From Acidobacteriota bacterium (GTDB lineage Bacteria; Acidobacteriota; Polarisedimenticolia; Polarisedimenticolales; JAIQFR01): 64,000 nt of DNA. The notes beneath the pieces were generated by a model that made no database searches, was not told where the DNA came from, and saw only the letters and a program-made list of their open reading frames with translations. The DNA is taken from NCBI GenBank assembly GCA_041494445.1, contig JBGQAU010000004.1:278-64277 (forward strand), written 5' to 3'. Positions within the stretch are counted from its first letter, which is position 1; each line of letters begins with the position of its first letter. Positions 1 through 64,000 of the stretch are shown in pieces. Made by a program: the position numbers and the translations under genes.

Positions 1-81
1 TCGTGACCCGAGAGGAAGAGGGCATCTTGATGCGCTCGCCTCCGGCTCGCGCCTTTGCGGGTTCGAGTCCTGGTGGGGGCA
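1..81 (+). other. tRNA-like 3' segment (copy 1), cut by the window edge
   Basis: It has T-arm-like GGTTCGAGTCC at 60-70, an acceptor-like TGGGGGC-A at 74-81 and a long GC hairpin at 32-52. Positions 10-85 are about 75% identical by eye to 2351-2428. I could not fold a clean anticodon arm. Confidence 0.3.
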
Positions 82-171
82 TTCACGGCTGCCGGTGACG
101 AACCAGGCCCCAAGTGACTGAATTAGCGACGGTTAAATGATCCAGCTGGGCATCGGTCCCGACTTGTTACC

Positions 172-1245
172 TTGTCTATTACTAATAGACGCGCTACTAT
201 TACGGACATGGTTCCTCCAAACGACGCCATCATCCACCGTTGCGTGGAACGCCTGCGCGAACTGCCGTTCGTGGAGGAGGTCACCCTGCGCCAGGAGGTC
301 GACCGACTCGCCGGCAGGGTCGACGGGGTGATCCGCGTCGTCACCACGACCACCAAGAAGGACTACGTGATCGAGGCCACTCGAACGCACCTGACCCAAA
401 CCGTCGTGCAAGGAGTGATCGCTCGAGCGGCTCGATACGCGCCCACACCATGGATCTTGTTCGCGAGGCACGTGGGGCGCCCTCTGGCCCACCTGCTCGC
501 CGAGCAAGACGTGAACTTCGTGGATCTGGCAGGTAACTGCCGGCTCCGCGTGAATCGGAAGCACTTCGGAATGATCGAAGGACGCCCCCCCGAACGCCGC
601 CCCCGGGAAGGACGTGGCATCGGTGTACCGGGCCTGCAGATTCTGTTCGCAATCCTCGTCCGACCGGCGCTTCTGAACGCGCCGATCCGCACCCTCGCGG
701 AAGCCGCGGGCGTGGCAAGAGCCACCGCTGCGGACCGACTCGCTCAGCTCCGGGAGCAGGGCCTCGTCTTCGAGATGAACCGAGAAAAGCGCCTCGCCGA
801 ACCTCGGCGAATCCTCGATCGATGGCTGAAGGGCTACGAAACGCAGGTTCGCCCCCGCCTTCTCATCGGGCGGTACCGAACCCAGGACCGGGATCCGAAT
901 GCCCTCGAGCAGCGCATCGAGCAGGAGCTCGGCAACGATCTCGGATGGGCGTGGGGTGGCGGCGCGGCCGCGTACCGGCTCACCCGGTACTACCGTGGTC
1001 CGGACACGACCGTGCACATCCAACCGGATCCCGGGATCGATGTCGTCAAGCGTCTGCGCGCCCTCCGCGCGAACGACGGACCGCTGATCCTGATGCGAGC
1101 GCCCGGGCCGATCGCGTTCGAAGGCGAGCAGCCCCGCACGGTGAACCCGCTCCTCATCTACACGGAGTTGCTGTTCGCCGAAGACAAGCGGGCCCGTGAG
1201 GCGGCCGACATGATTCAGAGGAAGTACTTGGGACATCTCACATGA
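172..1245 (+). CDS. AbiEi-like (type IV TA) antitoxin / wHTH regulator, putative
   Basis: 357-aa ORF with coding-like composition. It shares a 4-nt ATGA overlap with the downstream nucleotidyltransferase-like ORF. The central segment is HTH-like (IRTLAEAAGVARATAADRLAQLREQGLV). The family assignment is from recollection of AbiEi architecture. Confidence 0.5.
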   Translation: MSITNRRATITDMVPPNDAIIHRCVERLRELPFVEEVTLRQEVDRLAGRVDGVIRVVTTTTKKDYVIEATRTHLTQTVVQGVIARAARYAPTPWILFARHVGRPLAHLLAEQDVNFVDLAGNCRLRVNRKHFGMIEGRPPERRPREGRGIGVPGLQILFAILVRPALLNAPIRTLAEAAGVARATAADRLAQLREQGLVFEMNREKRLAEPRRILDRWLKGYETQVRPRLLIGRYRTQDRDPNALEQRIEQELGNDLGWAWGGGAAAYRLTRYYRGPDTTVHIQPDPGIDVVKRLRALRANDGPLILMRAPGPIAFEGEQPRTVNPLLIYTELLFAEDKRAREAADMIQRKYLGHLT

Positions 1246-2030
1246 ACGGCTTCGTGCCGACCCACGTTCCGGTTCTGCGGGCGTTGGGAGAAATCTGGGG
1301 CCCCGATCGTTTCATCGTCATCGGCGCGGCGGCCGTGGGTTATCACATCGGCATGACCTGGCGCGGAACGCTCGACCTCGACCTGTCCGTCGCCGCTGGA
1401 ATCGAGAAATACGAGGCGGATCTCGAAGGCCTGGGCTGGCGTCAAGACGAGAAGGTGCCGCAACGCTGGTATTCGCCCGAGGATCTGATCATCGATGTCG
1501 TCCCTGCAGAGCCGAATTCGATCCGTGCCGGCAGTTTCGCCTGGCCGGATGGCAGCACGATGAACCTGCTCGGATTCCGGCTTGCCTTCGCGGATGCAAT
1601 CCCGGTCGAGATCGGACTCGCAACCAACATTCGAGTCGCGTCGTTGAGGTCGATCGTGGTCCTGAAGATGTCTGCGTATCTGGACACGCCGTGGGAACGG
1701 GAAACCGACCTCGCGGACATAGCGCACATTCTGGAAGCGTTCGTCGGGCCCGACGCGGACGAACGATGGAGTCCCGAGGTCATCGAGCTGGGCCTCGACT
1801 ACGACGACGTGAGCCCGTACCTGCTCGGGAGCCAGCTCGCAACGGTGGTGGACGGACCCGAGTCCACGCTCATCCGTCGATTCCTGCGTTCAGCCGAAGA
1901 CGACACGGATGGACTGGCGACACTTGGGCGGATGGCGCGTCGCGCGCCGGCCGGCTGGCGGGATCCCGACTCGCTCCGATCGCGGGTCCGAGCGTTCGGC
2001 CGGGAACTTGGCGTAAAACGGCACCTTTGA
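1242..2030 (+). CDS. AbiEii/AbiGii-like nucleotidyltransferase toxin, putative
   Basis: The N-terminal motif IGAAAVGYHIGMTWRGTLDLDLSV matches the GG-x-A...R-x-T-x-D-[IL]-D pattern of AbiEii-type NTases. It is translationally coupled to the upstream ORF. Confidence 0.55.
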   Translation: MNGFVPTHVPVLRALGEIWGPDRFIVIGAAAVGYHIGMTWRGTLDLDLSVAAGIEKYEADLEGLGWRQDEKVPQRWYSPEDLIIDVVPAEPNSIRAGSFAWPDGSTMNLLGFRLAFADAIPVEIGLATNIRVASLRSIVVLKMSAYLDTPWERETDLADIAHILEAFVGPDADERWSPEVIELGLDYDDVSPYLLGSQLATVVDGPESTLIRRFLRSAEDDTDGLATLGRMARRAPAGWRDPDSLRSRVRAFGRELGVKRHL

Positions 2031-2170
2031 GCGCGGCACACGACTCTTGACAGATCCTCAAGACGGGCATGGGCGAGTGCGAGAACGACATCCTCGCTGC
2101 GCTGCCGAACCGGCGATCCCCCTGGCGCTCGGGGCGTGCTGCACCAGCTCGCCTCTCGGATCGCGCGTCC

Positions 2171-2247
2171 GTGCGCAACTCGCGCAACTCTACGCAAACT
2201 CTACGCAACAGCATGGAAGCGGTGGACACCGATGGAAGCGGTGGACA
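2171..2247. repeat. Two sets of short tandem direct repeats (iteron-like)
   Basis: GCGCAACTC GCGCAACTC TACGCAAACTC TACGCAAC lies at 2173-2209. ATGGAAGCGGTGGACA occurs twice, at 2213-2228 and 2232-2247, separated by 3 nt. Confidence 0.6.
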
Positions 2248-2254
2248 AGAAAAT

Positions 2255-2289
2255 GGGCGCCGTTTCGGAAAAAGCTTGAAACGGCGCCC
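2255..2289. terminator. Perfect 12-bp inverted repeat hairpin, terminator-like
   Basis: GGGCGCCGTTTC (2255-2266), an 11-nt loop, then GAAACGGCGCCC (2278-2289), followed by TCGAAATTTT. A short T-run is also present on the opposite strand. Confidence 0.5.
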
Positions 2290-2350
2290 TCGAAATTTTC
2301 CCTCATAATCCGCTGGTCCCAGGTGTGCTCGCCCTTCGGGCTCGCCACCG

Positions 2351-2424
2351 GAGAGGAATCTGGCTTCTCTTGACGCGTTCGCCTCCGGCGAACGCTCTCG
2401 CCGGTTCGAGTCCTAGTGGGGACA
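2351..2424 (+). other. tRNA-like 3' segment (copy 2, degenerate)
   Basis: Same layout as copy 1: GAGAGGAA..., a perfect 9-bp hairpin GCGTTCGCC-TCC-GGCGAACGC, then GGTTCGAGTCC and TGGGGAC-A. The T-stem pairing is poor, so this is probably a decayed duplicate. Confidence 0.3.
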
Positions 2425-2520
2425 TTCGGTGCTCCAGAGGCGACTGACGGTCGCTCTCGGGCCGAACCGGACGTCTTGGGGATGCGGACGGGAACGACGG
2501 GACAGAAGGATGGAGGCGAG

Positions 2521-3123
2521 GTGAACAGAGTCATCCTAGAGATCTTCTCCGACTACCTCTGACCGTACTGCTGGCTGGCGGAGCCGGCCGTGCACGAGCT
2601 CGTGAAATCGGACCCGGCCGTCGAGATCGTCTGGCGCGCGTTCGAGTTGCGTCCCGAGCCCGTCCCGACCCTCGATCCGGGCGGAGAGTACCTGCAGCGC
2701 GCTTGGGAGCACTCGGTGCATCCGCTGGCCGAGAGGCTGGGGGTGACGATGCGGCTCCCGGCCTTCCAGCCCCGCTCCCGACGGGCGCACGAGGCGGCGC
2801 ACTGGGCGCGGTCGCGAGGGCGCTTCGACGATTTCCACGCGGCCGTCTTCCGCGCCTTCTTCGAGAGGGGGGAGGACATCGGTGGGATCGCGGTCCTCGT
2901 CTCCCTCGCCGAGGCGCAAGGGCTGGACGGCGAGTCGTTACGCGACGCGCTCGAGCGTCGCGAGTCCGAGAAGAGCGTGCTCGCCGACGAGCGTGAAGCG
3001 GAGGCGCTCGGGATCCACGGCGTCCCGGCGTTCATCGCGGATCGACGAGCCGCGCTGACCGGCGTTCAACCCGTGGAAAACCTAAGGAAGATCGTCGAGC
3101 GCGTTCGCGCCGCGAGGGGATGA
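2521..3123 (+). CDS. DsbA/FrnE-family thiol:disulfide oxidoreductase with in-frame TGA (probable selenocysteine, U-P-Y-C redox motif)
   Basis: GGAGG at 2512-2516 is followed by GTG at 2521. The frame reads MNRVILEIFSDYL-TGA(2560-2562)-PYCWLAEPAVHEL and continues into track ORF 2590..3123. The TGA sits where the family has the first Cys of CPxC, and a hairpin follows it. Confidence 0.7.
2573..2589 (+). promoter_or_regulatory. SECIS-like hairpin downstream of the in-frame TGA
   Basis: GGCTGGC-GGA-GCCGGCC forms a 7-bp stem including one G-U pair. It starts 10 nt after the TGA and has G residues in the apical loop. Confidence 0.45.
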
Positions 3124-3189
3124 ATCCGGCGGGCATCGGGCGCCCGTACTACATCAGCGGCGTGAGCTCCACCGAGAGCCGGGGAGCGG

Positions 3190-3368
3190 TCAGAACGCAA
3201 GCCAGGCCATCACGAAGAACGTGTCGTTTCCCGAGGCGTTCCGGCCGGTGTCCGCGTAGTTACTCCCGCTCCCGTCGAACTTCCCGTACGCCGTGTACTG
3301 GAGCGAGAGTCTTGCGTTCTGCCACGGCATGAAGTCGAAGCCGGCGACGAACACAACGGGTCCGACGC
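3190..3368 (-). pseudogene. C-terminal remnant of an outer-membrane beta-barrel protein
   Basis: The minus-frame tail ...FDFMPWQNARLSLQYTAYGKFDGSGSNYADTGRNASGNDTFFVMAWLAF* has alternating beta-strand character and a terminal aromatic residue. Upstream, the frame runs into the icl coding region, so no room remains for a full gene. Confidence 0.35.
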
Positions 3369-5639
3369 CTAGGTCGGCGGCGGCCCCGTCTTGTCGATCA
3401 GACGCATCAGCGCGCGGCGGTCGGGTTCGAGCAGCTCGGCGATCCGATCTTTGTGGACTTCCGCGACGATGATGTGCCCGACCTCGTTGCGGACGTCGCG
3501 GAAAATCCCGTGGCTCTTCATCTTCCTGGCCTGGTACTCGTTGTCCTCGGTCGGATCGACGTAGTGCACCAAGGACGCCTTGTACCGGTGAATCAAGAAA
3601 AGGGTCACCAGGGTCATCAGCCTCTTCTTGCGCAGGGATCGGTCGAACGCGTTCTGGTCGCGAACCGAGAGGATGCTGCGGTCTCGCCGGTCGTGGATGT
3701 TGGCGAAGATGACGTTCGCCTTTTCCTCGCCCGTCTGGCTGAAGAGGCCCAGCTCCAGGACTTCCGAGCCGGGGGTGTGCGGCCGCAGATGCACCCGCAG
3801 CTCCAGCGGGAGCTGGTAGTGTTTTGCCCACAGGCCGAGCCACTCCGCGAGTAGCTTGGGCGGAACCTCGGTCTGGACCAGATGCTGGACCTGGGTCGAG
3901 CCCTTCCCCATCGCCTTGGTCGCCGCGGTGTGGCCGGTGGAGGCCATCAACGCGCTGTCGAGCCGCGGGCCGCCCACGAGGGTCTGCGGCGTCCGGTACG
4001 GCGATTCGAGCAATCGGAATTTCCTCTGCAGGCGCGCCAGGGCCAGCATGCCGTCCTGTCTCAGGGCTGCGGCGAATTCCTCGGCCGCGAGGCCGTCGAT
4101 CTGGTGCCCTCCGTACGTAATGAAGTTGAAGACGTAGCCGAGCTTCCCTAGCTCTTCCGGAAAGCGCCTCATCTCCTCGTCGCTCATTCCGGTGGTGTCC
4201 CAGTTGAACGACGGCGAGAGGTTGTACGCGAGCATCTTGTCGGGGTACTCGGCGTGAATAGCGCGCGCGAACGTCCGGGCGTCCTCGAGGTCGGCCGTCT
4301 TGGTCTCCATCCAGAGCAGGTCGGCGAACGGGGCGACCGCGAGCGACTTCGAGGCCGCGTACTCGATCCCGCTCTCGACCTGGTAGTAGCCCTCGGGCGA
4401 CTTCGTCGGCTCGCAGTCCCAGTTGACGTGGATGCCGAGCGACAGAGCCTTCTCGCGAGCGGCGTAGAAGGAGGCCTTCCGGGCGAAAGCCTGCCACTCC
4501 TCGACGCTCACGTCGAAACGCTGTCCCTCGGCCAACCTGAGGGACAGCGCGTCCGCCACCGCCTGGCCGTACGTCTTCAGCCCCGCTTCCGCCTCCCAGG
4601 CATCCACGCAGCGAGTCAGGATCCCGTCGAGAGCCTGCTCGAGGATGGGCGATTTCGCGCTCTTCAGCGCGCTGGCTGCATCCCTGACGAGCGCCGTCAC
4701 ACCGGTCCGCTCGAGCCACTTGAAGGCGGCGTCGTATTCGACCTCGGAGATCGCATAGAGGAGGTGCCCGCGGGCCTCGCCGATCCCCAGATCGTGGAGC
4801 ATCTTGAGGATGGCGATGTTGCAGACCTTGTAGCTCGGCAGGTCGACGTTCGTCGCGCCGAGAATGAACGGCTGATCGCGCTCGTCGCCGCGTCCATCGA
4901 TGAAGGTTGCGGACTCCGCGTCGGTGCGGGCCACGATGATCCCCGGCACCCCCATGATGTCGAGCTGGAAGCGGGCAGCGTTCAGCCGCTTGATCTGCTC
5001 GTCCTGGGGCACCAGTACCTTGCCCCCCTGGTGGCCGCACTTCTTGACGCCCGGCTTCTGGTCCTCGATGTGGAAGCCGGGTATGCCCACCTCCACGAAA
5101 CGGCGGATCAGGTTCCGGACGTGGGCGTCGCCGCCGTGGCCGGTGTCGGCGTCGGCGATGATGAACGGCCGATAGTCGACGACCGGGGTGGTCTCGAGCT
5201 GTTTCGCGCTCATGCGCGCGCGGGCGAAATGCTGGTTCTTGTCGGCGGCCAGCAGCATTCGCACGATGGGAGCTCCCTCGTCCGGCACCTGGCTGAGCGG
5301 ATAGCTCGCCAGGTCGGCTCCCGGATCTTCCGCGCGCGATCCCTTCGCGGAGGTCGCCCAGCCGCCGAGGTAGATCGCCTCGATTCCGAGCCGTTTCATG
5401 GTCACGGCCTGGCCCGGGGAGTAGGGACCGAACGTGGTGATCTGGGATCGCTGCGCGAAGAGTTCCCGGAGGCGCTCGTAGAACGCCTCGCCCGCGGCCC
5501 GGGCGACGACGTAGTCGGTCCGGATGGTTCCGCGCTGCTCGGCGACCTCGCGAGGGGAATAGAGCCTCACGATCCCCTCGAATCGCGGGCTGTCGAGCCA
5601 CTCTCGGACCTCCGCGACCTGCTGCTCGAACGAAATCAT
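3369..5639 (-). CDS. aceA: Isocitrate lyase (long form, 756 aa)
   Basis: It carries the [12 protein letters not shown] (KKCGH) signature plus [10 protein letters not shown] and TDAESA. The start MISFEQQ at 5639 overlaps the malate synthase stop (ATGA). Confidence 0.9.
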
Positions 5640-7669
5640 ACGGAATGCCTGCCTCTCTCCTCGTCCCGCGCAGCGACGAAGTCCAGGTTCTCGGTGATCC
5701 GCGTGCCGTCCCTGGCGTACGCGTCCATGTACAGGCCGATCCGCCGTCTCGCCTCGTCGAGATCGTGGTTGTCCAGGTTGATGTTGAGGAGGTCGATGTA
5801 CCACGGTGCCTTGACGTCGGCCCGCACGTAGGTGCGGACGATCTCGCGGGCGATCGGAAGCGTCGTGTCCTTCGAGTCGTCGTGGACGTCCCGGTTCCCC
5901 GCGGCGCGGAGCTTCGCGTGCTCGGAGACGAGCAGCCTCTCGAAGAGCTCCGGGGTGAACGGATCGCCGGCTCTCGTCCCCGTGTCGGTATCGGCCTCGG
6001 TCAGGCGGGCGCGCTTGTGCAGCCACTCCCAGAGGATGCTCAGGCGGATCTCGCCCGTCGCCATGTCCTCCATCAGGTAGAGCACGTCGTCGTTCCCGAA
6101 GAAGTCGGCGGGCTTGAGCGCGGCCGCCTGAAACCCCTGTCCGAAGGCATTGCCGTACTGCAGGGCGACGCTCAGGAGGTCACGTGCCCCTCGGACGGTG
6201 CGGGGCGCGGGCTCGAGCGACGTGAGGCCGGCCGCATCGGCCCCGGTGTAGGTGAGGCGGGGGAACGGGCGGCCGAGCTGGTTGTCCTCTCCGATTCTCT
6301 CCCACACGGGTCGCACGATGTGCACCATCTTCCAGTGGGCGATCCACTTCCCGCTCGCGCCCTCGCGCTGTTCCCGCACGGCACCCGCGACGGCCTTCTG
6401 CATTCCGCTTTCCACCCCGGCCCGCGAGCCGACGGGGATGTTGGGCTCCATACCGCCCTGCCACAACGCGAAGCGCCCCTGCCGGTCGGGCGTGTTGACC
6501 GCGCGCCGGACGCGATCCTCGTAGTTCCTCATGTACCCGTATGTCATCGTGACGGCGTCGATGTTGGGGTTCTGGAAATCGGGATCCCACGCCATGGCAT
6601 CGGAAACGCTATTGATGTAGTCCCAGCGTCCGGTATTGAAGCCGACGAAGCGCGGGCCGAGAGCGGCGCGGATTTCCATGAGCTGGAAACTGGCCTCGAG
6701 CTGCTCGACGAGCACGTAGACCTTCACGGTTCCTCGGGCCAGGCCGAGGTGCGCTTCGAGCGCGGAGAGGATGTCGCTCCACAGCGCGGCTTCCTCGGCC
6801 GTCTGGATCTTGGGGAGGTACACGACCACGGACGCGCCGGAGCCGCGAAGCGCCTCGTGGTTGTGGACGACGTACAGCGCGGCATCGACGATCGACGCCG
6901 AGAACCCCCTGCCGTCTCTCCACCGCACGTGACGGTCGTCCAGGTGAAGCCCCCGGACTCGAAAGATCCTCGTCGTGAACTCGAGCTGCTTCCTCCATTC
7001 CTCGATGATCGGGCGTCCGAAGAAGCCCCGCGCCCACGCGTTCATCTCCTCGGCCACCTGGGCTGCGACCTGCAGGAAGACCGGGCTCGCTCCGATGGCC
7101 AGCTTGAGGTTCCGCTGGTTGTCGAGCGACATCGTCGAGATCTGACCGAGTGCGTCCTCGCCATCGAACATCCACCCGTCGGCGCCCGAGAGCAGGGCGT
7201 AGGCGACGTTCCGGATGCTCTTCTCGAGAGGCTCGTTCGGCTTCGCCGCGGGACCCGTCCCCTGGATCCACTGACGCCTCAGATCGGGAGGAATCTCGCC
7301 GCCCGCGAAGTTCCCCTCCCTGGCGTCACGGACCCTGATCCGCGTCCGCGAAATCACGGACTCCGGGTCGAGGAACCCGATCCTCTCCCTCGTTCGCGCC
7401 CGCTCCGCCCTCCGCCGGGCGCGAGCGGCCATGAGCGCTCTTCGATCGGGATCGAACCTCGCCAGAGCGGCGAGAGCCGACAACGCTCCGGGGGTGAAGA
7501 TGTCCGGGTACTCTCTCTCGACGCCGGCACGTAGCTCGAGCCCGGAGGCGCCGCCGGACGCGCCGGTATCCCTGAGTTTCGCATCCACCCCACAACTCAA
7601 GAGGGACCCCCGCTCCCGCGCCCGATCCGGCCCGGACCCTGCCCGCGGCTTCGATCCGCACGGTGGCAC
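5636..7669 (-). CDS. Malate synthase
   Basis: Motifs WMFDGEDA and [12 protein letters not shown], among others, support the family. It is translationally coupled to isocitrate lyase. The start codon is uncertain and the N-terminus may be shorter. Confidence 0.8.
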
Positions 7670-7923
7670 CCCGCGGGCCCGAAAACCGCGCCTCCATCAT
7701 ACGATGACAGCTCGAACTGCGGCGGGACGCGAAGACTCGGGCCTACTTCAGAACCGCCTGACGGCCTTGTTGCGCCCCAGCTTCAGGACCTTCACGTCGG
7801 GATGGACGAGCGCGCCGTCTCAAATGGGCGGCAGAGCACCCCGGGGTGGCGGCGAGCTGCTGGAGCAGCTCCGTGGCAGGGACGCTCCAAGACCCGGGCG
7901 GGCGCTCGTCCATGGGAGTCCCC

Positions 7924-8619
7924 CTACGCGATGACCCTGGCGATGACGAAGGCCGCGGTGGCAGCGAGCCCGCCGATCAGGACCGTCTGGAGCGCGCTGC
8001 GCACCGGCGTCGTGCCCGTGAAACGGCCCTTGATGTACCCGAAGACCGTCAAGGCCACGAGGGTGGCCGCCACCGAGAAGATGAGAGCCGTCCTCGCGCT
8101 GGCACAGAGGAGGTAGGGTCCCAGAGGGACGAAGCCTCCGCCGATGTACGCGCCGGCGATGGTGAGCGCGCTGGCCAGGGCGCGCCGCGGATCGGGCCTC
8201 TCCAGGCCCAACTCGAAGCGCATCATGAAATCGACAAAGGCCTCGGGCCGCTTGCTGAGCGAGTCCACGATGGGCGCGCTCTCCTCCGGCGTCAGGCCGT
8301 AGGACTGAAGCACCTCCCCGACTTCTGCCGCCTCCGCGCCAGGCTGTCCACGCACCTCCCGCTCCTCGCGTGCGCGCTCGCTGCTGTAGTGCTCCGCATC
8401 GCTCTTGGCCGCGAGGTAGCCGCCCAGGCCCATCGCGATCGAACCCGCCGCAATCTCAGCCAGGCCCGCGGTGACGATGATGCCGGTGGAGGTCACAGCG
8501 CCTGACAGCCCGGCCGCCAGCGCGAAGGGCACCGTCAAGCCATCCGACATCCCGATCACGGTGTCTCTGACGAATTCGCCGGCTGTGAAGTGGTGCTCGA
8601 TGTGCGGGGTTTGTGGCAT
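7924..8619 (-). CDS. VIT1/CCC1-family Fe/Mn transporter
   Basis: MPQTPHIEHHFTAGEFVRDTVIGMSDGLTVPFALAAGLSGA... is followed by C-terminal TM helices. The start is taken at Met 121 of the track ORF. Confidence 0.75.
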   Translation of the reverse strand: MPQTPHIEHHFTAGEFVRDTVIGMSDGLTVPFALAAGLSGAVTSTGIIVTAGLAEIAAGSIAMGLGGYLAAKSDAEHYSSERAREEREVRGQPGAEAAEVGEVLQSYGLTPEESAPIVDSLSKRPEAFVDFMMRFELGLERPDPRRALASALTIAGAYIGGGFVPLGPYLLCASARTALIFSVAATLVALTVFGYIKGRFTGTTPVRSALQTVLIGGLAATAAFVIARVIA

Positions 8620-8716
8620 CGCATTGCTCCCTAATCCGGCTGCCTGGCAGCGGGGAATCTCACAGCCCAGGCCTCTTGGGGCGGGCCTATCCCGGGTCGT
8701 GCAGACTGGGGCGAGC

Positions 8717-9760
8717 TCAGGCGGAGAAAGGTGCCTCGGATCGGACCGCGCCGTCCTGGTCCCCGCTCGCCCCGATCGCACACCCGGGAACGTCCGCCAG
8801 CGTCTCCCAGCGGCCGTAGCGGGCGATCCATTCCTGGTGGCAGGCCTGAGCGATCGTGAGGGCCAGAGGTACGCCCACCAGGACGGCGGGCACGAGCGCC
8901 ACCGCGCCGGGGAGATTGCGGATGCGCCTGCGTCGTGATGCCGTGCCGAGGTCCACCAGAAGATGCCAGTAGTACTCACCTACAATGGAATACACATCTC
9001 TTACCAGGGCCCCGAGGCCCGGAGGTAGCCCGCCGACGGCGCAGATCCCGCGCCGCAGGCTGTCCAGATACTCCGCCTTCGATCGCCCAGGGGCCGCCGT
9101 GTGGACGGTCGCGATGCGCGAGGTGCGGTGCGCGTCGCTTCCGCCTACCATGACCTTTGAACTCGAGCCTCGGGAATCGACCAGCGCCTTCAGAGTCGTG
9201 CCGTGACTTCGCGGGTCCGATCCGTTGCAGATCTCGATGGCCGGGACCATCGGGAGCACCTTCGCGAGGTGGCGGCGCGCGGAACGAATCGACCGGAACC
9301 CTCTAAAGGGATGGTTTAGAACGAAAAACGCTCCTCGCGAACGCAACTCGGCGATCAGCTCGAAGCAGTTGCCGCGCAGACGGGAGATGTCCTCGTGGAG
9401 TCGCTCGTCCACGTCGAACACGCTGATGTGAATCCTCTGCGAGGAGCCCGGGAACCACGTGTCCACCTCCTCGCCGATGATGACTTGATCCTCGGCCTCC
9501 GGACATTGCGAGAGAAAATCGAGCGCGCCGGAGATCGTGTTGTGGTCGGTGAAGCAGACGAAGTCCATTCCCCGCGCGCGGGCCGTCTCGAACGCCGCCC
9601 GAGGCGCCACGTAGGAATCCTGAGCACCGATTGGCCGTAGATGCCCCCAACCCGAAAAGCTCGTGTGAACGTGCAAGTCCACGCGCTTCCAGCCCCGTGG
9701 AAGCGGGGCCGGACCTGGCCCGCGGGCGGAATCCCGCCCCGGCACCGGTCGCTCCGGCAT
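8717..9760 (-). CDS. PHP-domain metal-dependent phosphoesterase with C-terminal TM segment
   Basis: VDLHVHTSFS and FTDHNT motifs are present. AGGGAAG lies 8 nt upstream of the ATG at 9760. Confidence 0.7.
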   Translation of the reverse strand: MPERPVPGRDSARGPGPAPLPRGWKRVDLHVHTSFSGWGHLRPIGAQDSYVAPRAAFETARARGMDFVCFTDHNTISGALDFLSQCPEAEDQVIIGEEVDTWFPGSSQRIHISVFDVDERLHEDISRLRGNCFELIAELRSRGAFFVLNHPFRGFRSIRSARRHLAKVLPMVPAIEICNGSDPRSHGTTLKALVDSRGSSSKVMVGGSDAHRTSRIATVHTAAPGRSKAEYLDSLRRGICAVGGLPPGLGALVRDVYSIVGEYYWHLLVDLGTASRRRRIRNLPGAVALVPAVLVGVPLALTIAQACHQEWIARYGRWETLADVPGCAIGASGDQDGAVRSEAPFSA

Positions 9761-10038
9761 CAGCGACTTCCCTTGAGAGCGGCCGAGGTTCGCTGCGTGG
9801 ATCTCATGTCCCGCCTCCCCTCCCGACCCGGCGACGCGTCCATCTCCGCGCATGACTGCGAGCGGGTTATCCTCGGCCGAGTCTACACCCCCGTCGCGGC
9901 CGCGACGAGCGGGCTTGCCGCGGTTCCGGCGGTCTGCCCGCGGACGCACGTCGGCGCGAGGATGCGCGTCGGAGTCGGTATAATACCAGGGGGCGCTGGG
10001 GGCGGTCGCGCGGCTCGGGTTCGTCCGGGAGAAACGGC

Positions 10039-10731
10039 GTGAGTCTCGAAGTTCCTGCCATCCTGGAAGGCCGCGGGCTCGTGAGGAACTATCGCCTGGG
10101 CGCCACCGTGGTTCCCGCCTTGAGGGGAGTTCGTCTGGAGATCCGGCGCGGCGAGTTCCTCGTCCTCCAGGGACCCTCCGGATCGGGGAAGACGACCCTG
10201 ATGAACCTGCTGGGCCTTCTGGACCGGCCTGACGAGGGGGAGATGTTGCTCGACGGCCGCGGGATCGAAGGGCTGGACGAGAATGCCCTCGCGGACCTAC
10301 GCCGGGACCGCATCGGTTTCGTCTTCCAGACCTTCAACCTCGTTCCGGTCCTCACGATCGCGGAGAACGTGGAGTATCCGTTGATGCTCAAAGGCGTGCC
10401 CCCGATCGAGAGACGGCGGCGGGCCCACAGCCTGCTCGCCCGGGTGGGACTCGCCGGCAGGGAAGCGTCCCGACCGGACCTGCTCTCCGGAGGCGAACGT
10501 CAACGAGTCGCGATCGCCCGCGCGGTGGTCAACGAGCCCGACGTCGTTCTGGCGGACGAGCCCACCGCGAGCCTCGACACGCGGACCTCCGACGAGATCC
10601 TCCGCCTCGTGGACGAGCTCAACGAGGAACGTGGCGTGGCCTTCGTCGTGGCCACCCACGATCCGAAGGTGGTCGCGAAAGCCCGCCGAGTCCTCACCCT
10701 CCAGGACGGACGCTTCGTGGAGACGGAATGA
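10039..10731 (+). CDS. ABC transporter ATP-binding protein (LolD/MacB-type)
   Basis: Walker A GPSGSGKTT, signature LSGGERQRVAIARA and Walker B VVLADEPT are all present. Confidence 0.9.
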   Translation: MSLEVPAILEGRGLVRNYRLGATVVPALRGVRLEIRRGEFLVLQGPSGSGKTTLMNLLGLLDRPDEGEMLLDGRGIEGLDENALADLRRDRIGFVFQTFNLVPVLTIAENVEYPLMLKGVPPIERRRRAHSLLARVGLAGREASRPDLLSGGERQRVAIARAVVNEPDVVLADEPTASLDTRTSDEILRLVDELNEERGVAFVVATHDPKVVAKARRVLTLQDGRFVETE

Positions 10732-11954
10732 CCCTCTGGCACCTGGCCCTTCGCAACGTCGCCCGCAACCGGCGCAGAAGCCTGCTCACGGGGGGTGTCG
10801 TCGTATTCGGGTTCGCTGCCTTCGCGCTGGCGGGTGGCTTCATGGCGCAGAGCCTCGAAGGGCTACGCGAGGGGACGATCCGGAGCGGACTGGGGCACGT
10901 GCAGCTTGCCGATCCCGCGGAGTTCGAGGGCGGCGGCGAAGGGTCGCTGGAGCACGGGCTCGACGCGGCCGATCGGATCGAACGGATCCTGAGACGCGAT
11001 GCGGATGTGGTGGAGATCCTGCCGCGGATCGAATTCGTCGGGCTCCTGAGCGGGGAGGGCCGGTCCGTACCGTTTCTCGGAGTGGGACTCGATCCGATTC
11101 CCGAGGCTCGAACGATGGACTACCCCGACATCCTCGCGTCCGGCCGCTGGCTCAGGGACCGGAGCGAGCGCTGCGTCGTTCTCGGCGTCGGTCTGGCACG
11201 GGCGCTCTCGGTACGGGACGGGGACACGGTGACGATGCTCGCCACCACCGCCGATGGCGTCCTGAACGCCGTCGACGCGACCGTCGTGGGCCTGGTCGAC
11301 ATCCCGATCCGGGAGCTGAGCGAACGCTACCTGGCCACATCGCTGAGCCTGGCGGGCGAGCTGCTGGGAGTCTCGGACCGGGTCTCGAGGCTCGTCGTCG
11401 TGCTCCGCTCCGCCGGCAAAGCACCGGAAGCGCTCGAGAGGCTGAGGCAGCTGCTGCGGCGCGAAGGGATCGAGCTCGCCGGAAGAACCTGGGAAGATCT
11501 GGCGGTCTTCTATCGCCAGGTGCGTCTGCTGTACCTCGGGATATTCGGATTCATGGGGCTGGTCCTCGTGGTCGTCGTTCTCCTGGCCGCGGCGAACACC
11601 ATGCTGATGGCGGCGGCCGAGAGGACGCGCGAGATCGGAACGCTTCGCGCCCTCGGCACGCGACCGGGCCTGATCCGGCGACTGTTCCTGCTCGAGGGCA
11701 TCCTTCTCGCGGCGGGCGGCTGCGTCGTCGGCGCGGCGCTCTCGGTCGTGCTTCGTCTCGTCCTGAACCACTCCGGGATCATGCTCCCGCCGCCTCCCGG
11801 CGCCGCCCACGGCTCGCCTCTTCACGTGCAGTTCTTCGGACTCGCATACGGGGCCGGAGCAGCCGCCATGTTCGTGACGCTCACGCTCGCGTCGTACTTT
11901 CCGGCCCGCCGTGCGTCGAGAATGTCGATCGTGGACGCCCTGACCCATGTCTGA
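10728..11954 (+). CDS. ABC transporter permease, FtsX/LolC/E-like
   Basis: 408 aa with an N-terminal TM helix, a large periplasmic loop and three C-terminal TM helices. It shares an ATGA overlap with the ATPase gene. Confidence 0.8.
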   Translation: MTLWHLALRNVARNRRRSLLTGGVVVFGFAAFALAGGFMAQSLEGLREGTIRSGLGHVQLADPAEFEGGGEGSLEHGLDAADRIERILRRDADVVEILPRIEFVGLLSGEGRSVPFLGVGLDPIPEARTMDYPDILASGRWLRDRSERCVVLGVGLARALSVRDGDTVTMLATTADGVLNAVDATVVGLVDIPIRELSERYLATSLSLAGELLGVSDRVSRLVVVLRSAGKAPEALERLRQLLRREGIELAGRTWEDLAVFYRQVRLLYLGIFGFMGLVLVVVVLLAAANTMLMAAAERTREIGTLRALGTRPGLIRRLFLLEGILLAAGGCVVGAALSVVLRLVLNHSGIMLPPPPGAAHGSPLHVQFFGLAYGAGAAAMFVTLTLASYFPARRASRMSIVDALTHV

Positions 11955-12738
11955 CCGTGACCGAGTCGGGCGTCGACGCCCCGGAGGTCGACTCGGGGCC
12001 GGGATCGCACTCCTTCTCTTCACGGGGCTCGGCTCGCAGTCGAGCGCCGGGATCCCCGCGCAGGAGTTGCTCGAAGCCGCGGACGCGCCGCGGCACGTCA
12101 TCGAGGAGGGCGTGATCTCGGTGCGGGTGGTCGTGCGGGAGCGTGACGGGACCACCGCGGAGTCCGAGCTGGGGGTGTACGTCAGGGGCTCCGACAACAC
12201 CCTCTGCGTCTTCCGGGAGGGCAAGCAGAAGGGGAGGAAGGTCCTCGTGGTCGGGAACCGGGTCTGGTTGATCGTCCCGGGTTCGAAGCGTCTCGTCGCC
12301 GTCAGTGCCAACCAGCGGCTCCTGGGAGGAGCCTCGGTGGCCGATCTGGCCCGGCTGCGGCTGGCCGACGAATTCGACGGGACTCTGAGGGACGGTGCGG
12401 AATCCTACGAGGACATACCATGCTGGGTCCTGGATCTGAAGGCGAGAAGCGCGAGGTCTTCCTACGCCGCCGGCACGCTCTGGGTCGGAATGAAGGACCG
12501 ACTTCCACGACGGTTGCGCCTGACGCTGCGCTCCGGGAAAGAGGCGAAGGAAATTCTCTTCAGGTCCTTTCGCCGGGAGGGGAGCCGAGCGGTTCTCGCC
12601 CAGATGGAGATCCGGCACCTTCTCGCCCACGAGCGAGGGGAGGTGACCGTTCTCGACTTCCTTCGCTATCAGCCCGCGTCCCTGGATTCAGCGATCTTCT
12701 CTCCGGCGGGTGCGCAGTCCTCCCGCGACGCGCCGTGA
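11947..12738 (+). CDS. LolA-like outer-membrane lipoprotein-sorting protein
   Basis: It has a signal peptide. Its length and the C-terminal pattern (...MEIRHLL...VTVLDFLRYQPASLDSAIFSP) are typical of the LolA_like family found next to FtsX permeases. Confidence 0.6.
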   Translation: MSDRDRVGRRRPGGRLGAGIALLLFTGLGSQSSAGIPAQELLEAADAPRHVIEEGVISVRVVVRERDGTTAESELGVYVRGSDNTLCVFREGKQKGRKVLVVGNRVWLIVPGSKRLVAVSANQRLLGGASVADLARLRLADEFDGTLRDGAESYEDIPCWVLDLKARSARSSYAAGTLWVGMKDRLPRRLRLTLRSGKEAKEILFRSFRREGSRAVLAQMEIRHLLAHERGEVTVLDFLRYQPASLDSAIFSPAGAQSSRDAP

Positions 12739-12832
12739 AATCGTCGACCGGTGAGGGGGCCCGACGTGACCGCGCTCGGGAAGGTTCGCTCGGCGGCAGG
12801 GAGATCCTCGCCGCGGATGCGGGGGTCTTCGA

Positions 12833-13768
12833 ATGAGCCGGTGGTACACCCACGGCTGGAACACGACGACGTCGCTGCGGTTGATTCTCACCATCGTCCC
12901 GCGCGTGCCACGGTGGCTGGTTCCTGCCATGGGCGCCGTGACCACGGCGATCTGCCTCGCCGGCATGAAACGCGAGCGGAAGGCCGTGACACGAAACCTC
13001 CGTCGCGTTCTGGGTCGGGGCGGCTGGCGCCTGCGCCGCGTCGCCTGGAGCCTCTTCTACAACTTCAGCCGCTTCATGGTGAGCTACTGCGATCTGTCGA
13101 CCATGACTCCCGAGCGGCTGGGGTCGCGTCTTGCCGCGGATCCGTCCGGAGAGCATCGGATCCGCGCCGCTCTGGACCGCGGCAACGGCGTCGTCGCCCT
13201 CACGGCCCACCTCGGGAACTGGGAGGTCGCGACGCGGATGCTTCAGGGCACCGGACGTCCCGTACGCGTGGCGATGCAGCTCGAGCGGGCCAACGCGGCG
13301 GAGCGATGGCTGAATCGTCTGCGGGAGCAAGGGGGCGTCCGTGTCCTGCAGGTCGGGCAGGACCCGGGAAGCGTGCTCGCGCTCCGCGCCGCGCTCGCGA
13401 GGAACGAGATCGTGGCGATGCAGGGAGACCGCGCGCCGGGCGATCGGGTTGTCGAGGTCGACCTGTTCGGCGCGCCGTTCCGGTTTCCGCTGGGTCCCTT
13501 CCTGCTGGCGTATGGCTGCGATGCTCCGCTGATTCCGGCGTTCGTCTTGCAGGAAGGTTGGTGGCGCTGGCGCAGCGAGGTCGGCGAGCCGGTCCGGTTC
13601 CCGCGCACCGGAGACCGGCACGCCGACATCGTCGCGGGCGTCTCCCAGTACGCGGCGCAGCTCGAGCGTGTCGTCCGGTGTCATCCGGATCAGTGGTTCA
13701 ACTTCTACGACCTCTGGCCGTCGTCCGAGCCGGCGGGCTCGAATCGTGAGGGGTCACCGCGTGAGTGA
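12833..13768 (+). CDS. LpxL/HtrB-like lysophospholipid (lipid A-type) acyltransferase
   Basis: It has the HLGNWE (HX4[D/E]) acyltransferase motif and an N-terminal TM helix. Confidence 0.7.
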   Translation: MSRWYTHGWNTTTSLRLILTIVPRVPRWLVPAMGAVTTAICLAGMKRERKAVTRNLRRVLGRGGWRLRRVAWSLFYNFSRFMVSYCDLSTMTPERLGSRLAADPSGEHRIRAALDRGNGVVALTAHLGNWEVATRMLQGTGRPVRVAMQLERANAAERWLNRLREQGGVRVLQVGQDPGSVLALRAALARNEIVAMQGDRAPGDRVVEVDLFGAPFRFPLGPFLLAYGCDAPLIPAFVLQEGWWRWRSEVGEPVRFPRTGDRHADIVAGVSQYAAQLERVVRCHPDQWFNFYDLWPSSEPAGSNREGSPRE

Positions 13769-13848
13769 CCCCCTGGCCGGGAGAGGAACCGAGCGAGCGG
13801 CCTCGCGCTCGTCACGGGTCGCGCGCTTGGCATGATACGATATCTTCT

Positions 13849-14142
13849 ATGATCGAGGACGGTCCGCTGAGGCAGGAGCTGAAAGACCTGCTGCTAGCGA
13901 GGTTGCGCCTCCCGGGCGTGTCGGCGGACTCCATTCGAGACGACGATCCCCTCGTGGGGGGGCCGCTGGGTCTGGACTCCATCGACGTGCTCGAGCTCAC
14001 TCTCGCCGTCGAGGAGCGATACGGCTTCAAGATCGCGGACGAGAAGGTCGGGCGGGAGGCGTTCCGGTCGATCGCCAGGCTTGCCGAGTTCGTGCGCCAG
14101 CAGCGTGTCTCCGGCGGTGGCCCGGGATCCGCCCGTACATGA
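13849..14142 (+). CDS. Acyl carrier protein
   Basis: LGLDSIDVLEL is a phosphopantetheine attachment motif. It is about 97 aa from Met 29 of the track ORF, and its stop overlaps the KS start. Confidence 0.8.
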   Translation: MIEDGPLRQELKDLLLARLRLPGVSADSIRDDDPLVGGPLGLDSIDVLELTLAVEERYGFKIADEKVGREAFRSIARLAEFVRQQRVSGGGPGSART

Positions 14143-15353
14143 CCGGCGTGAAGCGCGAGTCTCGTGTCGTCATCACGGGCTGCGGGACCATCAACGCCCT
14201 GGGGCGCGACGTTCAGTCCTCGTGGGATCGTCTCGTCGCCGGCCGATGCGGAATCGGCCTTCTTAGCGCCCCTCTCGGAGGGGGACCCGTTCGGTTCGCC
14301 GCTGCCGTGAGCGAACCGCTGCCGGGAGCAGGCGCGTCGGCGATTTCTTCGCGGACCGCCCGTCTGGCTCTGGCGGCTGCGGAAGAGGCCGCCCGCCAGG
14401 CGAGGCTCTCCGAAATCGACGGCCGCGAGCGCGTCGGAGTGATCGTTGGAACGACGACGGGTGGAATCCGCGAGACGGAGGACTACTTCGTCTCCCGGCA
14501 GCGCGGGAGGCCCGGACGCCGCTCGGCCATCGTCGTGTTCGAGAAGGCCGGGACCTCCGACCTTCTGGCGACGCGGTTCGGTCTCGGGGGACCGCGTTTC
14601 ACGCTCCACACGGCCTGCGCCTCCGGCGCTTCGGCGATCGTGATCGGTGCCGAGTTGATTCGGGGCGGATATGTGGATGCGGTAATCGCCGGAGGCGCCG
14701 ATGCCCTGGCCCGCATGGTCCTGAGTGGTTTTCATTCGCTGCGGGTCGTCGCTCCGGAACCGTGCCGCCCGTTCGACCGCAGTCGATGCGGGCTCTCGTT
14801 GGGCGAGGGGGCCGGGATGATGGTTCTGGAACGAGAATCGCGTGCGGTGGAACGCGGGGCGGAGGTGCTGGCGGTGCTGCTCGGCGGAGGGCAGAGCACC
14901 GACGCGCACCACCTGACAGCGCCGGCTCCGGACGGCTGCGGTGCGGCCCGCGCGATCCGGGCGGCGCTGGCCCGAGCGAACGTCGCCGCGGAGGCGGTCG
15001 ACCACGTGAACGCGCACGGCACGGGGACCCTTCTGAACGACGCGGCCGAGGCGGCATCCATCACGGCAGTGCTCGGGAAGCGGACCCTACGGTGTCCGGT
15101 CACCTCGATCAAGGGGAGCATCGGACACACGTTGGGCGCCGCGGGAGCCATCGAGGCGGTCGTGGCGGTGCAGACCCTACGGACGGGGCTCATCCCGCCG
15201 ACCGTCGGTCTTCGCGAGCCCGACCCCGAATTCGGGCTCGATGTCGTCCAGGATCGTGCCCGCCGTGAGGATGTGCGCGTGGTTGTGTCGAACTCGTTCG
15301 GGTTCGGAGGCGCGAACGCCGTGCTCTGTCTGGGTAGGGCGGACTACCGATGA
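14139..15353 (+). CDS. Beta-ketoacyl-ACP synthase (FabF/FabB-type KS)
   Basis: The Cys-His-His triad is present in the contexts HTACASGASAI, VNAHGTGT and GSIGHTLGAAG. Confidence 0.9.
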   Translation: MTGVKRESRVVITGCGTINALGRDVQSSWDRLVAGRCGIGLLSAPLGGGPVRFAAAVSEPLPGAGASAISSRTARLALAAAEEAARQARLSEIDGRERVGVIVGTTTGGIRETEDYFVSRQRGRPGRRSAIVVFEKAGTSDLLATRFGLGGPRFTLHTACASGASAIVIGAELIRGGYVDAVIAGGADALARMVLSGFHSLRVVAPEPCRPFDRSRCGLSLGEGAGMMVLERESRAVERGAEVLAVLLGGGQSTDAHHLTAPAPDGCGAARAIRAALARANVAAEAVDHVNAHGTGTLLNDAAEAASITAVLGKRTLRCPVTSIKGSIGHTLGAAGAIEAVVAVQTLRTGLIPPTVGLREPDPEFGLDVVQDRARREDVRVVVSNSFGFGGANAVLCLGRADYR

Positions 15354-16309
15354 ACACTCCGCCCGTCGTCACGGGGATGGGTGCCGTCTGTCCTCTCGGC
15401 GAGAGCGTGCCTCAAGCGCTCGCCGGCTTCCGGAGCGCGGGACCCGCGGCAACTCGCGTGGACTTCGATTTCGGCGCGCGATTGTCCCCCAACCACAGGA
15501 GACGTCTCGACAGGCTCTCGCAGCTCGTGCTGGCGGCTTGTCTGGAGGCGGCCGAGCAGGCCACTTGGGGGCAGATCGACGGCGATCGGGCCGCGCTGGT
15601 GATCGGCACCGGCCTCGGCTGTCTCGAGAAAACCGAGTCCTACCTTCGTGGCATCGCGGACGAGGGTCTCGACTACGCGAACGCGATGAACTTCCCGGAT
15701 TCGATGGACAGCTCGCCTGCCGCCCACGTCGCCATGGCCCTCGGTTGCCACGGCCCGACCCTGACCGTCACGCAGCGCGAGATCACCGGCGAGAGCGCGT
15801 TGATACTCGCGGATCTCCTGCTGCGTCAGGGAACCGTGGATGTGGTCATGGTCGCCGCGGGGGACGCCGCGAGCCCGGAGCTCGAACGGCTCCTATCCCG
15901 CTTCGCTCCGGGATTACGGCCGGGGGAAGCCGCCGCCGCGCTCGTCCTCGAGACGACGGAGTCCGCGGCGCGACGTGGAGCGAGAATCATCGGATCGCTG
16001 ATCGGGCACGGGCAAGCCGGTTTTCCGCTCGCCGGCACGGCTCTGAGGTGTGGCGCGCCCGAAGTCCTGGCCAGGGCGCGGGAACTGGCGCTTTCCATGG
16101 CCGGGATTCCCCCCGGTCAGGCAGGCGAGATTCCCACCGTCGTGGCGGAGGAGATCTCGAGCCGCATCGGCTGGGTCCTGGCCGATGGCGTACTCCGCGC
16201 GGTCCTCGCGATGGATCGGATCGCTGCCCGGGCCGGGGGCGCCGCCATCGTGGCGCGACAGGCTCGAGGGGGCTCGTCCGCCGCGGTCGTCCTCGGGCCT
16301 GGACGGTGA
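15350..16309 (+). CDS. KS-like protein lacking the catalytic Cys (chain-length-factor-like)
   Basis: It has a KS N-terminal fold (VVTGMGAVCPLG). The position aligned by eye to the KS Cys reads TVTQREITGESAL, with no Cys. It shares an ATGA overlap with the KS gene. Confidence 0.65.
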   Translation: MNTPPVVTGMGAVCPLGESVPQALAGFRSAGPAATRVDFDFGARLSPNHRRRLDRLSQLVLAACLEAAEQATWGQIDGDRAALVIGTGLGCLEKTESYLRGIADEGLDYANAMNFPDSMDSSPAAHVAMALGCHGPTLTVTQREITGESALILADLLLRQGTVDVVMVAAGDAASPELERLLSRFAPGLRPGEAAAALVLETTESAARRGARIIGSLIGHGQAGFPLAGTALRCGAPEVLARARELALSMAGIPPGQAGEIPTVVAEEISSRIGWVLADGVLRAVLAMDRIAARAGGAAIVARQARGGSSAAVVLGPGR

Positions 16310-16312
16310 GCC

Positions 16313-16984
16313 GTGAGAATCGCGGCGCTCGTTCCCGCCTACGATGCCGAAAGCACGGTGGCCGACGTCGTGGAAGCGACCCGACGGGTTCTGCCCGAGG
16401 TCGTCGTGGTCGACGATGGGTCCTCGGACCACACCGCTACGGTGGCCCGAGGCGCAGGGGCCGTCGTGCTTCGGCTGGACTCGAATGGAGGAAAGGGAGC
16501 CGCGCTCCGTGCGGGTTTCCGGCATCTCCTCGAAGGCGGCGCCGAAGCCGTGGTGACCCTCGATGCGGATGGGCAGCACGACCCCGGCGAGATTCCGCGG
16601 CTCGTGGAACTCTGGAGCTCGTCGGGCGCCGGGGTCGTGATCGGATCGCAGCTCCACCTGCGAGGAGGGATGCTCCCGATCCGCCGCTTCGGCAACCGTT
16701 TCGCGGACCGCGCGATTTCCTTCTTCGCGGGTGTCCGCGTCGCGGGCACGCAAAGCGGATTTCGACTCTACGACGCACGCCTCCTGCGTTCTCTGCGACT
16801 TACCGGCACCGGGTATGAGCTGGAGAGCGAGATCATCGTCAAGGCCGTAAGGTCCGGCTTCCGGGTGCTGAGCATTCCCGTTCAGCTTCGATGGGTCGAG
16901 GGATCGACGACCAGCCACTACCGGCCGTGGCGGGACACCGCCCGCATCTGCGTCAGGGTCGTGGCGAGCCGTCTGCGGCGCTAG
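16313..16984 (+). CDS. Family 2 glycosyltransferase
   Basis: VVVDDGSSDHT and LDADGQHDP motifs are present. Confidence 0.8.
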   Translation: MRIAALVPAYDAESTVADVVEATRRVLPEVVVVDDGSSDHTATVARGAGAVVLRLDSNGGKGAALRAGFRHLLEGGAEAVVTLDADGQHDPGEIPRLVELWSSSGAGVVIGSQLHLRGGMLPIRRFGNRFADRAISFFAGVRVAGTQSGFRLYDARLLRSLRLTGTGYELESEIIVKAVRSGFRVLSIPVQLRWVEGSTTSHYRPWRDTARICVRVVASRLRR

Positions 16985-16986
16985 GG

Positions 16987-17739
16987 ATGTTTCTCCGGAT
17001 TTCCGTCGCGATGCACCTGGCGCTCCTGGCGCTGTTTCTGCGAAACGGGCCGCTGACCCTGGCCCTCCTGCTCGGTTACGGCATCTACCACGGGTTTCTC
17101 GCATGGGGGGTCCTCCATCCCAGGAGCAGGATCTTCGGACCCAACCGATCGCGACTTGCGACGGAGGAGCGGGTCGCGGTTCTGACGTTCGACGATGGCC
17201 CCCACCCCGAGGTCACGCCCCGAGTCCTCGAAATCCTCCGCGCAAGGGGAGTACGCGCGACGTTCTTCCTCGTCGGGAGGCACGTCGAGCGCCATCCGGA
17301 TATCGTTCGACGGATCGCGGCGGACGGACACACGCTGGGTTGCCACTCCTACCAGCATTCGTACCTCTTCTGGTCTCTACCGGCGAGCCGGCTCCTGCGC
17401 GAGGTCCGGGCATCCCAGGCGGCGGTCGAGGCGGCGTCGGGAAGGCCGTGCGTATGGTTCCGCGCCCCCGTGGGAATGAAAAACTGCCTTCTCCACCCGG
17501 TCCTCGCTCGCTTCGGACTCGACCTGGTGAGCTGGGATGTCCGTTTCCCGAAGAGGACGTCCACCGACCGCGAAGGCCTCCGTCGGCACCTCCGGCGGAG
17601 GGTCGCGCCGGGAAGCATTCTTCTCCTCCACGACGGGCACGATCGCAAACCCGAAGGGAATCCCGCCGTGCTCGAGGTTCTCCCCCGGCTTCTCTCGGCG
17701 CTCGACGCGATGGGGTACCGGTGCGTCCCGCTGCTTTAG
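16987..17739 (+). CDS. Polysaccharide deacetylase (NodB homology) with N-terminal TM helices
   Basis: LTFDDGPHP, GCHSYQH and LLLHDG motifs are present. The start is taken at Met 33 of the track ORF, 2 nt after the GT2 stop. Confidence 0.8.
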   Translation: MFLRISVAMHLALLALFLRNGPLTLALLLGYGIYHGFLAWGVLHPRSRIFGPNRSRLATEERVAVLTFDDGPHPEVTPRVLEILRARGVRATFFLVGRHVERHPDIVRRIAADGHTLGCHSYQHSYLFWSLPASRLLREVRASQAAVEAASGRPCVWFRAPVGMKNCLLHPVLARFGLDLVSWDVRFPKRTSTDREGLRRHLRRRVAPGSILLLHDGHDRKPEGNPAVLEVLPRLLSALDAMGYRCVPLL

Positions 17740-17958
17740 GTCGCCTTGACCTTCCGTACCGCGCGGCGGCCGAGTCGCCGAAGGCGGCCGACGGGCGCGA
17801 TCGGTCGCGATTTTGCCGGTGGGACGCACGGAGCCGGAGGAGGTAAGATGCGCGCGGCCGCCGGACGACGGGGACCGGGCGGGGGGCACTCCCGAGCCAC
17901 GGGGGGGCGCTCCCGAGCCGGGACGCGCGCCGGCCCGCGAGGAGTCGAGGAGAACAAC

Positions 17959-19833
17959 ATGCCCGGAAGGCTCGCCGAGCGGGCGATCGTCGCAGCTTCC
18001 GACGTTCTCTGGGTAGTCTTCCAAGGCATCCATAGAAGGTTCGCGCCGCGCGTGTTCCAACCCAAATGGGCTCCGTCGTCCCTGCTCAAGAGCACCCAGC
18101 GGACCCACCCGGCGCTCGGGTTCCCCCGTCGCACCCGCTCGCTCTGCCCCACCTGCGTGAAGGACGCGCGGGCCCGGGTGCTCGCGGGAGAACTGGCCGT
18201 CGAGGACCTCGTCGGCGGACACCACGCGGAAATCGACGCCGACATCATCGAGCGCGACGGCAAGGTGTGGATGGTGAAGACCTGTCCCACCCACGGCCGA
18301 GTCGAGGACGTCCTCTCGACCGACCCGGCGTTCCTGCGCCGGATCGAGTCCCTCGACCCCGGGCGCGATTTCCGAATGGCCCCCGACAGGCTTCACGAGC
18401 ACGGTTCGAGCGCGATTCGCTACGGACGCGGATCGGTGCTCACCATCGATCTCACCAACCGCTGCAACATGATGTGCAATCCGTGTTTCGCGGACGCGAA
18501 CCAGGTCGGCTACGTACACGAGCTGGAGTGGCGAACCATCCAGGGAATCCTGGACAACGCCCTTGAGGTGAGGCCCCGACGGCAGATGTCGGTCCAGTTC
18601 TCGGGCGGGGAGCCGACCCTCTCCCCGTACTTCGTCCCGGCGGTTGCCTACGCGCGGAAGCTGGGGTACATGGCCGTGCAGGTCGCGACCAACGGGATTC
18701 GCTTCGCCCAGGACCCCGAGTTCGCGCGTGAAGCGGCTCGGGCGGGGCTGAGGCTCGCCTACCTGCAGTTCGACGGCGTCGGGAACGAGGCGAATCGCCA
18801 CCGGAACGTGGCCAACTTGTTCGACGTCAAGCGGCGCGCCATCGAGAACCTGCACGCCGCCGGTGTGGATGTCACGCTCGTGGCCACGATCGTCAACACG
18901 ATCAGCAACCACCAGGTGGGCCCCATCATCCGCTTCGTCATCGAGAACATCCACAAGGTCAACGCGCTCGTCTTCCAGCCCGTGTCCTTCACGGGACGGG
19001 ACGAGGACGTGGATGACGAGACACGGGCGCGTCAGCGATACACGCTGGCGCAGCTCGCTCATGACGTGAAGGACCAGCTCGGGACCACCGAGCCGCTGAG
19101 AGACTGGTTTCCGCTCTCCGCCTCCGGACCGTTCGCCGATCTCAAGGATCTCCTATGGGGTCCTCAGGCGGAGTGGGGCTCTCTGAGCTGCAGCTCGCAC
19201 CCCGACTGCGGCGTGGCCACGTTTCTCGTCGTCAACGAGAAGACGAGGCAAGCGGTGCCCGCCATGCGGCTCGTGAACATCGACCGCCTGCTCGAGGACC
19301 TCAGAGTCATCACCGATTCGGCTCGGGGTCGGCGGCTCACGCTATTCCAGACCGCGCTTGCTCTGCTCCGGAACATGAAGGTGAGCGGGTTCCCGGCGGA
19401 CCTGAGCGTCTTGGACCTCCTGAAGACCCTCGACGGGTACAACCGGATGACCCTGGGGATCGCGGACCGGAACCGCCACGTGTGGCGGTCCGTGATGGTA
19501 GGCAGCATGTGGTTTCAGGACCTCTTCAACTTCGACTTCCAGCGGACCGAGATGTGCGTCATTCCTTACGGCACCGAGCGGGGAGAGATCTCGTTCTGCG
19601 CGTACAACACCGGCATCGGATGGCGGAGGATCATCGAGGCCATGCACAAGACCGCGACGACTGCGGAGTGGAACCGTAAGATGGGTCGCCATGCGGTCTA
19701 CGCCGGCGGTCGGCCGATCCCGCTTCCCCCGGTGGAGAGCCCGGCGACCGGGGCGAGCCGTATCGAGACACGACGGGTCGACGAGCGGGCAACGGTCGGG
19801 GCCGCGGCCCGAGAGGGCTCTTCCGGCGCGTGA
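17959..19833 (+). CDS. Radical SAM enzyme resembling the tetraether lipid synthase family (Tes / GDGT-MAS, MJ0619-like)
   Basis: It has the CX3CX2C motif CNMMCNPC. The N-terminus carries SLCPTC...KTCPTHG, a zinc-ribbon/rubredoxin-like pair. The C-terminus has ISFCAYNTGIGWR. It is 624 aa from the ATG at 17959, which has a GAGGAG-type RBS. The family call is from memory of this architecture. Confidence 0.6.
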   Translation: MPGRLAERAIVAASDVLWVVFQGIHRRFAPRVFQPKWAPSSLLKSTQRTHPALGFPRRTRSLCPTCVKDARARVLAGELAVEDLVGGHHAEIDADIIERDGKVWMVKTCPTHGRVEDVLSTDPAFLRRIESLDPGRDFRMAPDRLHEHGSSAIRYGRGSVLTIDLTNRCNMMCNPCFADANQVGYVHELEWRTIQGILDNALEVRPRRQMSVQFSGGEPTLSPYFVPAVAYARKLGYMAVQVATNGIRFAQDPEFAREAARAGLRLAYLQFDGVGNEANRHRNVANLFDVKRRAIENLHAAGVDVTLVATIVNTISNHQVGPIIRFVIENIHKVNALVFQPVSFTGRDEDVDDETRARQRYTLAQLAHDVKDQLGTTEPLRDWFPLSASGPFADLKDLLWGPQAEWGSLSCSSHPDCGVATFLVVNEKTRQAVPAMRLVNIDRLLEDLRVITDSARGRRLTLFQTALALLRNMKVSGFPADLSVLDLLKTLDGYNRMTLGIADRNRHVWRSVMVGSMWFQDLFNFDFQRTEMCVIPYGTERGEISFCAYNTGIGWRRIIEAMHKTATTAEWNRKMGRHAVYAGGRPIPLPPVESPATGASRIETRRVDERATVGAAAREGSSGA

Positions 19834-19847
19834 CGACGGGAGCCGAA

Positions 19848-20000
19848 GGGCGCGCTCTGACGCTCGCCGGGGAGGGAGACGAGGGAGCGCGGAGCTTCGG
19901 CATCCACGTTGCCGCTTCCCATCGTGGGGAGATCCTCGAGCACCCGGATCGTTCGCGGCAACTCGAACGGGGCGACCCGCTCCGTTAGGTCGCCTCGGAA
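19848..20000 (-). pseudogene. Duplicated 3' fragment of the aryl/acyl-CoA ligase gene (repeat copy A)
   Basis: About 150 nt are roughly 93% identical by eye to 20858-21010. The fragment encodes ...LTERVAPFELPRTIRVLEDLPTMGSGNVDAEAPRSLVSLPGER with the stop codon lost (TAG to CAG). Confidence 0.75.
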
Positions 20001-20006
20001 TCTACG

Positions 20007-20795
20007 ATGGCGCGTCACAATAACCCCCCTTCGTTGGATCGGTTCGCATGGGCGGCCGAAGCCGTCGGCTGGCGCTATCGCACGGCCGGGCGTTTCGCGC
20101 AGGGCTTCGTGCGCGGCAAACTCCGTCATGATCCGGTGTACCGGGAACTCCTGAACATCGGCGTGCCACCAGAGGAAGGAGCGGTGTTGGACCTGGGCTG
20201 CGGGCGCGGAATCGCCGTCACGCTGCTGGCGACCGCTTTCCCCTTCGACGTGTCGTCGTGCGCTACAGATCTGACGCCGCCGCGTTGGGTGGGCATGGAA
20301 CGGCGCCCCTTCCATGCCGCGGTGGCGCGCGCGGCTCTGGGCGAAGAGGCGGAGATCAGCACCCAGGACGTGCTCGCCGCGACGCTTCCCCGCTCGCGTC
20401 TGATCCTCCTGATCGATGTGTTGCATTATCTCGGTCGTGACGAACAGGACCGCTTGCTCGAACGTGCGGCCGCGGCGTTGACGGACGGTGGTCTTCTGGT
20501 CATGCGGGAGACCGATGCTGATGGGGGCTGGCGCTATTGGATGACCGCCGCAGCCGAACGGCTCTCGGCATGGCTGCGCGGAGAATGGCACCAGGCTTAC
20601 CACTATCGTGGTCAGTCCGATTGGTCAACTCGGCTCCGGGGATTGGGCTTGGGCGTCGAAACGCGTCCGATGAGCGCCGGAACGCCGTTCGCCAACGTCC
20701 TGTTCGTTGCGCGGCGAGCCGCGGGGTCGGTTACGACGGTTCCGAGAGCGAGTCAGACACGCGCATCCTGCCCATCCGTTTCGGACCTGGGGTGA
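20007..20795 (+). CDS. Class I SAM-dependent methyltransferase (APE-cluster type)
   Basis: VLDLGCGRG is SAM-binding motif I. The N-terminal FVRGKLRHDPVY segment resembles, as I recall, methyltransferases of aryl-polyene clusters. Confidence 0.7.
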   Translation: MARHNNPPSLDRFAWAAEAVGWRYRTAGRFAQGFVRGKLRHDPVYRELLNIGVPPEEGAVLDLGCGRGIAVTLLATAFPFDVSSCATDLTPPRWVGMERRPFHAAVARAALGEEAEISTQDVLAATLPRSRLILLIDVLHYLGRDEQDRLLERAAAALTDGGLLVMRETDADGGWRYWMTAAAERLSAWLRGEWHQAYHYRGQSDWSTRLRGLGLGVETRPMSAGTPFANVLFVARRAAGSVTTVPRASQTRASCPSVSDLG

Positions 20796-20866
20796 ACCGA
20801 CTCTCATGTGGGGTGTCCAAGGCCGAGAACCGCCGCCGCGACAGCGGCGGATGCAATGGGCGCGCT

Positions 20867-22225
20867 CTAACGCTCGCCGGGGAGGGAGACGAGGGAGCGC
20901 AGAGCCTCGGCATCCACCTTGCCGCTTCCCATCGTGGGGAGCTCCTCGAGCACCCGGATCGTTCGCGGCACCTTGAACGGGGCGACCCGCTCCGTCAGGT
21001 GGCCTCGAATGCCCGACGCAGTGGCTTCCGCACCCGGGACGACCGTCACGAACAGCGCGACGGCGGGCTCGCCGTAGCGCCCGTAAGTGACGGCGTACGC
21101 CTGCTCGATGGCGGGGTGCGAGAGGGCGGCTCGCACGATCTCGCTGGTGGAGAATCGCCGTCCTCCCACCTTGACGATGGAATCGGCGCGCCCCAGGAGC
21201 AGAAAGCCGTCCCCCGCGGCCTCTGCGAGATCGTCGGTCCGGTGCCATGAATCGGGGTTCTCCTGCCACGGCGAGCGGATGGCGAGCCGCCCGTCGCCGG
21301 GTTCCACCTTCCACTCGAGGCCGGGGAGCGAGGTCCACGGGCCTTCGTCGTCGCGGGTCGCGATACCGCCCGTTTCGGTAGAGCCGTAGACCTGCCGAAT
21401 CCGCCGGCCCGCAAGGCTGGCGAAGCGCTTTCCGACATCCGCCGGCAAGGGGGCTCCTGAGCTCAGAAACGTGGTGGGCGGCAACGGCTCCCGGACGACC
21501 TCATTCATCAGCCGGTAGTGCGAGGGGACGCCGATGACGAGGTCGGGCCTCTGTTCGCGGATCCGCTCGACCCACGCGTGCGGGGTCGCGCCGCGGAGGA
21601 ACCCCGTGCGACCGCCGGTGGCCGCCGGCAGGTAGAGTCCGTAGATGTAACCCAGGATGTGGAACGGAGGAACAAGACAGAGAACCGTGCACGGCCGGGG
21701 GGAGCGCAGCCAGCCCTGTTCGACCTCGAACTCCCGCGCGAGCTGGTAGGCGCGCTTTACGGTACGCTTGGGTTCTCCCGTGGAGCCGGAGGTCAGGAAT
21801 GCGACCTCGGCCGAGTGCTCTGCCGGGAAGACCGCTTCAAGCGGCGCCGAGCCTCCCTCCCGGACACGGATCGTGGCGCTTCCCTCCGGCTCGTCGGCCG
21901 GGACGAGGACGGCGCCACGGCCACCGATGGCGTCGACACCCCGAGGCTCGGCCCGCGAGGCGGGATCGAGGAGGAGGGGCGCCCGACCGGTCTTCCACGC
22001 CCCGAGGAGCGACGCGATCACGAAAGCCGCGGAGTGCGATCGGACCGCGATCGAGTCCACACCCCCGGAGTGGACGGCGTGAGCGGCATCGGCGGCGAGG
22101 GCGAGTAGCCTTCCAACCGTCCAGGGTTCGCCGTTCTCTTCGAGAAAGACGCGCTCCCGATCCTCGGAGAAGGTGGCTGCGAGGGGAGGCCGGCGTGAGG
22201 CGCCGGCGCGGCTCTTCGGAGTCAT
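20867..22225 (-). CDS. AMP-dependent synthetase/ligase (aryl- or acyl-CoA/ACP ligase)
   Basis: FLTSGSTGEPKRTV and YGSTETG motifs are present. The start MTPKSRAG at 22225 overlaps the ammonia-lyase stop (ATGA). Confidence 0.85.
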   Translation of the reverse strand: MTPKSRAGASRRPPLAATFSEDRERVFLEENGEPWTVGRLLALAADAAHAVHSGGVDSIAVRSHSAAFVIASLLGAWKTGRAPLLLDPASRAEPRGVDAIGGRGAVLVPADEPEGSATIRVREGGSAPLEAVFPAEHSAEVAFLTSGSTGEPKRTVKRAYQLAREFEVEQGWLRSPRPCTVLCLVPPFHILGYIYGLYLPAATGGRTGFLRGATPHAWVERIREQRPDLVIGVPSHYRLMNEVVREPLPPTTFLSSGAPLPADVGKRFASLAGRRIRQVYGSTETGGIATRDDEGPWTSLPGLEWKVEPGDGRLAIRSPWQENPDSWHRTDDLAEAAGDGFLLLGRADSIVKVGGRRFSTSEIVRAALSHPAIEQAYAVTYGRYGEPAVALFVTVVPGAEATASGIRGHLTERVAPFKVPRTIRVLEELPTMGSGKVDAEALRSLVSLPGER

Positions 22226-23736
22226 CTCGAGCCGGTGCCGCTCTCGACCCACGCGGCGATCTGCGCGAGGTCCTCGTCCAGCCGCCGGTCGGCGCGGAGC
22301 ACGGGCGACAGGGAGCGAACGCTCCGCAGCAACAGGCGCCCCTCGCGCGAGAGGCGCGACTCGTCCCGGAGGTGCGCCGCGTTCGACAGCGCGATCAGCT
22401 CGCTGCCCAGCACTCGCGACACGAGCCCGACCACCTCGCTGGCGTTCACAGCGGCGTTGAGCCCCATGCTCACCTTGTCCTGGTTGGCACACTCGGTCGA
22501 GCGGGAGAGCGTGCTGTCCGGGGCCGACCTCTGTACGGCAAGGGACGTGAGGGCGCTGCAGGTGATCTGGAGGCCCTTGATGCCGCAGCCACCGTAAGGG
22601 ACGAGGGTCTCCGGCAGCCCCATGTTGTGTGGACTCTCCACGAGCAACGCGAACTGCCGATCCACGAGGTCCGCGATGGACGCGGCCGCGATCTTGATCA
22701 GGTCCATCGCCAGGGCCACATGGCCGCCGTAGAAGTTCCCGCCAAACAGGACGCCGTCGTCAGGGTCCACCAGAGGGTTGTCGTTGACGCTGTTCAGCTC
22801 GACTCCGAGCACCTGCCGCGTCCACGTCAGGGCGTCCCGCGTCGCGCCGAGCACCTGCGGGCTGCAGCGGATCGAGTATCGGTCCTGGACCGGGCGCCCC
22901 TCGACGCGGGGCGGGTCGAGGAGCCGGCTCCCGCGAAGCGCGGCTCGGATGTTCCTGGCGCTCGCGATCTGTCCGGGATGGGGCTTGACGGCATGTACGC
23001 GCGGATGGAACGCCTGGGACCGCCCGTAGAGCACCTCGGCCGCCAGGGCCGACGCCCGCTCCGCGACGCGCACGACCCGCTCGAGCCGCTCGACGGCGAG
23101 GAGGCCGAGGGCGGTCATGACGGACGTGCCGTTCATGATCGCCAGCGTCTCCTTCGGCACGAAGACAAAGGGCGTCAGCCCCGCGGCGCGCAGCGCCCGG
23201 CTTGCGAGAACGATCTTTCCGCGATGCCATGCCTCGCGCTCGCCGGCCAGCACCGCCGCGACGTACGAGAGGGGCGTCAGGTCTCCCGAGGCCCCCACGG
23301 AGCCGAGGCGAGGGATCGCGGGGACGACACCCCGGTTCAGCAGGTCGCGAATCGCCTCGAGCAAGGAGAACCGGACGGCCGAGTATCCCTTGGAGAGGGA
23401 CACCAGGCGCGCGAACAGGACGGCGCGCCCCTCGGCCTCCGACAACGGCTCGCCGGCGCCGCACCCGTGCTGCTCCATGATGGAGCGGGCGTAGGCGATC
23501 TGCTCGCGCGGGCCGACCGGCTGCGACGAGGCGTTCCCGACGCCCGTCGACACGCCGTAGACGCGCTCCCCCGCGCGAAGCGCGCACTCCAGCGTCACGC
23601 GCGACTGCCGGATCCGTCTCCGCCATCCGCGGCTGGACGCAAGCTCGACCCGGTCGCCGCGAAGGGCGACGCCGATCACGACGTCCGCCGACACCTCACG
23701 GCCGTCGACTCGCACGGCTCGGCGGCGCGATTTCAT
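22222..23736 (-). CDS. Aromatic amino acid ammonia-lyase (HAL/PAL/TAL family)
   Basis: GASGDLTPLSY carries the MIO-forming Ala-Ser-Gly. The start is chosen at MKSRRRAVRVDG, with AAGGA 8 nt upstream. Alternative ATGs lie at 23745 and 23757. Confidence 0.85.
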   Translation of the reverse strand: MKSRRRAVRVDGREVSADVVIGVALRGDRVELASSRGWRRRIRQSRVTLECALRAGERVYGVSTGVGNASSQPVGPREQIAYARSIMEQHGCGAGEPLSEAEGRAVLFARLVSLSKGYSAVRFSLLEAIRDLLNRGVVPAIPRLGSVGASGDLTPLSYVAAVLAGEREAWHRGKIVLASRALRAAGLTPFVFVPKETLAIMNGTSVMTALGLLAVERLERVVRVAERASALAAEVLYGRSQAFHPRVHAVKPHPGQIASARNIRAALRGSRLLDPPRVEGRPVQDRYSIRCSPQVLGATRDALTWTRQVLGVELNSVNDNPLVDPDDGVLFGGNFYGGHVALAMDLIKIAAASIADLVDRQFALLVESPHNMGLPETLVPYGGCGIKGLQITCSALTSLAVQRSAPDSTLSRSTECANQDKVSMGLNAAVNASEVVGLVSRVLGSELIALSNAAHLRDESRLSREGRLLLRSVRSLSPVLRADRRLDEDLAQIAAWVESGTGSR

Positions 23737-23941
23737 AATGCCCATCCTTGTCGTCATCCGAATCGAATCCGGGAGGAGGCTGCCGACAAACAATTTCCTT
23801 CACGGCGCGCGCCTCGACGCTTCCTCCCCAGACCGGTAGAACCGTAGCGGTTGACCGAGGAAGCGTCAAGGGCCCGGCTCGGCTTGTTTCCGCCGGATCG
23901 TCGGCGGAGCTCCGGCCCCGTACGGCTGCCGGGCGCCGGCT

Positions 23942-24367
23942 TCACGGGATCGTGGTGCTGATCGTCGCCTCGACGCGGCTCTCGCCCTCGAGGGTGACGA
24001 CGGCCTCATAAACGTTCAGCGGACCCGTCCGTTTCGCGAGGCGAACGGAGACCCGAAGGGGGCGGTCGACCGGCAGCACCTCCGCGTGGAAGACCGCGTC
24101 GCGTACGCCGACCAGGTACCCGATCCGGGGCGAAACCGCGCCTTCGGACTTGAGACGGGCCAGCGCCTCGACCGCTGCGGCTGCTTGGGCCGCGATCTCG
24201 AGGCCGACGAACGCGGGGGCGCTTCCCTCGGAAGCGAAGGGATTGTTCGCGGGAATCCGGGCGCGGCAGACCAGACGGTCCTCCAGGATCTCCTCGACCG
24301 CTTCCAGGAGCCGCGTGGGGCCCCGGTGGGGAAGGAGGTTCTCGAGGTCGGGTTGCACTGCGGCCAT
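23942..24367 (-). CDS. Hotdog-fold 3-hydroxyacyl-ACP dehydratase (APE-type)
   Basis: It has an LLPHRGPTRLL motif and a 141-aa hotdog-size protein. Confidence 0.65.
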   Translation of the reverse strand: MAAVQPDLENLLPHRGPTRLLEAVEEILEDRLVCRARIPANNPFASEGSAPAFVGLEIAAQAAAAVEALARLKSEGAVSPRIGYLVGVRDAVFHAEVLPVDRPLRVSVRLAKRTGPLNVYEAVVTLEGESRVEATISTTIP

Positions 24368-24371
24368 GGCG

Positions 24372-24716
24372 TCACTTGCCTCCCATCACGACGAGGAATC
24401 CGCTGCTCATCCATTCCTCGCCACGGCGGATGTCGAAGGAGATACTCCCGTCCGCGGCGGGCCGGCTGATCGAAACGTCGAGAACGTCGCCAGGCGCGAC
24501 CGGGCGCCGCAGGCGGAGGAAAGGAACGGCCGAGATCGAAGCCTCACGGCCCGTCACCGCGGCGAGCGCCTGCGCGGCGACCGCCAAATGCGCGATCGCC
24601 GGCAGCACCGGTCGGCCTGGGAAATGCCCGTCGAAGACCGGGTGCTCTCCGGGGATCGAGATTCGGCAGCTCCACCCGTCCGGCGTCGTCGAGCACGCAA
24701 GAAGCGGAAAATTCAT
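24372..24716 (-). CDS. FabZ/FabA-like hotdog dehydratase
   Basis: It has an HFPGRPVLPAI motif and is 114 aa from MNFPLLAC at 24716. Confidence 0.65.
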   Translation of the reverse strand: MNFPLLACSTTPDGWSCRISIPGEHPVFDGHFPGRPVLPAIAHLAVAAQALAAVTGREASISAVPFLRLRRPVAPGDVLDVSISRPAADGSISFDIRRGEEWMSSGFLVVMGGK

Positions 24717-24901
24717 CCGCGCGCCGCCTCCCGGCAAACTACGCCGTGTTCGCCCTCTCGCCGCGGGCCTTCGCGAATCGCCAGACCAAGAACAGGTCGC
24801 GGAGAGCCCAAGAACCGCAGTGATTCTGCCACGGCTCCATGAAATGGTCACCGTCGATCGAACCGCGCCTTCCGCCGATGAGCGATCCGCCGACGGGTCC
24901 G

Positions 24902-24921
24902 GGTAGGGTTTTACCCCATGG
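24902..24921 (+). promoter_or_regulatory. Conserved inverted-repeat motif, site 1 (GGTAGGGTTTTACCCCATGG)
   Basis: It lies 47 nt upstream of the PLC-like gene ATG. The 22-mer 24901-24922 is identical to site 2 in inverted orientation. Confidence 0.6.
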
Positions 24922-24968
24922 ATTGCGTTCGGCTCGCCGCGTACCTTGCAAGAGAAAAGGAGTGAAAC

Positions 24969-26246
24969 ATGCCTGGGACTGTCCGCGCGGCGGCAGTTCT
25001 TCTCGTCGTGCTCATGGGCAGCGGCGGTGCGTTCGCGTACTCCGTTCTGACGCACGAGGAAATCGTAGACCTGGTCTGGGCCGACTCGTTTCAACCCCTC
25101 CTGCTCAAGCGATATCCGGGATTGTCGGAAGACCAGATCAAGGAGGCGCACGCCTACGCGTACGGAGGCGCCGTCATCCAGGATCTCGGCTACTACCCAT
25201 TCGGTAGCAGAGGATTCAGCGACTTGCTGCATTACGTCCGCAGCGGAGACTTCGTTCGCGAGCTGTTGCTCGAAAGCCAGGACGTCAACGAGTACGCCTT
25301 CGCGCTGGGCTCACTGTCGCACTATGCGTCGGACATCGCCGGTCACCCGGCGGTCAACCATGCCGTCGCGATCGCGTATCCGAAGCTACGAGCGGAGTTT
25401 GGCGAGTCCGTTCGGTACGCCCAGAACAAGAAGGCGCATTTGAAAACGGAGTTCGGGTTCGACACGGTGCAGGTCGCGAAGAACCGTTATGCGTCGAAGC
25501 AGTACCACGACTTCATCGGGTTCCGAGTGGCCAAGTCCCTGCTGGAGCGGGTCTTCCCGGTTGTGTACGGCATGGAGTTGAAAGAGGTGCTTACCCACGA
25601 GGATCTGGCAGTCGGTTCGTATCGTTTCGCTGTCAGCCGTCTCATTCCGCAAATGACCCAAGTCGCGCTGCGAGCCCACAAGAAGGATCTGATGCGCGAA
25701 ACCCCGAACTTCGCGAAACAGAAGTTCCTGTTCCGTCTTTCGCGCTCTGATTATGAGAAGGAGTGGGGAAAGGACTACGTGAAGCCGGGCTTGGGCACGC
25801 GCTTCTTGTCAGCACTCCTGCGATTCGTGCCGAAAATCGGTCCCTTCAAGAAATTGAGGTTCAACAGCCCGACCGCGGAAACAGAAGACCTGTACATCAA
25901 GAGCATCAATGCAACCGTCGATCAGTACCGGGCCTTTCTCGAGGCAGTGCGCACGGACACACTGGTGCTGCCCAACTACGATCTGGATAGCGGCCACGCG
26001 ACCAAGGCAGCGGAATACTCCCTCACGGACGACGCGTACGCACAGTTGCTGGCCCAGTTAGCGGAACGGAAATTCGATCTGACGTCGCCGGAGCTGCGCG
26101 ACGACATCCTGAAGTTCTACTCCGACCTCTCTGCTCCGATCGAGACGAAAAAGGACCGGGTTCGCTGGCAGGGCATGATGACGTCGCTGGACCTGTTGAT
26201 TTGCGTGGAGCCGGCGCCGACCGTGGCGGGCAGCGCTGCACGGTGA
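24969..26246 (+). CDS. Secreted zinc-dependent phospholipase C-like protein
   Basis: It has a signal peptide (AAVLLVVLMGSGGAFA) and an N-terminal YSVLTHEEI...DLGYYPFG...HYASDIAGHP histidine pattern. The family call is from memory. Confidence 0.5.
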   Translation: MPGTVRAAAVLLVVLMGSGGAFAYSVLTHEEIVDLVWADSFQPLLLKRYPGLSEDQIKEAHAYAYGGAVIQDLGYYPFGSRGFSDLLHYVRSGDFVRELLLESQDVNEYAFALGSLSHYASDIAGHPAVNHAVAIAYPKLRAEFGESVRYAQNKKAHLKTEFGFDTVQVAKNRYASKQYHDFIGFRVAKSLLERVFPVVYGMELKEVLTHEDLAVGSYRFAVSRLIPQMTQVALRAHKKDLMRETPNFAKQKFLFRLSRSDYEKEWGKDYVKPGLGTRFLSALLRFVPKIGPFKKLRFNSPTAETEDLYIKSINATVDQYRAFLEAVRTDTLVLPNYDLDSGHATKAAEYSLTDDAYAQLLAQLAERKFDLTSPELRDDILKFYSDLSAPIETKKDRVRWQGMMTSLDLLICVEPAPTVAGSAAR

Positions 26247-26599
26247 TCACCCATGCGCTTCCGCTGCAGGCCGTTCCTTTCCTGAGCGATTGGAACAACA
26301 CGGTAGGTCGTTCGGTCGTCCCGCGCGCGACTCTCGAAATTCGGAATAGCCTGTGAACCTCGTCATCGTCGGCCGGAACTCGCGTGAACACCATGGGGTG
26401 CTCGCGCCGGGCGGCGGTCCGGCCACCGGGATTCCCTGGGCCTCGATGCTGGCTGAAGACCCTACGGTCGCCCTAGAGTGGCTCCGGACGTCACTGGAGG
26501 CCGGAGAAGCCGATCTCGAGCTCGACACGCCGGCTGCGGAGGTTGGCTTGAACTCGAGAATTGTCGTACTCTAACGTGTCCATCAGAGGGTGCCCTCCA

Positions 26600-28345
26600 A
26601 TGAAGAACAAGGGTCCCAAATCCACTTTCCCCGCCCGTCGTCTGCCCAAGTGTCCCACGGGCATCCAGGGTCTCGACGAGATCACGAATGGCGGATTGCC
26701 GCGTGGGCGGCCCACGCTGGTGTGCGGCGGCGCGGGCTGCGGCAAGACGCTGTTCGCAGCGGAATTCCTCGTGCGCGGCGCGGTGCAGTTCGGCGAGCCG
26801 GGCGTTTTCATGTCCTTCGAGGAGACGGAAGCCGAGTTGAAGGGCAACGTCGCGTTGCTCGGATTCGATTTGGCGGGCCTGGTTCGTCGCAAGAAAATGC
26901 TCCTCGACCACGTTTACATCGAGCGCAGTGAAATCCAGGAGACCGGCGAGTATGACCTCGAAGGGTTGTTCGTTCGGCTGAATCACGCGATCGGTTCCAT
27001 CGGCGCCAAGCGCGTGGTGCTGGACACGCTCGAAGCGCTGTTCGCCGGCCTGCCCAACGAAGCCATCTTGCGCGCCGAGTTGCGCCGGCTGTTTCGCTGG
27101 CTCAAGAACAAGGGCGTGACGGCGGTCATCACGGCCGAGCGCGGTCACGAACACCTGACGCGCCACGGGCTGGAGGAATACGTATCCGACTGCGTCATCG
27201 TGCTCGACCATCGGATCAATGAGCAGATTGCCACGCGGCATCTGCGGGTGGTGAAATATCGCGGCTCGCCGCATGGCACCAACGAATATCCCTTCCTCAT
27301 CGGTGACGACGGCATCAGCGTGTTGCCCATCACGTCGCTGGGGTTGAATCACGCGGCGTCAAGCAAACGGATTTCCACCGGCATCCCGCGGCTCGACGCG
27401 ATGTTGGGCGGTCGGGGCTTTTTTCGCGGCAGCAGCATTCTGCTCACAGGCACGCCCGGCACCGGCAAGACCAGCGCCGCCGCATTCTTTGCCCAAGCCG
27501 CCGCCCGGCGCGGTGAGCGCGCGCTCTACTTCGCGTTCGAGGAGTCACCCAGCCAGATCATGCGCAACATGCAGTCCATCGATTTGCGCCTTGAACCTTG
27601 GATAAGGCGCGACTTGCTGCGGTTTCACTCGGCGCGGCCGACGCTCTACGGCCTAGAAATGCACCTGGCGATCATGTTCAAGGAGATCTTCACGTTCAAG
27701 CCCGCCGTCGTCGTCGTGGACCCGATGACCAGCCTGCTGGTCGCGGGCAGTGAATCCGAGACCAAGGCGATGGTGACGCGGCTGATCGATTTCTTGAAGA
27801 GTCAACAAATCACTTCGCTCTTCACCAGTCTCACGCACGCCGGCAACCCGCTGCAGCAAAGTGAAATCGCCATCTCCTCGCTCATGGATTCCTGGCTGCT
27901 GTTGCAGGACATCGAGGGCAACGGTGAGCGCAATCGCGTTCTCTACGTGCTCAAAGCGCGCGGCATGGCGCACTCGAACCAGAGCCGCGAGTTCCTGATT
28001 TCGGACCGTGGCATTGACCTGGTGGACGCTTACGTCGGTCCAGGCGGCGTGTTGACAGGCGCGGCCCGCGCGGCGCAAACCGCCCGCGACAAAGCCGGAG
28101 CGCTCGCCAGCCAACAGGAGACCGCCCGCCGGCAGCGCGATTTGGAGCGCAAACGCGCCGCCCTCGAGCGTCAAATCGCCGCGCTACGCTCCGAGTATGA
28201 CGCCGAGGAAGAGGAACTCCGGCGCTTGGACGAAGAGGTCGCTAGGCGAACCCGCGCGGTGACCACCGAGCGGACGGAATTGGCCCGCTTGCGCCATGCG
28301 GATGCCACGGTGGCGTCCCGCGCGCGGGGCAAACCCAGACCCTAG
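26600..28345 (+). CDS. kaiC: KaiC homolog with long C-terminal coiled-coil extension
   Basis: It has two RecA-like halves with Walker A motifs GGAGCGKT and GTPGTGKTS. ISSL sits at the position of the cyanobacterial phosphosite pair. A heptad-like, charged tail of about 100 aa (RRQRDLERKRAALERQIAALRSEYDAEEEELRRLDEEV...) follows. An alternative TTG start lies at 26561. Confidence 0.85.
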   Translation: MKNKGPKSTFPARRLPKCPTGIQGLDEITNGGLPRGRPTLVCGGAGCGKTLFAAEFLVRGAVQFGEPGVFMSFEETEAELKGNVALLGFDLAGLVRRKKMLLDHVYIERSEIQETGEYDLEGLFVRLNHAIGSIGAKRVVLDTLEALFAGLPNEAILRAELRRLFRWLKNKGVTAVITAERGHEHLTRHGLEEYVSDCVIVLDHRINEQIATRHLRVVKYRGSPHGTNEYPFLIGDDGISVLPITSLGLNHAASSKRISTGIPRLDAMLGGRGFFRGSSILLTGTPGTGKTSAAAFFAQAAARRGERALYFAFEESPSQIMRNMQSIDLRLEPWIRRDLLRFHSARPTLYGLEMHLAIMFKEIFTFKPAVVVVDPMTSLLVAGSESETKAMVTRLIDFLKSQQITSLFTSLTHAGNPLQQSEIAISSLMDSWLLLQDIEGNGERNRVLYVLKARGMAHSNQSREFLISDRGIDLVDAYVGPGGVLTGAARAAQTARDKAGALASQQETARRQRDLERKRAALERQIAALRSEYDAEEEELRRLDEEVARRTRAVTTERTELARLRHADATVASRARGKPRP

Positions 28346-28357
28346 GAGAGAATATTG

Positions 28358-28687
28358 ATGAAAACCAAAACGGGGAAACGACGCAAATCCGACTCCACTG
28401 GCGTGCCAACCAATACCTGGAAATTGCGTCTTTACGTAGCCGGGCAGACGCCCAGATCGATGACGGCTTTCGCGAACCTGAAAGAGATCTGCGAAAACCA
28501 CCTCAAGAACCGTTATAGCATCGAGGTCATCGACCTGATGAAGCAGCCGCATCTTTCCAAAGGCGACCAAATCCTGGCCATTCCCACGCTCGTGCGCAAG
28601 CTGCCACCGCCCGTGCGGAAGATCATTGGCGACCTGTCCGACACCGAGCGCGTGCTCGTCGGATTGGATTTGCGCGCCACCGAATGA
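28358..28687 (+). CDS. kaiB: KaiB homolog 1
   Basis: [12 protein letters not shown]...[34 protein letters not shown] is close to canonical KaiB. Confidence 0.85.
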
Positions 28688-28702
28688 CCGAAGCGAGAGT
28701 CG

Positions 28703-29056
28703 GTGAGAAGAACCAATACGCACCGCGCGACCAAGGCCTTTGAAAAGGCCCTGGCCACCCGACCCACGGGCAACTACGTCCTGCGACTGTACGTGGCGGG
28801 GGCCACCGACAGATCGCGCCGGGCCGTCCTGCGCGCCCGTCAGCTGTGCGAAACCGAACTGAAAGGCACTTGCGAGCTGGAAGTGATCGACGTCTATCAG
28901 CAGCCCATCCTGGCGCGCGACGGCCAGATCGTGGCGACCCCGACACTCGTCAAGGAATTCCCGCCGCCGGTGCGCCGGCTCATTGGCGACCTGGCGAACA
29001 CCACCCGGCTTTTTGTCGGGTTGGATTTGGACACGAAAGGTAAGGCCAGGCGGTGA
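28703..29056 (+). CDS. kaiB: KaiB homolog 2 (tandem paralog)
   Basis: LRLYVAGATDRS...IVATPTLVKEFPPPVRRLIGDLANTTRLFVGLDL matches KaiB. Its stop overlaps the GTG start of the downstream kinase. Confidence 0.8.
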   Translation: MRRTNTHRATKAFEKALATRPTGNYVLRLYVAGATDRSRRAVLRARQLCETELKGTCELEVIDVYQQPILARDGQIVATPTLVKEFPPPVRRLIGDLANTTRLFVGLDLDTKGKARR

Positions 29057-30264
29057 AAAGTGCCCGCCGCCAACATTCCTCTCGCCCCGCGCCCTCCCGC
29101 GAGCTCGCCGAGCTCCGCGTGCGCCTCGCCGAAGCGGAGGAAACGCTCCAGGCCATTCGCAACGGCGAGGTGGATGCGGTGGTGGTCACGGGCAAGCAGG
29201 GCGCCCAAGTGTTCACGCTGGAAGGCGCCGAGCGCGCCTACCGCGTGCTCATCGAATCCATGAACGAAGGGGCGCTGACCCTTACGGATGACAAGACGAT
29301 TCTTTACGCCAACCAGCGCTTCGCAAGAATGGTCAAGTGCCCGCTGGAGCGGGTAATCGGCAGATCCTTTGATCGCTTTATCTCCGCCGAAGACCTGGAA
29401 ACGCTCCAACCGCTCCTGAAACGGGTCGCCAAATCCGGCTCCAAGTTCCAAGTGCCACTAAGCGCCAGCGATGGTTCGCAAATGCCGGCGCAAGTCTCCA
29501 TTCGTCGGGTGCCAAAGAGGGATTCCAACCGCGCGACCTTCGCCGTGGTGGTGACGGACATGACGGAGGCCCGGCGCAACGAGGAGAAGCTGCGGGCGTT
29601 GTCCCAGCGCCTCGTGCAAGCGCAGGAAGCCGAGCGCGGGCGAGTGGCCCGCGAGTTGCACGACCACATTACGCAGCTTCTCTGCGCCATCCTTTTTCGC
29701 TGCCAGGCGCTGGCGGACAAACTGTCGGCGCGCGATGAGCCATCGAAGGGAGAGGCGATGAGACTGCGCGAGATGCTCGGCGAGGCTGCCGAAGAAGTGG
29801 AGCGCATCTCGCGTAATCTGCGGCCCAGCGTTTTGGAGGAGCTGGGTCTCCTCGACGCCCTGCGCGCCACCGGCGTGGAGTTCGCGGATCGGACGGGCGT
29901 GTCCGTCGAGATGTCTTGCGTGAAGTCGACCGCGCGGCTGCCCGCCGACATCGAGCTGACGCTCTACCGCGTCCTCCAGGAAGCCTTGGGAAACGTCGAG
30001 AGGCACGCACGCGCTCGCCACGTTATCGCGCGCCTAAGCCTGCAGGGCGCCTTCGTTCAGTTGGTGATCCATGACGACGGGATCGGCTTCGACCCGGATC
30101 ATCACCCGGCCAGACGAAAAGCAAGGGGCGGCCTTGGTCTCCTCAGCATGCGCGAGCGAGCCACGTATGTGGGCGGCACCCTGAAGGTCAAGTCCATTCG
30201 CCGCGTCGGCACGGAAATCGAGGTGCGCATTCCCCTGCCGCTGAGTGCCACGGCGGCTGACTGA
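29053..30264 (+). CDS. PAS-domain sensor histidine kinase (HisKA_3 / NarX-type)
   Basis: It has an N-terminal coiled segment plus a PAS domain (ILYANQRFARMV...), the H-box ERGRVARELHDHITQ and a C-terminal HATPase_c domain. Confidence 0.8.
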   Translation: MKSARRQHSSRPAPSRELAELRVRLAEAEETLQAIRNGEVDAVVVTGKQGAQVFTLEGAERAYRVLIESMNEGALTLTDDKTILYANQRFARMVKCPLERVIGRSFDRFISAEDLETLQPLLKRVAKSGSKFQVPLSASDGSQMPAQVSIRRVPKRDSNRATFAVVVTDMTEARRNEEKLRALSQRLVQAQEAERGRVARELHDHITQLLCAILFRCQALADKLSARDEPSKGEAMRLREMLGEAAEEVERISRNLRPSVLEELGLLDALRATGVEFADRTGVSVEMSCVKSTARLPADIELTLYRVLQEALGNVERHARARHVIARLSLQGAFVQLVIHDDGIGFDPDHHPARRKARGGLGLLSMRERATYVGGTLKVKSIRRVGTEIEVRIPLPLSATAAD

Positions 30265-30443
30265 ACGGATTTTGAAACAAGTCACTGTCGTGCCGGCTGA
30301 AGACCACCATGTCGTCCGAGAGGGTCTTCGGTCATTATTGGAACACGATCCCGATATTGAAGTGGTCAAGGGATAGGGAATCTCGTCGCCGCGACCCCGG
30401 GCTGGGTCGATCTCGGCGGGACGGGGAAAGGGTGGGGGAACGG

Positions 30444-31124
30444 CTAATCGATCGTGAACCGGACACGGCTCTCGACGATCCCCGCGTTGATGGCGTAGCG
30501 GGTGAGGCCCGCGGTGTCGTGGATGTCCAGCTTGCTCATTAGATGCTGCCGGTGCTTCTCGACGGTCTTGATGCTGATGCCGAGTTCGTCCGCCGCCTGC
30601 TTGTTGGCCATTCCTTCGGCAATCAGCTGGAGTACCTCCACCTCGCGCGAGGTCAGGCCGGCGGCTCCCTTCTTGATTCTTCCATTCGCTCCATGGGACG
30701 AATTCTGCTGAAGATCGCCGAGCCGCCTGGCGATGGATGGGCTGAAGAACCTGTTCCCGTTGTGAACTTCCCGAATCGCCTTGGCGAGAACGAGGGCGGA
30801 CGTCTGTTTGATCAGGTACCCCGCCGCGCCGAGTTCGATCACTTGCTCGACGTACGCGTCATCGCCATGCGCGGACAAAACGATGATCTTGGTGGCCGGC
30901 AGTTCTTTGAGAATCTGCTTGGTGGCTTCCAGGCCGTTGAGGAGCGGCATCGCGAGGTCCATGACGACCACTGCCGGCAGAAGCTTCTTGGTCAGCAACA
31001 CGGCTTGGCGGCCGTTCTGCGCTTCGCCGACCACCTCGATGTCGTCTTCCATCTCCAGTAACGTCCGCAGCCCCTCTCGGACTATCGTGTGGTCGTCGGC
31101 CAGCAGCACGCTGATTGGTTTCAT
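30444..31124 (-). CDS. NarL/FixJ-family response regulator (REC + LuxR-type HTH)
   Basis: LLADDH...MDLAMP marks the receiver domain. LTSREVEVLQLIAEGMANKQAADELGISIKTVEKHRQHLMSKL marks the HTH. Confidence 0.9.
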   Translation of the reverse strand: MKPISVLLADDHTIVREGLRTLLEMEDDIEVVGEAQNGRQAVLLTKKLLPAVVVMDLAMPLLNGLEATKQILKELPATKIIVLSAHGDDAYVEQVIELGAAGYLIKQTSALVLAKAIREVHNGNRFFSPSIARRLGDLQQNSSHGANGRIKKGAAGLTSREVEVLQLIAEGMANKQAADELGISIKTVEKHRQHLMSKLDIHDTAGLTRYAINAGIVESRVRFTID

Positions 31125-32296
31125 TTCATGGACTCGACTTGAGCGTTCGGCGATCCCTTACGACCGTTATTGTATGGAATCTTCGCGCGAATGGTGGTGC
31201 CTTTGCCCGGTGCGGATTCGACGGTAAAGCTGCCGCCGACCATCTCGACCCGCTCTCGCATGCCGATCAACCCCAATCGTCCGACCCTCTTGGCGACGAG
31301 GAAGCGCTCCACCCGAAAGGACTTGCCGTTGTCGTGTATTTCCATCTGAACGACGTCCTGGACCTTCCGAATGCCCACCGTCACCTTGCTGGCTCCTGCA
31401 TGCTTTTCGACATTGGTGAATGCCTCCTGGGCTACGCGATAGAGCACCGTTCGCTTGTCGCTGGTCAGGTGTTCAATCGAGGCGGAGGCCGTGAAGTCAA
31501 CGGGGATGTGCGTCCGCCTCGTAAAGCCCTTCATGTAGGAATGGAGAGCGGGAATGAGCCCCAGGTCGTCCAGAAGCGGCGGACGTAATTCCCGCGCGAA
31601 CCGATGCACCGTGTTCATCGACCTTTCCACGAGCCGTTGAGTGCTGGCGATCTTTCCTTTGAGGCCGGTGTTGTTAACCGTGGCCTCCTTCGTCAACGTC
31701 GCCAGTCTGACATTGATGGCCGTCAAGATCTGGCCGATTTCATCGTGAAGCTCGCGGCTGATCTTCTTTCGCTCTTCCTCCTGCGAGGACAGAAGCTCGT
31801 GGGTAAGTCGCCTCAAGTGTTCCTGCATGTGACGGGATTTCTCCAGCAACTCCCCGTAGTGTCGCTCGCTTTTCTTGAGGGCGCCCTGCACGGCCTCGCG
31901 GCGGCGGATTTCGCGTCTCAGCTGCCGGAGCGCCACGGTCAGCTCGGCGGTCCGCTGGCGCAAGGTCACGTTCAGTCGATTGAAACGGCTGCTGCTCTTC
32001 AGCGCGGAGCGATGGCCGTTCCCGACCGGTGTGAGTGCCTTGGCAAAAAAGCTCGCCGCGTGCTTGAGCATCTCATCGCCGCTTCTGGATGTGGGGCCCG
32101 GAGGCAGCAGTCTGATCACAGCCTGTTCGTGGATGCTGATCAGGTCCAACGTGTCCAGTCCCAGTGCCAGGGCTTCGCGTCCGAGGTTCTCAGCCGGCCG
32201 CAAGCTCGTCCCCGGCTTCAGCGCCAGTTGCTTTCGCAACGCCACCACGTATCGTCGCGACAAACCGCTCGCGCTGCCTTTGGAGCCGGAACTCAT
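31121..32296 (-). CDS. Histidine kinase (HisKA_3) with RsbU-N-like N-terminal domain
   Basis: It has the H-box ERKKISRELHDEIGQ and an HATPase_c domain. It shares an ATGA overlap with the response regulator gene. The start is chosen at MSSGSKGS (32296). Confidence 0.75.
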   Translation of the reverse strand: MSSGSKGSASGLSRRYVVALRKQLALKPGTSLRPAENLGREALALGLDTLDLISIHEQAVIRLLPPGPTSRSGDEMLKHAASFFAKALTPVGNGHRSALKSSSRFNRLNVTLRQRTAELTVALRQLRREIRRREAVQGALKKSERHYGELLEKSRHMQEHLRRLTHELLSSQEEERKKISRELHDEIGQILTAINVRLATLTKEATVNNTGLKGKIASTQRLVERSMNTVHRFARELRPPLLDDLGLIPALHSYMKGFTRRTHIPVDFTASASIEHLTSDKRTVLYRVAQEAFTNVEKHAGASKVTVGIRKVQDVVQMEIHDNGKSFRVERFLVAKRVGRLGLIGMRERVEMVGGSFTVESAPGKGTTIRAKIPYNNGRKGSPNAQVESMK

Positions 32297-32373
32297 GCGC
32301 GACCTCTCGCCGGGCGTGTCGCCGGGCGACCCACGACAACCACGGTCATTGTCAGACGGTCGCCTCGATTTGT

Positions 32374-32393
32374 CCATGGGGTAAAACCCTACC
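32374..32393 (-). promoter_or_regulatory. Conserved motif, site 2 (reads GGTAGGGTTTTACCCCATGG on the minus strand)
   Basis: It lies 77 nt upstream of the HK-RR operon start and is divergent from site 3. Confidence 0.6.
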
Positions 32394-32473
32394 CGCGGCG
32401 CTGGCGCGCCTGCCTGGTGGCGCCTTATTCTTGCGCGAGGATCCGTGCGCGGGGAGCTCGTCCGACGGTCCAC

Positions 32474-32493
32474 AGTAGGGTTTCACCCCATCG
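32474..32493 (+). promoter_or_regulatory. Conserved motif, site 3 (AGTAGGGTTTCACCCCATCG)
   Basis: It lies 57 nt upstream of the lmo0937-like miniprotein ATG. Confidence 0.55.
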
Positions 32494-32550
32494 CGAGGCA
32501 CCGGCGCGTGGCGTAGCGTATACCTCGAACCGGGGAGAAAGGAGACGACC

Positions 32551-32703
32551 ATGTTGTGGACGATTGCGGTAGTTCTGGGGATTCTGTGGCTACTGGGGTT
32601 CGTGTCCAGTTACACGATGGGAGGGTTCATCCACATCCTGCTGGTGCTCGCGATCATCGTGGTGCTGATCAGGGTCATCCAAGGACGACGAGTGCTGTCG
32701 TAG
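32551..32703 (+). CDS. lmo0937-family small membrane protein (50 aa), absent from the ORF track
   Basis: AAAGGAG RBS precedes the ATG. The product is MLWTIAVVLGILWLLGFVSSYTMGGFIHILLVLAIIVVLIRVIQGRRVLS*, which matches my recollection of this miniprotein family. Confidence 0.7.
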   Translation: MLWTIAVVLGILWLLGFVSSYTMGGFIHILLVLAIIVVLIRVIQGRRVLS

Positions 32704-32802
32704 ACAGCCGTCGGCGGAGCCTGGAGCACTCGAGGGTTCGATGAGACCTAAGACGCTATTCGCGCTCATATCGATCATGTCACGTGATCAGGAGGTACGG
32801 TC

Positions 32803-34173
32803 TTGAGATACATCCGAGTAGCTGTTCTCGTGATCGCCGCCGTGGCTCTCGCGGTCGTTCTCGCGCAGCCGGTGCGCGCCGAGGTATCGTTCGACTTCGC
32901 TTATTCCAATCTGAGCCAACACGGTTCCTGGCTCGTCTCGGCGCAGTACGGGCACGTCTGGCAGCCGAGGGAATACAACCGGGAGTGGAACCCCTACTAC
33001 GACGGTCACTGGGTCTACACCGACATGGGTTGGACGTGGGTCTCGGACTACGAGTGGGGAGCCATTCCCTATCACTACGGGACGTGGGTCGCCGATCCCG
33101 ACGACGGATGGGTATGGATTCCGGGGAGCGTCTGGGCACCGTCCTGGGTCGTCTTCCGTACCGGTTCCGATTACATCGGCTGGGCCCCCGTGCCTCCGGG
33201 CTTCTCCGTGGGCATGTCGATCGACTTCGGAGGGCCGTCGAGCTTCGTGTTCGTCTCTTCCCGCGACTTCCTCGCGCCGAGACTTCGCACGTCGATCATC
33301 CCCATGAATCGCACGAGCGTGTTCATGAACAACACGACCGTGGTGAACAACATCGTGGTTCAGAACAACGTCGTGGTCAATCGCGGCCCCGACTACAGGA
33401 TCGTGGAGAGAGCCACCGGTCACGCCATCCGTGAGCAACGCATCGAGAGCGTCGCCAGAGTGGCGCCGTTCGCGAACGTCAGCCGCGCTCAACTGGCCGT
33501 CGCCCCCGAAAGGGCAAGACAGGGCCTCCGGGTCGCCGAGCCGGTCCCCGCAAACCGTCCCCTCCCGGTCGCCGACAAGGGCGGGAACCGCCAGCGGAAC
33601 ACCTCGCCGGCCGACGCGTCGAGGCCCCTGAACGGGCGTGAAGCGGCCCGGCCGAACACTCAGGAACGGGCGACCGCGCCCGCGGCGGCGATGCCGAGCA
33701 GAGCCGCCGACGCCGCGCAGAAGGCGAACGCCAAGGCGAACGCGGATCGGAGTGCACAGGCGCAGCGGGACGCCAGCGTGAAGGCGGATCAGAGTGCAAG
33801 GACGCAGGCGAACGCCAAGGCGAACGCGGACCGGAGTGCACAGGCGCAGCGTAACGCCAGCGTGAAGGCGGATCAGAGTGCAAGGACGCAGGCGAACTCC
33901 AAGGCGAACGCGGATCGGAGTGCACAGGCGCAGCGTAACGCCAACGTGAAGGCGGCGCAGAGCGCGAACGCACAGGCGAACGCCAAGGCGAAGGCGGATC
34001 AGACCGCAAGGGCACAGGCGAACCCCAAGGCGAACGCGCAGCAGAGCGCAAAGGCACAGGCGAACGCCAAGGCGAAGGCGGACGCGAAGGCCAAGAAGGA
34101 CAACCCGGAAAAGAAGGATCAGAGCTCCGACAAGCCCCCCACCCCGGAGGCGAAGGAAGGATCCCATCAGTAG
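32803..34173 (+). CDS. Secreted W/Y-rich protein (DUF6600-like) with repetitive Ala/Gln/Lys-rich tail
   Basis: It has a TTG start after AGGAGG and a signal peptide. The N-terminal domain is rich in W-x-P / G-x-W patterns. The C-terminus contains in-frame 28-aa tandem repeats. Confidence 0.6.
   Translation: MRYIRVAVLVIAAVALAVVLAQPVRAEVSFDFAYSNLSQHGSWLVSAQYGHVWQPREYNREWNPYYDGHWVYTDMGWTWVSDYEWGAIPYHYGTWVADPDDGWVWIPGSVWAPSWVVFRTGSDYIGWAPVPPGFSVGMSIDFGGPSSFVFVSSRDFLAPRLRTSIIPMNRTSVFMNNTTVVNNIVVQNNVVVNRGPDYRIVERATGHAIREQRIESVARVAPFANVSRAQLAVAPERARQGLRVAEPVPANRPLPVADKGGNRQRNTSPADASRPLNGREAARPNTQERATAPAAAMPSRAADAAQKANAKANADRSAQAQRDASVKADQSARTQANAKANADRSAQAQRNASVKADQSARTQANSKANADRSAQAQRNANVKAAQSANAQANAKAKADQTARAQANPKANAQQSAKAQANAKAKADAKAKKDNPEKKDQSSDKPPTPEAKEGSHQ
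33724..34100 (+). repeat. 84-nt in-frame tandem repeat (about 2.5 good copies, then degenerate copies)
   Basis: Units at 33724-33807 and 33808-33891 are nearly identical, and the unit at 33892-33975 diverges in its second half. Each unit encodes ANAKANADRSAQAQR[DN]ASVKADQSARTQ. Confidence 0.85.
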
Positions 34174-34308
34174 ATAGCCGGCGGTGCTCGTCATCGGGCT
34201 CGTCGCGACGCCCGTGACGGGCTCGACGTCGTGCCTCAGGTTGCCCCAGCGGTAACGGGCACCGACGCAGAGGGTTTTCGCCTTCGGCTAACAAACTGGA
34301 GGATTTCG

Positions 34309-34542
34309 ATGAGACTGAAGACGGTAATCGCCGGCATCTTGATCGTTCTGGGCATCGTGGCGTTGGCCTACCAGGGCATCACGTACACCAGCATGGGAAG
34401 AGTTATCGATCTCGGCCCCATGCACGTGACGAGCGAGGAAACCCACCATATCCCGCTGCCGCCGATCCTCGGAGTGATCGCGCTGGTCGGCGGGATCGTC
34501 CTGCTGGTCGTGGATCGGAGGCGTCTCGACCCCGCGGCGTAG
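34309..34542 (+). CDS. Small two-TM membrane protein, hypothetical
   Basis: CTGGAGG RBS precedes the start. The product is MRLKTVIAGILIVLGIVALAYQG...ILGVIALVGGIVLLVV. Confidence 0.5.
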   Translation: MRLKTVIAGILIVLGIVALAYQGITYTSMGRVIDLGPMHVTSEETHHIPLPPILGVIALVGGIVLLVVDRRRLDPAA

Positions 34543-34652
34543 TGATGATGGGCAGACGAGCCCGAAGTTGGAGGAAGGCGTCTCGGGAGTGGTCCTCACG
34601 TAAGAGTGCAGAAGGAAGCTTGCTTTCCCCGCGAGCACGTCCACTCACCCAT

Positions 34653-34672
34653 GGTAGGGTTCTGCCCCATAG
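34653..34672 (+). promoter_or_regulatory. Conserved motif, site 4 (GGTAGGGTTCTGCCCCATAG)
   Basis: It lies immediately upstream of the SYLF gene fragment. Confidence 0.5.
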
Positions 34673-34708
34673 ATGAGGGTCGGCGCGCGGCATACCCTAT
34701 GCCGGTGT

Positions 34709-34894
34709 CTCGACGGCTCCGTCGTGAAACCGGACCAGGACGCCAACGCACGCCTGTATCGCGAGAAGACCTCCGGGAAGGAGATCCTGGTGGACTCAAA
34801 GCTCGCCGTCCCGGCTTCAGCGCGGCCCCTCGTGGATTCGATCCGCCGACACATGGCGGCCGCCGTCGCCAAGGAGAAAGCAGAGAAGAGGTGA
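34709..34894 (+). pseudogene. C-terminal fragment of a SYLF-domain gene (paralog of 39479..40195)
   Basis: About 190 nt are roughly 90% identical by eye to 40010-40201. The fragment encodes LDGSVVKPDQDANARLYREKTSGKEILVDSKLAVPASARPLVDSIRRHMAAAVAKEKAEKR*, and the N-terminal two thirds of the gene are missing. Confidence 0.7.
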
Positions 34895-35131
34895 GCGGGG
34901 TCCGCTGACCTCTCGCCTGTCGGCTCGCCTCCGGGACGTCCGGGAGCGAGCCGCAGTTTTTTCGCCGACGCTCCTCCCCCAGAGCCCAAAACCGATTCTC
35001 GGAAGGGGAAAGAGGAGCCATCATGAAGACGACCGAGGTTCGGCAGGATCTCGCATGGCTTGCCTGGAGCCTTCCCGGTCTTGGTGTCCGCCAGGTGGGA
35101 CACCATGGATTCATGACCCGAACGAGTGGGC

Positions 35132-35151
35132 GGTAGGGTTACACCCCATGG
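35132..35151 (+). promoter_or_regulatory. Conserved motif, site 5 (GGTAGGGTTACACCCCATGG)
   Basis: It lies 74 nt upstream of the frameshifted lmo0937-like ORF, and PBP1A follows in the same direction. Confidence 0.55.
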
Positions 35152-35225
35152 AGGCGAGGAACGTCTCGACGTAGTGTCCGAGGTGAAAGGCGGTGCCTCG
35201 TGGGCTTCGCGAGAGGGAGAACGTC

Positions 35226-35407
35226 ATGTTGTGGACCGTGGCGGTGATCCTGTTGGTCTTGTGGCTTCTGGGTCTGAGGAGCCATCCATGAATCCCAGGA
35301 TCGTCGTAGAAATTGTTCTCATCGCCCTGGGCGTCGTGGCGCGTGGCCCGAACAAGCGGCGTCTTCTCCCCGACCCCGAAGCAGCCAGGTCTCTGCACCG
35401 TCCGTGA
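35226..35407 (+). pseudogene. Frameshifted lmo0937-family miniprotein gene
   Basis: Frame A gives MLWTVAVILLVLWLLGLRSHP*. Another frame continues SMNPRIVVEIVLIALGVVARGPNKRR, which is colinear with TMGGFIHILLVLAIIVVLIRVIQGRR of the intact copy. Confidence 0.5.
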
Positions 35408-35416
35408 AGTGTCGCC

Positions 35417-37936
35417 ATGTCCACGCAGATGCCGTTCCAGGGTCCTCCAGTTGATATCGCCGAAGAGCGCCGCCGGGGCCGGATCGGCGTGCAGGGCGGA
35501 GGAAGCCCCGGTAGACCCCGCGTCCAACCTCCCGAGGTCCCGCGCGCACCAGACTTGCGGCCCGACTCGTCCCGGCGGATCCTGCGCCACGGCGGCGATC
35601 GATTGCGCCCGGGACGGGAAGCTCCGATCGGCGCGGCCGTCTCGCGCCCGCAGTTCAGCGGTACCCTCGTGGCCGGTCGCCGGCGCTTCGCATGGCGGCG
35701 CCGCGCGGTGTGCCTCGTGGCCCCGCCTCTGGCGCTGCTCTTGCTCCTGGCGGCGGTCCTCGCCCACCGCGTCTACTTCGACCGGAGCGGCCTCCCCAAC
35801 CTCGAGTCCTTCCTCCGTTTCGAGCCCCCCAGGATCGGTGAGATCTACGACGACCGGGGCAAGGTCCTGATCCAGCTGGCGCGGGAGTACCGCCGGGTCG
35901 TCTCCTACTACGAGGTGCCTCCCATCCTGCGCGAGGCCATCCTGGCGGCCGAGGACAAGAACTTCTTCTCCCACTCCGGCGTGGATTACCGCGCGCTGCC
36001 ACGGGTGGTCCAGAAAACAGCCATGCATTCGCTGGCCGCATGGTGGAGGGGCGATGGGTTCCGGGTGCTCTTCCCCCAGGGTGGCTCGACGCTCACGCAA
36101 CAGCTCGTCCGCAGCTACTTCCTCCAGGATCTGACGATCCGTGAGAACAGCGGTTTCCTCATCGGCCACGGACTGACGACGCGAGTCCTCTCAGCGGTCC
36201 TGGGTGTTCGAGTCACGAACAAACTCTTTCGGAAGATGGAGGAGGTCCGCCTGTCGTTCTGGCTCGAGGAGGAGATGCGCCGGCGCTGCGGATCGCTCGA
36301 CCAGGCCAAGCGCGAGATCTTCGCCCGCTACGCCAGCTTCATCTACCTGGGCAACGGTCGCTACGGATTCGCCGCCGCCTCGGAGTATTACTTCGGCAAG
36401 CCCCTGTCGAGCTACACCCCGGAGGACGCGGGGAAGGCGGCGCTGCTGGCGGGGATCAGCAAGTCGCCCAGGTCTTACGCTCCGGTGCCCGGCAATGCGC
36501 GGCCCCTGCGCCGCCGCAACGGGATCCTGGCCCTCATGGCGGGCAACGGATGCATCTCCGAGGGCCTCGCGGCGCGCTGCCAGGCCGAGCCGATCCGCGT
36601 GGCGGAGCGCAGCCTGGTCAGGACCGACGCTCCCGGCGCTATTGCGAACGTCCTCGAGGAGCTGAAGCAGCACGGCGGGAGCCGTTTCGGGATCGAGGAC
36701 CTGCTTCAGGGGCGGATCTCGGTCCGCTCCACGGTGGACGGCCGGGTGCAGACCGTCGTGAACGAAGCCCTGGAGAACGGCCTGGCCCTCTACGAGAAGC
36801 GGCACCGCAAATCGAAGGGGTTGATCCAGGGATCGGTGGTGGTGCTGCGCAACGCGGACGCGGCGATCCTCGCCGAAGCGGGCGGGCGACAGGTCTTCAA
36901 GGAACGCTCCACGCGGTACTCCGACCTGAACCGCGTCACGGGCTCGTTACGGCAGCCGGGCTCCGCGTGGAAGCCGATCGTGTACCTGGCCGCATTCCGC
37001 CAGGGGCTCGACCTCGACACGGCAGTGCCCGACGAGCCCATCGAGGTCCCCCTGGGCGCCGATCGCGGTGTGAAGTGGATCGCGAACTACGACAACCAGT
37101 TCAAGGGCCTGATCCCGGTTCGCCAGGCCCTGGCCGAGTCCCGCAACGCCGTGGCCGTGTGGATCGCCCGCGAGATCGGCGTGGCCGAGGTGAACCGGAC
37201 CGCCCGGCAGCTGGGCATCCGCACTCCGCTGCAGCAGTACATCAGCACGGCGCTGGGTGCGTCGGAGGTGCGGCTGCTTGAGCTGGCGGGCGCCTATCGC
37301 GCCATGGCTTCAGGGGTCCTGCCGGAGCCCCACGTCATCGCCCGAGTAACCGACGCCTCCGGTGGTGTCGTGCTCTACGAGGCGCCCCGGACCGGGCCGG
37401 ACATCGGCTCGGACGGGCCGAGCGCCGCCGAGCTGAGCCTGATCCAGGAGGGGCTGCGCGGGGTGGTCCGCCTGCCGGAAGGCACGGCCCACACCCTCGA
37501 CAGCCTCGACTTCCCGATCCCGGTGATGGGCAAGACCGGGACGACGAGCGACTTCCGCGACGCGCTGTTCGTCGGATCCACGTACGGGCGGCAGGGGATC
37601 ACGGTGGCGGTCCGCATCGGCTTCGACGACAACCGCGCGCTGGGCGAGAAGGAGACCGGGTCGCGCGCAGCGCTGCCGATCTTCCGCGAGATCATGCTCC
37701 GCCTTTACAAGGACCAGCTGGTGGGGCCCCTGCCGCAGTTTCCCTGCGAAATCGAGGCGCGGATCGACGAGTACCTGGCGACGCAGGCCGTGCGGGAGGC
37801 TTGGCGCGACGAGCGTCCACCGGCCCTCGAAGACGGACTGACCTTCCTGCCCCCGAAGATCTCGGCTTCCCGGACCCTCCTGCACCGCTCCACCTGCGAC
37901 TCTTCGGAGACGGCTGCAGTCGCGTCGGTGCGCTGA
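35417..37936 (+). CDS. Class A penicillin-binding protein (PBP1A: glycosyltransferase + transpeptidase)
   Basis: EDKNFFSHSGVD and GGSTLTQQ mark the GT51 domain. GSAWKP (SxxK), SRN and KTGTT mark the transpeptidase domain. The start is uncertain. Confidence 0.85.
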   Translation: MSTQMPFQGPPVDIAEERRRGRIGVQGGGSPGRPRVQPPEVPRAPDLRPDSSRRILRHGGDRLRPGREAPIGAAVSRPQFSGTLVAGRRRFAWRRRAVCLVAPPLALLLLLAAVLAHRVYFDRSGLPNLESFLRFEPPRIGEIYDDRGKVLIQLAREYRRVVSYYEVPPILREAILAAEDKNFFSHSGVDYRALPRVVQKTAMHSLAAWWRGDGFRVLFPQGGSTLTQQLVRSYFLQDLTIRENSGFLIGHGLTTRVLSAVLGVRVTNKLFRKMEEVRLSFWLEEEMRRRCGSLDQAKREIFARYASFIYLGNGRYGFAAASEYYFGKPLSSYTPEDAGKAALLAGISKSPRSYAPVPGNARPLRRRNGILALMAGNGCISEGLAARCQAEPIRVAERSLVRTDAPGAIANVLEELKQHGGSRFGIEDLLQGRISVRSTVDGRVQTVVNEALENGLALYEKRHRKSKGLIQGSVVVLRNADAAILAEAGGRQVFKERSTRYSDLNRVTGSLRQPGSAWKPIVYLAAFRQGLDLDTAVPDEPIEVPLGADRGVKWIANYDNQFKGLIPVRQALAESRNAVAVWIAREIGVAEVNRTARQLGIRTPLQQYISTALGASEVRLLELAGAYRAMASGVLPEPHVIARVTDASGGVVLYEAPRTGPDIGSDGPSAAELSLIQEGLRGVVRLPEGTAHTLDSLDFPIPVMGKTGTTSDFRDALFVGSTYGRQGITVAVRIGFDDNRALGEKETGSRAALPIFREIMLRLYKDQLVGPLPQFPCEIEARIDEYLATQAVREAWRDERPPALEDGLTFLPPKISASRTLLHRSTCDSSETAAVASVR

Positions 37937-38022
37937 GCCGCCGTGAGGATGTTCCTGCCGATCGATTCAGAGACCGTGGGGTCGCCGGCGCTACGTTCGC
38001 ACCCGCACTCTCCGATCCCGTC

Positions 38023-38042
38023 GGTAGGGTTACACCCCATAT
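38023..38042 (+). promoter_or_regulatory. Conserved motif, site 6 (GGTAGGGTTACACCCCATAT)
   Basis: It lies 341 nt upstream of the DUF3494 lipoprotein gene. Confidence 0.45.
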
Positions 38043-38383
38043 ACGGATCGACGCCGGCGACAAACAATGATGACGTTCGTCTGCAACTGAAACCGTCGTC
38101 GAGGTGACCCGTGAGTTCTGGATCCGCGCATAAGTTGTCCGGGTGGTCCCAGGGCTCCCCAGCGGTCCCGCCAGAGCCCGTGGCGCACGAGCCACGAGCG
38201 AGCTTCCGGCCGGTCGAGAGACCCGGCCGCCGAGCGGTTGCAGCCGGTCTCGACAGGCTGGATTTGGCCGAGAGTCACGAGCAAACGCGCAGGAGTGCCC
38301 CGCGTAGGCGTGAACGCCTGCTTTTCGAACAACATTACGAATAACTCCGCGCCGAGTGCGTGGAGCCTGAGGGGAAAACGAAG

Positions 38384-39112
38384 ATGCGAAAACACAACGG
38401 TCTGGGCGTGTCAGCCACGGTCATCCCATTGCTGCTGACCGGTCTTCTCGCAGCATGCGGCGGTTCTTCCGGCGGCGGCGTTCTGAACCCGCCGTTTGGC
38501 CACGGTGGCGGGCAACCCGTGAGCCTCGGCACGGCCTCCGCTTTCGGCGTCCTGGCCGGCCAATCGGTCACGAACAGCGGAGCGACGACGATCACTGGGG
38601 ATCTCGGAATCTGGCCGGGCAACACGCTGACGGGAGCTCCATCGGTAACCGGGGCGACCCACCTCGGCGATGCGACCGCACAGAGTGCTCAGTCCGCCTT
38701 GACGGCTGCGTACAACGACGCCGCCGGACGAGCCGCAGGGAGCACGATCGCGGGCGATCTCGGTGGCCGGACCCTGGCCCCTGGCGTGTACAAGTCCACG
38801 TCAACGCTCGAGATTACCTCGGCGGACGTCACGCTCAATGCCGGGGGCAATTCGAGCGCGGTATTCGTCTTCCAGATCGCCTCCTCGCTCACGGTGGGCG
38901 TCGGTCGCCGAGTCATCCTGAGCGGCGGCGCACAGCCTTCCCAGATAACCTGGCAGGTCGGTAGCTCCGCGACGCTCGGAACGAATTCCAGTGTCTCGGG
39001 GAATATTCTCGCTTTGACAACGGTCTCGATGGGTACCGGCGCAACGCTGGACGGACGAGCGATGGCGCGGAACGGCTCGGTGACGCTCCTGGCCAATACG
39101 ATCACCCCGTGA
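38384..39112 (+). CDS. DUF3494 (ice-binding-protein-like) lipoprotein
   Basis: It has a lipobox LLAACGG. SAFGVLAGQSVTNSGATTITGDLGIWPG... and the repetitive beta-solenoid-like T/S/G-rich pattern are typical of the ice-binding family. Confidence 0.65.
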   Translation: MRKHNGLGVSATVIPLLLTGLLAACGGSSGGGVLNPPFGHGGGQPVSLGTASAFGVLAGQSVTNSGATTITGDLGIWPGNTLTGAPSVTGATHLGDATAQSAQSALTAAYNDAAGRAAGSTIAGDLGGRTLAPGVYKSTSTLEITSADVTLNAGGNSSAVFVFQIASSLTVGVGRRVILSGGAQPSQITWQVGSSATLGTNSSVSGNILALTTVSMGTGATLDGRAMARNGSVTLLANTITP

Positions 39113-39295
39113 CGCGAAAGGCGTGCGCCGAGCGCTCACGCGAGGCGTTGGCGAGTTCCGATGGGCGCTCCTCACCGGCGCCGTCGCACTCGCCCTCGTG
39201 ACGCCGCGCGCGGCGCCTCGGGGCGGGACTGGCTCACCTCCCGTGGCGGCGACGAGCGACGGGGACAGCGCTGGCGGAAAACCTGGAGGTCCCTC

Positions 39296-39315
39296 GGTAG
39301 GGTTTTGCCCCATGG
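39296..39315 (+). promoter_or_regulatory. Conserved motif, site 7 (GGTAGGGTTTTGCCCCATGG)
   Basis: It lies 163 nt upstream of the SYLF gene ATG. Confidence 0.55.
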
Positions 39316-39478
39316 ATATGGGCCCACCCACGGAATAGCATCGCTCTCGAGTCAGAAGACAGCTGGTTCCGGATCTCGCGCGGTCTTGCTCCCATCGCTT
39401 CCGTAATCCTTGTGCGGGCGCGGTGCGGGATCCGAGGCAAAGCACCACCAACAAGGAAGAAAGGAAAGGCACCAAGCC

Positions 39479-40195
39479 ATGCGGACCCGATTCATCGCGA
39501 TTCCGCTCGTACTCTTTCTGGCCCTCTCCGCGGCGGCCTCGACCGGGCTGACCAAGAAGGACAGGACGACACTGCACGAGGCCGTGGTGGTCCTCGACGC
39601 CCTCACGAGCGCCCCTGACAAGGGCATCCCGCAGGAGCTCCTCGCGAAGGCCGACTGCATCCTGATCTTTCCCTCCGTGACCAAGGCTGCCTTCGTCGTG
39701 GGGGGCAAGGGCGGTCACGGCGTCGCTTCGTGCCGCCAGCCCGACGGCAGCATGGGCTCCGCGGCGTTCTACACGGTCGGGGGTGCGAGCGTCGGCTTCC
39801 AGATCGGCGGGCAGTCGGCCGATGTCGTGATGCTCATCATGAACAAGAATGGGGTCGACCACCTCCTCGCGGACCGCTTCACAATCGGCGGCGAGGCCAC
39901 CGCCACGGCCGGCCCTGTGGGACGCACGGCCCAGGCGGCGACGGACGCGCAGATGCACGCGCAGATCCTGTCCTGGTCCCGTTCGCGCGGCCTCTTCGTC
40001 GGCGCGGCCCTCGACGGTTCGGTCGTGAAGCCGAACCAGGACGCCAACGCACGCCTGTATGGCGAGAAGACCTCCGGGAAGGAGATCCTGGTGGACTCAA
40101 AGCTCGCCGTCCCGGCCTCGGCCCGGCCCCTCGTGGATTCGATCCGCAAGCACATGGCGGCCGCCGCCGCCCACGAGAAGGCAGAGAAGAAGTGA
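39479..40195 (+). CDS. Lipid-binding SYLF (Ysc84/DUF500) domain protein, secreted
   Basis: It has a signal peptide. ILIFPSVTKAAFVVGGKGGHGV...GASVGFQIGGQSADVVMLIM is typical of the SYLF domain. Confidence 0.7.
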   Translation: MRTRFIAIPLVLFLALSAAASTGLTKKDRTTLHEAVVVLDALTSAPDKGIPQELLAKADCILIFPSVTKAAFVVGGKGGHGVASCRQPDGSMGSAAFYTVGGASVGFQIGGQSADVVMLIMNKNGVDHLLADRFTIGGEATATAGPVGRTAQAATDAQMHAQILSWSRSRGLFVGAALDGSVVKPNQDANARLYGEKTSGKEILVDSKLAVPASARPLVDSIRKHMAAAAAHEKAEKK

Positions 40196-40335
40196 GCGGA
40201 GCCCGGTGCCCCCTTCGACCCAAGAAGAGCAGATGCGGCTTCCACCCGCTCTCGACCGCCACTAGATCGAGAAGCATGTTCGCAGTTCCCGGAGCGCTTC
40301 TTTCGGAGCGCTCACTTCACACGCAGGAGACTTCA

Positions 40336-40740
40336 ATGAGAAAGATCGTATGGCTCGCAGCATTCGCAGTCATCCTCTCCACGTTGGCCATCGCGGGCCC
40401 CCAGGTCGCGGTCCTCGACGGCACGAGCTGGAAGGTCGAGGTGAAGCCGGACTCCATGGCCAAGGACAAGGGAGAGAAAGAGTTCAAGGAGACCATGACG
40501 TTCGCGGATGGCAAAATTTCCTTGAGCGCTCCGAAAGTCGGTTTCGAGGCTTCGCCCTACACCGTATCGAAAACCGGCGAGAAGAACTGGACCTTCAAGG
40601 CGGAGCGGACTAGCGAGGGCGAAGGCAGCTCGGTCTGGACAGGAACCGTTCACGGCAACGACGTCGAAGGCAAGTTGATCTGGACGAAGAACGACGGAGC
40701 CGTTCTGACCTACACCTTCAAGGGTCACAAGCTCGATTGA
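40336..40740 (+). CDS. Small secreted protein, hypothetical (134 aa)
   Basis: It has an AGGAGA RBS and a signal peptide (MRKIVWLAAFAVILSTLAIAG). I recognised no family. Confidence 0.5.
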   Translation: MRKIVWLAAFAVILSTLAIAGPQVAVLDGTSWKVEVKPDSMAKDKGEKEFKETMTFADGKISLSAPKVGFEASPYTVSKTGEKNWTFKAERTSEGEGSSVWTGTVHGNDVEGKLIWTKNDGAVLTYTFKGHKLD

Positions 40741-40808
40741 GCCAGTCTTGAACCTGAGGATGGCTCCCCCGGTCTCTCGGCCCGGGGAGCTTGCTCCGGG
40801 CCCGCGCC

Positions 40809-43004
40809 TCAGGGATGGGGGCCGAGCCGCGGGTCCATCTCGCCCAGGAGGTGCTTGGCGCCGTCCACGTCGGTCATCACCCAGAGCATGTAGCGCACGT
40901 CGACCAGGATCGACCGCGTACGCACGGGGTCGAAGACGATGTCCGATCCGACCGTGTCGAAGGTGCCGTCGAAGAGCAGCCCGACCAGCTCGCCCCTGGC
41001 GTTCAGCGCGGGAGAGCCCGAGTTGCCCCCCGTGGTGTCCACCGTGGCCAGGAAGTTCACCGGCACGTCGCCGAGCCTGGGGGTCGCGTAGGGCGTCTTC
41101 TTGCCGGCGCGGAGCGCGGCGATCGCGTCCAGCTCGGCCTTGGGCGCGTCGAAGGGGGACTTGCCGGTGTGCTTCTCCACGATCCCGGCGAGCGTCGTCT
41201 GCGGCAGGTACACGAGCCCGTCGCGCGCGCCGACCCCCTCGACCTTGCCGAACGTCACCCGCAGGGTGCCGTTGGCGTCGGGCGGGAGGAGGCCGCCCGA
41301 GAACTCCAGCAGCGCGCGGACGTACCGCGGCGTGAGCCGCGAGCGCAGTCCCTCGTTCTTCTTGTCGCGCTCCTCGATCTCCTCCCTCGCCGGGTACAGG
41401 AGCGCGGCCAGATCGATGAAGCTGTCCTTGGCCGAGAGCACCTCGGCGGTGGGCTTCTCGAGGAGCCCGAGGCGCAGCGCCAGGTCGGAGAGCCGCGTCC
41501 CCGCGTAGACCTTGTCGAGGAACGCGTCGATCGCGCGCCCGGCGTCGGCGTCGCTCATCCCGGCGGCGAGCCCGGCGGCCGCGTCCAGCGGCGCGACGCG
41601 CGAGCCGGCGGGCAGGCGTGCCGCCTCGAGCAGGCCGTAGCGGAACAGCGCGCGGTCGACCCTGAGGTCGAGCGTCTTCTGCTGCCGCTCGTCGCGCTCG
41701 CGGATCCGCTTCCAGTTGCGCTCCTGGTAGTCGGGGTCGCGATCGAGGTCCGCCTTCGCCCGCTCGAGCGAGAGCTTGTAGATCGTCCCGGCCGACACGA
41801 GCAGCGTGGATCCGGACGTGACCGCGCGGAGAGCGGAATCTCGCTCGCGGGTCCTGTTCTCCTCCGCGGTCAGGGCGTCGAGCGCCGGAAGAACGTCCCC
41901 GTACTCCTTCAGACGCGCGAGGTCGGCCGCGATCCATGCGGTGAGCGTCTTCTCGCGCGCTTCCTTGGCGCCGAGGAGGTTGGCCTGGAGGAGGCCCTTC
42001 AGCTTTCCGCGGTTGTTGGTGAGGCCGTTGTTGAGGCCGCGCACCCGGTTGGCGACCTTGATCCGGATCTCCGGGTCGTCGCGCGACACGTCCTCGAGGA
42101 TCGCCAGCTGGTCCTCCGAGCGCTTGATCTGCCGCGGGAGCGTCCACTCGGTCATCCGCCGGATCGCCGAGTATGTCTCCATCCTGCGGGTCGAGCCCGG
42201 GTAGCCGACGACGAAGACCGGATCGCCCGGTTCGACCCCCTTCGGGTCGATCTCGAGCCGATGCTTCGGATGGTACGGCACGTTGTCCTTCGAGAACGGC
42301 GCGGACTTTCCCTCCTTGGTGACGTACGCGCGGTAGAAGCCGAAGTCGCCCGTGTGGCGCGGCCACTGCCAGTTGTCGGTCTCGCCCCCGAACGAGCCTA
42401 TCCCGGCCGCGGGCGTGTACACGAGCCGGACGTCCTGGATCTCGAGCTGCGCGATCTCGAAGTAGCGGTACCCCTCGAAGAAGCTCGCGACGCGGCACCG
42501 GAGGCCGTCCTTCTCGCAATCCTTGATGCGCTCCTTGGTCCGTCGCTCGATGACCTCGTAGCGCGCGCGGTCGTCGATCTTCGGGTCGATGTTCCCGGTG
42601 ATCTCGTCGGTGACCTCCCTCGCCGACAGCGTCACGTAGGCGCGGCTGCCCGGCCCGGCCCACAGCTCCTCCTCCCGCGTCTTCGCGAGGTAGCCGTCCT
42701 CGAGCAGGTTGCGCGCGGCGGTCGAGTTGTACTGCAGCGCGCCGGTCACGCAGTGCTGGTTCGTGACGATCAGGCCGTCCGACGAGACGAACGACGCGCT
42801 GCAGCCGCCGAGGGAGACCACCGCTCCCATCGGATAGCCCGTGAGGTCCGCGAAGGTCTTCGGGTCGCCCTTGAAGCCGATCGCATCCAGCTGTTTCCGG
42901 AGCTCGGGAACCTGCTGCGGCATCCACATGCCCTCCTCGGCGAGGGCGGAGCAGCAGCACGCTACGATGGCGAGGAGACAGGTCAGAAGCCGGAAGCCTC
43001 TCAC
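40809..43004 (-). CDS. S46-family dipeptidyl-peptidase (DPP7/DPP11-like)
   Basis: EGMWMPQQ follows the signal peptide, and IVTNQHC and GGNSGSP (catalytic Ser context) are present. The GTG start at 43004 is preceded by GGGAGG. Confidence 0.8.
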   Translation of the reverse strand: MRGFRLLTCLLAIVACCCSALAEEGMWMPQQVPELRKQLDAIGFKGDPKTFADLTGYPMGAVVSLGGCSASFVSSDGLIVTNQHCVTGALQYNSTAARNLLEDGYLAKTREEELWAGPGSRAYVTLSAREVTDEITGNIDPKIDDRARYEVIERRTKERIKDCEKDGLRCRVASFFEGYRYFEIAQLEIQDVRLVYTPAAGIGSFGGETDNWQWPRHTGDFGFYRAYVTKEGKSAPFSKDNVPYHPKHRLEIDPKGVEPGDPVFVVGYPGSTRRMETYSAIRRMTEWTLPRQIKRSEDQLAILEDVSRDDPEIRIKVANRVRGLNNGLTNNRGKLKGLLQANLLGAKEAREKTLTAWIAADLARLKEYGDVLPALDALTAEENRTRERDSALRAVTSGSTLLVSAGTIYKLSLERAKADLDRDPDYQERNWKRIRERDERQQKTLDLRVDRALFRYGLLEAARLPAGSRVAPLDAAAGLAAGMSDADAGRAIDAFLDKVYAGTRLSDLALRLGLLEKPTAEVLSAKDSFIDLAALLYPAREEIEERDKKNEGLRSRLTPRYVRALLEFSGGLLPPDANGTLRVTFGKVEGVGARDGLVYLPQTTLAGIVEKHTGKSPFDAPKAELDAIAALRAGKKTPYATPRLGDVPVNFLATVDTTGGNSGSPALNARGELVGLLFDGTFDTVGSDIVFDPVRTRSILVDVRYMLWVMTDVDGAKHLLGEMDPRLGPHP

Positions 43005-43198
43005 GCGAACCTCCCTTGGTTTTCGGTGACCGGGATATTCTGTCACGAACGGGTCCCGCCGCGAGGTAGGATCGCCCCTCGTGCTCCACCGACACCGCTT
43101 TCGAACTATGATTCGCCACCGGGCCCGTCGTGAGCGCCCTGAGGCCCGCGACCCGAATCCGCTGGGAGCGAGCGCGACAAGGCAAGGGAGGAAACGAC

Positions 43199-43555
43199 AT
43201 GACTCAGGAAACCGGGCAACCCAAACAGTTCTCCGGCGAGCTTCCCGCCGCCCGTCCCGTGAAGTTGGACGAGCTGGTGAGCTACGCCCCGGGCTCGGTC
43301 GTCAGCCGCACGCTGGTGAAGAACGCCGCGGGAACGATCACGCTGTTCGCGTTCGATGCCGGCCAGGGTCTGAGCGAGCACTCGGCGCCGTACGACGCCG
43401 TGGTTCAGGTCCTCGACGGCGCGGTGACTCTCTCCATCGGCGGCAAGGCGGTGCCGGCCGCCGCCGGAGAAACGGTCCTCATGCCCGCGAACGTCCCCCA
43501 CGCCGTGCACGCGTCGCAGCGGTTCAAGATGGTGCTCACGATGATCCGCGGATAG
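43199..43555 (+). CDS. Cupin-domain protein
   Basis: It is a 118-aa small beta-barrel. GLSEHSAPYDAVVQVLDG...PANVPHAV is a cupin motif pair. The RBS is AAGGGAGG. Confidence 0.65.
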   Translation: MTQETGQPKQFSGELPAARPVKLDELVSYAPGSVVSRTLVKNAAGTITLFAFDAGQGLSEHSAPYDAVVQVLDGAVTLSIGGKAVPAAAGETVLMPANVPHAVHASQRFKMVLTMIRG

Positions 43556-43601
43556 TACCGCGCGGGCCGGACCGCAAGCTTCTCGACGCCAGGAGGAGGA
43601 G

Positions 43602-44906
43602 ATGTCCATGAAGGTATCCCGGGTGTTGACGGTGATGGGGCTGCTTCTGACGGCGCTCGCGATCCGCGCCGCCGACGCTCCCAACTGCGTCGGCTGTCAC
43701 GGGTCGAAGGGGATCGCCGGGAGCGCCCTGCGGGACTGGAAGACCTCGAAGCACGCGGCGAACGACGTGGGCTGCGCAACCTGCCACCTGACCGGAGACA
43801 CGACGAAGAAGACCAGCGCCTGCGACACGAGCGGGGTGGTCCGCGCCGTCCCCGGGAAGATCTGCGGCGAGTGCCACGGGGAGCAGTTCGGGCAATTCGC
43901 GCACAGCAAGCACGCCGCCGCGTGGATCGCGATGGATGCGATGCCCACCACGAAGGACCAGCCCAAGGCGATGATGGACGGGATGAAGGGGTGCGGCGGC
44001 TGCCACCGGGTCGGCTACGACACGGGGCGCTGCGACTCGTGCCACACGCGGCACCTCTTCTCGGCGGCGGAGGCCCGTCGGCCCGAGGCCTGCGCGACGT
44101 GCCACATGGGGTTCGACCACCCGCAGTGGGAGATGTACTCCACGTCGAAGCACGGCGTGATCTACTCCCTGGGCGCGCCGGATTGGGACTGGGACATGCC
44201 ACTGTCCGAGTGGTTCAAGGACCCCTCGAAGCCCAGCACCGGTCCGCGCGCCCCGACGTGCGCCTTCTGCCACATGCCCAACGGCAACCACGGCGTTCGG
44301 ACCTCGTGGGGATTTCTCGCCGTCCGGCTGCCCGAGGACGACGCGGAGTGGATGAAGGACCGCGCCACGATCCTCCAGGGCCTCGGGGTCCTCGACAAGG
44401 AGGGCAAGCCGACCGCCCGCCTGGACGTGGTCAAGGCGGGCGACGTGGCCCGTCTCACCAAGGAGTCGTGGCAGGCCGAGCGCGATCGGATGCTCGGGCA
44501 GTGCGGCAAGTGCCACGCGCCCTCGTTCGCCAAGGAGGAGCTCGGGAAGGGAGACGAGATCCTCAAGGCGGCGGACCACCTGATGGCCGAGGCGATCCGC
44601 GAGGTCGACGGGCTCTACCGCGACGGGATTCTCGAGGAGCCGAAGGACCGCCCGTTCCACGTGGACGTCCTGCGCTTCTACGAGGTCCAGCACCCGATCG
44701 AGCAGAAGCTGTACGTCATGCTCATGGAGCACCGGATGCGGACGTTCCAGGGCGCGTTCCACATGAACCCGGATTACCAGCACTGGTACGGCTGGGCCGA
44801 GATGAAACGCGACCTCGCGGAGATCCGGTCCGAGGCGGCGACGCTTCGCCGCGAGCGCCCGAAGGCGGCGCCGGCCGCGAAGACCGCGCCGGCCAGGAAG
44901 AAGTAG
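43602..44906 (+). CDS. Octaheme c-type cytochrome, hydroxylamine-oxidoreductase (HAO)-like
   Basis: It has a signal peptide and eight CxxCH motifs: CVGCH, CATCH, CGECH, CGGCH, CDSCH, CATCH, CAFCH and CGKCH. The second ATG at 43608 has better RBS spacing. Confidence 0.6.
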   Translation: MSMKVSRVLTVMGLLLTALAIRAADAPNCVGCHGSKGIAGSALRDWKTSKHAANDVGCATCHLTGDTTKKTSACDTSGVVRAVPGKICGECHGEQFGQFAHSKHAAAWIAMDAMPTTKDQPKAMMDGMKGCGGCHRVGYDTGRCDSCHTRHLFSAAEARRPEACATCHMGFDHPQWEMYSTSKHGVIYSLGAPDWDWDMPLSEWFKDPSKPSTGPRAPTCAFCHMPNGNHGVRTSWGFLAVRLPEDDAEWMKDRATILQGLGVLDKEGKPTARLDVVKAGDVARLTKESWQAERDRMLGQCGKCHAPSFAKEELGKGDEILKAADHLMAEAIREVDGLYRDGILEEPKDRPFHVDVLRFYEVQHPIEQKLYVMLMEHRMRTFQGAFHMNPDYQHWYGWAEMKRDLAEIRSEAATLRRERPKAAPAAKTAPARKK

Positions 44907-45143
44907 CGCGGTGCGCCCGGGAGGATCCGCGCCCGAAACGCGCCGACGCGGGGACGGGCGCGCGCGAGCTGACGCCGCCTCGCCGGCGTGCGGCCCCGGG
45001 CCTTCCGAGCCGCGGAATCACTTTACCCAGTACCCCCGTTAGGCGCGACCTGCCGAACGTCATCGCGGTGGCCGCGTCCGATCGAGTAGGCCTTCAGGCC
45101 GATTGCCGATCTTGGTACCGATCGGAGCACCGGGAGCGGGTCC

Positions 45144-47267
45144 CTAACGACCGGTCCCTACCGGCGCCCGGCGACGCGCCTCCGCGAGCGCCCGGCTCGC
45201 GCTCTGGTTGCCGGGCTCGATCCTGAGGACCTCCTCGAAGTGCGCGATCGCGTCGGCGAGCTTGCCCTGCCTCGCCAGGAGCAGGCCGAGATTGAAGTGG
45301 GCGGTCGTGTCGCGGGGGTCGAGGCGCAGCACCTGGGCGAAGTGGCGCGCCGCCTGCTCGGTGTCGCCCTGCATCGCGAGCACGATTGCCAGGTTGTTGT
45401 GCGCCGCCGACAGGTCGGGCGCGATCTCGATCGCCTTCGAGATCTCCTCGACGGCCTCGGCGGCGCGCCCCTGGCGGCCCAGCACCGAGCCCAGGTTGTT
45501 GCGGGCCTCGGCGAATCCGGGATCGATCCGGATCGCCTCGCGGTACGCCGCCGCGGCTTCGTCGAGCCGTCCCCCATCGCGCAGCTCGTTGGCGCGCTCG
45601 AAGCTTGCCCGGGCCTCGGGCGCCACCTTTGCGGGGACGCTCGGCCGCGCGGCCTGCCGCCGTTGGACCTCGAGAGCGGCCCGGATCAGGCCGCCGATGG
45701 CGGGCTCGTCCGGCTCCAGGCGCTCCGCCTCGCGGAAGGCCACGATCGCACCGTCGACATCGCCCGTCTTGCCGAGAGCGTTCCCGAGGTTCAGCCAGGC
45801 CTCGACGTGCGATGGGTTCACCTTCAGCGCCTCCCGGTAGAGAACGATCGCCTCGCCGATCCGGCCCTTCCCCTGAAGGGCGACGCCGAGGTTCGAGAGC
45901 GCCGGCGCGTGGTCGGGGCGGATCCGCCGCGCCTCCTCGAGGTGCGTGATGGCCTCGTCGAGCCGGCCTTCCCGCGTGAGCGCTCCTCCCAGATTGTTCT
46001 GCACGATGTAGTTGTCGGCCGTGACCGCGAGCGTGTGCTCGAAGAGGGTCACGCTGTCGCGCCAGTAGCCGACCTGGCGCCACGTCAGGATCGAGGCGCC
46101 CAACACGGCCAGCGCGGCCGCCGAGCCGAGAGCCGGGCGCCCGTACCGCCACGCCCCGAGCAGGTCCGGCGCGCCCCACGCCAGCATCACGAACACGCCG
46201 ACCAGGGGGACGTAGGTGTAACGGTCCGCGGACGACTGCATGCCCACCTGCACGACGCCGATCACGGGAACGAGCGTGCCGACGTACCAGAGCCAGCCGG
46301 TGAAGAGATACGGGGCTCGTCGCGCGACCGCCAGGACGGCCGCGGTGATCGCCGCCAGTACCGCGCAGGCCCCCGCGACCTTCCAGGCCGGCAGCGAGGC
46401 GGACAGCGGATAGAGCACCCCGAGGCCGGCCGGCCAGAACGTCCTGGCGAGATACGTCACGTACGCGACCACGGCGTTCGTTAGCCTCGCCCAGAACGGC
46501 AGCACGTCGAGCGCGGTCACCGCGCCTCCGCGCTGCTGGACGACGAAGGTCACGGCGGACGACACGGCGGCGAGAGCGAAGAGCGGCAGCTTCTCCGAAA
46601 CGAGCCTGAACGGCGGGATCCATCGCGTCCCGCCGCCCCAGCGCCGGAGCGGCCAGAAATCCAGCAAGAGGAGAACGAACGGCAACGTGACGAGCATCGG
46701 CTTGGCCATCAGCCCGAGAGCGAAGAGCACCGGGACGAGCACGCGGGTCGCCGTCGTGGGTCGCGCGACGTGTCGCGCGTAGGCGAGGAGGGTCAGCATC
46801 CAGAAGAGCGTGCTCAGCACGTCCTTGCGCTCGGCCGCCCACGCCACCGACTCGACGTGGAGCGGGTGCAGGGCGAACAGCGCGGCGACCATCGCGCTTC
46901 GCCACAAAGCACCGGTCATGAGGTGGAGCGCGAGCAGCAGTAGCACGGCGTTGAGGGCGTGCAGCCCCACCGAGACGAGATGATGGCCTGAGGGAGCGAG
47001 CCCGAAGACCTCGCAGTCGAGCGCGTGCGAGAGCCAGGTCAGGGGATGCCAGTTGCTCTGGGCACCGGTGCGGAAGGCCCAAGCCACCGTCTCGAACGTC
47101 AGGCCGGAGCGGACGTGCGGGTTGTCCGTGACGTAGGCGGGGTCGTCGTAGTCGACGAACCCGTTGCCGGCTACCGGGCGGTAGGCCGCGCCCACGAGGA
47201 CGACGAGCGCGAGAGAGAGCAGGACGAGCCGTGAGACCGGAGCGGGAGAACCGTGCTCGTGAGCCAT
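45144..47267 (-). CDS. Membrane protein with TMTC/PMT-like N-terminal domain and C-terminal TPR repeats
   Basis: The N-terminus has multiple TM helices (…NWHPLTWLSHALD…LHPLHVESVAWAAERKD…). Several TPR units follow (AIxxxxEALRxxP patterns). Confidence 0.55.
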   Translation of the reverse strand: MAHEHGSPAPVSRLVLLSLALVVLVGAAYRPVAGNGFVDYDDPAYVTDNPHVRSGLTFETVAWAFRTGAQSNWHPLTWLSHALDCEVFGLAPSGHHLVSVGLHALNAVLLLLALHLMTGALWRSAMVAALFALHPLHVESVAWAAERKDVLSTLFWMLTLLAYARHVARPTTATRVLVPVLFALGLMAKPMLVTLPFVLLLLDFWPLRRWGGGTRWIPPFRLVSEKLPLFALAAVSSAVTFVVQQRGGAVTALDVLPFWARLTNAVVAYVTYLARTFWPAGLGVLYPLSASLPAWKVAGACAVLAAITAAVLAVARRAPYLFTGWLWYVGTLVPVIGVVQVGMQSSADRYTYVPLVGVFVMLAWGAPDLLGAWRYGRPALGSAAALAVLGASILTWRQVGYWRDSVTLFEHTLAVTADNYIVQNNLGGALTREGRLDEAITHLEEARRIRPDHAPALSNLGVALQGKGRIGEAIVLYREALKVNPSHVEAWLNLGNALGKTGDVDGAIVAFREAERLEPDEPAIGGLIRAALEVQRRQAARPSVPAKVAPEARASFERANELRDGGRLDEAAAAYREAIRIDPGFAEARNNLGSVLGRQGRAAEAVEEISKAIEIAPDLSAAHNNLAIVLAMQGDTEQAARHFAQVLRLDPRDTTAHFNLGLLLARQGKLADAIAHFEEVLRIEPGNQSASRALAEARRRAPVGTGR

Positions 47268-47399
47268 TCAGGATCCACTCTCTGAGAAACCCGACGCCGC
47301 GCGATCGGTTCGGGCCGGACCCCTCGGGAGCGCCGGCCGCACGCGGAAGCCTGCAAGTCTACACCCCGCGACGGTGCGTGCGCCGGAAGGTCCGCGGCG

Positions 47400-48494
47400 T
47401 CAGCGCCGGTCCTCGCGACGCTCGCTCGCGCCCGGGTCCACGGCCCAGCCCTCGCTCGAGCGCCGGAATGCCGCCAGCTTCGCGGGATTCCGCTCGCGCC
47501 ACTCCAGCCCCTCGGGGTCGCCCGCGGCCCGCCTTATGTCGTAGGCGAGCGCCTCCATGTGCCCGCCGGCGCGCATCGCGTCGAAGTAGGCGAGGACGAA
47601 GGGTCCCCAGAACGGGACGTCCACCTCCCGCGCGTGGAGCGACGAAACGAGCTTCAGCATGGTGTCGAGGGCATAGACGAAGAACGTGGCCTCGCTCTTC
47701 TCCTTCCACGGCCCGCTTCGGCGCAGGATCGCGATCATCGACATCCCGGCGACCTCCGCCGCGCTCGGCGACGACCGTGCCGTCTCGGTCGGCACGCGCG
47801 CGCGGATCACCTGGCGGGGGCCGCCGTCCCTCGACGCCGCCGGAGCGTCCAGGTTCTCGAAGAACATCGCCCACATCCTCTTCGCGATCTGCTCCGAAGG
47901 CGTATCCCTCTCGAGCGTCAGCGAGCGCGCGTAGGCCGCGAAGGCTCTCCCCTTCGCACCGGAGTCGTAAAGGGTGTCGCCGAAGGCGCGCCAGATCTCG
48001 GCGCGGTAAGGGGAGTCCCGGAGACAGCTTTCGAACGCCTCGATCGCCGGCTCGGACCTTCCCTGCGCGGAGAGGCTCAACGCGAGGTGGAAGCGAAGCG
48101 TCGGGTCCGTGGGCCGGACCGCGAGTCCCCTGCGAAACACGCTCTCGGCGAGCGCCCAGTGTCCGAGCATGGCATGGGACGAGCCGAGCAGCACCCACGC
48201 CCCCTGCGGAGCGGTGTCGGGGGTCGCGACGATTCGATCGAGCATCTCTATCGCCGAGAGGTGCTCGCCCTTCGAGAACGTCGAGAAGGCCATCTCGTAA
48301 CGGGCGTCCGCGTTCGACGGGTCCGCGTCGAGAACGCGTCGGAAGATGCGGATCGCGTCGTCGTACTCCCCCGCCTCGTGCGATTGGACGCCCGCGAGGA
48401 GAAGCTCGCCGGCGTCGGGAGGCACAGGCGATGCGGCGCGGGCGGGCGACACGATGAGGACTGCGGCGGCGAGAAGTGTCGGGGCGAGACGCAT
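47400..48494 (-). CDS. Secreted TPR-repeat protein
   Basis: The start MRLAPTLLAAAVLIVSPARA at 48494 gives a signal peptide. The N-terminal half contains TPR-like repeats. Confidence 0.5.
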   Translation of the reverse strand: MRLAPTLLAAAVLIVSPARAASPVPPDAGELLLAGVQSHEAGEYDDAIRIFRRVLDADPSNADARYEMAFSTFSKGEHLSAIEMLDRIVATPDTAPQGAWVLLGSSHAMLGHWALAESVFRRGLAVRPTDPTLRFHLALSLSAQGRSEPAIEAFESCLRDSPYRAEIWRAFGDTLYDSGAKGRAFAAYARSLTLERDTPSEQIAKRMWAMFFENLDAPAASRDGGPRQVIRARVPTETARSSPSAAEVAGMSMIAILRRSGPWKEKSEATFFVYALDTMLKLVSSLHAREVDVPFWGPFVLAYFDAMRAGGHMEALAYDIRRAAGDPEGLEWRERNPAKLAAFRRSSEGWAVDPGASERREDRR

Positions 48495-48747
48495 GGGTTC
48501 GGTTCCTCCGTCCTCAATGTGTGTCGCGGGTGGTGGAAAATCGAGCCGCGGTCGAAGGATTCCCACGAGTCGGAGGGCCGTCCGGCAGGCGTTTGTTACG
48601 CGGGCGGGCCCCGATCGGGTAAGAAGGTTAGGGGCGATCCCTGCCGTCGTGGCCCCTCCGCGGTATATTCCCTTCCCGGCGAACGGTCGAGAGAGCGAGG
48701 CGCGCCGGCGCCGGCTCCCGGACCTCGCCCCGAGGGAAAGGAGTCGC

Positions 48748-51700
48748 ATGCGCTCGCTCCCCGATCGCTTCCGGCTGAGGTCGGCCGTCCTCCTCCTGGC
48801 CGCCCTCGCGGCCGCGTCGTTCACGAGCGGGGTCGCCGCCAAGCGGCCGACGCGGCTGGACGCCTTCGCCGCGAGCCCCGCGATGCGCGCGCTCGCGCCG
48901 GAAACGGCATCGCCGGCCTTCGTGAGCGCCGGGAGCTTGGTCCAGGCCGAGCCGCGGCTCGGCGTCCCCACGTTCGTCTGGGCGGCGCGTCGGCCGGTCC
49001 CCTCCGGCGTCCGCGGCCCCGAGGATGCCGCGCGGCGCTATCTCGCGGATCTCGCGGGACTCTATCGCCTCGACGCGGCGGACACCGACGCGGCCTCGGT
49101 GCGCCTCGTCCATGACACGGGACGGGGCGTCGTCGTCGTGAAGTTCCGGGAAGTGGTCGAGGGGATCGAGGTCTTCCGCGAGGAGCTGAGCATCGCGATG
49201 AAGAGGGACCTGTCGCTGGTCTCACTGTCGGGCTATCTGAGCGGCGCTCCCGCGCGGGCCGGGAAGGATCTCGCCGGCGCGTACCGGCTGGGGCCGCGGG
49301 AGGCGATCGCGGCGGCCTACCTGGAAATGGAAGGGGAGAGCCTGACCGCGGCGGAGCTTCGCGGCCGCGGGGAGCGACGGGGATCCTACGAGCACTTCGA
49401 CCTCAACACCCTGTCGAAATCCGGAGCCTCGCTGACCGGCGGGGCGCGGGCCAAGAGGGTACTGTTCCACCTGCCCGACCGTTTCGTGCCCTCCTACTAC
49501 GTCGAGCTCGACGTGCGCCCGGACGCGAGCACCGGCGGGGAGATGAACTCCTTCGTGGTGTCGGGACTCGACGGCACGATCCTCTTCCGGAACGACCTCA
49601 CCGCCTCCGATTCGTTTACCTACCGTGTCTGGGCGGAGACCGGGAGCCCGTACCGGCCGTTCGACGGGCCGCAGGGGAACTCCGCGAGCCCGCACCCGAC
49701 GGGGGCGCCGAACGGGTTCCAGCCGGCTTTCGTGGCCCCGAGCCTCGTCGCCCTCCAGAACGGGCCGATCAGCACGAACGACCCGTGGCTGCCGACCGGG
49801 AGCACGACCACCGTCGGGAACAACGTCGACGCCTACGCGGACCTCGTATCCCCGGACGGCTTCGGGAGCGGGGACTACCGGGCCTCGACGACGTCCTCCG
49901 GCGTCTTCGACCGGATCTACGACACGACCCGTCCGCCGAACGACAGCCAGAGCCAGATCATGGCGGCGACGACCCAGCTCTTCTACGACGTCAACTTCTT
50001 CCACGACTGGTACTACGACCCGGGATTCGACGAGGCGTCGGGGAACGCCCAGGAGAGCAACTACGGCAGGGGCGGGCTGGAGCACGACAGGATCCACGCC
50101 GAGGCGCAGGACTACGGCGGGACCAACAACGCCAACATGTCGACACCGGCGGACGGCGGGAACCCCCGCATGCAGATGTACGTCTGGACGCCGAACACCG
50201 CAGCCTACGTCGTCGCCACGCCACCAGGCTCGACCTACGCGAGCGGGACGGCGGCTTTCGGACCGCAGTCGTTCGACGCGACGGGATCGGTCGTCCTGGT
50301 CAACGACGGGACGTCCCCGGTCACGGACGCGTGCCAGGCGATCACGAACAACGTCGCCGGGAAGATCGCCCTCATCGATCGCGGCACCTGCACGTTCAAG
50401 CAGAAGGCGGTCTACGCGCAGAACGCCGGCGCCATCGGGGTCATCCTCGCGAACAACACGACGGGCGCAGCACCGGCCATGGGCGACGGGAGCCCGGCGG
50501 GGACCATCTCGATCCCCGTGCTCTCGGTCACGCAGACGGACGGCAACTCCATCAAGACGGCCTTGGGAGGCGGCGCCGTAACCGCGCGCCTCTACCGCGA
50601 GGCCGCGCCGAACCGGGACGGCACCATCGACAACACGATCGTCGCGCACGAGTGGGGGCACTACATCAGCAACCGGCTCGTCGGCGACGCGAACGGACTC
50701 GGGAACAACCAGGGAGGAGGGATGGGAGAGGGCTGGGGGGACTTCCACGCCCTTCTCCTGGTCGTGAGGCCGGAGGATACGGCCGTTCCCTCGAACACCT
50801 CGTTCAACGGGGTCTACGGCATCACCGGCTACGTCGCCGGAGGCAGCGCGCCGCTGGGCGGCGGGAACAACGGCTACTTCTTCGGGATCCGCCGCTACCC
50901 GTACTCCACCGATTTCACCAAGAATCCGCTCACCTTCCGGCACATCTCCGACGGGGTCCCGCTGCCCGCCGGGGTGCCGACGTCCGGATTCGGGTCGTCG
51001 TACAACTCGGAGGTCCACAACACGGGGGAGGTCTGGGCGAGCATGCTGTGGGAATGCTACGCCTCGATCCTCCGCGACACGCTCGGGGCCACGCCCAGGC
51101 TCACCTTCGACCAGGCCCAGCAGCGGATGCGTGACTACCTCGTGGCCGGCTACAAGCTCACCCCGGCGGACCCGACCTTCGTCGAGGCCCGCGACGCGCT
51201 CCTGGCCGCGATCGTGGCCAACGACGCCGCGGACTACGCGCTGTGCTCGGCGGCGTTCGCGCGCCGCGGAATGGGCCTTCGCGCGGTCGCGCCGGACCGC
51301 TACTCGACGGACAACACGGGGGTCGTCGAGAGCTATGCCTCGGGCAACGATCTCGCCTTGGTCTCCGCGACGCTCGACGACGCGGTGAGCTCGTGCGATT
51401 CGGACGGCGTGCTGGACGACGCCGAGACCGGGAACCTGACGATCACGCTCAGGAACGTGGGGACCGGTGCCCTGGCGGCGACTTCCGCGACCGTCTCCTC
51501 GAGCAACCCCGGGGTTTCGCTCCCCGCGGGCGCGAGCGTCGACTTCCCGCCCTCCCAGCCCATGCAGACCACGACCGCGTCGATCCCGGTCCGCCTCGGC
51601 CTTGTCGCGGGCATCCAGGAGATCGACTTCGACATCGCGTACCGCGATCCCGCCTTCGCGATTCCCGGGGACGTCGTCGCGACCCGATCGTACCGGGGCA

Positions 51701-52680
51701 ACACGGACGAGCTGCCGGCGTATTCGAAGGCCGACGCCGTCGAGTGCGTCTCGACACCGTGGACGCCGGGCGGCTCCCCGGCTTTCGATGCCGGGTCCGG
51801 ATGGAGGCGGGTGGAAGTGACCGCGCTCGACCACCGCTGGCTCGGGCCGGACCCGGGCAGCGGCCCCACGGACCAGTTCCTGGTCTCCCCGACATTGCAG
51901 GTGAGCGCGACCGGCAGCTTCGGGTTCACGTTCCGCCACCGTTACTCCTTCGAGTACGACGCCACGCCGACCTACTACGACGGCGGGGTGATCGAGATCA
52001 GCACCAACGGCGGGGCCGGCTGGACGGACATCGGGGCCTCGGCGACCCCGGGCTACAACGGGACGCTGAGCACGTGCTGCTCGAACCCGCTCGGGGGGCG
52101 CACGGCCTACGTCCGGACGAACGCGAGCTACCCGTCGCTCGACACGGTGTCCGTGAATCTCGGAACCGGCTACCACGGGGCCGCGGTCCTGGTGCGGTTC
52201 CGGGTGGCGGCGGACGAGGCCGGCGGCGGCGCGGGCTGGGAGATCGACGACGTCACCTTCTCGGGGATCGACAACTCGCCCTTCCCGGTTCTCATCGTGG
52301 ACCAGGGCCTCTGCCTGGAGCCGGGCGGCGTTCCCGAGACCGGCGCGGAAGGGACCCCGCTCAGGCTGCAAAAGAACGCCGGGAACCCGGCGTTGCTCGA
52401 TCTCTCGTGGGGTGCCTCCTGCGGCAGCGACGTCGGCGCGTATGCCGTGTACGAGGGGGCCCTTGGGGCGTTCTACGACGAGATCCCGCTGAGCTGCAGC
52501 GTTGCCGGCACCGCGCTCACCGGGCAGGCGCCCGGCGCCGGGTCGCGCTACTACCTGGTCGCGCCGCTGTCGTCCCTGAAGAGCGACAAGGAAGGGAGCC
52601 ACGGCTCGAGCACGAGCGGCGAGCGGCCGCTCGGCCCTTCCGCTTGTCGGACAGTCCTGGACACGCAAGCCTGCCAATGA
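48748..52680 (+). CDS. M36 (fungalysin-like) metallopeptidase with PA domain and large C-terminal extension
   Basis: HEWGHYISNRL carries HExxH. A PA-domain-like insert is present (GKIALIDRGTCTFKQKAVYAQNAGAIGVILANN). It has a signal peptide, and the RBS GGAAAGGAG precedes the ATG at 48748. Confidence 0.7.
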   Translation: MRSLPDRFRLRSAVLLLAALAAASFTSGVAAKRPTRLDAFAASPAMRALAPETASPAFVSAGSLVQAEPRLGVPTFVWAARRPVPSGVRGPEDAARRYLADLAGLYRLDAADTDAASVRLVHDTGRGVVVVKFREVVEGIEVFREELSIAMKRDLSLVSLSGYLSGAPARAGKDLAGAYRLGPREAIAAAYLEMEGESLTAAELRGRGERRGSYEHFDLNTLSKSGASLTGGARAKRVLFHLPDRFVPSYYVELDVRPDASTGGEMNSFVVSGLDGTILFRNDLTASDSFTYRVWAETGSPYRPFDGPQGNSASPHPTGAPNGFQPAFVAPSLVALQNGPISTNDPWLPTGSTTTVGNNVDAYADLVSPDGFGSGDYRASTTSSGVFDRIYDTTRPPNDSQSQIMAATTQLFYDVNFFHDWYYDPGFDEASGNAQESNYGRGGLEHDRIHAEAQDYGGTNNANMSTPADGGNPRMQMYVWTPNTAAYVVATPPGSTYASGTAAFGPQSFDATGSVVLVNDGTSPVTDACQAITNNVAGKIALIDRGTCTFKQKAVYAQNAGAIGVILANNTTGAAPAMGDGSPAGTISIPVLSVTQTDGNSIKTALGGGAVTARLYREAAPNRDGTIDNTIVAHEWGHYISNRLVGDANGLGNNQGGGMGEGWGDFHALLLVVRPEDTAVPSNTSFNGVYGITGYVAGGSAPLGGGNNGYFFGIRRYPYSTDFTKNPLTFRHISDGVPLPAGVPTSGFGSSYNSEVHNTGEVWASMLWECYASILRDTLGATPRLTFDQAQQRMRDYLVAGYKLTPADPTFVEARDALLAAIVANDAADYALCSAAFARRGMGLRAVAPDRYSTDNTGVVESYASGNDLALVSATLDDAVSSCDSDGVLDDAETGNLTITLRNVGTGALAATSATVSSSNPGVSLPAGASVDFPPSQPMQTTTASIPVRLGLVAGIQEIDFDIAYRDPAFAIPGDVVATRSYRGNTDELPAYSKADAVECVSTPWTPGGSPAFDAGSGWRRVEVTALDHRWLGPDPGSGPTDQFLVSPTLQVSATGSFGFTFRHRYSFEYDATPTYYDGGVIEISTNGGAGWTDIGASATPGYNGTLSTCCSNPLGGRTAYVRTNASYPSLDTVSVNLGTGYHGAAVLVRFRVAADEAGGGAGWEIDDVTFSGIDNSPFPVLIVDQGLCLEPGGVPETGAEGTPLRLQKNAGNPALLDLSWGASCGSDVGAYAVYEGALGAFYDEIPLSCSVAGTALTGQAPGAGSRYYLVAPLSSLKSDKEGSHGSSTSGERPLGPSACRTVLDTQACQ

Positions 52681-52728
52681 GGCGGGCGGTCGCCCGAGGA
52701 TCGCGATTCCGTCGGACTCTCGGTTAGC

Positions 52729-53958
52729 ATGGAGCGGGAGGACTCCATGTCGACGAGCCGCCGCCCGATCCCCCCGACGCCGGCGGAGCGGATCCTCCGC
52801 CCGTTCCGGGAGTTCCTGAGGGTCGAAGCCTCGGCCGGGATCCTCCTCCTCCTCTGCACCGGCGTCGCGCTGGCGTGGGCCAACTCGCGCGCAGGATCCC
52901 TCTACTTCGAGGCGGCCCGCGCCACGGTCACCGTCGGCGTCGGCCCGTTCGTCCTCTCGAAGCCGCTCCTGGTCTGGATCAACGACGCGCTCATGGCGGT
53001 CTTCTTCCTCGTCGTTGGGCTCGAGATCAAGCGCGAGATCCTCGTCGGGGAGCTCTCGTCTCCCAAGAAAGCCGCGCTTCCGCTCCTCGCCGCGGCCGGC
53101 GGCATGATCGTTCCCGCCGCGATCTACCTCTCGCTGAACGCAGGGACCGACAGGGCCGCGGGGTGGGGGATCCCGGTGGCGACCGACATCGCGTTCGCGA
53201 TCGGCGTGCTCACCCTCGTCGGGAAGCGCGTGCCCCTGGGGCTCAAGGTCTTTCTCACGGCGCTCGCGATCGCGGACGACCTCGGCGCCGTGCTGGTGAT
53301 CGCGATCTTCTACGGCGGGAGGCTCGACGGGGCCGCGCTCCTGGCCGTCGCCGCGTTCATGGCCCTGCTGATCGTGGCGAACTGGGCGGGCGTGCGCGAG
53401 CCGCTGTTCTACTGCCTGCTCGGCGTCGGCCTGTGGCTCGCGGTCTTCCGGTCGGGGGTGCACCCCACGGTGGCCGGGGTCCTGCTAGCCGCGGCCATTC
53501 CCTCCCGCTCGCGGATCGACGTCGAGGAAGCCGCGCCCCCACTAGAGAGGATCGAGCACGCGCTTCACCCGTGGGTCATGTACCTCATCATGCCGGTGTT
53601 CGCCTTCTTCAACTCCGCCGTGGTCTTCGAAGGCAACCCCTGGAAAGCGCTGTCGCATCCCGCGACCCTCGGGGTGGTGCTCGCCCTCGTGGTCGGAAAG
53701 CCCGTGGGCATCACCCTTTCGTCCTGGCTCGCGGTTCGCTTCAAGCTCGCGGCGCTGCCCGAGGGTGTCGGCTGGAGGCAGATCGCCGGCGTGGCTTGTA
53801 TCGGAGGGATCGGATTCACGATGTCCCTCTTCATCGCCGGCCTCGCGTTCGACGGCGCCCTGCTCGCGTCGGCGAAGACCGGGATCCTGTTCGCCTCGAC
53901 GGCGGCGGGCGGAGTGGGCTGGCTGGTCCTGCGCGGAGCGACGGCCCGCGGTGAGTGA
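52729..53958 (+). CDS. nhaA: Na+/H+ antiporter NhaA
   Basis: It is a protein of about 400 aa with 12 TM helices. The N-terminus FLRVEASAGILLLLCTGVALAWANS and the DDLGAV motif support the call. Confidence 0.85.
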   Translation: MEREDSMSTSRRPIPPTPAERILRPFREFLRVEASAGILLLLCTGVALAWANSRAGSLYFEAARATVTVGVGPFVLSKPLLVWINDALMAVFFLVVGLEIKREILVGELSSPKKAALPLLAAAGGMIVPAAIYLSLNAGTDRAAGWGIPVATDIAFAIGVLTLVGKRVPLGLKVFLTALAIADDLGAVLVIAIFYGGRLDGAALLAVAAFMALLIVANWAGVREPLFYCLLGVGLWLAVFRSGVHPTVAGVLLAAAIPSRSRIDVEEAAPPLERIEHALHPWVMYLIMPVFAFFNSAVVFEGNPWKALSHPATLGVVLALVVGKPVGITLSSWLAVRFKLAALPEGVGWRQIAGVACIGGIGFTMSLFIAGLAFDGALLASAKTGILFASTAAGGVGWLVLRGATARGE

Positions 53959-54007
53959 CGGGGACGCGTGATGCACCGGTTTCCGGAGCGCTGGGCGCGG
54001 GCTCCGT

Positions 54008-55036
54008 CTAGGATTCCGGGCCGCCCGCCAGGGCCAACCGCGTGATCCGCTCGATCAGGTCCTCGTAAGGGATTCCCGCCTTCCCCGCCGCCTCGGCGAA
54101 GTCCTCTCCCGAGCCGATGTCGGGGTTCGGATTCGCCTCGACGATGGAGAGCTGCCCATCGGACGCCAGGCGCAGGTCGATCCGGCCGTAGCCCCGCATC
54201 TGCAGCACGCGGAACGTCCTCTTCGCCAGGCGCGCGACCGTCTGGAGCGTGCCGGGGGGAAGATCCTCCGCCATCGTGTTGGAGATTCCCCATCGCTCGC
54301 GGTAACCCGGGTCCCACTTCGCCTTGAAGCTGGCGAACCGCGGCTCGCCCTCGGGGACCTTCGAGAACGTCAGCTCGCGGAGCGGGAGAATCCTGAGCCG
54401 CGCGTCGCCGAGAATTCCGGCGTACAGCTCGCGTCCCTCCACGTAGTGTTCCACGATGACGTCCGTCTTCAGACGCTCGTGGAGGAAGTTCACCCGGCGG
54501 AGGGCCTGCTCCTCGGTCTCGGCGAACGAGTCGCGCGCGATCCCCACGGAGCCTTCCTCGGCCAGCGGCTTCACGAGAACGGGCAGGAGGAACTTCCGCA
54601 GCGTCCGCAGCGGCTGGGCGCGCCGGGAGACGACGAACGGGGGCACGGGGACCCGATGGTGCCGCAAGATCTTCTTCGACAGCGCCTTGTCCCTGCAGAT
54701 CATCAGGCCGGGCTGCCCGCAGCCCGTGTACGGGACGGCGAGCAGCTCGAGGACGCCGGCGACATTGCTCTCGAACCGGCGCTGCCCGCGGAAGGCCTCC
54801 ACGAGGTTCCAGACGAGGTCCGGATTCACGCGGTCGACGTGCGCGAGGATCTCGCGGGGATGCTCGTGGATCGGTCCGAGGAGCACCTCGTGGCCGTTGG
54901 AGCGGAGGGCTTTCAGGACGTGCCCCTCCGTGATCCAGTCCTCGCGGGTCCTCATGAGCTCCTCGTACTCTTCGTCGGCCAGGGGAGACTCGTTGACCTC
55001 GAAGAGAGCGAGGACCCTGAGACGCTTCCTGGCCAT
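54008..55036 (-). CDS. ATP-grasp enzyme (D-Ala-D-Ala ligase family)
   Basis: It shows the ATP-grasp fold pattern (PVLVKPLAEEGSVGI...VEHYVEGRELY...RIDLRLASDGQLSIVEANPNP). Its start overlaps the upstream gene's stop (ATGA). Confidence 0.75.
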   Translation of the reverse strand: MARKRLRVLALFEVNESPLADEEYEELMRTREDWITEGHVLKALRSNGHEVLLGPIHEHPREILAHVDRVNPDLVWNLVEAFRGQRRFESNVAGVLELLAVPYTGCGQPGLMICRDKALSKKILRHHRVPVPPFVVSRRAQPLRTLRKFLLPVLVKPLAEEGSVGIARDSFAETEEQALRRVNFLHERLKTDVIVEHYVEGRELYAGILGDARLRILPLRELTFSKVPEGEPRFASFKAKWDPGYRERWGISNTMAEDLPPGTLQTVARLAKRTFRVLQMRGYGRIDLRLASDGQLSIVEANPNPDIGSGEDFAEAAGKAGIPYEDLIERITRLALAGGPES

Positions 55037-56064
55037 CACTTCCTCGGCCGGTACGCATGGGTCCGCAGGCGGTTGACGATGAGCGTGGCGACGTAGGTCG
55101 AGAACCGCACGAGGGTCGAGGCCGGATCGGAGCGCACGACGAGCCGGTGCTCGAGGGCGATTCTCGCGAGGCTCGCGACGACGTGCGTCACGTGCCCCGG
55201 CCGGTCGCCGGACCAGGCCGCGACGGACTCGACGATGAGCCTCTTGTTCCTGCGAATCAACGCCGCGGCGGCGCTCGCGGGCGTCCTCGCGCGCGACGCG
55301 CCGAAGATGGCTCTGAGCTCCCGGACGCAGAGCGAGAGGTCCTCCAGCCGCTGGCGCCGGGACTTCCGCTCGTAGTAGCTCCTGAGGGTGGATTGGAGAA
55401 GCCGCGCCTGGCCCTGGAGCCGCGGCTTCCGGCGCGGCGGACGCCGGCACGCGAGCTCGTGCATGATCCGATCGACGTAGCGGAGCTTCCGCATGGCGGG
55501 CCAACCCGCGTAGCGAGTCCGCCAATGCGAGTTCGGCTGGAGCCAGACGGCGAAGGTCTCGGCGAAGTCCTCGTACGGATGGGATTGCGCGTAGTCGTCC
55601 GGCACGTTGCGCACGAAGTTCTTGCTGACCGGATCGACCTTGTAGAAATAGGGATTGTACGGCGTCCCGGGAGAGCCGAAGACCCGCCGCCAGTCGGGCC
55701 GCCTGTGGAGCCCGTAGGCGTGGTCGAAGGCGTGCCCCGCCTCGTGCCGCAGCAGCTTCATGCACCAGGCCCGCGTTCCCCCCTCCACCTCGAACATCAT
55801 CCGGAATTCCAGCGACATCAGGCGCGGGTGCGCGAGGTAGAACGGGATCCCGATGGTGGCCTCGCCGTCCGGACAGAGCCATTCGGCGGCCAGATAGCAC
55901 GGCGGCCGAAGGGCGAGACCGCGACCCTCGAGTTCTCGGTGGAGCCGGTGGATTTGGGGCTCGAGCGCGCTACCCCGGATCCGCACCTTGAGATCGCGGA
56001 TACGGACCTCGAGGAGGTCCTCGTCGGACAGGTGCGCCCATCTCCCGTCGGCAGGTCGAGCCAT
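55036..56064 (-). CDS. Putative zinc-binding metallopeptidase (HExxH; Peptidase_Mx-like)
   Basis: LLRHEAGHAFDH carries the HExxH motif. The start is chosen at MARPADGRW, with GAGGA 11 nt upstream. The track alternative is 56163. Confidence 0.55.
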   Translation of the reverse strand: MARPADGRWAHLSDEDLLEVRIRDLKVRIRGSALEPQIHRLHRELEGRGLALRPPCYLAAEWLCPDGEATIGIPFYLAHPRLMSLEFRMMFEVEGGTRAWCMKLLRHEAGHAFDHAYGLHRRPDWRRVFGSPGTPYNPYFYKVDPVSKNFVRNVPDDYAQSHPYEDFAETFAVWLQPNSHWRTRYAGWPAMRKLRYVDRIMHELACRRPPRRKPRLQGQARLLQSTLRSYYERKSRRQRLEDLSLCVRELRAIFGASRARTPASAAAALIRRNKRLIVESVAAWSGDRPGHVTHVVASLARIALEHRLVVRSDPASTLVRFSTYVATLIVNRLRTHAYRPRK

Positions 56065-56376
56065 GCCGCGACGGTCCTCGCGGGGAGGCGCGGCGAGCGG
56101 CCGGCGGAACGCCGGCACGGTGCTCGATTCCGACCTCGCGCTTCTCGTGGGGTGCTCGCGCATGGCACCAAGGTTAACCGCGCCCCTCCCGGGCGGTCAA
56201 CGCGCCGGGGGAGCCGGGAGGCGTCGCCTCGCAATTCCGTCGAGACGGTCACCCTTTTCGAGCAAAGGGAGACCGGGGAGCCCCGCGGCCCTCCGGGACG
56301 GGGGGAGGCCGTTTGACCCGCCCCGCACCAGGCCCGATATTCAGTACGTCGGGGAATCTTCCCCGAGGTGGGTTAG

Positions 56377-58863
56377 ATGCGCGAGGACGTCCCGGACGTG
56401 AGCTCGGACACGACCGCCCAGGAAGCCGCCAAGCGGGCGATGATCGAGGTGCAGCGCTACCTCGCGGACGAGATCGCGCCGATGATGGCGGCGGATGCCG
56501 CCGACGTGCTGTTGCGGATGCCGCCCAAGTACGGCGCGATCGTTCTTCGCAGCTGGATCGAGGCCCAGCTCTCGGCGCCGGACCGGGCCGTGCCGGTGTC
56601 GAGCTACGTCTACCACGCCGTGAAGAAGCTCCATCACCTGGCCGAGCTGCACGTCGTGGACCCGAAAGCGATGGCTCGTTACGTGGCGGAGCTGTCGAGG
56701 ATCGTCGTCCGGCTCTGCCCCGAGGGCGAGCAGACCGATCTCCGGCTGAAGCTGAGCCGGATCGCCGAGGCCGAGACGACGCTGTCGGCGCCGGTCAGGC
56801 TCCTGAATCGGGAGATGGGAAGCGCCCGGGTCGAGGCGGAGCTGAAGCGGACCCTGGAGCACCAAGAGGAATCGCGCCCGCGCGCCGCGGACGCCGCTCC
56901 GAGCCCCCGGCTGGCCATGCTCATCGGGCGGCTCGAGGAGCTGGGTGCGATCTCCAAGGAAGGGCCGGCGGACGAGGAAGCCGAGGAGCTCATCGCCCGC
57001 ATGGTGACGAAGGCTGCCGCGGAGGCTCGCGACGGGGAACAGCTCGAGTCCTCTCTCGCCAGGCTGCGAATGCTGGGGATGGAGCCCAGCGTCGACCGGC
57101 GCATGTTCCGCATGCTGGGCCGGCGCCTGCCGGAATGGGAGGTCGATCTGGAGCGCTCCGGGCCGGGCGACGAGAAGCCCGCGGGGCGATTGCTCCAGGC
57201 GATGCGCCGGATCGTGGACACGGCGGGCTCGAGCGAGGAAGGGATCCGCCGCTTCAGCGAGATGGTCTACGCCGCCATCGAGCAGCTCAACGAGGGCCAC
57301 CTGGCGCAGGCCGTGGCGATGCTCGATCTCGCGCAGAGGCTGATCGAGGAGAAGAAGGTGGACCAGGAGCTGGCCCGGATCGTCAAGAACCGGGCGCAGA
57401 GCGCGGTGGCCCTCGGGCCCCTCCGCCAGTTCGCGTCGGCCCCCGCCAAGCACGGGCTGCTTCGAAAGGTGCTGCGGTTCTTCCAGGTTTTCACCCCCGA
57501 AAGTCTCCTGGATCGACTCGACGGCGAGCCCAAGCGGGAGACGCGCAAACTGATGCTGTCCCTGCTCGAGGTGTACAGCACGCCGTGCCGACCCAAGGTG
57601 CTGGAGCGGCTGATGGGCTGCCTGTCCGGCAAGCCGCCCGATCCCAACGGCTTCTACGCCCGGAACCTCGTATTCCTCCTGCGCCGGATCCCGCGCGGCG
57701 CACAGGACGACCCGAGGCAGGAGCTCAAGCTCCTGGCGGAATTCAGCCGGCCCCAGCGTCCGTTCATGGTCACCAAGGAGACGGTGGGCGCGCTGGCCGA
57801 CCCGAGCCTTCCGAAGGTCTCGCAGGTCCTGGCCCAGCGCCTCGAGGACTTCGAGCGCTCGGCACATCCAGGGGTCACGGACTACACCGACGGAGAGATG
57901 CAGGAGATCCTGGACCGGACCTGCGCCGCGCTGGCCCTTCTCGGCACGCAGGAGGCGGTCCGCGCGATCGTGGCCCATGCGCGCCGCGAGGATCTCCGGC
58001 TTGGCGACACGGTCGGCCGCCTGCGGCATCTGGCCGGCTGCGATCTGGCCGGCCACGACGCCCTCCGCGAGATCCTGGATCGGCTGCGAAAAACGCTGCC
58101 GGCCAAGGTCCTCGGGGTCGTCCTGGGACGGCGGGTGGCGGAGGCGAGCAGCCTGGTGCAAGCCCTGTCGGGAACGCGGGAGCCGGAGGTGCGCCGCCTG
58201 TTCGAGGAGATCGTCGAGCGGTATCCGGGCCAGGACTTGGCCGAGCGCGCCCGCGAAGCACTCGTCAAGTTCCAGGCGGAGCCGGCATCGGAGCCGGCGG
58301 CCGCGGAGGGCGTCGCCGGAGACCTCGAGCTGTTCGGCCTGCCGACGCTTCTCCAATCGCTGGCCGACGCGCGCCAGACCGGCCGCCTGATGATCTCCGA
58401 GCGCAACGGTCACGATCGCGCGGTCATCTTCTTTCGCGACGGGAAGATCGCGGGAGGCGAGGCGGGACAGCTCCGGGGTCCGGACGCGGTGTACGAGCTG
58501 ATCGAGCGACCGAGGCCGGGGACCTTCCGCTTCGAGAGGTCGACGCCGGAGGAACCGGCCCGTCCGGAGCAGGGGATGGATGTCGTCCCGCTGATCCTCG
58601 AAGCGATCCGGCGGCACGACGAGTTCCAGGAGGATCGCGCGCTGGTACCCGACGGGGCCTCGCTGATGCCGACGGGCGCGCGCCCGTCCCTGCCCGAGGA
58701 CGAGAGCGACCGGAACCTCGTGGAGGCGGTGTGGCAAGAGGCGTCGCGCGGCACGGCACCGGAAAGCTGCGAAGGCGTGGCGGGGAGTGACGCGTACCGC
58801 GTCCGCCGCCTTTACGCGCACTGGCTCGAGAGCGGCGCTCTCAAGCGCCGCCCCGCGGCGTGA
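56377..58863 (+). CDS. Large cytoplasmic protein with C-terminal DUF4388 (PATAN-like) domain
   Basis: 828 aa and mostly helical. The C-terminus GDLELFGLPTLLQSLADARQTGRLMISERNGHDRAVIFFRDGKIAGGEAG...GTFRFE matches the DUF4388 pattern. Confidence 0.6.
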   Translation: MREDVPDVSSDTTAQEAAKRAMIEVQRYLADEIAPMMAADAADVLLRMPPKYGAIVLRSWIEAQLSAPDRAVPVSSYVYHAVKKLHHLAELHVVDPKAMARYVAELSRIVVRLCPEGEQTDLRLKLSRIAEAETTLSAPVRLLNREMGSARVEAELKRTLEHQEESRPRAADAAPSPRLAMLIGRLEELGAISKEGPADEEAEELIARMVTKAAAEARDGEQLESSLARLRMLGMEPSVDRRMFRMLGRRLPEWEVDLERSGPGDEKPAGRLLQAMRRIVDTAGSSEEGIRRFSEMVYAAIEQLNEGHLAQAVAMLDLAQRLIEEKKVDQELARIVKNRAQSAVALGPLRQFASAPAKHGLLRKVLRFFQVFTPESLLDRLDGEPKRETRKLMLSLLEVYSTPCRPKVLERLMGCLSGKPPDPNGFYARNLVFLLRRIPRGAQDDPRQELKLLAEFSRPQRPFMVTKETVGALADPSLPKVSQVLAQRLEDFERSAHPGVTDYTDGEMQEILDRTCAALALLGTQEAVRAIVAHARREDLRLGDTVGRLRHLAGCDLAGHDALREILDRLRKTLPAKVLGVVLGRRVAEASSLVQALSGTREPEVRRLFEEIVERYPGQDLAERAREALVKFQAEPASEPAAAEGVAGDLELFGLPTLLQSLADARQTGRLMISERNGHDRAVIFFRDGKIAGGEAGQLRGPDAVYELIERPRPGTFRFERSTPEEPARPEQGMDVVPLILEAIRRHDEFQEDRALVPDGASLMPTGARPSLPEDESDRNLVEAVWQEASRGTAPESCEGVAGSDAYRVRRLYAHWLESGALKRRPAA

Positions 58864-59058
58864 GCCCGCGGCCGTCGCCGACACGCGAGCACCGGGCAGC
58901 TCGTGGGCCGGTTCCGTGGGAGTCCTTGTCTCGGGCGGGAAGCTGCCGGTAAGATAAGGGACTCACGGCATCCTTTTTCTACGGATCTCGGGGAGGGCGG
59001 CCGGGCGGGCATCCGCTTCGGCCCGAAGATTGTCGGCGCGTGAAGGAGGAGTCTGACG

Positions 59059-61026
59059 ATGATCGTCGGAGTAATCGGCTCGGGTTCCATCGGACCTGAC
59101 CTCGCCTACGGCTTCGTCGCGGCGCTTGCCGGCGCCGGTGGAGGCAAGGTCTACCTTCACGACATCAAGCAGGAGGCGCTCGACGCCGGCGTCGAGCGCA
59201 TTCGCGGGTACGTGGCGAAGGGCGTCTCGCGGGGAAAGCTGAGCCCGAAGATCGCCAAGGCCATCGACGCGGCGCTGGTCCCGACCCGCGACGTTCGCGA
59301 CCTCGGGAAGTGCGAGTACGTTCTCGAGGCCGCGACCGAGGATCTCGCGATCAAGAAGGTCATCCTGAAGAACCTCGAGAGCGTCGTCCGCGAGGACTGC
59401 CTCATCGGCTTTGCCACGTCGGGAATCCCGCGCTCCCGGATCGCCTCGGAGGCGCGGCATCCGGAACGCTGTTTCGTGAACCACCCGTTCTATCCGGCGT
59501 GGCGAGCTCTCCCCGTCGAGGTGGTCCTGTCCGGCGACGAGGCTCTCGGGGCTCGGATGCTCGGGACGCTGAAGGCGCTAGGGAAGGTGCCGATCGTCAC
59601 CGCCGACGTTCCCTGCTTCGCCGCCGACGACATCTTCTGCAACTACTGCGCCGAGGCGGCGCGGATCGTGGCAGAGGGGGTCGCGACGCCGGCCCAGGTG
59701 GACCAGGTCGTCAACGACGCGATCGGCGGCGGCGGCCCCTTCCTCGTGATGGACCTCACCCGCGGCAACCTCCTGAACGTGCATTGCCTCGAGCTGATGC
59801 GGCAAGACCCCGACGGGAGCGAGTGGTTCGCCCCGCCGCCGATCTTCACGAAGCAGGGCACCACGCCGTGGCACGACCGGAGCAAGCCGGCGGATCCTCG
59901 CATCGATCCTGCCCGCGCCAGGGAGGTCCTGGACCGCATCCTGGCGGTGGTCATGGGCAGGACCCTCCACGTGGCGGACCACGGGATCTGCGACGCCAGG
60001 GAGCTCAACTGGCTGACGCGCAACGCGCTCGGGTTCCGGAAGGGGCTCCTCGACCTCGCCGAGGAATTGGGCGCGCCGCGGGTCCACGAAGTCTGCGCGG
60101 CGTACGCCGCGAGGAACCCCGGCTTCACCGTGCCGAGGAGCGTCGTCGAGCGGCGACTGCCGGCCTTCCTTCGGAACGTCGCGGTCGCGCGCGACGGCGA
60201 GATCGCGGTGGTCGCGATCCAGCGCCCCGAGGTGAGGAACGCCCTCGACGAGCGGACCATGACGGAGCTTCGGGAGGTCTTCTCCGGACTGGCCGCGGAC
60301 GGCGCCGTTCGCGGTGTCGTGCTCACCAGCTTCGACGGCGCCCTGGCCGGGGCCGACATCGGCGAGCTGGCCGCCCTCACGACCCCCGAGGAGGCGCGCG
60401 CCAAGTGCCTTCGCGGTCACTCCGTCCTCGGCGTCATCGAGGCCATGCGCAAGCCCGTCGTGGCCGCTGTGGACGGGCCGGTGCTGGGAGGCGGCGCGGA
60501 GCTCGCGATGGCCTGCCACGCGCGCGTCGTCGGGACGAGCCTCATGCTCGGCCAGCCCGAGGTGAACCTCGGCATCATCCCGGGTTACGGCGGAACCCAA
60601 CGCCTGCCCCGTCTGATCGGCATCGAGCGCGCGCTCGATCTGCTGCGCACCGGCCGGCCCGTCGGCGCCGCCGAGGCCTGCGCATGGGGCTGGGCGAGCG
60701 GCGAGCCCGCCTCGGACATCCTGGCCGCCGCCAAGGACCTCGTCCGAAGGCACCTCGACGGGAAGGCGGTGCTGAGGCCCGTGGACGCGGCGCCGCTCGA
60801 GGTGGCGGACCGGTTTCCCCGGATCGACATCGGCCATCACTCGCTGGTCGCGGACGCGGTTCTGGTGGGCGTGGTGCACGACGGCCTGATGAAGCCCCTG
60901 GCGGAAGGCCTGGCCATCGAGGCGGCGGGCTTCGCGCGGTTGAGGCGGACGGTGGACTACGACATCGGCATGAAGAACTTCGTCCAGAACGGTCCGAGAG
61001 TTCCGGCGGTCTTCCTGAACGAATAG
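59059..61026 (+). CDS. Bifunctional 3-hydroxyacyl-CoA dehydrogenase / enoyl-CoA hydratase (dehydrogenase domain first)
   Basis: GVIGSGSIG is an N-terminal Rossmann motif. The crotonase fold is C-terminal (VAAVDGPVLGGGAELAMACHARV). Confidence 0.85.
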   Translation: MIVGVIGSGSIGPDLAYGFVAALAGAGGGKVYLHDIKQEALDAGVERIRGYVAKGVSRGKLSPKIAKAIDAALVPTRDVRDLGKCEYVLEAATEDLAIKKVILKNLESVVREDCLIGFATSGIPRSRIASEARHPERCFVNHPFYPAWRALPVEVVLSGDEALGARMLGTLKALGKVPIVTADVPCFAADDIFCNYCAEAARIVAEGVATPAQVDQVVNDAIGGGGPFLVMDLTRGNLLNVHCLELMRQDPDGSEWFAPPPIFTKQGTTPWHDRSKPADPRIDPARAREVLDRILAVVMGRTLHVADHGICDARELNWLTRNALGFRKGLLDLAEELGAPRVHEVCAAYAARNPGFTVPRSVVERRLPAFLRNVAVARDGEIAVVAIQRPEVRNALDERTMTELREVFSGLAADGAVRGVVLTSFDGALAGADIGELAALTTPEEARAKCLRGHSVLGVIEAMRKPVVAAVDGPVLGGGAELAMACHARVVGTSLMLGQPEVNLGIIPGYGGTQRLPRLIGIERALDLLRTGRPVGAAEACAWGWASGEPASDILAAAKDLVRRHLDGKAVLRPVDAAPLEVADRFPRIDIGHHSLVADAVLVGVVHDGLMKPLAEGLAIEAAGFARLRRTVDYDIGMKNFVQNGPRVPAVFLNE

Positions 61027-61036
61027 CGGGGGTGGC

Positions 61037-62320
61037 ATGACGACCAAGGACAGAACCATCGTGATCCTCGACGGCGGACGCCGGACGCCGAGGGCGGACA
61101 TCCTCGTGGACAACAGCCGGCCCGGGCTGTTCTCCCGCTTCTCCGCCACCCAGCTCGGCGGAATGGCCATCCAGGCCACGCTGGACCGCACCAAGATCGA
61201 CAAGAGCCTCATCGGACACGTCGTCATGGGCATGGCGATGCACAGCCACCGCGACTCGATCTACGCGGCCCAGGGCATGCGATGGCGGGGCGGGCTCGCC
61301 GACGACGTGCCCGCCCTGACGGTGGCGCGGATCTGCGGCAGCGGGGCCGAGGCGATCGCCGTCGGGTCGGAGATGATCCTCGCCGGCGTCCGTCACGACG
61401 AGGCCCGCCCGTTCGTCGTCGTGGGCGGCGCCGAGAGCATGCAGTACCCGTTCTGTCTCTACAACCACCGCGGGCGCAAGGTCGGAGAGGCCGTACAGAA
61501 GTACGGTCCGGTGGACGTGAGGAGCCTGCCGCCGGGAACCCACCTGCAGGACTCGCTGCTGATGTCGCTCTACGACCCGGGAGCGCGCATGACGATGGCG
61601 AACACCGCCGAGGAGCTGGGGAGGCGCTATTCCGTCACTCGCGAGGAGGCCGACTTGTTCGGCTACCGCTCGCACAGGAACGCGAAGCAGGCCCGTGACA
61701 GCGGCTGGTTCGACGAGGAGATCGAGCCTCTGACCGTGGAAGGGGACGGCACGACCGCGCCCGTCGAGGTGAAGCACGACACGCACATCGTCGATGACGT
61801 GAGCCTGGAGAAGATCGGGCGGCTTCCTCCCGCCTTCGAGCCCGGCGGCATCATCACCGCGGCGAACGCCAGCGCCGTCGTGGATGGCGCTGCGGCCATG
61901 GTGATCGGGAGGGAGACGGACGCGGAGCGGCATGGAGCCAGGGTGCTCGCGCGCGTGATCGGCATGGGTGTCGCCGCCTGCGACCCGCAGATCATGGGGT
62001 GGGGGCCGGTCCCCGCAACGCGCAAGGCCCTGGAGATGGCCGGCGTGAGCGGAGGCTCCCTCGACATCGTGGAACTGAACGAGGCCTTCGCCCCGCAGGC
62101 CCTGGCCTGCGTCCGCGACTTCGAGAAGATGGGCATTGACCCCGAGAAGGTCAATCCCATGGGGAACGCGATCGCTCTCGGCCATCCCCTGGGGGCCACG
62201 GGAGCCGTGCTGACGCTCACCTGCGCTTACGCGCTGCGGCGGACGGCGAGGCGCTACGGCCTGGTCACGATGTGCATCGGCGGAGGGCAGGGAATCGCGC
62301 TGGTCCTCGAGTCGGTCTAG
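61037..62320 (+). CDS. Acetyl-CoA C-acyltransferase (thiolase)
   Basis: Motifs RICGSGAEAI, NEAFAPQALA, GHPLGATGA and CIGGGQG are present. Confidence 0.9.
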   Translation: MTTKDRTIVILDGGRRTPRADILVDNSRPGLFSRFSATQLGGMAIQATLDRTKIDKSLIGHVVMGMAMHSHRDSIYAAQGMRWRGGLADDVPALTVARICGSGAEAIAVGSEMILAGVRHDEARPFVVVGGAESMQYPFCLYNHRGRKVGEAVQKYGPVDVRSLPPGTHLQDSLLMSLYDPGARMTMANTAEELGRRYSVTREEADLFGYRSHRNAKQARDSGWFDEEIEPLTVEGDGTTAPVEVKHDTHIVDDVSLEKIGRLPPAFEPGGIITAANASAVVDGAAAMVIGRETDAERHGARVLARVIGMGVAACDPQIMGWGPVPATRKALEMAGVSGGSLDIVELNEAFAPQALACVRDFEKMGIDPEKVNPMGNAIALGHPLGATGAVLTLTCAYALRRTARRYGLVTMCIGGGQGIALVLESV

Positions 62321-62497
62321 CGCGAGAGGCCCCGGGGGACCGGTTCGAGGACCTCCGCGGAGCCGCTGGGCACCGGGAGGAACGGGCGTTGGAGGTGGTG
62401 GTCGGGCCGGTATTCGGGGTGACATAAGGGCCCCTTCCCGGACGTGGCCCTCAGTTCCGCAGCTTGAATGCCTTATCCCCCGCGAGTATTCGTCGCC

Positions 62498-62779
62498 TCA
62501 GTACTCGTTGATGACGGCCACGCCCACCGTACCGAAGTCGCTCATCGATTCCAGCACGTCGCTGGCTTTCTCGATGGGGATCCGCTGCTCGACCAGCTTC
62601 TCGGGATGAAGCTGCCCGGCTCCAACCATGCGGAGCATCTCGGGGTAGGGTACCTCACCCCTTCCCCACAGGAAGACGAAGGAGCTGACAAGCACGCGGT
62701 CGCAGCGGACGCTTCGTGGTTGATGCGGGCTGGGGTCGTGAAGCTGTCCCCGAAACCGGGGTTGGGCGAACGTCCCCAC
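62498..62779 (-). pseudogene. C-terminal remnant of a zinc-type alcohol dehydrogenase
   Basis: Only ...PEMLRMVGAGQLHPEKLVEQRIPIEKASDVLESMSDFGTVGVAVINEY* looks ADH-like. There is no room for the catalytic and Rossmann domains. Confidence 0.45.
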
Positions 62780-62789
62780 TCGGTGGATA

Positions 62790-64000
62790 ATGAAATGCGC
62801 TGGGGCGTTCGGGGGCGGGCCGGTTCACTTGGTGGAGGGCGGCGTGGCGCAGGAGCAGGCGGGAGCCATCAAGAAGATTCGCGCAACCGGGCCGATGCGG
62901 GAGGTCATGGCCGCTTACTTCCAGGAGCTGGATGAAGCGTCCCGGACAGGCTCGACCAAGGTCGCCTGGTGCACGAGCGTGGGGCCCGCGGAGCTGCTGC
63001 GCAGCTTCGGCTTCCGCGTCTACTTCCCCGAGAACCACGGCGCGCTGCTCGGTTCGTCCCGTGTCGCCTCGGACGTCATCCCCGCTGCCAATGCCATCGG
63101 GTACTCGCCCGACATCTGCTCCTACCTGACCAGCGACGTGGGCTCCTTCCTGCGCGGCCACACCCCGCTGACCAAGGCCTTCGGCATGGCCGGTGTGCCG
63201 AAGCCGGATGTCCTGGTCTACAACACCAACCAGTGCCGCGACGTGCAGGAGTGGTTCGCCTTCTACCAGCGGCACTGGGGCGTGCCGATGGCCGGGATCG
63301 ACACCATGCGCGGCCTCGGAGAAATCACCCGGGACCACCGCGACTCGCTCGTGGCCCAGCACAGGGCCCTCATTCCCACCCTCGAGCGGGTCTCCGGGAA
63401 GAAGTTCGACATGGACCGGCTCAAGGAGGTCGTGGCCTCGAGCTACCGCTGCACCCAGCGATGGAAGAGGGTCCTTCGCCTGGCCGAGCACGACCCCTCG
63501 CCGATCACCTTCTTCGACGGCACCATCCACATGGGCCCGGCGGTCGTGCTCCGGGGCGACGAGCGGGCGGTCCAGTACTACGACGTCCTTATCGCCGAGC
63601 TGGAGGAGAGAATCGCCCAGGGCGTCGGGGCGGTGGACGGCGAGGCCCACCGGTTGTACTGGGAGGGGATGCCGGTCTGGGGCAAGATCCGCGAGCACGC
63701 CGAGACCTTCGCCGGCCACCGAGCCTGCGTCGTCGCCTCGACCTACTGCAACAGCTGGATCTTCGAAGCGCTGGCCGAGGCGGATCCCTTCGAAGGCATG
63801 GCCGGCGCGTACTCGGAGCTGTTCATCGTTCGATCGGAGGCCTTCAAGGAAGACTACCTGAGCGGCATGGCGCGCGACTACCACATCGACGGCATCATCT
63901 ACCACGACGCCAAGACGTGCCCCAACAACTCCAACGACCGGTACGGCATGCCGGAGCGGCTCGCGAAGAAGCTGGGCATCCCGTTCGTCGTCATCCACGG
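62790..64000 (+). CDS. 2-hydroxyacyl-CoA dehydratase family subunit (HgdB/BcrB-like), 3' end beyond the window; not in the ORF track
   Basis: My own translation reads MKCAGAF...AIKKIRATGPMREVMAAYFQELDEASRTGSTKVAWCTSVGPAELLRSFGFRVYFPENHGALLG...DGIIYHDAKTCPNNSNDRYGMPERLAKKLGIPFVVIHG with no stop. The start is uncertain. Confidence 0.65.
   Translation, partial: MKCAGAFGGGPVHLVEGGVAQEQAGAIKKIRATGPMREVMAAYFQELDEASRTGSTKVAWCTSVGPAELLRSFGFRVYFPENHGALLGSSRVASDVIPAANAIGYSPDICSYLTSDVGSFLRGHTPLTKAFGMAGVPKPDVLVYNTNQCRDVQEWFAFYQRHWGVPMAGIDTMRGLGEITRDHRDSLVAQHRALIPTLERVSGKKFDMDRLKEVVASSYRCTQRWKRVLRLAEHDPSPITFFDGTIHMGPAVVLRGDERAVQYYDVLIAELEERIAQGVGAVDGEAHRLYWEGMPVWGKIREHAETFAGHRACVVASTYCNSWIFEALAEADPFEGMAGAYSELFIVRSEAFKEDYLSGMARDYHIDGIIYHDAKTCPNNSNDRYGMPERLAKKLGIPFVVIH

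Follow-up and report, generated by a model that had tools for sequence, protein, structure and literature searches.

An in-frame TGA followed by a SECIS-like hairpin points to a mis-annotated FrnE-type selenoprotein in an Acidobacteriota genome

DsbA-like selenoproteins and their relatives

DsbA-like proteins (COG2761) with a UxxC motif were first reported as a selenoprotein family in the 2005 Sargasso Sea survey of Zhang, Fomenko and Gladyshev, on the basis of nine sequences, and the selenoprotein forms were described there as sporadic among Cys homologues (PMC1088965). Such proteins were later found in several genomes (PMC1794560); Peng et al. 2016 put the number of organisms that have them at 41 (PMC5029168), and a 2026 review enters them as "DsbA-like protein form 1, PF01323, UxxC" (PMC13188914). 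Among the described thiol enzymes of this fold, FrnE is a cytoplasmic disulfide reductase/isomerase that is induced by cadmium and radiation and whose C-terminal CxxxxC tail has been proposed to help regenerate the active site (PMC8945050). The FrnE proteins of S. roseofulvus and D. maricopensis have no such tail (PMC8945050), so the CxxxxC tail is not strictly defining.

The gene discussed here lies on the forward strand of a 64-kb stretch of DNA from an Acidobacteriota bacterium (the window, to which all positions below refer). A sequence-only reading had flagged it as a probable selenoprotein gene and had stated that DsbA-like selenoproteins appear in computational surveys, a statement that the literature supports (PMC1088965, PMC5029168, PMC13188914). 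The TGA-interrupted gene is real. Our preferred explanation, to which we assign a probability of roughly 0.88, is that positions 2521-3123 encode a 200-residue FrnE-type (COG2761, DsbA-family) thiol-disulfide oxidoreductase whose redox centre would be Sec14-Pro-Tyr-Cys17, with a hairpin just downstream of the TGA serving as the SECIS element.

Judged by its Pfam/COG class and its motif, the gene fits as a mis-annotated new member of the known DsbA-like (COG2761) UxxC family; relative to the published representatives AACY01178397 and NIP15863.1, the assignment is by shared class and motif. As in DsbA-like form 1, the domain is PF01323, the UxxC motif has Sec first, the UGA would be followed at once by a bacterial-type SECIS, and homologues with Cys are common. 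The clade around the window gene differs in consisting mostly of MAGs and soil-type metagenome contigs and in having the Sec form at 96% of the sampled loci.

The nearest solved relative, both in sequence and in fold, is FrnE of D. radiodurans (DR_0659; structures 5cnw, 5cp1, 5co3, 5coh and 5xwh), which aligns over residues 3-195. The two proteins have in common the hydrophobic N-terminal strand and the pattern S-D-x-x-[C/U]-P-[WY]-C, and like FrnE the window protein probably has no signal peptide. They are about 27% identical, and FrnE has Cys where the window protein would have Sec. FrnE also carries the CxxxxC tail, whereas the window protein stops at residue 200 (C-terminus ...VERVRAARG) and has no Cys past Cys17. 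Lacking the tail and any second Cys, the protein must have a recycling partner that differs from that of FrnE. Periplasmic DsbA of the E. coli type (CPHC) is more remote: the thioredoxin fold, the inserted helical domain, the CxxC-type centre and the cis-Pro loop are common to both, but the window protein, which opens directly with strand beta-1, probably has no signal peptide, the TM-scores are about 0.55-0.69, and there is no DsbB partner gene near it.

On the RNA side, the hairpin resembles the E. coli fdhF-type SECIS and the bSECISearch consensus in lying within the coding sequence about 10-11 nt past the UGA and in having a small G-G loop. It differs from the fdhF type in the form of that loop, which is a GGA triloop or, in an alternative register, a GGCGG pentaloop; presumably there is no sequence similarity between the two elements.

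The interrupted gene, its family and its fold

Direct reading confirmed all of the coordinates that had been proposed for the 5' end of the gene. A Shine-Dalgarno-like GGAGG (2512-2516) stands 4 nt ahead of a GTG start codon (2521-2523), 13 codons 5' of an in-frame TGA (2560-2562). The frame reads VNRVILEIFSDYL, then the TGA, then PYCWLAEPAVHEL..., and from 2521 to the stop codon TGA at 3121-3123 it is open except for the TGA at 2560-2562, giving 200 codons if that position is translated as Sec14. As protein, the segment from the start codon to the TGA is V/M-NRVILEIFSDYL. From the homologue columns, this TGA would be U14, the first residue of a U-P-Y-C redox motif. The TGC at 2569-2571 encodes Cys17, the resolving residue of UxxC and the sole Cys of the protein, and it is Cys in all 94 of the 94 distinct Sec-form sequences. 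The GC content of the sequence is 67.6%. Both the ORF list and the public annotation instead give a truncated, 177-aa ORF at 2590-3123 on the same strand; the sequence-only reading had the position of this start right but called it an internal Met, and the codon is a GTG, which in the full-length product specifies Val24.

The family shares a start placed 13 codons ahead of the TGA, in line with the original proposal. At the equivalent position, 90 of 98 homologous loci have a start codon (ATG in 72, GTG in 16 and TTG in 2), a pattern that establishes GTG 2521 as the start codon of the gene, and 43 of the 98 have a Shine-Dalgarno-like tetramer (GGAG, GAGG, AGGA or AAGG) 5' of it. The peptide EIFSDY[VL] ahead of the TGA is conserved among homologues, and over the 13 upstream codons conservation is at the level of the protein, with synonymous sites freely variable.

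With Cys substituted for the TGA, the translation product hits the Pfam family DSBA (PF01323) with E 8.3e-36 and a score of 124 bits against a cut-off of 25.6. Residues 6-191 align to profile positions 2-189 of 191; since the match begins at profile position 2, the domain needs the 13 codons that precede the TGA. By phmmer, the best solved relatives are the FrnE structures 5cnw/5cp1 (E 1.9e-18), with SCO1869 also found. In the alignment, Sec14 coincides with the leading Cys of the CPWC motif of Deinococcus FrnE, a residue numbered Cys22 in the literature (PMC8945050). The alignment of UPYC with CPWC, together with FrnE as the top match both by phmmer and by Foldseek, places the protein in the FrnE subfamily (cd03024), and the family proposed from sequence alone is in this way upheld. 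The JGI name of the homologues, 'predicted DsbA family dithiol-disulfide isomerase', is what we take to be the COG2761 label.

For the fold we used an AF2/AlphaFold model of P0004, a Cys homologue that is 71% identical to the window protein (mean pLDDT 84.8). The model has DsbA topology: a strand leads to a helix with the [C/U]xxC motif at its N-terminus, and after it come another strand, the helical insert, a pair of strands and one more helix. FrnE is its top Foldseek match, with TM-scores of 0.81-0.86, and weaker matches are to HCCA isomerases, kappa-class GSTs and periplasmic DsbAs. Val168 and Pro169 (3022-3027) are invariant in the homologue alignments and stand just ahead of strand 170-173 in the model. 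By analogy with the established thioredoxin fold they would form the conserved cis-proline loop, which is expected to lie opposite the U-P-Y-C centre. The N-terminus of the window protein, MNRVILEIF, already forms strand beta-1 of the domain, leaving no room for a signal peptide, and the protein is most likely cytoplasmic, like FrnE.

A proposal for how the gene works can be put together from these features. Translation would begin at GTG 2521, SelB with Sec-tRNA(Sec) would bind the hairpin at 2572-2590 when the ribosome is at UGA 2560, and selenocysteine would be inserted there in the source organism in place of termination. The Sec residue, at the N-terminus of helix alpha-1, would be the attacking nucleophile, and the Sec14/Cys17 pair would cycle between a selenol/thiol form and a selenenylsulfide, facing the Val168-cisPro169 loop. 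The proposed outcome is that disulfides of cytoplasmic substrates would be reduced or isomerised.

Among homologues, the TGA is the rule at this column. A protein search returned 1641 relatives, of which the closest 120 were examined for length and for the residue at the TGA column. Most of these best 120 are 173-186 aa long and cover just 85-91% of the query. The minority with 97-100% query coverage are 196-223 aa long and have Cys at the TGA column, apart from four records with "W" (P0012, P0031, P0074 and P0111). These four derive from short contigs, and the locus that encodes P0031 (L121) has a TGA; the "W" entries are TGA codons that a gene caller translated as Trp. Distant relatives, at about 30% identity, read WSDIACPWCY, with Cys at the column as in FrnE.

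At the DNA level, we collected 25 close loci by scanning species-representative genomes and 80 by scanning metagenomes. Of 105 close-homologue loci, 101 have TGA at the column and the remaining four have TGT or TGC; this tally comprises 23 TGA among the 25 species-representative loci, 76 TGA among 78 of the 80 metagenome loci (L112 being left unscored for the column), and the window together with its counterpart in an independent assembly (L001). Of the four loci with Cys, L021 and L025 belong to Vicinamibacterales; the other two are L107 and L111. MAGs with the TGA include Pyrinomonadaceae and Chloracidobacterium within the Acidobacteriota and, outside that phylum, Gemmatimonadetes (Gemmatimonadota), Betaproteobacteria, Rhodospirillaceae (Alphaproteobacteria), Desulfobacterales and Verrucomicrobiia. 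Alignment with the four Cys loci, with Cys-form proteins and with the CPWC of FrnE gives a Sec/Cys pair precisely at the TGA, which bears out the earlier claim that the codon occupies the place of the first redox Cys. Two findings put the feature beyond chance: 101 of 105 loci agree in having the TGA here, and synonymous sites are frozen over the hairpin, as described below.

Folding and conservation of the downstream hairpin

The hairpin occupies 2572-2590, within the coding sequence, with its 5' arm at 2572-2579, a GGA loop at 2580-2582 and its 3' arm at 2583-2590. It has an 8-bp stem and an energy of -13.2 kcal/mol, and its loop lies 17 nt from the TGA. The element had been described as a hairpin at 2573-2589; this span stands as a 7-bp core, to which the full stem adds a pair, and the statement that the hairpin begins 10 nt past the TGA is correct. 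The published bSECIS model has a loop of 3-9 nt with a G within its first two positions, an upper stem of 4-16 bp, a UGA-loop distance of 16-37 nt and an MFE at or below -7.5 kcal/mol (PMC13188914, Fig. 2). The window hairpin falls within all four of these published constraints (4/4), which agrees with the suggestion that it is a bacterial SECIS, and the energy is at or below -7.5 kcal/mol in 91 of 94 Sec forms.

The fold of the window sequence is by itself no proof of function, as it is not unusual in such GC-rich sequence. For the region 3' of the TGA the folding energy is -18 to -19 kcal/mol, and comparison of the hairpin alone with dinucleotide shuffles gives z = -1.5, with 19 of 200 shuffles folding equally well. 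The lower stem of the window MFE fold (2565-2568 paired with 2590-2593) is not conserved and was dropped.

Conservation across the family is more informative. Numbered from the U of the UGA, the stem corresponds to columns 13-20 and 24-31, in which 96.7% of cells are paired over 88 distinct sequences. Wherever the amino acid is conserved, we determined how diverse its codons are among the 94 distinct Sec-form sequences. Leu at codon +5 after the TGA is encoded exclusively by CTG or TTG, Ala at +6 by GCG in 91 of 93 sequences, Glu at +7 by GAG in 89 of 92, Pro at +8 by CCA or CCG in 89 of 94, and Ala at +9 by GCC in 88 of 90. Codons +6, +7 and +9 are the top three in synonymous constraint among the 96 conserved degenerate codons of the gene; at other sites in these genes, GCG accounts for 47% of the Ala codons and GAG for 60% of the Glu codons. 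The frozen codons encode part of the run Ala-Glu-Pro-Ala. This synonymous-site constraint argues that the hairpin is selected as an RNA.

Compensatory double changes were absent from the hairpin pairs (0 in both registers), and shuffle controls were not exceeded. Changes in the stem are one-sided only, from C-G to U-G and from U-A to U-G. With no covariation, the structural case rests on conservation together with synonymous-site constraint. Of 49 sequences with U at position 16, forming a U-G wobble, 45 have U-A as the adjacent pair, and where position 16 is C the partner is A or G equally often. This association fits selection for stem stability, to which shared ancestry could add.

The sequences also permit a second register, made up of a 7-bp stem and a GGCGG loop. 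In this register the frozen C30 has no partner, stability is lower for 87 of the 94 sequences, and the UGA-loop distance is 14 nt, outside the range of 16-37 nt. In the Cys forms, a small control of four sequences, folding in the same register as the main hairpin gives -3.9 to -8.3 kcal/mol; GCG at +6 is lost in three of the four, and two of these three are also without GAG at +7. The comparison suggests that the hairpin is relaxed in the Cys forms.

Rfam gave no match either over the whole window at gathering thresholds or over 2400-2750 at E values up to 10; the element belongs to no curated RNA family. A tRNA T-arm-like sequence, GGTTCGAGTCC, at about 2404-2414 was also considered; its flanks are unpaired and both ARAGORN and Rfam came back empty there, and we treat it as a chance resemblance.

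Other readings of the TGA

The same TGA could be a nonsense mutation in the former Cys codon of a pseudogene from which no functional full-length protein is made. A single substitution separates TGA from TGC or TGT, and Sec machinery was not seen in the window. Independent decay would not, however, yield a TGA shared by 101 of 105 loci in several phyla along with a conserved upstream peptide and start codon and frozen synonymous sites downstream; this pattern contradicts the pseudogene, which we consider very unlikely. The single-base difference between the codons would also allow a true TGC or TGT to have been misread in sequencing or assembly. Here the same codon is present in the independent Logan assembly of SRR29605729 (L001), two JGI cluster members were likewise called at 177 aa, and about 100 homologues have the identical codon, which leaves an error with a vanishingly small probability. 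Another suggestion is that the genuine product is the 177-aa protein from GTG 2590, a possible start codon that is present in the ORF list and in public databases, and that the similarity upstream is non-coding or regulatory. That product would be without strand beta-1 and the entire redox motif, even though the Pfam profile reaches position 2. The 13 codons upstream are conserved as protein with variable synonymous sites and are preceded across the family by a start codon, contradicting a conserved protein that begins after the TGA. The truncated database entries, moreover, begin at differing, arbitrary codons (L, M or V), which is the behaviour of gene callers and not of a conserved start. 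We regard a genuine 177-aa product, too, as very improbable.

It is also conceivable that UGA 2560 is translated as something other than Sec, whether through reassignment to Trp or Gly, through near-cognate read-through as Cys or Trp, or through Cys insertion by the Sec pathway. Some public records do give W at this position (P0012, P0031, P0074 and P0111), and the window showed no Sec machinery. Reassignment is excluded because TGA is the stop codon of 28 of the 41 ORFs in the window, and the "W" records represent TGA codons on short contigs (L121). Trp or Gly as the nucleophile of a CxxC-type centre would abolish redox activity, as follows from established thioredoxin-fold chemistry, and a conserved hairpin that combines SECIS spacing with a G-G loop, as here, is the hallmark of recoding by SelB. 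Decoding other than as Sec is accordingly highly improbable in our view, and selenocysteine insertion is the reading that we retain.

Annotation, significance and genomic setting

With selenocysteine at position 14, the 177-aa ORF becomes an artefact that arises when TGA 2560 is taken for a stop codon. The in-frame TGA causes gene callers to cut off the start of the gene, and the identical 177-aa product is on record at NCBI, Logan and JGI. NCBIfam contains no model of this family (its top match scores 34.7 bits against a cut-off of 190 bits and is to an unrelated seleno-lipoprotein family), and for lack of such a model public annotation truncates these genes. The prediction that standard annotation would miscall this gene is borne out on a wider scale: about 100 database homologues are stored in N-terminally truncated form (173-186 aa) with the active site missing, and a few with a spurious Trp.

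Its presence makes the host a likely user of selenocysteine, and a selenoprotein family of uncharacterised function gains a well-populated, soil-associated clade. The frozen synonymous sites provide a clean, family-specific SECIS signature that could be used to find further members. Known selenoprotein biology is not changed by these observations.

It is possible, although we think it rather doubtful, that the homologues form a distinct, almost obligately Sec-using FrnE-like clade, with TGA at 96% of the sampled loci. The SECIS nucleotide sequence is nearly identical in MAGs of Acidobacteriota, Gemmatimonadota, Proteobacteria, Desulfobacterota and Verrucomicrobiota. If such a clade exists, Sec decoding would be far commoner in abundant, mostly uncultured soil lineages than surveys of isolates indicate, gene and SECIS would have spread jointly by horizontal transfer, and the gene would be a convenient marker of Sec use in soil metagenomes.

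As for Sec machinery, ARAGORN found no tRNA-Sec, and indeed 0 tRNAs, in the 64-kb window, and it found only one tRNA-Pro in 25 related loci. SelA, SelB and SelD were absent from Pfam scans of 30 large window ORFs and from the called genes in the approximately 10 kb past the window end. Scanning the window for TGA-interrupted frames that might be further selenoprotein genes gave ordinary gene ends or antisense artefacts only, and a promoter and terminator scan of 2000-3500 gave nothing useful. No conserved partner gene emerged from the related loci; the commonest neighbour family, DUF4440/SnoaL-like, occurs at 10 of about 104. For an ATP-grasp/Ddl-like protein of the window, named relatives reach only some 65% identity and come from Acidobacteriota MAGs (Polarisedimenticolaceae, Sulfotelmatobacter) and a single Planctomycetota MAG. 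In the window itself, an AbiEi/AbiEii-like pair lies upstream of the gene, and its other neighbours, on the opposite strand, encode isocitrate lyase and malate synthase.

Conservation of the SECIS core and its weakening in cysteine forms

Across the homologous DNA loci L002-L120, the SECIS core TGG-YTG-GCG-GAG-CCR-GCC (window 2572-2590; A2 columns 13-31, counted from the U of UGA) is almost identical in nucleotides, and near-identical copies occur in MAGs labelled Acidobacteriota, Gemmatimonadota, Beta- and Alphaproteobacteria, Desulfobacterales and Verrucomicrobiia. Either horizontal transfer or strong constraint may account for this near-identity. Within the core, when position 16 is a U, the adjacent pair is U-A in 45 of the 49 sequences, a pattern that reads as if tandem wobbles were avoided.

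Only four of 105 close homologues carry a cysteine codon at the Sec column (L021:3034, L025:3040, L107:1537 and L111:62), with L021 and L025 coming from Vicinamibacterales MAGs. The hairpin is weaker in all four; the GCG that is frozen at codon +6 after the TGA is gone in three of them, two of which are also without the GAG at codon +7. Judged by these sequences, the four forms look like Sec-to-Cys reversions.

Tryptophan-labelled protein records

Some full-length public protein records of the selenoprotein family show Trp at the Sec column (P0012, P0031, P0074 and P0111). The DNA that encodes P0031 (L121:1501-2094) reads TGA at this column, and a gene caller therefore evidently took UGA as a Trp codon on L121, a short contig whose remaining three genes all have TAA as their stop. 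The 'W' entries of the family are hidden selenoprotein calls.

Genes flanking the selenoprotein gene

Just upstream, window 172-2030 (+) likely holds a type IV toxin-antitoxin pair: the first gene (172-1245, +) is AbiEi antitoxin-like (PF09952, E 1.7e-15), and the second, a 262-aa ORF (1242-2030, +) that shares 4 nt with the first, matches the AbiEii nucleotidyltransferase toxin weakly (E 3.7e-4, under the Pfam cut-off). The 147-nt spacer ahead of the selenoprotein gene contains GGTTCGAGTCC (window ~2404-2414, +), which is similar to the T-arm and loop of a tRNA and may be a decayed tRNA fragment beside the toxin-antitoxin genes; its flanks are unpaired, neither ARAGORN nor Rfam (E up to 10) returned a match, and the likeness is probably due to chance.

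On the strand opposite to the selenoprotein gene lies a glyoxylate-shunt pair (window 3369-7669, -) of isocitrate lyase and malate synthase, the latter at 5636-7669 (-). The isocitrate lyase ORF spans 885 aa, with the ICL domain starting only from residue 137, and the two mechanical ORFs overlap by ~390 nt, so that the true ICL start probably lies well within the ORF.

Other gene clusters in the window

The gene cluster in window 10039-23793 resembles a locus for the biosynthesis and export of a lipid or pigment. First come an ABC ATPase, an FtsX permease and a LolA-like protein, next a lipid-A-type acyltransferase with two ketoacyl-synthase-like genes, and then a polysaccharide deacetylase and a radical-SAM protein that carries an HMPTM zinc ribbon; the other strand encodes an aromatic amino acid lyase. 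A KaiC homologue of 594 aa (E 8.5e-107; within window 26561-30264, +) precedes two small ORFs and a histidine kinase of PAS-HisKA_3 architecture, and a second HisKA_3 kinase occupies 31121-32473 (-). Finally, window 59059-63998 encodes a 3-hydroxyacyl-CoA dehydrogenase/enoyl-CoA hydratase and a thiolase, which form a fatty-acid beta-oxidation pair, and after them a 2-hydroxyacyl-CoA dehydratase D-component; DNA reaching past the window end (L122:11808-16088) adds a BcrAD/BadFG-type activator of 2-hydroxyacyl-CoA dehydratase and an ADP-forming CoA ligase.

Follow-up and report, generated by a model that had tools for sequence, protein, structure and literature searches.

A probable pared-down aryl-polyene/flexirubin-type glycolipid cluster with an embedded Tes homolog in an acidobacterium

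Sequence comparisons suggest, with a probability of roughly 65%, that positions 10039–24716 of the window (the whole 64-kb stretch of acidobacterial DNA analyzed here) encode the synthesis and export of an outer-membrane aryl-polyene (APE)-type glycolipid, as a pared-down acidobacterial variant of the widespread APE and flexirubin pigment-lipid clusters. The gene arrangement is not a product of chance: the nine-gene plus-strand block from the ABC gene to the NodB gene recurs in the same order at four further acidobacterial loci (L001, L088, L004 and L005) with 47–88% identity. The gene set is kept in related genomes, and a lack of such conservation, named at the outset as an outcome that would count against the cluster, is not borne out. 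The cluster family is rare, with only about 12 ortholog clusters of its chain-length-factor (CLF)-like protein in 5.8e9 proteins.

Gene content and relationship to known clusters

Pfam and NCBIfam scans recovered all 15 genes of the original prediction in their stated order, with the two transcription directions converging between 20795 and 20867 (about 20.8 kb) and with the end coordinate first given, 24716, being where the second dehydratase gene truly starts. The genes on either side are unrelated: to the left lie those for a PHP hydrolase, VIT1 and the glyoxylate shunt, and to the right those for a Zn-phospholipase C and KaiC.

The plus strand begins with an ABC ATPase of the LolD/MacB type (10039..10731; Pfam ABC_tran E=4e-33; 220 bits against NCBIfam LolD, under the 308 cut-off), an FtsX-type, LolC/E- or MacB-like permease (10728..11954; Pfam FtsX E=7e-16) whose gene overlaps the former by 4 bp, and a LolA_like (TP_0789-like) periplasmic lipid carrier (11947..12738; Pfam LolA_like E=6e-21), with a hydrophobic signal-like segment at its N-terminus and no lipobox Cys. 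These parallel the LolCDE/MacB type VII ABC transporters in combining a LolD-like ATPase, an FtsX permease (the orthologs in related loci additionally carry the MacB periplasmic domain, MacB_PCD) and a LolA-like periplasmic partner; however, they include one permease gene rather than the two of LolCDE, score under the LolC, LolD and LolE equivalog cut-offs throughout, use a carrier of the TP_0789/LolA_like family, and presumably move a glycolipid rather than a lipoprotein. That such a system takes the place of an MMPL exporter, as first proposed, is a real feature of the whole family and not a gap in the window, with no MMPL exporter found in the four related loci.

The same strand continues with an LpxL-family acyltransferase (Lip_A_acyltrans; 12833..13768; Pfam E=1e-29), a dedicated ACP with a DSID serine motif (about 13849..14142; Pfam PP-binding; NCBIfam PRK09184, 65 bits), an elongating ketosynthase (KS) of the ApeO type (14139..15353), its Cys-less, CLF-like partner (15350..16309; Pfam ketoacyl-synt, N-domain only), a GT2 resembling lipid-phosphate HexNAc-transferases (16313..16984; Pfam GT2 E=2e-22; nearest NCBIfam models PpgS, AglJ and ArnC) and a membrane-anchored NodB-type de-N-acetylase (about 16987..17739; Pfam Polysacc_deac_1 E=5e-33). 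The KS retains a complete Cys-His-His triad, with its Cys in the motif TACASG; its partner has a Glu at the aligned Cys column, and their genes share 4 bp. The minus strand encodes a 452-aa ANL adenylating ligase of the ApeH type (20867..22225; Pfam AMP-binding and its C-terminal domain), an MIO-dependent, FlxA/TAL-like aromatic amino acid ammonia-lyase (22222..23757; Pfam Lyase_aromatic E=2e-147), an ApeP-like hotdog dehydratase (DH) subunit without the HxxxxGHFP motif (23942..24367; Pfam ApeP-like, 22.9 bits) and an ApeI-like one with HPVFDGHFPGRPVLP (24372..24716; weak Pfam FabA and ApeI-like), the ApeI-like and ApeP-like matches both lying under the gathering scores.

In pairwise BLASTP comparisons with the Ape proteins of E. 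coli CFT073, the KS matches ApeO over its full length (38% identity), the ACP matches ApeE (44%), the ligase matches ApeH (27%, both 452 aa), and the two dehydratase subunits match ApeP (28%) and ApeI (29%). Further, the GT2 matches residues 8–223 in the N-terminal half of ApeJ (26%) and the acyltransferase residues 341–553 in its C-terminal half (31%), suggesting that the two correspond to a split ApeJ. This pairwise homology bears out the assignment to the APE/flexirubin-type type II clusters. Counting against it, BLASTP detects no similarity between the CLF and ApeC, the LolA_like protein and ApeL, or the methyltransferase and ApeB. With the APE cluster (apeA-R of E. coli CFT073 and Xenorhabdus doucetiae, which makes APE lipids) the window has in common the ApeO-type KS with a Cys-less partner, the ApeE-type ACP, the ApeH-type ligase, the ApeI/ApeP pair, the GT2 and LpxL-type functions, a LolA-type carrier, a methyltransferase and an outer-membrane lipid logic. 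In contrast, it lacks the ApeQ ketoreductase (KR), the ApeK thioesterase (TE), the second KS ApeR, and ApeD, ApeF, ApeG and ApeN, has the ABC/FtsX/LolA_like set where APE clusters have the MMPL exporter ApeM, would draw its starter from a TAL-type lyase rather than use 4-hydroxybenzoate, and adds the NodB deacetylase, which is family-wide and recurs in the L006/L094 and L110 clusters.

Flexirubin clusters are found in Bacteroidota and carry the FlxA TAL, the FlxY ligase, LolA2 and DarA/DarB. The verified example used for comparison (L090) shares with the window the tyrosine-ammonia-lyase starter, a Lip_A_acyltrans protein, a GT2, the ApeI/ApeP dehydratase pair and a KS/CLF pair with 32–41% identity. 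It differs from the window in its PaaK-like FlxY (by NCBIfam the window ligase is not FlxY/PaaK-like) and in having a KR, a TE, additional KSs, amine-oxidase-like desaturases, an MMPL protein and LolA2. Since no KSIII/DarB-like gene was found in the window cluster, a dialkylresorcinol ester is not expected.

The lyase, at first placed broadly among HAL/PAL/TAL enzymes, stands as an aromatic ammonia-lyase with the MIO ASG motif, and can be narrowed to an apparently FlxA-like tyrosine type: it has His at the column of SgTAM His93, the switch position, and ANQDKVSMG in its C-terminal half, as in RsTAL and SgTAM, whereas HALs have QEDHVSMG. The verified FlxA (820 bits against a cut-off of 700) shares this S-H and NQDIVSMG pattern, while the window lyase reaches only 278 bits against the same NCBIfam model; its sequence fits lyase and 2,3-aminomutase activity alike.

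The class I SAM methyltransferase (20007..20795, plus strand; Pfam Methyltransf_23/12/25) is bracketed by 159-nt direct repeats, 92% identical and 1010 bp apart. The right copy (20849..21007) covers the functional 3' end of the ligase gene and the left (19839..19997) is a decaying duplicate of it that spans 47 codons and has lost the stop. The gene is 35% identical to the methyltransferase domain of the DUF2062-MT protein of L006. Thus, while present as first listed in the cluster set, the methyltransferase is a recent, lineage-specific 1010-bp insertion, absent from 4/4 related loci.

The Tes homolog and its neighborhood

Bacterial Tes homologs are proposed to act in brGDGT synthesis. The large radical SAM enzyme of the window (17959..19833, plus strand), with its start fixed by a conserved GAGGAG RBS, is by sequence a full-length Tes/GDGT-MAS homolog, matching PDB 7TOL at E=3e-62 over residues 92–572. 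Like the archaeal enzyme, it has a Zn-ribbon at its N-terminus and the radical SAM motif CX3CX2C, but it reaches 322 bits against NCBIfam Tes, under the equivalog cut-off of 450, and is surrounded by a type II PKS-like lipid cluster, a setting that three Tes/Mss papers (PMC8941075, PMC13159169, PMC13459092) do not describe.

The original prediction took this enzyme, like the deacetylase, for an added tailoring function of the pathway, which for Tes is unproven: it belongs to a large acidobacterial family, and its homologs in 80 other genomes (57–65% identical) lie without cluster genes nearby in 80/80 species-level loci. PHP homologs occur within 10 kb upstream in 45 of 51 stand-alone loci, and the window's PHP/CehA-McbA-type metallohydrolase (8717..9760, minus strand, divergent from the cluster; Pfam PHP; NCBIfam CehA_McbA; true start near residue 82 of a 410-aa ORF), 56–59% identical to the gene in the same position in L004 and L005, is possibly a partner of Tes rather than of the PKS. 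Stand-alone Tes genes sometimes also adjoin an HpnR-like B12 radical SAM enzyme, and the HpnR-like enzymes of L001, L004 and L005 are 47–49% identical to the one adjoining Tes in a Ca. Sulfotelmatobacter locus without KS/CLF. Most likely, therefore, the cluster is arranged around an older module for membrane lipids, to which the Tes homolog belongs along with the PHP hydrolase and, in relatives, the HpnR-like enzyme.

A different view, tentative and to our mind somewhat unlikely, is that Tes and PHP, with the B12 radical SAM methylase in relatives, perform an integral late step, forming a C(sp3)-C(sp3) bond between the alkyl tails of an aryl-polyene glycolipid or its diacylglycerol anchor. Two separate lineages have Tes within APE-like clusters: it lies between the cluster halves in the window, L001 and L088 and beside the cluster in L005, and a second, distant family from Terriglobales (L006/L094; KS 36–40% and Tes 52% identical) places PHP and Tes between NodB-GT2-MT-KS-CLF-KSIII and LolA2-like-DH-MMPL. 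This flanking on both sides, found independently, argues against a mere bystander, and the two families belong to different subclades of the KS tree, so that the linkage either arose twice or was kept under selection. As a rough estimate, a given gene falls within 10 kb of a given cluster with a chance of about 0.4%, and hence two cases among about six cluster families come near 2e-4. Besides the stand-alone loci, however, L004 has the cluster with no Tes within reach, the closest relatives of L006 (L171 and L172) lack a nearby Tes, and L176 has Tes with B12 radical SAM enzymes and neither KS nor CLF. Tes is syntenic with PHP, and in L175 with malate synthase, which suggests that it arrived first; a motif about 105 nt upstream of it, conserved in three loci, is compatible with its own promoter, and a polyene capped by an aryl group lacks the terminal methyl that Tes-type coupling would need.

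Proposed pathway and product

By homology, the MIO lyase would convert tyrosine to p-coumarate, which the ApeH-type ligase would adenylate and load onto the dedicated ACP, for the KS and its Cys-less partner to extend iteratively with malonyl units. Neither tblastn with ApeQ, ApeK and the flexirubin KR and TE nor Pfam scans of the remaining genes found a KR or TE homolog in the 64 kb, and no KR, enoyl reductase or TE is present in the window or the four related loci; the absence of KR and TE noted earlier is thus real and common to the whole family. With no KR encoded, polyene formation would depend on a putative housekeeping FabG reducing each beta-keto group in trans, before dehydration by the ApeI/ApeP-like pair; the chain would be conjugated, as there is no enoyl reductase. 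The GT2 may transfer a HexNAc onto a lipid phosphate, with the NodB enzyme then stripping the acetyl group, and the LpxL-type acyltransferase may move the aryl-polyenoyl chain from the ACP straight to the sugar, which would make a thioesterase dispensable. ApeJ is reported to act as a GalNAc transferase and then as the APE acyltransferase, and the anchor to be GalNAc-phosphate-glycerol (bioRxiv 10.1101/2020.12.19.423268); the fused ApeJ of Xenorhabdus holds in one protein both steps that are assigned here to separate genes. The recently acquired methyltransferase could methylate the chromophore, and the MacB/LolCDE-type ABC pair would pass the lipid out of the inner membrane to the LolA_like carrier.

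The lack of KR, enoyl reductase and TE throughout the family, with a KR encoded in other APE-like loci (L089, L090, L110, L171 and L172), would also suit a product that is no polyene at all: a chain extended once or twice, or fully reduced by the housekeeping fatty acid synthase, would give an omega-(4-hydroxyphenyl) acyl-hexosamine lipid without pigment character. We regard this as improbable, given that APE systems form their polyenes with just such dedicated parts, a dehydratase pair of the ApeI/ApeP type plus a KS of the ApeO type and its CLF, and that a KR in trans is mechanistically sufficient.

Coherence of the cluster and its wider meaning

The halves lie on opposite strands with Tes in between, and L005 has the plus-strand block without lyase and ligase, as might be seen if an envelope glycolipid/export operon and one for aromatic amino acid utilization merely adjoined by chance. 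This is very improbable: the plus block, with its ACP, KS and CLF, lacks starter-loading and dehydratase functions and the minus block supplies exactly both, its ligase and dehydratases are homologs of ApeH, ApeI and ApeP, and in L001, L088 and L004 the block is still linked with lyase and ligase, whose orientation differs in L004. Across the five family members (the window and the four related loci), lyase and ligase are kept in 4/5 and the dehydratase pair in 3/5. As L005 has none of these genes and instead a second KS/CLF pair, aryl priming is not uniform in the family. The ABC gene of L001 extends past the locus edge.

One might read the KS, partner and ACP as parts of the housekeeping fatty acid synthase, since the KS scores equally against two NCBIfam models, FabF (345 bits) and the APE-type PRK09185 (343 bits), both under the cut-offs. 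This reading is effectively refuted by the rarity of the family, far too great for a housekeeping gene, by the Cys-less partner and by the KS tree, and fabD, fabG and fabH are likewise absent from the neighborhood. In that tree, with E. coli FabF and 14 FabF-like genes on the FabF side, 199 of 200 neighbor-joining bootstraps place the KS among those of APE and flexirubin clusters and separate it from FabF; a placement with housekeeping FabF/FabB, raised at the outset as the outcome that would count against the cluster, is thus not borne out.

The most interesting feature of this probable APE/flexirubin-type glycolipid cluster is the gene around which it is built, a homolog of the archaeal tetraether lipid synthase. 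If Tes were indeed integral to the pathway, one would expect a pigment lipid that is macrocyclic or spans the membrane.

Gene content and its departures from aryl polyene and flexirubin loci

All 15 genes that the original prediction had placed at 10039-24716 were recovered, in its order, by ORF listing, codon-position GC, translations, and Pfam and NCBIfam scans, and the two operons, described there as convergent near 20.8 kb, meet between 20795 and 20867. The plus-strand genes are closely packed: 4-bp overlaps occur between the ABC ATPase and FtsX permease genes and between those of the ketosynthase (KS) and its partner, with an 8-bp overlap between the FtsX and LolA_like genes. The KS (14139-15353) has the TACASG cysteine and both histidines; its adjoining, translationally coupled partner (the CLF; 15350-16309, 319 aa) bears glutamate at the cysteine column, as do all its orthologs in the alignment. 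The serine motif of the ACP is DSID. One hotdog dehydratase (DH) carries HPVFDGHFPGRPVLP, which is missing from the other—the pattern expected of an ApeI/ApeP-type heterodimer.

A housekeeping FabF role for the KS is ruled out by a neighbor-joining tree of 33 KSs, among them E. coli FabF, 14 FabF-like genes from a metagenome scan, ApeO, ApeR and three flexirubin-locus KSs: the cluster-type KSs, including those of aryl polyene (APE) clusters, were monophyletic against FabF in 199/200 bootstraps, with the place of the window's family inside that clade left unresolved by the tree. Protein-by-protein comparison with the ape cluster of E. coli CFT073 gives 38% identity over the full length between the KS and ApeO, 44% between the ACP and ApeE, and 27% between the ligase and ApeH (each 452 aa), and the ligase is thus predicted to charge the ACP with the aryl starter in the manner of the adenylating enzyme ApeH. 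For the DH subunits, 28% identity to ApeP and 29% to ApeI are seen; their Pfam matches lie below gathering, and their orthologs in the related loci L001 and L088 bear precomputed ApeI-like and ApeP-like labels. The GT2 glycosyltransferase is 26% identical to the N-terminal half of ApeJ (residues 8-223) and the LpxL-like acyltransferase 31% identical to its C-terminal half (residues 341-553). ApeJ is reported first to place GalNAc onto a phospholipid intermediate and next to transfer the chromophore from the ACP to that sugar (APEL preprint, bioRxiv 10.1101/2020.12.19.423268), whereas in the window these functions are two separate genes, with a NodB de-N-acetylase adjoining.

There are further departures from the APE plan. 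An inactive KS partner is shared, but the CLF has no BLASTP similarity to the 240-aa ApeC. Neither a thioesterase (TE; ApeK) nor a second KS (ApeR) homolog was detected by tblastn and Pfam, and the predicted absence of both ketoreductase (KR) and TE held across the entire 64 kb with the same searches; moreover, neither an SDR nor a dedicated KR (ApeQ) is present in the window or in its four relatives, L001, L088, L004 and L005. As had also been proposed, the MMPL/RND exporter ApeM along with ApeL/ApeN is replaced by the ABC ATPase, the FtsX permease and the LolA_like protein, with no MMPL found by Pfam or NCBIfam.

The comparison with flexirubin turns on the ammonia-lyase, for which the prediction had left HAL, PAL and TAL specificities open. 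That it is a MIO lyase stands, with the ASG motif present, whereas the HAL option falls: HutH is its best NCBIfam match, but the HAL-specific QEDH (QEDHVSMG in HALs) is replaced by NQDK in the window's ANQDKVSMG, as in the NQDVVS(L/M)G of RsTAL and SgTAM. A histidine occupies the column of PpHAL His83/SgTAM His93. A verified flexirubin locus, L090 (FlxA 820 bits against a cut-off of 700, FlxY 689 against 520, LolA2 192 against 125), has an FlxA with the same pattern, S-H and NQDIVSMG. The window's lyase is 34% identical to this FlxA and matches the NCBIfam FlxA model weakly, at 278 bits against the cut-off of 700. Such TAL/SgTAM/FlxA-like motifs make a tyrosine-type substrate more likely than histidine. 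On the other hand, the cluster has neither the FlxY and LolA2 of flexirubin loci nor their DarA/DarB dialkylresorcinol module: the ligase is ApeH-like with no match to the PaaK-like FlxY, the LolA_like protein has no NCBIfam match, and there is no KSIII. An FlxA-like lyase alongside an ApeH-like ligase suggests that the cluster joins flexirubin-type starter supply to APE-type loading and elongation. A weak match of the ligase to the 4-coumarate ligase TIGR02372 had raised an operon for the chromophore of photoactive yellow protein; this is ruled out by its ApeH homology and its company of ACP, KS, CLF and DHs, and among the flanking and remaining window genes Pfam found no gene for such a protein, only PAS domains in the histidine kinase at 29053-30264. 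For a stepwise model, gene content, motifs, homologies and co-conservation are established; from these sequences we infer what the substrate is, that polyenes form with a KR recruited in trans, what kind of anchor is used and how export proceeds.

Both flanks are unrelated to the cluster: a PHP hydrolase, VIT1, malate synthase and isocitrate lyase on the left, and a Zn-phospholipase C, KaiC and two-component genes on the right. An ORF of 133 aa at 9641-10042 has no family match and overlaps the region upstream of PHP; it is probably no real gene. The Zn-dependent phospholipase C (24969-26246, plus strand) is divergent from the dehydratase operon, sharing a 250-bp upstream region with it, and is not conserved beside the cluster in L001 or L088. 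The stretch 24000-32500, with a KaiC homolog, two HisKA_3 histidine kinases and a LuxR-type response regulator, is of lower GC (0.60-0.64 vs 0.66-0.71 elsewhere). Farther afield lie an AbiEi/AbiEii-like type IV toxin-antitoxin pair with a weak toxin match (172-2030, plus strand), an ice-binding-like secreted protein (38360-39112), a multi-haem cytochrome (43602-44906), a 1459-aa M36 fungalysin-type metallopeptidase with a PA domain (48301-52680) and a FadB/FadA-like beta-oxidation pair (59044-62320). Rfam and tRNA scans of the window gave no match. Between 9500 and 25300, 0 sigma-70 promoters and 9 terminator-like sites (6.8 expected) were found, both counts being uninformative at 69% GC in an acidobacterium.

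A rare but co-conserved family

The radical SAM protein encoded within the cluster and the CLF have their homologs in MAGs of Acidobacteriota that are labelled Acidobacteriia/Terriglobia, Polarisedimenticolia and Thermoanaerobaculia. Among 5.8 billion proteins the CLF has only about 12 ortholog clusters (47-100% identity), the next matches being at most 36% identical, and it is a good marker of the cluster. A metagenome scan with degenerate patterns from the CLF alignment mostly returned housekeeping FabF, with just four useful loci (L091, a fragment, L094, L110 and L122). The block of nine genes encoding the ABC ATPase, FtsX, LolA_like, acyltransferase, ACP, KS, CLF, GT2 and NodB recurs in the four related loci at 47-88% identity, in keeping with the co-conservation anticipated for the gene set. 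L088 (GCA_020073205.1) mirrors the window exactly except that it is without the methyltransferase (MT); L001, also without it, has two B12-binding radical SAM (B12-rSAM) genes between NodB and the radical SAM gene. L004 has one B12-rSAM, with lyase and ligase on the plus strand and neither the DH pair nor the radical SAM gene within reach; a 157-aa ORF there was considered as a hidden dehydratase and ruled out, having no similarity to one. L005 has a B12-rSAM, the radical SAM gene and, instead of the lyase, ligase and DH genes, which are all missing, a second KS/CLF pair (6288-8485); the cluster family is thus not uniformly aryl-primed. KR, TE and MMPL are found in 0/4 of these relatives, so that the composition which had been called atypical proves to be a stable family trait.

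The MT (20007-20795) is the exception to this conservation, being present in none of the four relatives. It is bracketed by a 159-nt direct repeat (19839-19997 and 20849-21007; 92% identical, 1010 bp apart), the left copy of which duplicates the final 47 codons of the ligase in decaying form, with 85% amino-acid identity and the stop codon lost; in L088 and L001 the ligase ends right after the radical SAM gene. Together, the repeat with its ligase remnant and this abutment mark the MT as recently inserted. It shares 35% identity with the MT domain of a DUF2062-MT in a distant family of Terriglobales clusters, and its position loosely matches that of the B12-rSAM methylases in the relatives.

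A tetraether synthase homolog: pathway member or resident gene

The radical SAM gene at 17959-19833 has Pfam Zn_ribbon_HMPTM and Radical_SAM domains, and residues 92-572 of its product match GDGT-MAS (PDB 7TOL) with E=3e-62, marking it as a full-length homolog of tetraether synthase (Tes) from archaea, Zn-ribbon and radical SAM core included. Its NCBIfam Tes score of 322 bits, like the 320 of the copy in the distant locus L006, is under the equivalog cut-off of 450. A start at 17848 (661 aa), used by one source, is ruled out: the Gly/Arg-rich extension it would add is not conserved in L088 or L001, and four loci share a conserved ribosome-binding site before 17959. A part in brGDGT synthesis has been suggested for the Tes homologs of bacteria, none of them characterised in the literature consulted, and they correlate poorly with iso-diabolic acid production in cultured Acidobacteria (PMC8941075; PMC13159169; PMC13459092).

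That Tes is functionally involved in the cluster's pathway, rather than a resident of the region, is given a probability of about 0.3. Against it, cluster genes are absent from within 10 kb of Tes in all 80 species-level genome loci where Tes is 57-65% identical. Instead, 45 of 51 stand-alone loci have a PHP homologous to that of the window (8717-9949, minus strand) upstream of Tes, at a distance of at most 10 kb: on the opposite strand and 6.3-9.4 kb away in 39, and directly upstream on the same strand in six. A third arrangement, directly upstream and divergent, was also seen. The window's plus-strand operon lies between PHP and Tes, and a PHP/CehA-McbA-type metallohydrolase may be a functional partner of bacterial Tes. 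Likewise, the HpnR-like B12-rSAM of L001 (6963-9800), L004 (12468-13853) and L005 (15043-16500), a partner lost from the window, is 47-49% identical to one that adjoins Tes in a Ca. Sulfotelmatobacter locus (L176, 7303-15450), where Tes, three B12-rSAMs and an SDR, with no KS or CLF, form a candidate island for membrane-lipid-tail modification; this enzyme thus accompanies Tes in distantly related Acidobacteriota. Malate synthase, too, abuts Tes in a Bryobacterales locus (L175, 8027-9634) and in the window lies just beyond the PHP; this proximity of the glyoxylate shunt to Tes may be old synteny. In the window, isocitrate lyase and malate synthase occupy 3369-7669 on the minus strand as overlapping long ORFs. 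A GGA(A/G)GTAAGAT motif about 105 nt upstream of Tes (window 17845-17870), kept in the window, L088 and L001 despite differing upstream neighbours, is compatible, though weakly, with a promoter that belongs to Tes alone; within the window the motif also yields the in-frame ATG at 17848.

In favor of involvement, the window, L001 and L088 all have cluster genes to either side of Tes, and PHP and Tes are independently embedded in a cluster in the distant Terriglobales family of L006 and L094. There, the pair is flanked by NodB, GT2, DUF2062-MT, KS, CLF and KSIII on one side and by LolA2-like, DH and MMPL genes on the other. These loci (L006 1964-16973, its PHP at 10503-11552; L094 5920-20540) represent a second APE/flexirubin-like cluster type, with two unknown proteins between KSIII and PHP; no ACP, KR or LpxL-type acyltransferase was seen in the part of the clusters examined. 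L171 and L172, the loci closest to that family, have no Tes nearby. A tree of Tes proteins (neighbor-joining) groups the copies from the window, L001, L088 and L005 in a single clade, which is compatible with both paralogy and species phylogeny. The broader proposal, which is yet more doubtful than involvement in this one pathway, is that some acidobacterial Tes are wired to APE/flexirubin-type outer-membrane glycolipid pathways and, with PHP and an HpnR-like B12-rSAM methylase, would cross-link or cyclise the alkyl tails of the lipids.

Implications for bacterial membrane lipids

APE clusters are regarded as more widespread than any other family of biosynthetic clusters in bacteria; their full lipid products have, to our knowledge, been characterised from one organism only. 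The present architecture was not found described in the literature searched. The acidobacterial variant reduces the pathway to a minimal form—no KR/TE, a split ApeJ, an extra de-N-acetylase and an ABC/LolA-type exporter—and as such could reveal which parts are essential and how delivery to the outer membrane proceeds without an MMPL pump. A homolog of the archaeal tetraether synthase also sits among the genes of a defined lipid pathway, in two separate lineages, and this recurrent embedding is relevant to the question of how bacteria make their membrane lipids: we know of no identified enzymes behind the membrane-spanning lipids of acidobacteria and the brGDGT climate proxies, and of bacterial Tes homologs being discussed only as candidate brGDGT or iso-diabolic-acid synthases. 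A tractable 15-kb locus, expressible with or without its Tes homolog, would make the question of the Tes substrate directly testable. If the wiring of Tes to such pathways is true, it would give genetics a first hold on what a bacterial Tes acts upon, and pigment lipids of a membrane-spanning or macrocyclic class would be implied.

What the first reader, a model, noticed from the sequence alone, without database searches (positions are those of the whole stretch)
17959..19833. Tes/GDGT-MAS-like radical SAM enzyme embedded in a bacterial ACP/KS lipid cluster
The 624-aa protein combines three elements: an N-terminal Cys pair module (SLCPTC...MVKTCPTHG), a CX3CX2C radical-SAM site (CNMMCNPC), and a long C-terminal domain ending ...GEISFCAYNTGIGWRRI. 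I recognise this architecture from the archaeal tetraether lipid synthase family (Tes / GDGT-MAS, MJ0619-type), which forms C-C bonds between unactivated lipid tails. Here it sits in one operon with ACP, KS/CLF, an LpxL-like acyltransferase, GT2 and a deacetylase, immediately upstream of a methyltransferase. A tail-coupling enzyme inside a polyene/fatty-acyl assembly line suggests dimerised or membrane-spanning lipids (branched-tetraether-like or diabolic-acid-like chemistry). The genetic basis of such lipids in bacteria is still incompletely resolved.
Basis: partly seen in the sequence, partly recalled or inferred. Interest (0 to 1): 0.8.

Follow-up and report, generated by a model that had tools for sequence, protein, structure and literature searches.

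The report
Acidobacterial Tes-like enzyme beside pigment cluster
The gene is a real bacterial relative of the archaeal enzyme that welds two lipid tails together, from a large acidobacterial family reported in 2022 but never tested. It lies next to an aryl-polyene pigment cluster only in one lineage, so the two are probably not functionally linked.

Summary

**Family.** HMM, sequence-to-PDB and AlphaFold2/Foldseek comparisons all put it next to archaeal Tes/GDGT-MAS (7TOL/7TOM, TM 0.79-0.80), not with SPASM or B12 enzymes. It belongs to a large acidobacterial subfamily (>8000 database relatives). This subfamily scores below NCBI's Tes cut-off (322.9 vs 450 bits) and lacks the N-terminal auxiliary [4Fe-4S] cysteine motif. 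It keeps the rubredoxin-like site, the CX3CX2C site, and the residues matching Tes Met439 and Tyr459 plus three shared C-terminal cysteines.

**Neighbours.** The neighbouring genes form an aryl-polyene (APE/flexirubin-type) cluster: tyrosine ammonia-lyase, coumarate-type ligase, KS/CLF, ACP, ApeI/ApeP dehydratases, LpxL-like acyltransferase, GT2, deacetylase and LolA/ABC export.

**Synteny.** The adjacency recurs in four other genomes of two sister clades. It is absent from 84 other homologue loci and from three of eight APE loci. An ortholog 85% identical to an APE-adjacent copy has no APE cluster beside it but the same housekeeping genes downstream.

**Reading.** This is most likely a stand-alone lipid tail-coupling enzyme (a candidate membrane-spanning lipid synthase) juxtaposed by descent. 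Bacterial Tes homologues have been in the literature since 2022 and are still untested. It is a new member of a known kind, of moderate-to-low interest.

The parts
17959..19833 (+). Tes/GDGT-MAS-like radical SAM gene (624 aa)
   Evidence: ORF and motifs; Pfam PF23545 + PF04055; NF045702 322.9 bits, full length, below the 450 cut-off; 7TOL E 3.3e-62; Foldseek TM 0.79-0.80 to 7TOM/7TOL.
17959..18120 (+). Subfamily-specific N-terminal extension (aa 1-54), with a confidently predicted helix at aa 2-25
   Evidence: Not covered by the HMM and phmmer matches to Tes (NF045702 starts at query residue 59, 7TOL at residue 92). Mj Tes Cys9 corresponds to the first cysteine of the query CPTC motif at aa 63-66 by motif correspondence (PMC9433317). 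W37, P39, R48, P51, G54 are invariant in 61 subfamily members. pLDDT is 82-97 over aa 1-30.
18121..18318 (+). Rubredoxin-like zinc-ribbon, C63-x2-C66 ... C109-x2-H112
   Evidence: PF23545 aa 55-120. All four ligand positions are invariant in the subfamily. This corresponds to Mj Tes C9X2C12X20C33X2H36 (PMC9433317); the spacer is 42 residues instead of 20.
18385..18432 (+). Region equivalent to the Tes N-terminal auxiliary [4Fe-4S] motif, with no cysteines here (DRLHEHGSSAIRYGRG)
   Evidence: Mj Tes C73/C77/C80 + His align to a Cys-free stretch in the query. Canonical Tes-type representatives carry CPxxCGxCxxH. The 11 aligned subfamily members at 43% identity or more to the query lack it.
18451..18936 (+). 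Radical SAM core; CX3CX2C at aa 169-176 (nt 18463-18486)
   Evidence: PF04055 aa 165-326; C169, C173, C176 invariant.
19189..19611 (+). C-terminal auxiliary-cluster/lipid-pocket domain: C411, C417, M517, C533, Y537, C547
   Evidence: M517 aligns to Mj Met439 and Y537 to Tyr459. C417, C533 and C547 are the only C-terminal cysteines aligned between Mj Tes and the query, and all three are invariant in the subfamily.
17740..17958 (+). 219-bp intergenic region upstream of the rSAM, with a conserved block GGAGGTAAGAT (17839-17849) and an SD-like GAGGAG before the ATG
   Evidence: The block sits at the same position within the upstream region (about 100 nt from its 5' end) in window, L082 and L081; none of 300 shuffles reached the observed sharing. 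In L081 the upstream genes are on the other strand. Sequence read. No sigma-70 consensus or terminator was found on the + strand.
10039..17739 (+). Forward half of an aryl-polyene-type cluster: LolD 10039-10731, LolCE 10728-11954, LolA-like 11947-12738, LpxL-like 12833-13768, ACP 13849-14142, KS 14139-15353, CLF 15350-16309, GT2 16313-16984, polysaccharide deacetylase 16987-17739
   Evidence: Pfam/NCBIfam; gene calls and precomputed Pfam hits.
20007..20795 (+). Class I SAM methyltransferase, found only in the window's own assemblies
   Evidence: Methyltransf_23/12/25. tblastn finds it only in window/L085/L086, not in L081, L082, L088 or L089; no such gene is called at L094.
20867..24716 (-). 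Reverse half of the aryl-polyene cluster: 4-coumarate-type AMP-ligase 20867-22225, aromatic ammonia-lyase 22222-23745, ApeP-like dehydratase 23942-24367, ApeI-like dehydratase 24372-24716
   Evidence: PF00501, PF00221, PF22817, PF22818. TIGR02372 4-coumarate-CoA ligase is the best NCBIfam hit, E 3.6e-32, below cut-off.
8717..9610 (-). PHP-domain metallohydrolase at the 5' edge of the cluster; a homologue recurs near the Tes-like gene in other Acidobacteriota
   Evidence: PF02811; CehA/McbA family. A homologue lies within 10 kb of the rSAM in 50 of 80 genome loci.

Best explanation
The gene encodes a member of a large acidobacterial subfamily of Tes/GDGT-MAS-like ('class D') radical SAM enzymes.

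By analogy with archaeal Tes, the CX3CX2C cluster cleaves SAM to a 5'-deoxyadenosyl radical. That radical abstracts hydrogen from the terminal carbon of a saturated lipid tail held in a hydrophobic tunnel. The C-terminal auxiliary [4Fe-4S] cluster parks the first tail radical as a C-S adduct. A second SAM turnover activates the second tail, and a C(sp3)-C(sp3) bond forms. The expected product is a membrane-spanning (iso-diabolic-acid/brGDGT-type) lipid made from ordinary membrane lipids.

The enzyme works independently of the neighbouring aryl-polyene cluster. The adjacency is an ancestral juxtaposition retained in part of one acidobacterial lineage, and the gene probably has its own promoter.

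- Shown: family placement, fold, the pattern of conserved and lost metal ligands, and the distribution of gene contexts.
- Inferred: the substrate, the product, and independence from the cluster.
For: **Homology and fold.**
- NF045702 Tes is the best family, full length, E 3.2e-96.
- 7TOL phmmer E 3.3e-62 over aa 92-572.
- The AF2 model (pTM 0.81) matches 7TOM/7TOL at TM 0.79-0.80, E 5.6e-30. All other PDB hits cover only the radical SAM core.

**Catalytic apparatus conserved.** The RS motif, the rubredoxin-like CX2C...CX2H, M517 (Met439), Y537 (Tyr459) and the three C-terminal cysteines shared with Mj Tes are invariant in 61 subfamily members. These map onto features described in PMC9433317.

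**Independence from the cluster.**
- None of 80 genome loci has a cluster gene adjacent to the rSAM; the only cluster-query hits within 10 kb are an ABC ATPase in L001 (36% identity) and a GT2-like match in L023 (26%). The usual neighbours are housekeeping genes (ThiO upstream in 41 of 80).
- Clade B orthologs share the same downstream DUF2203/Oxidored_q6/Methyltransf_28 block. This holds whether the APE cluster (L089, L094) or a CysS...LipA...E2/E3 block (L084, L090, L091) lies upstream.
- L089 is 85% identical to the APE-less L090 copy but only 67% identical to the window.
- APE loci L088, L092 and L093 lack the gene.
- The CLF of this cluster has only 11 relatives at 47% identity or more in 5.8 billion proteins, against more than 8000 for the rSAM.
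- A conserved upstream non-coding block persists in L081, where opposite-strand genes precede the rSAM.

**Literature.** Acidobacterial Tes homologues are already proposed as brGDGT/membrane-spanning lipid synthases (PMC8941075).
Against: - No bacterial Tes homologue has been shown to make membrane-spanning lipids (PMC11868695).
- The proven bacterial synthase is a different radical SAM enzyme, Mss. Tes homologues were found in only 3 of 14 iso-diabolic-acid-producing acidobacteria (PMC13159169).
- The protein scores below the curated Tes threshold (322.9 vs 450 bits) and lacks the N-terminal auxiliary cluster motif, so substrate or electron-transfer details may differ.
- The gene lies next to the APE cluster in 5 of 8 distinct APE loci across two sister clades. 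That is more than a single-genome accident and is compatible with some functional link.
- Only local contigs were examined, so copy number per genome is unknown.
Confidence: 0.5

Rival explanations
1. One reading: the Tes-like enzyme is a tailoring step of the neighbouring assembly line. It would couple tails of the cluster's acyl or aryl-polyene lipid product, or of its lipid anchor, into dimeric or membrane-spanning pigment lipids.
For: The gene lies between the two halves of the cluster in window, L081 and L082. It lies directly after the cluster's deacetylase/B12-rSAM genes in L089 and L094. That is 5 of 8 distinct APE loci and two sister rSAM clades. It is on the same strand as the forward operon in the window. 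The cluster contains lipid-anchoring enzymes (LpxL-like acyltransferase, GT2) whose products carry saturated acyl tails (PMC8253772).
Against: 84 other distinct homologue loci have no APE cluster beside the rSAM. Three APE loci lack it. In L081, L089 and L094 it is separated from the operon by opposite-strand genes. Orthologs at 85% identity occur with and without the cluster, with identical downstream housekeeping neighbours. No ligand position differs from APE-less relatives: residue 413, Ser in the query and Cys in at least 90% of the family, varies inside the APE-adjacent clade itself. The canonical APE cluster has no radical SAM gene. The polyene end is aromatic, not a methyl terminus. 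The rSAM consistently attached to this cluster type is a B12-binding one, not the Tes-like one.
Confidence: 0.12
2. The protein has the Tes fold but different chemistry. This N-cluster-less subfamily would act on a hydrophobic substrate in another way (for example intramolecular cyclisation, cross-linking within one lipid, C-S bond formation or another modification) and would not produce membrane-spanning lipids.
For: It scores below the equivalog cut-off and shares only about 28-30% identity with Mj Tes. The [4Fe-4S]N motif is lost and a conserved 55-aa N-terminal extension is gained. Tes homologues correlate poorly with iso-diabolic acid production in cultured acidobacteria. Related radical SAM enzymes (Gms, TrsS) do other reactions; TrsS is the second-best NCBIfam hit at 214 bits.
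Against: The residues implicated in the Tes coupling step are all retained: the C-terminal cluster ligands, and the positions matching Met439 and Tyr459. The role of the lost N cluster is unknown even in Tes. The full-length fold match includes the C-terminal lipid-pocket domain.
Confidence: 0.3
3. The legacy annotation is correct: a class D radical SAM methylase acting on a pterin (7,8-dihydro-6-hydroxymethylpterin dimethyltransferase). Some JGI records and the Pfam domain name (HMPTM) imply this.
For: The Pfam domain is named Zn_ribbon_HMPTM. Two homologues are named this way by JGI (P0084, P0115).
Against: The founding assignment for MJ0619 could not be reproduced, and the structure shows a lipid tunnel unsuited to pterins (PMC9433317). 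Acidobacteria are not known to make methanopterin (own knowledge).
Confidence: 0.03

Closest known systems
Archaeal tetraether lipid synthase Tes / GDGT-MAS (MJ0619, PDB 7TOL/7TOM; NCBIfam NF045702)
   Same: Full-length homology and fold. Shared features: the rubredoxin-like CX2C...CX2H site, the CX3CX2C radical SAM site, and a C-terminal domain with three shared cysteines plus the Met439 and Tyr459 equivalents.
   Different: About 28-30% identity and below the curated cut-off (322.9 vs 450 bits). The N-terminal auxiliary [4Fe-4S] motif CX3CX2C+His is absent. The rubredoxin spacer is 22 residues longer. There is an extra conserved ~55-aa N-terminal extension. The host is bacterial, and bacterial membrane lipids are fatty-acid based rather than isoprenoid.
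Bacterial Tes homologues reported by Zeng et al. 2022 (PMC8941075) and surveyed in PMC11868695
   Same: Same operational class: BLAST-level similarity to archaeal Tes (E about 1e-62, >20% identity, >400 aa), found in Acidobacteria, and hypothesised to make brGDGT-type lipids. This is the group the gene belongs to.
   Different: The papers read here do not mention the loss of the N-terminal cluster motif or any aryl-polyene context. The best bacterial hits they cite (Koribacter, Solibacter; 40-42% identity to MA_1486) are closer to archaeal Tes than this protein is to Mj Tes, so they may belong to another subfamily. This was not tested.
Mss, bacterial membrane-spanning lipid synthase of Thermotoga/Thermoanaerobacter (PMC13159169)
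   Same: A radical SAM enzyme proposed to perform the same kind of tail-to-tail C-C coupling, with demonstrated product formation in E. coli.
   Different: A different radical SAM family; the authors found no Tes homologue in those organisms and no mss homologue in the acidobacterial genomes they selected. No Mss sequence was available here for direct comparison.
Aryl polyene / flexirubin-type biosynthetic gene clusters (E. coli ape cluster, PMC8253772; Chitinophaga flexirubin initiation, PMC3992019)
   Same: The neighbouring genes match: KS+CLF, ACP, ApeI/ApeP-like dehydratases, LpxL-like acyltransferase, GT2, LolA-like carrier, SAM methyltransferase, and a tyrosine ammonia-lyase plus 4-coumarate-type ligase for the aryl starter.
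   Different: Export uses a LolCDE-type ABC system instead of an RND pump. A polysaccharide deacetylase is present. No ketoreductase or thioesterase was seen in the cluster. Most relatives carry a B12-binding radical SAM gene, and some carry the Tes-like gene; neither occurs in the canonical cluster.

Membership tests
Tes / GDGT-MAS (archaeal tetraether lipid synthase, NF045702) | Radical SAM core with a CX3CX2C [4Fe-4S] site | tested here: met
   C169-x3-C173-x2-C176; PF04055 E 1.2e-18; invariant in 61 relatives.
Tes / GDGT-MAS (archaeal tetraether lipid synthase, NF045702) | N-terminal rubredoxin-like Fe site, C9X2C12X20C33X2H36 | tested here: met
   C63, C66, C109, H112 are present and invariant; PF23545 E 1.9e-16. 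The spacer is 42 rather than 20 residues.
Tes / GDGT-MAS (archaeal tetraether lipid synthase, NF045702) | N-terminal auxiliary [4Fe-4S] cluster ligated by C73, C77, C80 and a His | tested here: not met
   The aligned region (aa 143-158) has no cysteine. The motif CPxxCGxCxxH is present in canonical Tes-type representatives and absent from the 11 aligned subfamily members at 43% identity or more.
Tes / GDGT-MAS (archaeal tetraether lipid synthase, NF045702) | C-terminal auxiliary [4Fe-4S] cluster (3 Cys + labile Met439) and conserved Tyr459 | tested here: met
   M517 and Y537 align to Met439 and Tyr459. C417, C533 and C547 are the only C-terminal cysteines aligned between Mj Tes and the query, and all three are invariant in the subfamily. 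That these three are the actual ligands is inferred; it was not read from the structure.
Tes / GDGT-MAS (archaeal tetraether lipid synthase, NF045702) | Score at or above the curated equivalog cut-off (450 bits) | tested here: not met
   322.9 bits, although the alignment covers 2-483 of 486 profile positions.
Tes / GDGT-MAS (archaeal tetraether lipid synthase, NF045702) | Overall four-domain fold with a lipid tunnel | tested here: inconclusive
   Foldseek TM 0.79-0.80 (target-normalised) to 7TOM/7TOL over about 550 columns. Model pLDDT is 75, with low confidence at the cluster loops. The tunnel geometry could not be inspected.
Tes / GDGT-MAS (archaeal tetraether lipid synthase, NF045702) | Catalyses C(sp3)-C(sp3) coupling of two lipid tails | not testable with these tools
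   Requires anaerobic expression or in vitro assay with lipid analysis.
Bacterial Tes homologues sensu Zeng et al. 2022 | BLASTP E < 1e-50, identity > 20%, length > 400 aa against an archaeal Tes | tested here: met
   E 3.3e-62 to Mj Tes by phmmer, 27-30% identity, 624 aa. The reference used here was MJ0619, not MA_1486.
SPASM/twitch radical SAM maturases | C-terminal SPASM domain (PF13186) with a CX9-15GX4C...-type motif | tested here: not met
   No SPASM hit in Pfam. SPASM families in NCBIfam score 65 bits or less and cover only the radical SAM core.
B12-dependent radical SAM enzymes | N-terminal cobalamin-binding domain (PF02310) | tested here: not met
   No PF02310 hit. Separate B12-rSAM genes do exist beside the cluster in relatives.
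Aryl polyene (APE) biosynthetic gene cluster - membership of the rSAM in it | The gene co-occurs with the cluster across the cluster's relatives | tested here: inconclusive
   Adjacent in 5 of 8 distinct APE loci (window, L081, L082, L089, L094) and absent in L088, L092, L093. The loci are not phylogenetically independent.
Aryl polyene (APE) biosynthetic gene cluster - membership of the rSAM in it | The gene occurs only, or mainly, with the cluster | tested here: not met
   84 other distinct homologue loci have no APE cluster beside the rSAM; only two weak isolated hits (ABC ATPase, GT2) occur within 10 kb. There are more than 8000 rSAM relatives against 11 CLF relatives at 47% identity or more.
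Aryl polyene (APE) biosynthetic gene cluster - identity of the neighbouring genes | KS+CLF pair, ACP, ApeI/ApeP dehydratases, aryl-starter activation, LpxL-like acyltransferase + GT2, LolA-like export | tested here: met
   Pfam/NCBIfam hits, compared with the E. coli ape gene table. No cluster-encoded ketoreductase or thioesterase was seen.
Mss (bacterial membrane-spanning lipid synthase) | Sequence homology to Tmari_0825-type Mss with its six conserved blocks | not tested
   No Mss sequence or model was available in the tools. The literature treats Mss and Tes as separate families.

The most novel reading that the evidence does not exclude
In this acidobacterial lineage the Tes-like enzyme, possibly together with the B12-radical-SAM or SAM methyltransferase genes that sit beside it, has been recruited to the aryl-polyene pathway. 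It would couple alkyl or methyl termini of two pigment-lipid molecules (or of their acyl anchors) into bola-shaped, membrane-spanning aryl-polyene lipids. That would be the first secondary-metabolite use of Tes chemistry. The 5-of-8 adjacency across two sister clades does not exclude this.
Probability: 0.08. Interest if true: 0.8.

Novelty: new member of a known kind. Interest (0 to 1): 0.33.

Why it matters
Branched GDGTs are widely used palaeotemperature and pH proxies. Their biosynthesis in Acidobacteria is still unresolved: the proven bacterial synthase Mss was not detected in the acidobacterial genomes screened, and Tes homologues remain the untested candidates.

This locus adds three things:
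- A clear description of a very large acidobacterial Tes-like subfamily that has lost one of the four metal sites. This matters for choosing enzymes to test and for gene-based surveys of brGDGT producers that count 'Tes hits'.
- A caution that genomic adjacency to a polyketide-type cluster is lineage-specific and should not be read as pathway membership.
- A handful of natural loci (window, L081, L089, L094) where a pigment read-out could cheaply test whether Tes chemistry has been co-opted.

It does not by itself make the open question more testable than any of the thousands of other homologues.

Tried and rejected
- **Wrong frame.** My first choice for the gene before the rSAM (17103-17846) was the wrong frame and had no family hits. 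The called gene is the polysaccharide deacetylase at 16987-17739.
- **Promoter/terminator scan.** The consensus scan of 16900-21000 found no sigma-70 site and only one minus-strand terminator-like hairpin, no more than shuffles give. It says nothing about operon structure.
- **Metagenome scan.** The scan with the CLF protein returned one weak, unrelated locus (L087, 28% identity). The APE-side survey was done through the search for homologous proteins plus contig look-ups instead.
- **AlphaFold database.** A Foldseek search against afdb50 was meant to tie the subfamily to cultured species with known lipids, but the library was unavailable.
- **Apparent partner gene.** The FAD oxidoreductase directly upstream of the rSAM in many Thermoanaerobaculia loci looked like a possible geranylgeranyl-reductase-type partner. 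It is ThiO glycine oxidase (303 bits against a 250.8 cut-off), so it was dropped.
- **Sigma-54 idea.** I considered that the conserved upstream block is a sigma-54 promoter. The -12 GC is not conserved in L081 or L082, so I rejected it.
- **Alternative start.** I considered that the ATG at 17848 is the true start. It is out of frame in L082 and is ATA in L081, so I rejected it.
- **First NJ tree.** Three sequences (L001, L037, L050) were mis-extracted. The tree was rebuilt from called proteins. Bootstrap values were not printed, so I cite none.
- **Cluster-member look-up.** It gave no organism names.


Full report
**1. Observation**

Window 17959-19833(+) translates to an uninterrupted 624-aa protein. 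Pfam detects an N-terminal HMPTM-type zinc ribbon (aa 55-120) and a radical SAM core (aa 165-326). It finds no SPASM or cobalamin-binding domain. An identical protein is present in NCBI and JGI assemblies.

An SD-like GAGGAG precedes the ATG. One assembly annotates a 661-aa product, which would start at the in-frame ATG at 17848. That codon is not conserved in the two closest syntenic relatives, and family alignments begin at the 17959 start.

**2. What family it is**

- The best NCBIfam model is NF045702, 'tetraether lipid synthase Tes'. It aligns over positions 2-483 of 486 (E 3.2e-96), but at 322.9 bits it is below the 450-bit equivalog cut-off. The next family, TrsS, scores 214 bits. SPASM, NirJ and MoaA families score 65 bits or less and cover only the core.
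- Against PDB sequences the only strong match is GDGT-MAS 7TOL (E 3.3e-62, query 92-572).
- An AlphaFold2 model was built on 61 relatives (pLDDT 75, pTM 0.81). It matches 7TOM/7TOL with target-normalised TM 0.79-0.80 (E 5.6e-30). Every other hit (MoaA, BlsE, SkfB, HydE, viperin and others) covers about 230-250 columns at TM about 0.5.

The 'unrelated rSAM subfamily' refutation does not apply.

**3. How it differs from archaeal Tes**

The Mj Tes structure paper defines four metal sites (PMC9433317):
- a rubredoxin-like Fe (C9X2C12X20C33X2H36);
- an N-terminal [4Fe-4S] cluster (C73, C77, C80 + His);
- the radical SAM cluster;
- a C-terminal [4Fe-4S] cluster with labile Met439, plus conserved Tyr459.

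In the query and 60 relatives, C63, C66, C109, H112, C169, C173, C176, C417, M517, C533, Y537 and C547 are invariant. I aligned the query with Mj Tes and with 50%-identity cluster representatives from a 1.84-billion-protein library. This showed:
- Canonical Tes-type proteins (28-35% identical to the query) carry CPxxCGxCxxH at the N-cluster position.
- All 11 aligned members of the query's subfamily (43% identity or more) have a cysteine-free LHxHG(S/T)Sx(I/M)(R/K)YGRG there instead.
- C417, C533 and C547 are the only C-terminal cysteines aligned between Mj Tes and the query. Together with M517 they give the expected 3 Cys + Met set. That these are the actual ligands is an inference.
- The subfamily also has a conserved ~55-aa N-terminal extension with a confidently modelled helix and a rubredoxin spacer 22 residues longer.

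It is therefore a Tes-like enzyme that fails two strict membership criteria: the curated score and the N-terminal cluster. The role of that cluster is unknown even in Tes.

**4. The neighbourhood**

Gene calls and Pfam hits give the following.

| Strand | Genes |
|---|---|
| - | PHP metallohydrolase (8717-9610) |
| + | LolD, LolCE, LolA-like, LpxL-like acyltransferase, ACP, KS, CLF, GT2, polysaccharide deacetylase (10039-17739) |
| + | Tes-like gene (17959-19833) |
| + | class I methyltransferase (20007-20795) |
| - | 4-coumarate-type AMP-ligase, aromatic ammonia-lyase, ApeP-like and ApeI-like dehydratases (20867-24716) |

This is the parts list of an aryl-polyene/flexirubin-type cluster (PMC8253772; PMC3992019), not a generic fatty-acid cluster. 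The canonical cluster contains no radical SAM enzyme.

The rest of the window holds no ether-lipid or other membrane-spanning-lipid genes among the ORFs scanned. It encodes a Zn phospholipase C, KaiC/KaiB/KaiB with a histidine kinase, a PBP1, a TPR protein, an M36 peptidase and NhaA.

**5. Synteny, from the rSAM side**

The protein has more than 8000 database relatives, nearly all from Acidobacteriota MAGs (Thermoanaerobaculia, Polarisedimenticolia, Terriglobia). I fetched 80 loci from species-representative genomes (58-65% identity, +/-10 kb).
- tblastn with the cluster proteins found no cluster gene adjacent to the rSAM. The only hits within 10 kb were an ABC ATPase in L001 (36% identity) and a GT2-like match in L023 (26%).
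- Typical neighbours are housekeeping genes. ThiO glycine oxidase lies directly upstream in 41 of 80 loci.

Closer relatives split into two sister clades:
- **Clade A** (75-83% identity to the query). L081 and L082 show the same 'between the two halves of the cluster' position as the window. In L081, two opposite-strand B12-binding radical SAM genes separate the deacetylase from the Tes-like gene.
- **Clade B** (63-69% identity). L089 and L094 have the forward APE operon, then a B12-rSAM on the other strand, then the Tes-like gene. L084, L090 and L091 have a CysS...LipA...E2/E3 block upstream instead.
- All five clade B loci share the same downstream genes (Oxidored_q6, Methyltransf_28, TPR in all five; DUF2203 in four).
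- The L089 protein is 85% identical to the APE-less L090 protein, 87% to APE-adjacent L094, and 67% to the window protein.

Near-identical orthologs therefore exist with and without the cluster next door.

**6. Synteny, from the cluster side**

The CLF of this cluster has only 11 relatives at 47% identity or more among 5.8 billion proteins. Eight distinct loci could be inspected:

| Locus | Tes-like gene | B12-rSAM after the deacetylase |
|---|---|---|
| window | yes | no |
| L081 | yes | yes (two copies) |
| L082 | yes | no |
| L089 | yes | yes |
| L094 | yes | yes |
| L088 | none within 10 kb | yes |
| L092 | none within the ~5 kb of contig remaining | yes |
| L093 | none within the ~7 kb of contig remaining | yes |

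A B12-binding radical SAM gene on the opposite strand just after the deacetylase is present in six of the eight. It is absent only from the window and L082. That gene, not the Tes-like one, is the radical SAM enzyme that travels consistently with this cluster type.

**7. Transcription**

Junctions inside the forward operon range from an 8-bp overlap to a 94-bp gap. The Tes-like gene follows a 219-bp gap and is followed by a 173-bp gap. A block GGA(G/A)GTAAGAT lies at the same position, about 100 nt into the roughly 200-bp upstream region, in window, L082 and L081. None of 300 shuffles reached the observed sharing. It is kept in L081, where the upstream genes are on the opposite strand, so it belongs to the rSAM's own 5' region. 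Consensus promoter and terminator scans were uninformative. Co-transcription is neither shown nor excluded.

**8. Interpretation**

The most economical account is as follows. An ancestor of clades A and B placed this rare aryl-polyene cluster next to a widespread, vertically inherited Tes-like gene. Some descendants kept the arrangement, some lost or moved the cluster, and some moved the rSAM.

Three observations support this:
- The family's core function cannot depend on the cluster.
- The window copy shows no substitution at any ligand position relative to APE-less relatives. The only notable difference, Ser at position 413 where at least 90% of the family has Cys, varies within clade A itself.
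- Chemically, Tes abstracts hydrogen from the terminal methyl of a saturated chain, whereas aryl polyenes end in a phenyl ring.

I therefore favour a stand-alone lipid tail-coupling role on membrane lipids (confidence about 0.5). The main rival is that this N-cluster-less subfamily does some other chemistry on a hydrophobic substrate (0.3).

**9. What is known**

- Zeng et al. 2022 reported 456 bacterial Tes homologues, including Acidobacteria, and proposed a role in brGDGT synthesis.
- Lloyd et al. 2022 noted bacterial homologues in the IPR034474 network.
- Sahonero-Canavesi et al. 2022 showed that a different enzyme, Mss, makes diabolic acids, and found Tes homologues in only 3 of 14 iso-diabolic-acid-producing acidobacteria.
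- A 2025 survey states that bacterial Tes homologues remain experimentally unconfirmed.
- A 2026 review adds nothing further on them.

The gene is thus a new member of a known, still uncharacterised group. The missing metal site and the lineage-specific pigment-cluster context are useful details, but they do not amount to a new kind of system.

**10. Verdict**

- Novelty: new member of a known kind.
- Interest: about 0.33.

Noticed in passing
L081:6963-9800(-), L088:12468-13853(-), L089:15043-16500(-), L092:7015-8430(-), L093:3045-4520(-), L094:8382-9824(-); no counterpart in the window: A B12-binding radical SAM gene sits on the opposite strand just after the deacetylase (one small ORF intervenes in L093, a Tricorn-like gene in L089) in six of eight aryl-polyene loci of this type (two copies in L081). 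The window and L082 lack it; the window instead has a class I methyltransferase at 20007-20795. This may be a cluster-specific C-methylase or cyclase, which canonical APE clusters do not have.
   Followed up: partly
window 8717-9610(-); e.g. L006:~8912(+), L017:~8940(+), L061:~2019(-): A PHP-domain (CehA/McbA-type) metallohydrolase recurs near the Tes-like gene in 50 of 80 genome loci. It lies directly upstream on the same strand in six loci (three of them labelled Polarisedimenticolia) and 6-10 kb upstream on the opposite strand in the remaining 44 loci (many labelled Thermoanaerobaculia). It also marks the 5' edge of the aryl-polyene cluster in window, L088 and L089. Whether this reflects a functional link or ancestral linkage is unexplained.
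   Followed up: partly
window 17839-17849 (within intergenic 17740-17958): A conserved non-coding block GGA(G/A)GTAAGAT lies at the same position, about 100 nt into the roughly 200-bp region upstream of the rSAM start, in window, L082 and L081. It may be a promoter -10 region or a regulatory site. In the window it overlaps an ATG (17848) that would give the 661-aa product (P0300) annotated in one assembly.
   Followed up: partly
proteins P0159, P0155, P0163 (representatives at 38-41% identity): Some relatives of the subfamily have lost essential sites. P0159 has no CX3CX2C motif. P0155 lacks the C-terminal cysteines. P0163 lacks the Met and the C-terminal motifs. They may be pseudo-enzymes, fragments or misassemblies.
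   Followed up: no
window 19195-19197 (codon 413 of the rSAM): Position 413 is Cys in at least 90% of 61 family members (motif C-G-C-H-P-x-C-G). It is Ser in the query and P0002 and Thr in P0005. It varies within the APE-adjacent clade, so it is probably not a cluster ligand.
   Followed up: partly
window 24969-26246(+): A zinc-dependent phospholipase C gene lies immediately after the ApeI-like dehydratase. It was found only in the window's own assemblies among the loci searched. A relation to the lipid cluster was not examined.
   Followed up: no
window 26561-30264(+): A KaiC-like ATPase, two KaiB genes and a PAS/HisKA_3 histidine kinase form a circadian-clock-like module in a non-cyanobacterial (acidobacterial) genome.
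   Followed up: no
L089:6288-10948 and L094:2236-6940: Clade B versions of the cluster carry a duplicated KS/CLF pair (two KS and two CLF-like genes around the ACP), unlike the single pair in the window.
   Followed up: no
window 48346-52680(+): A 1444-aa fungalysin-type (M36) metallopeptidase with a PA domain, an unusually large secreted protease.
   Followed up: no
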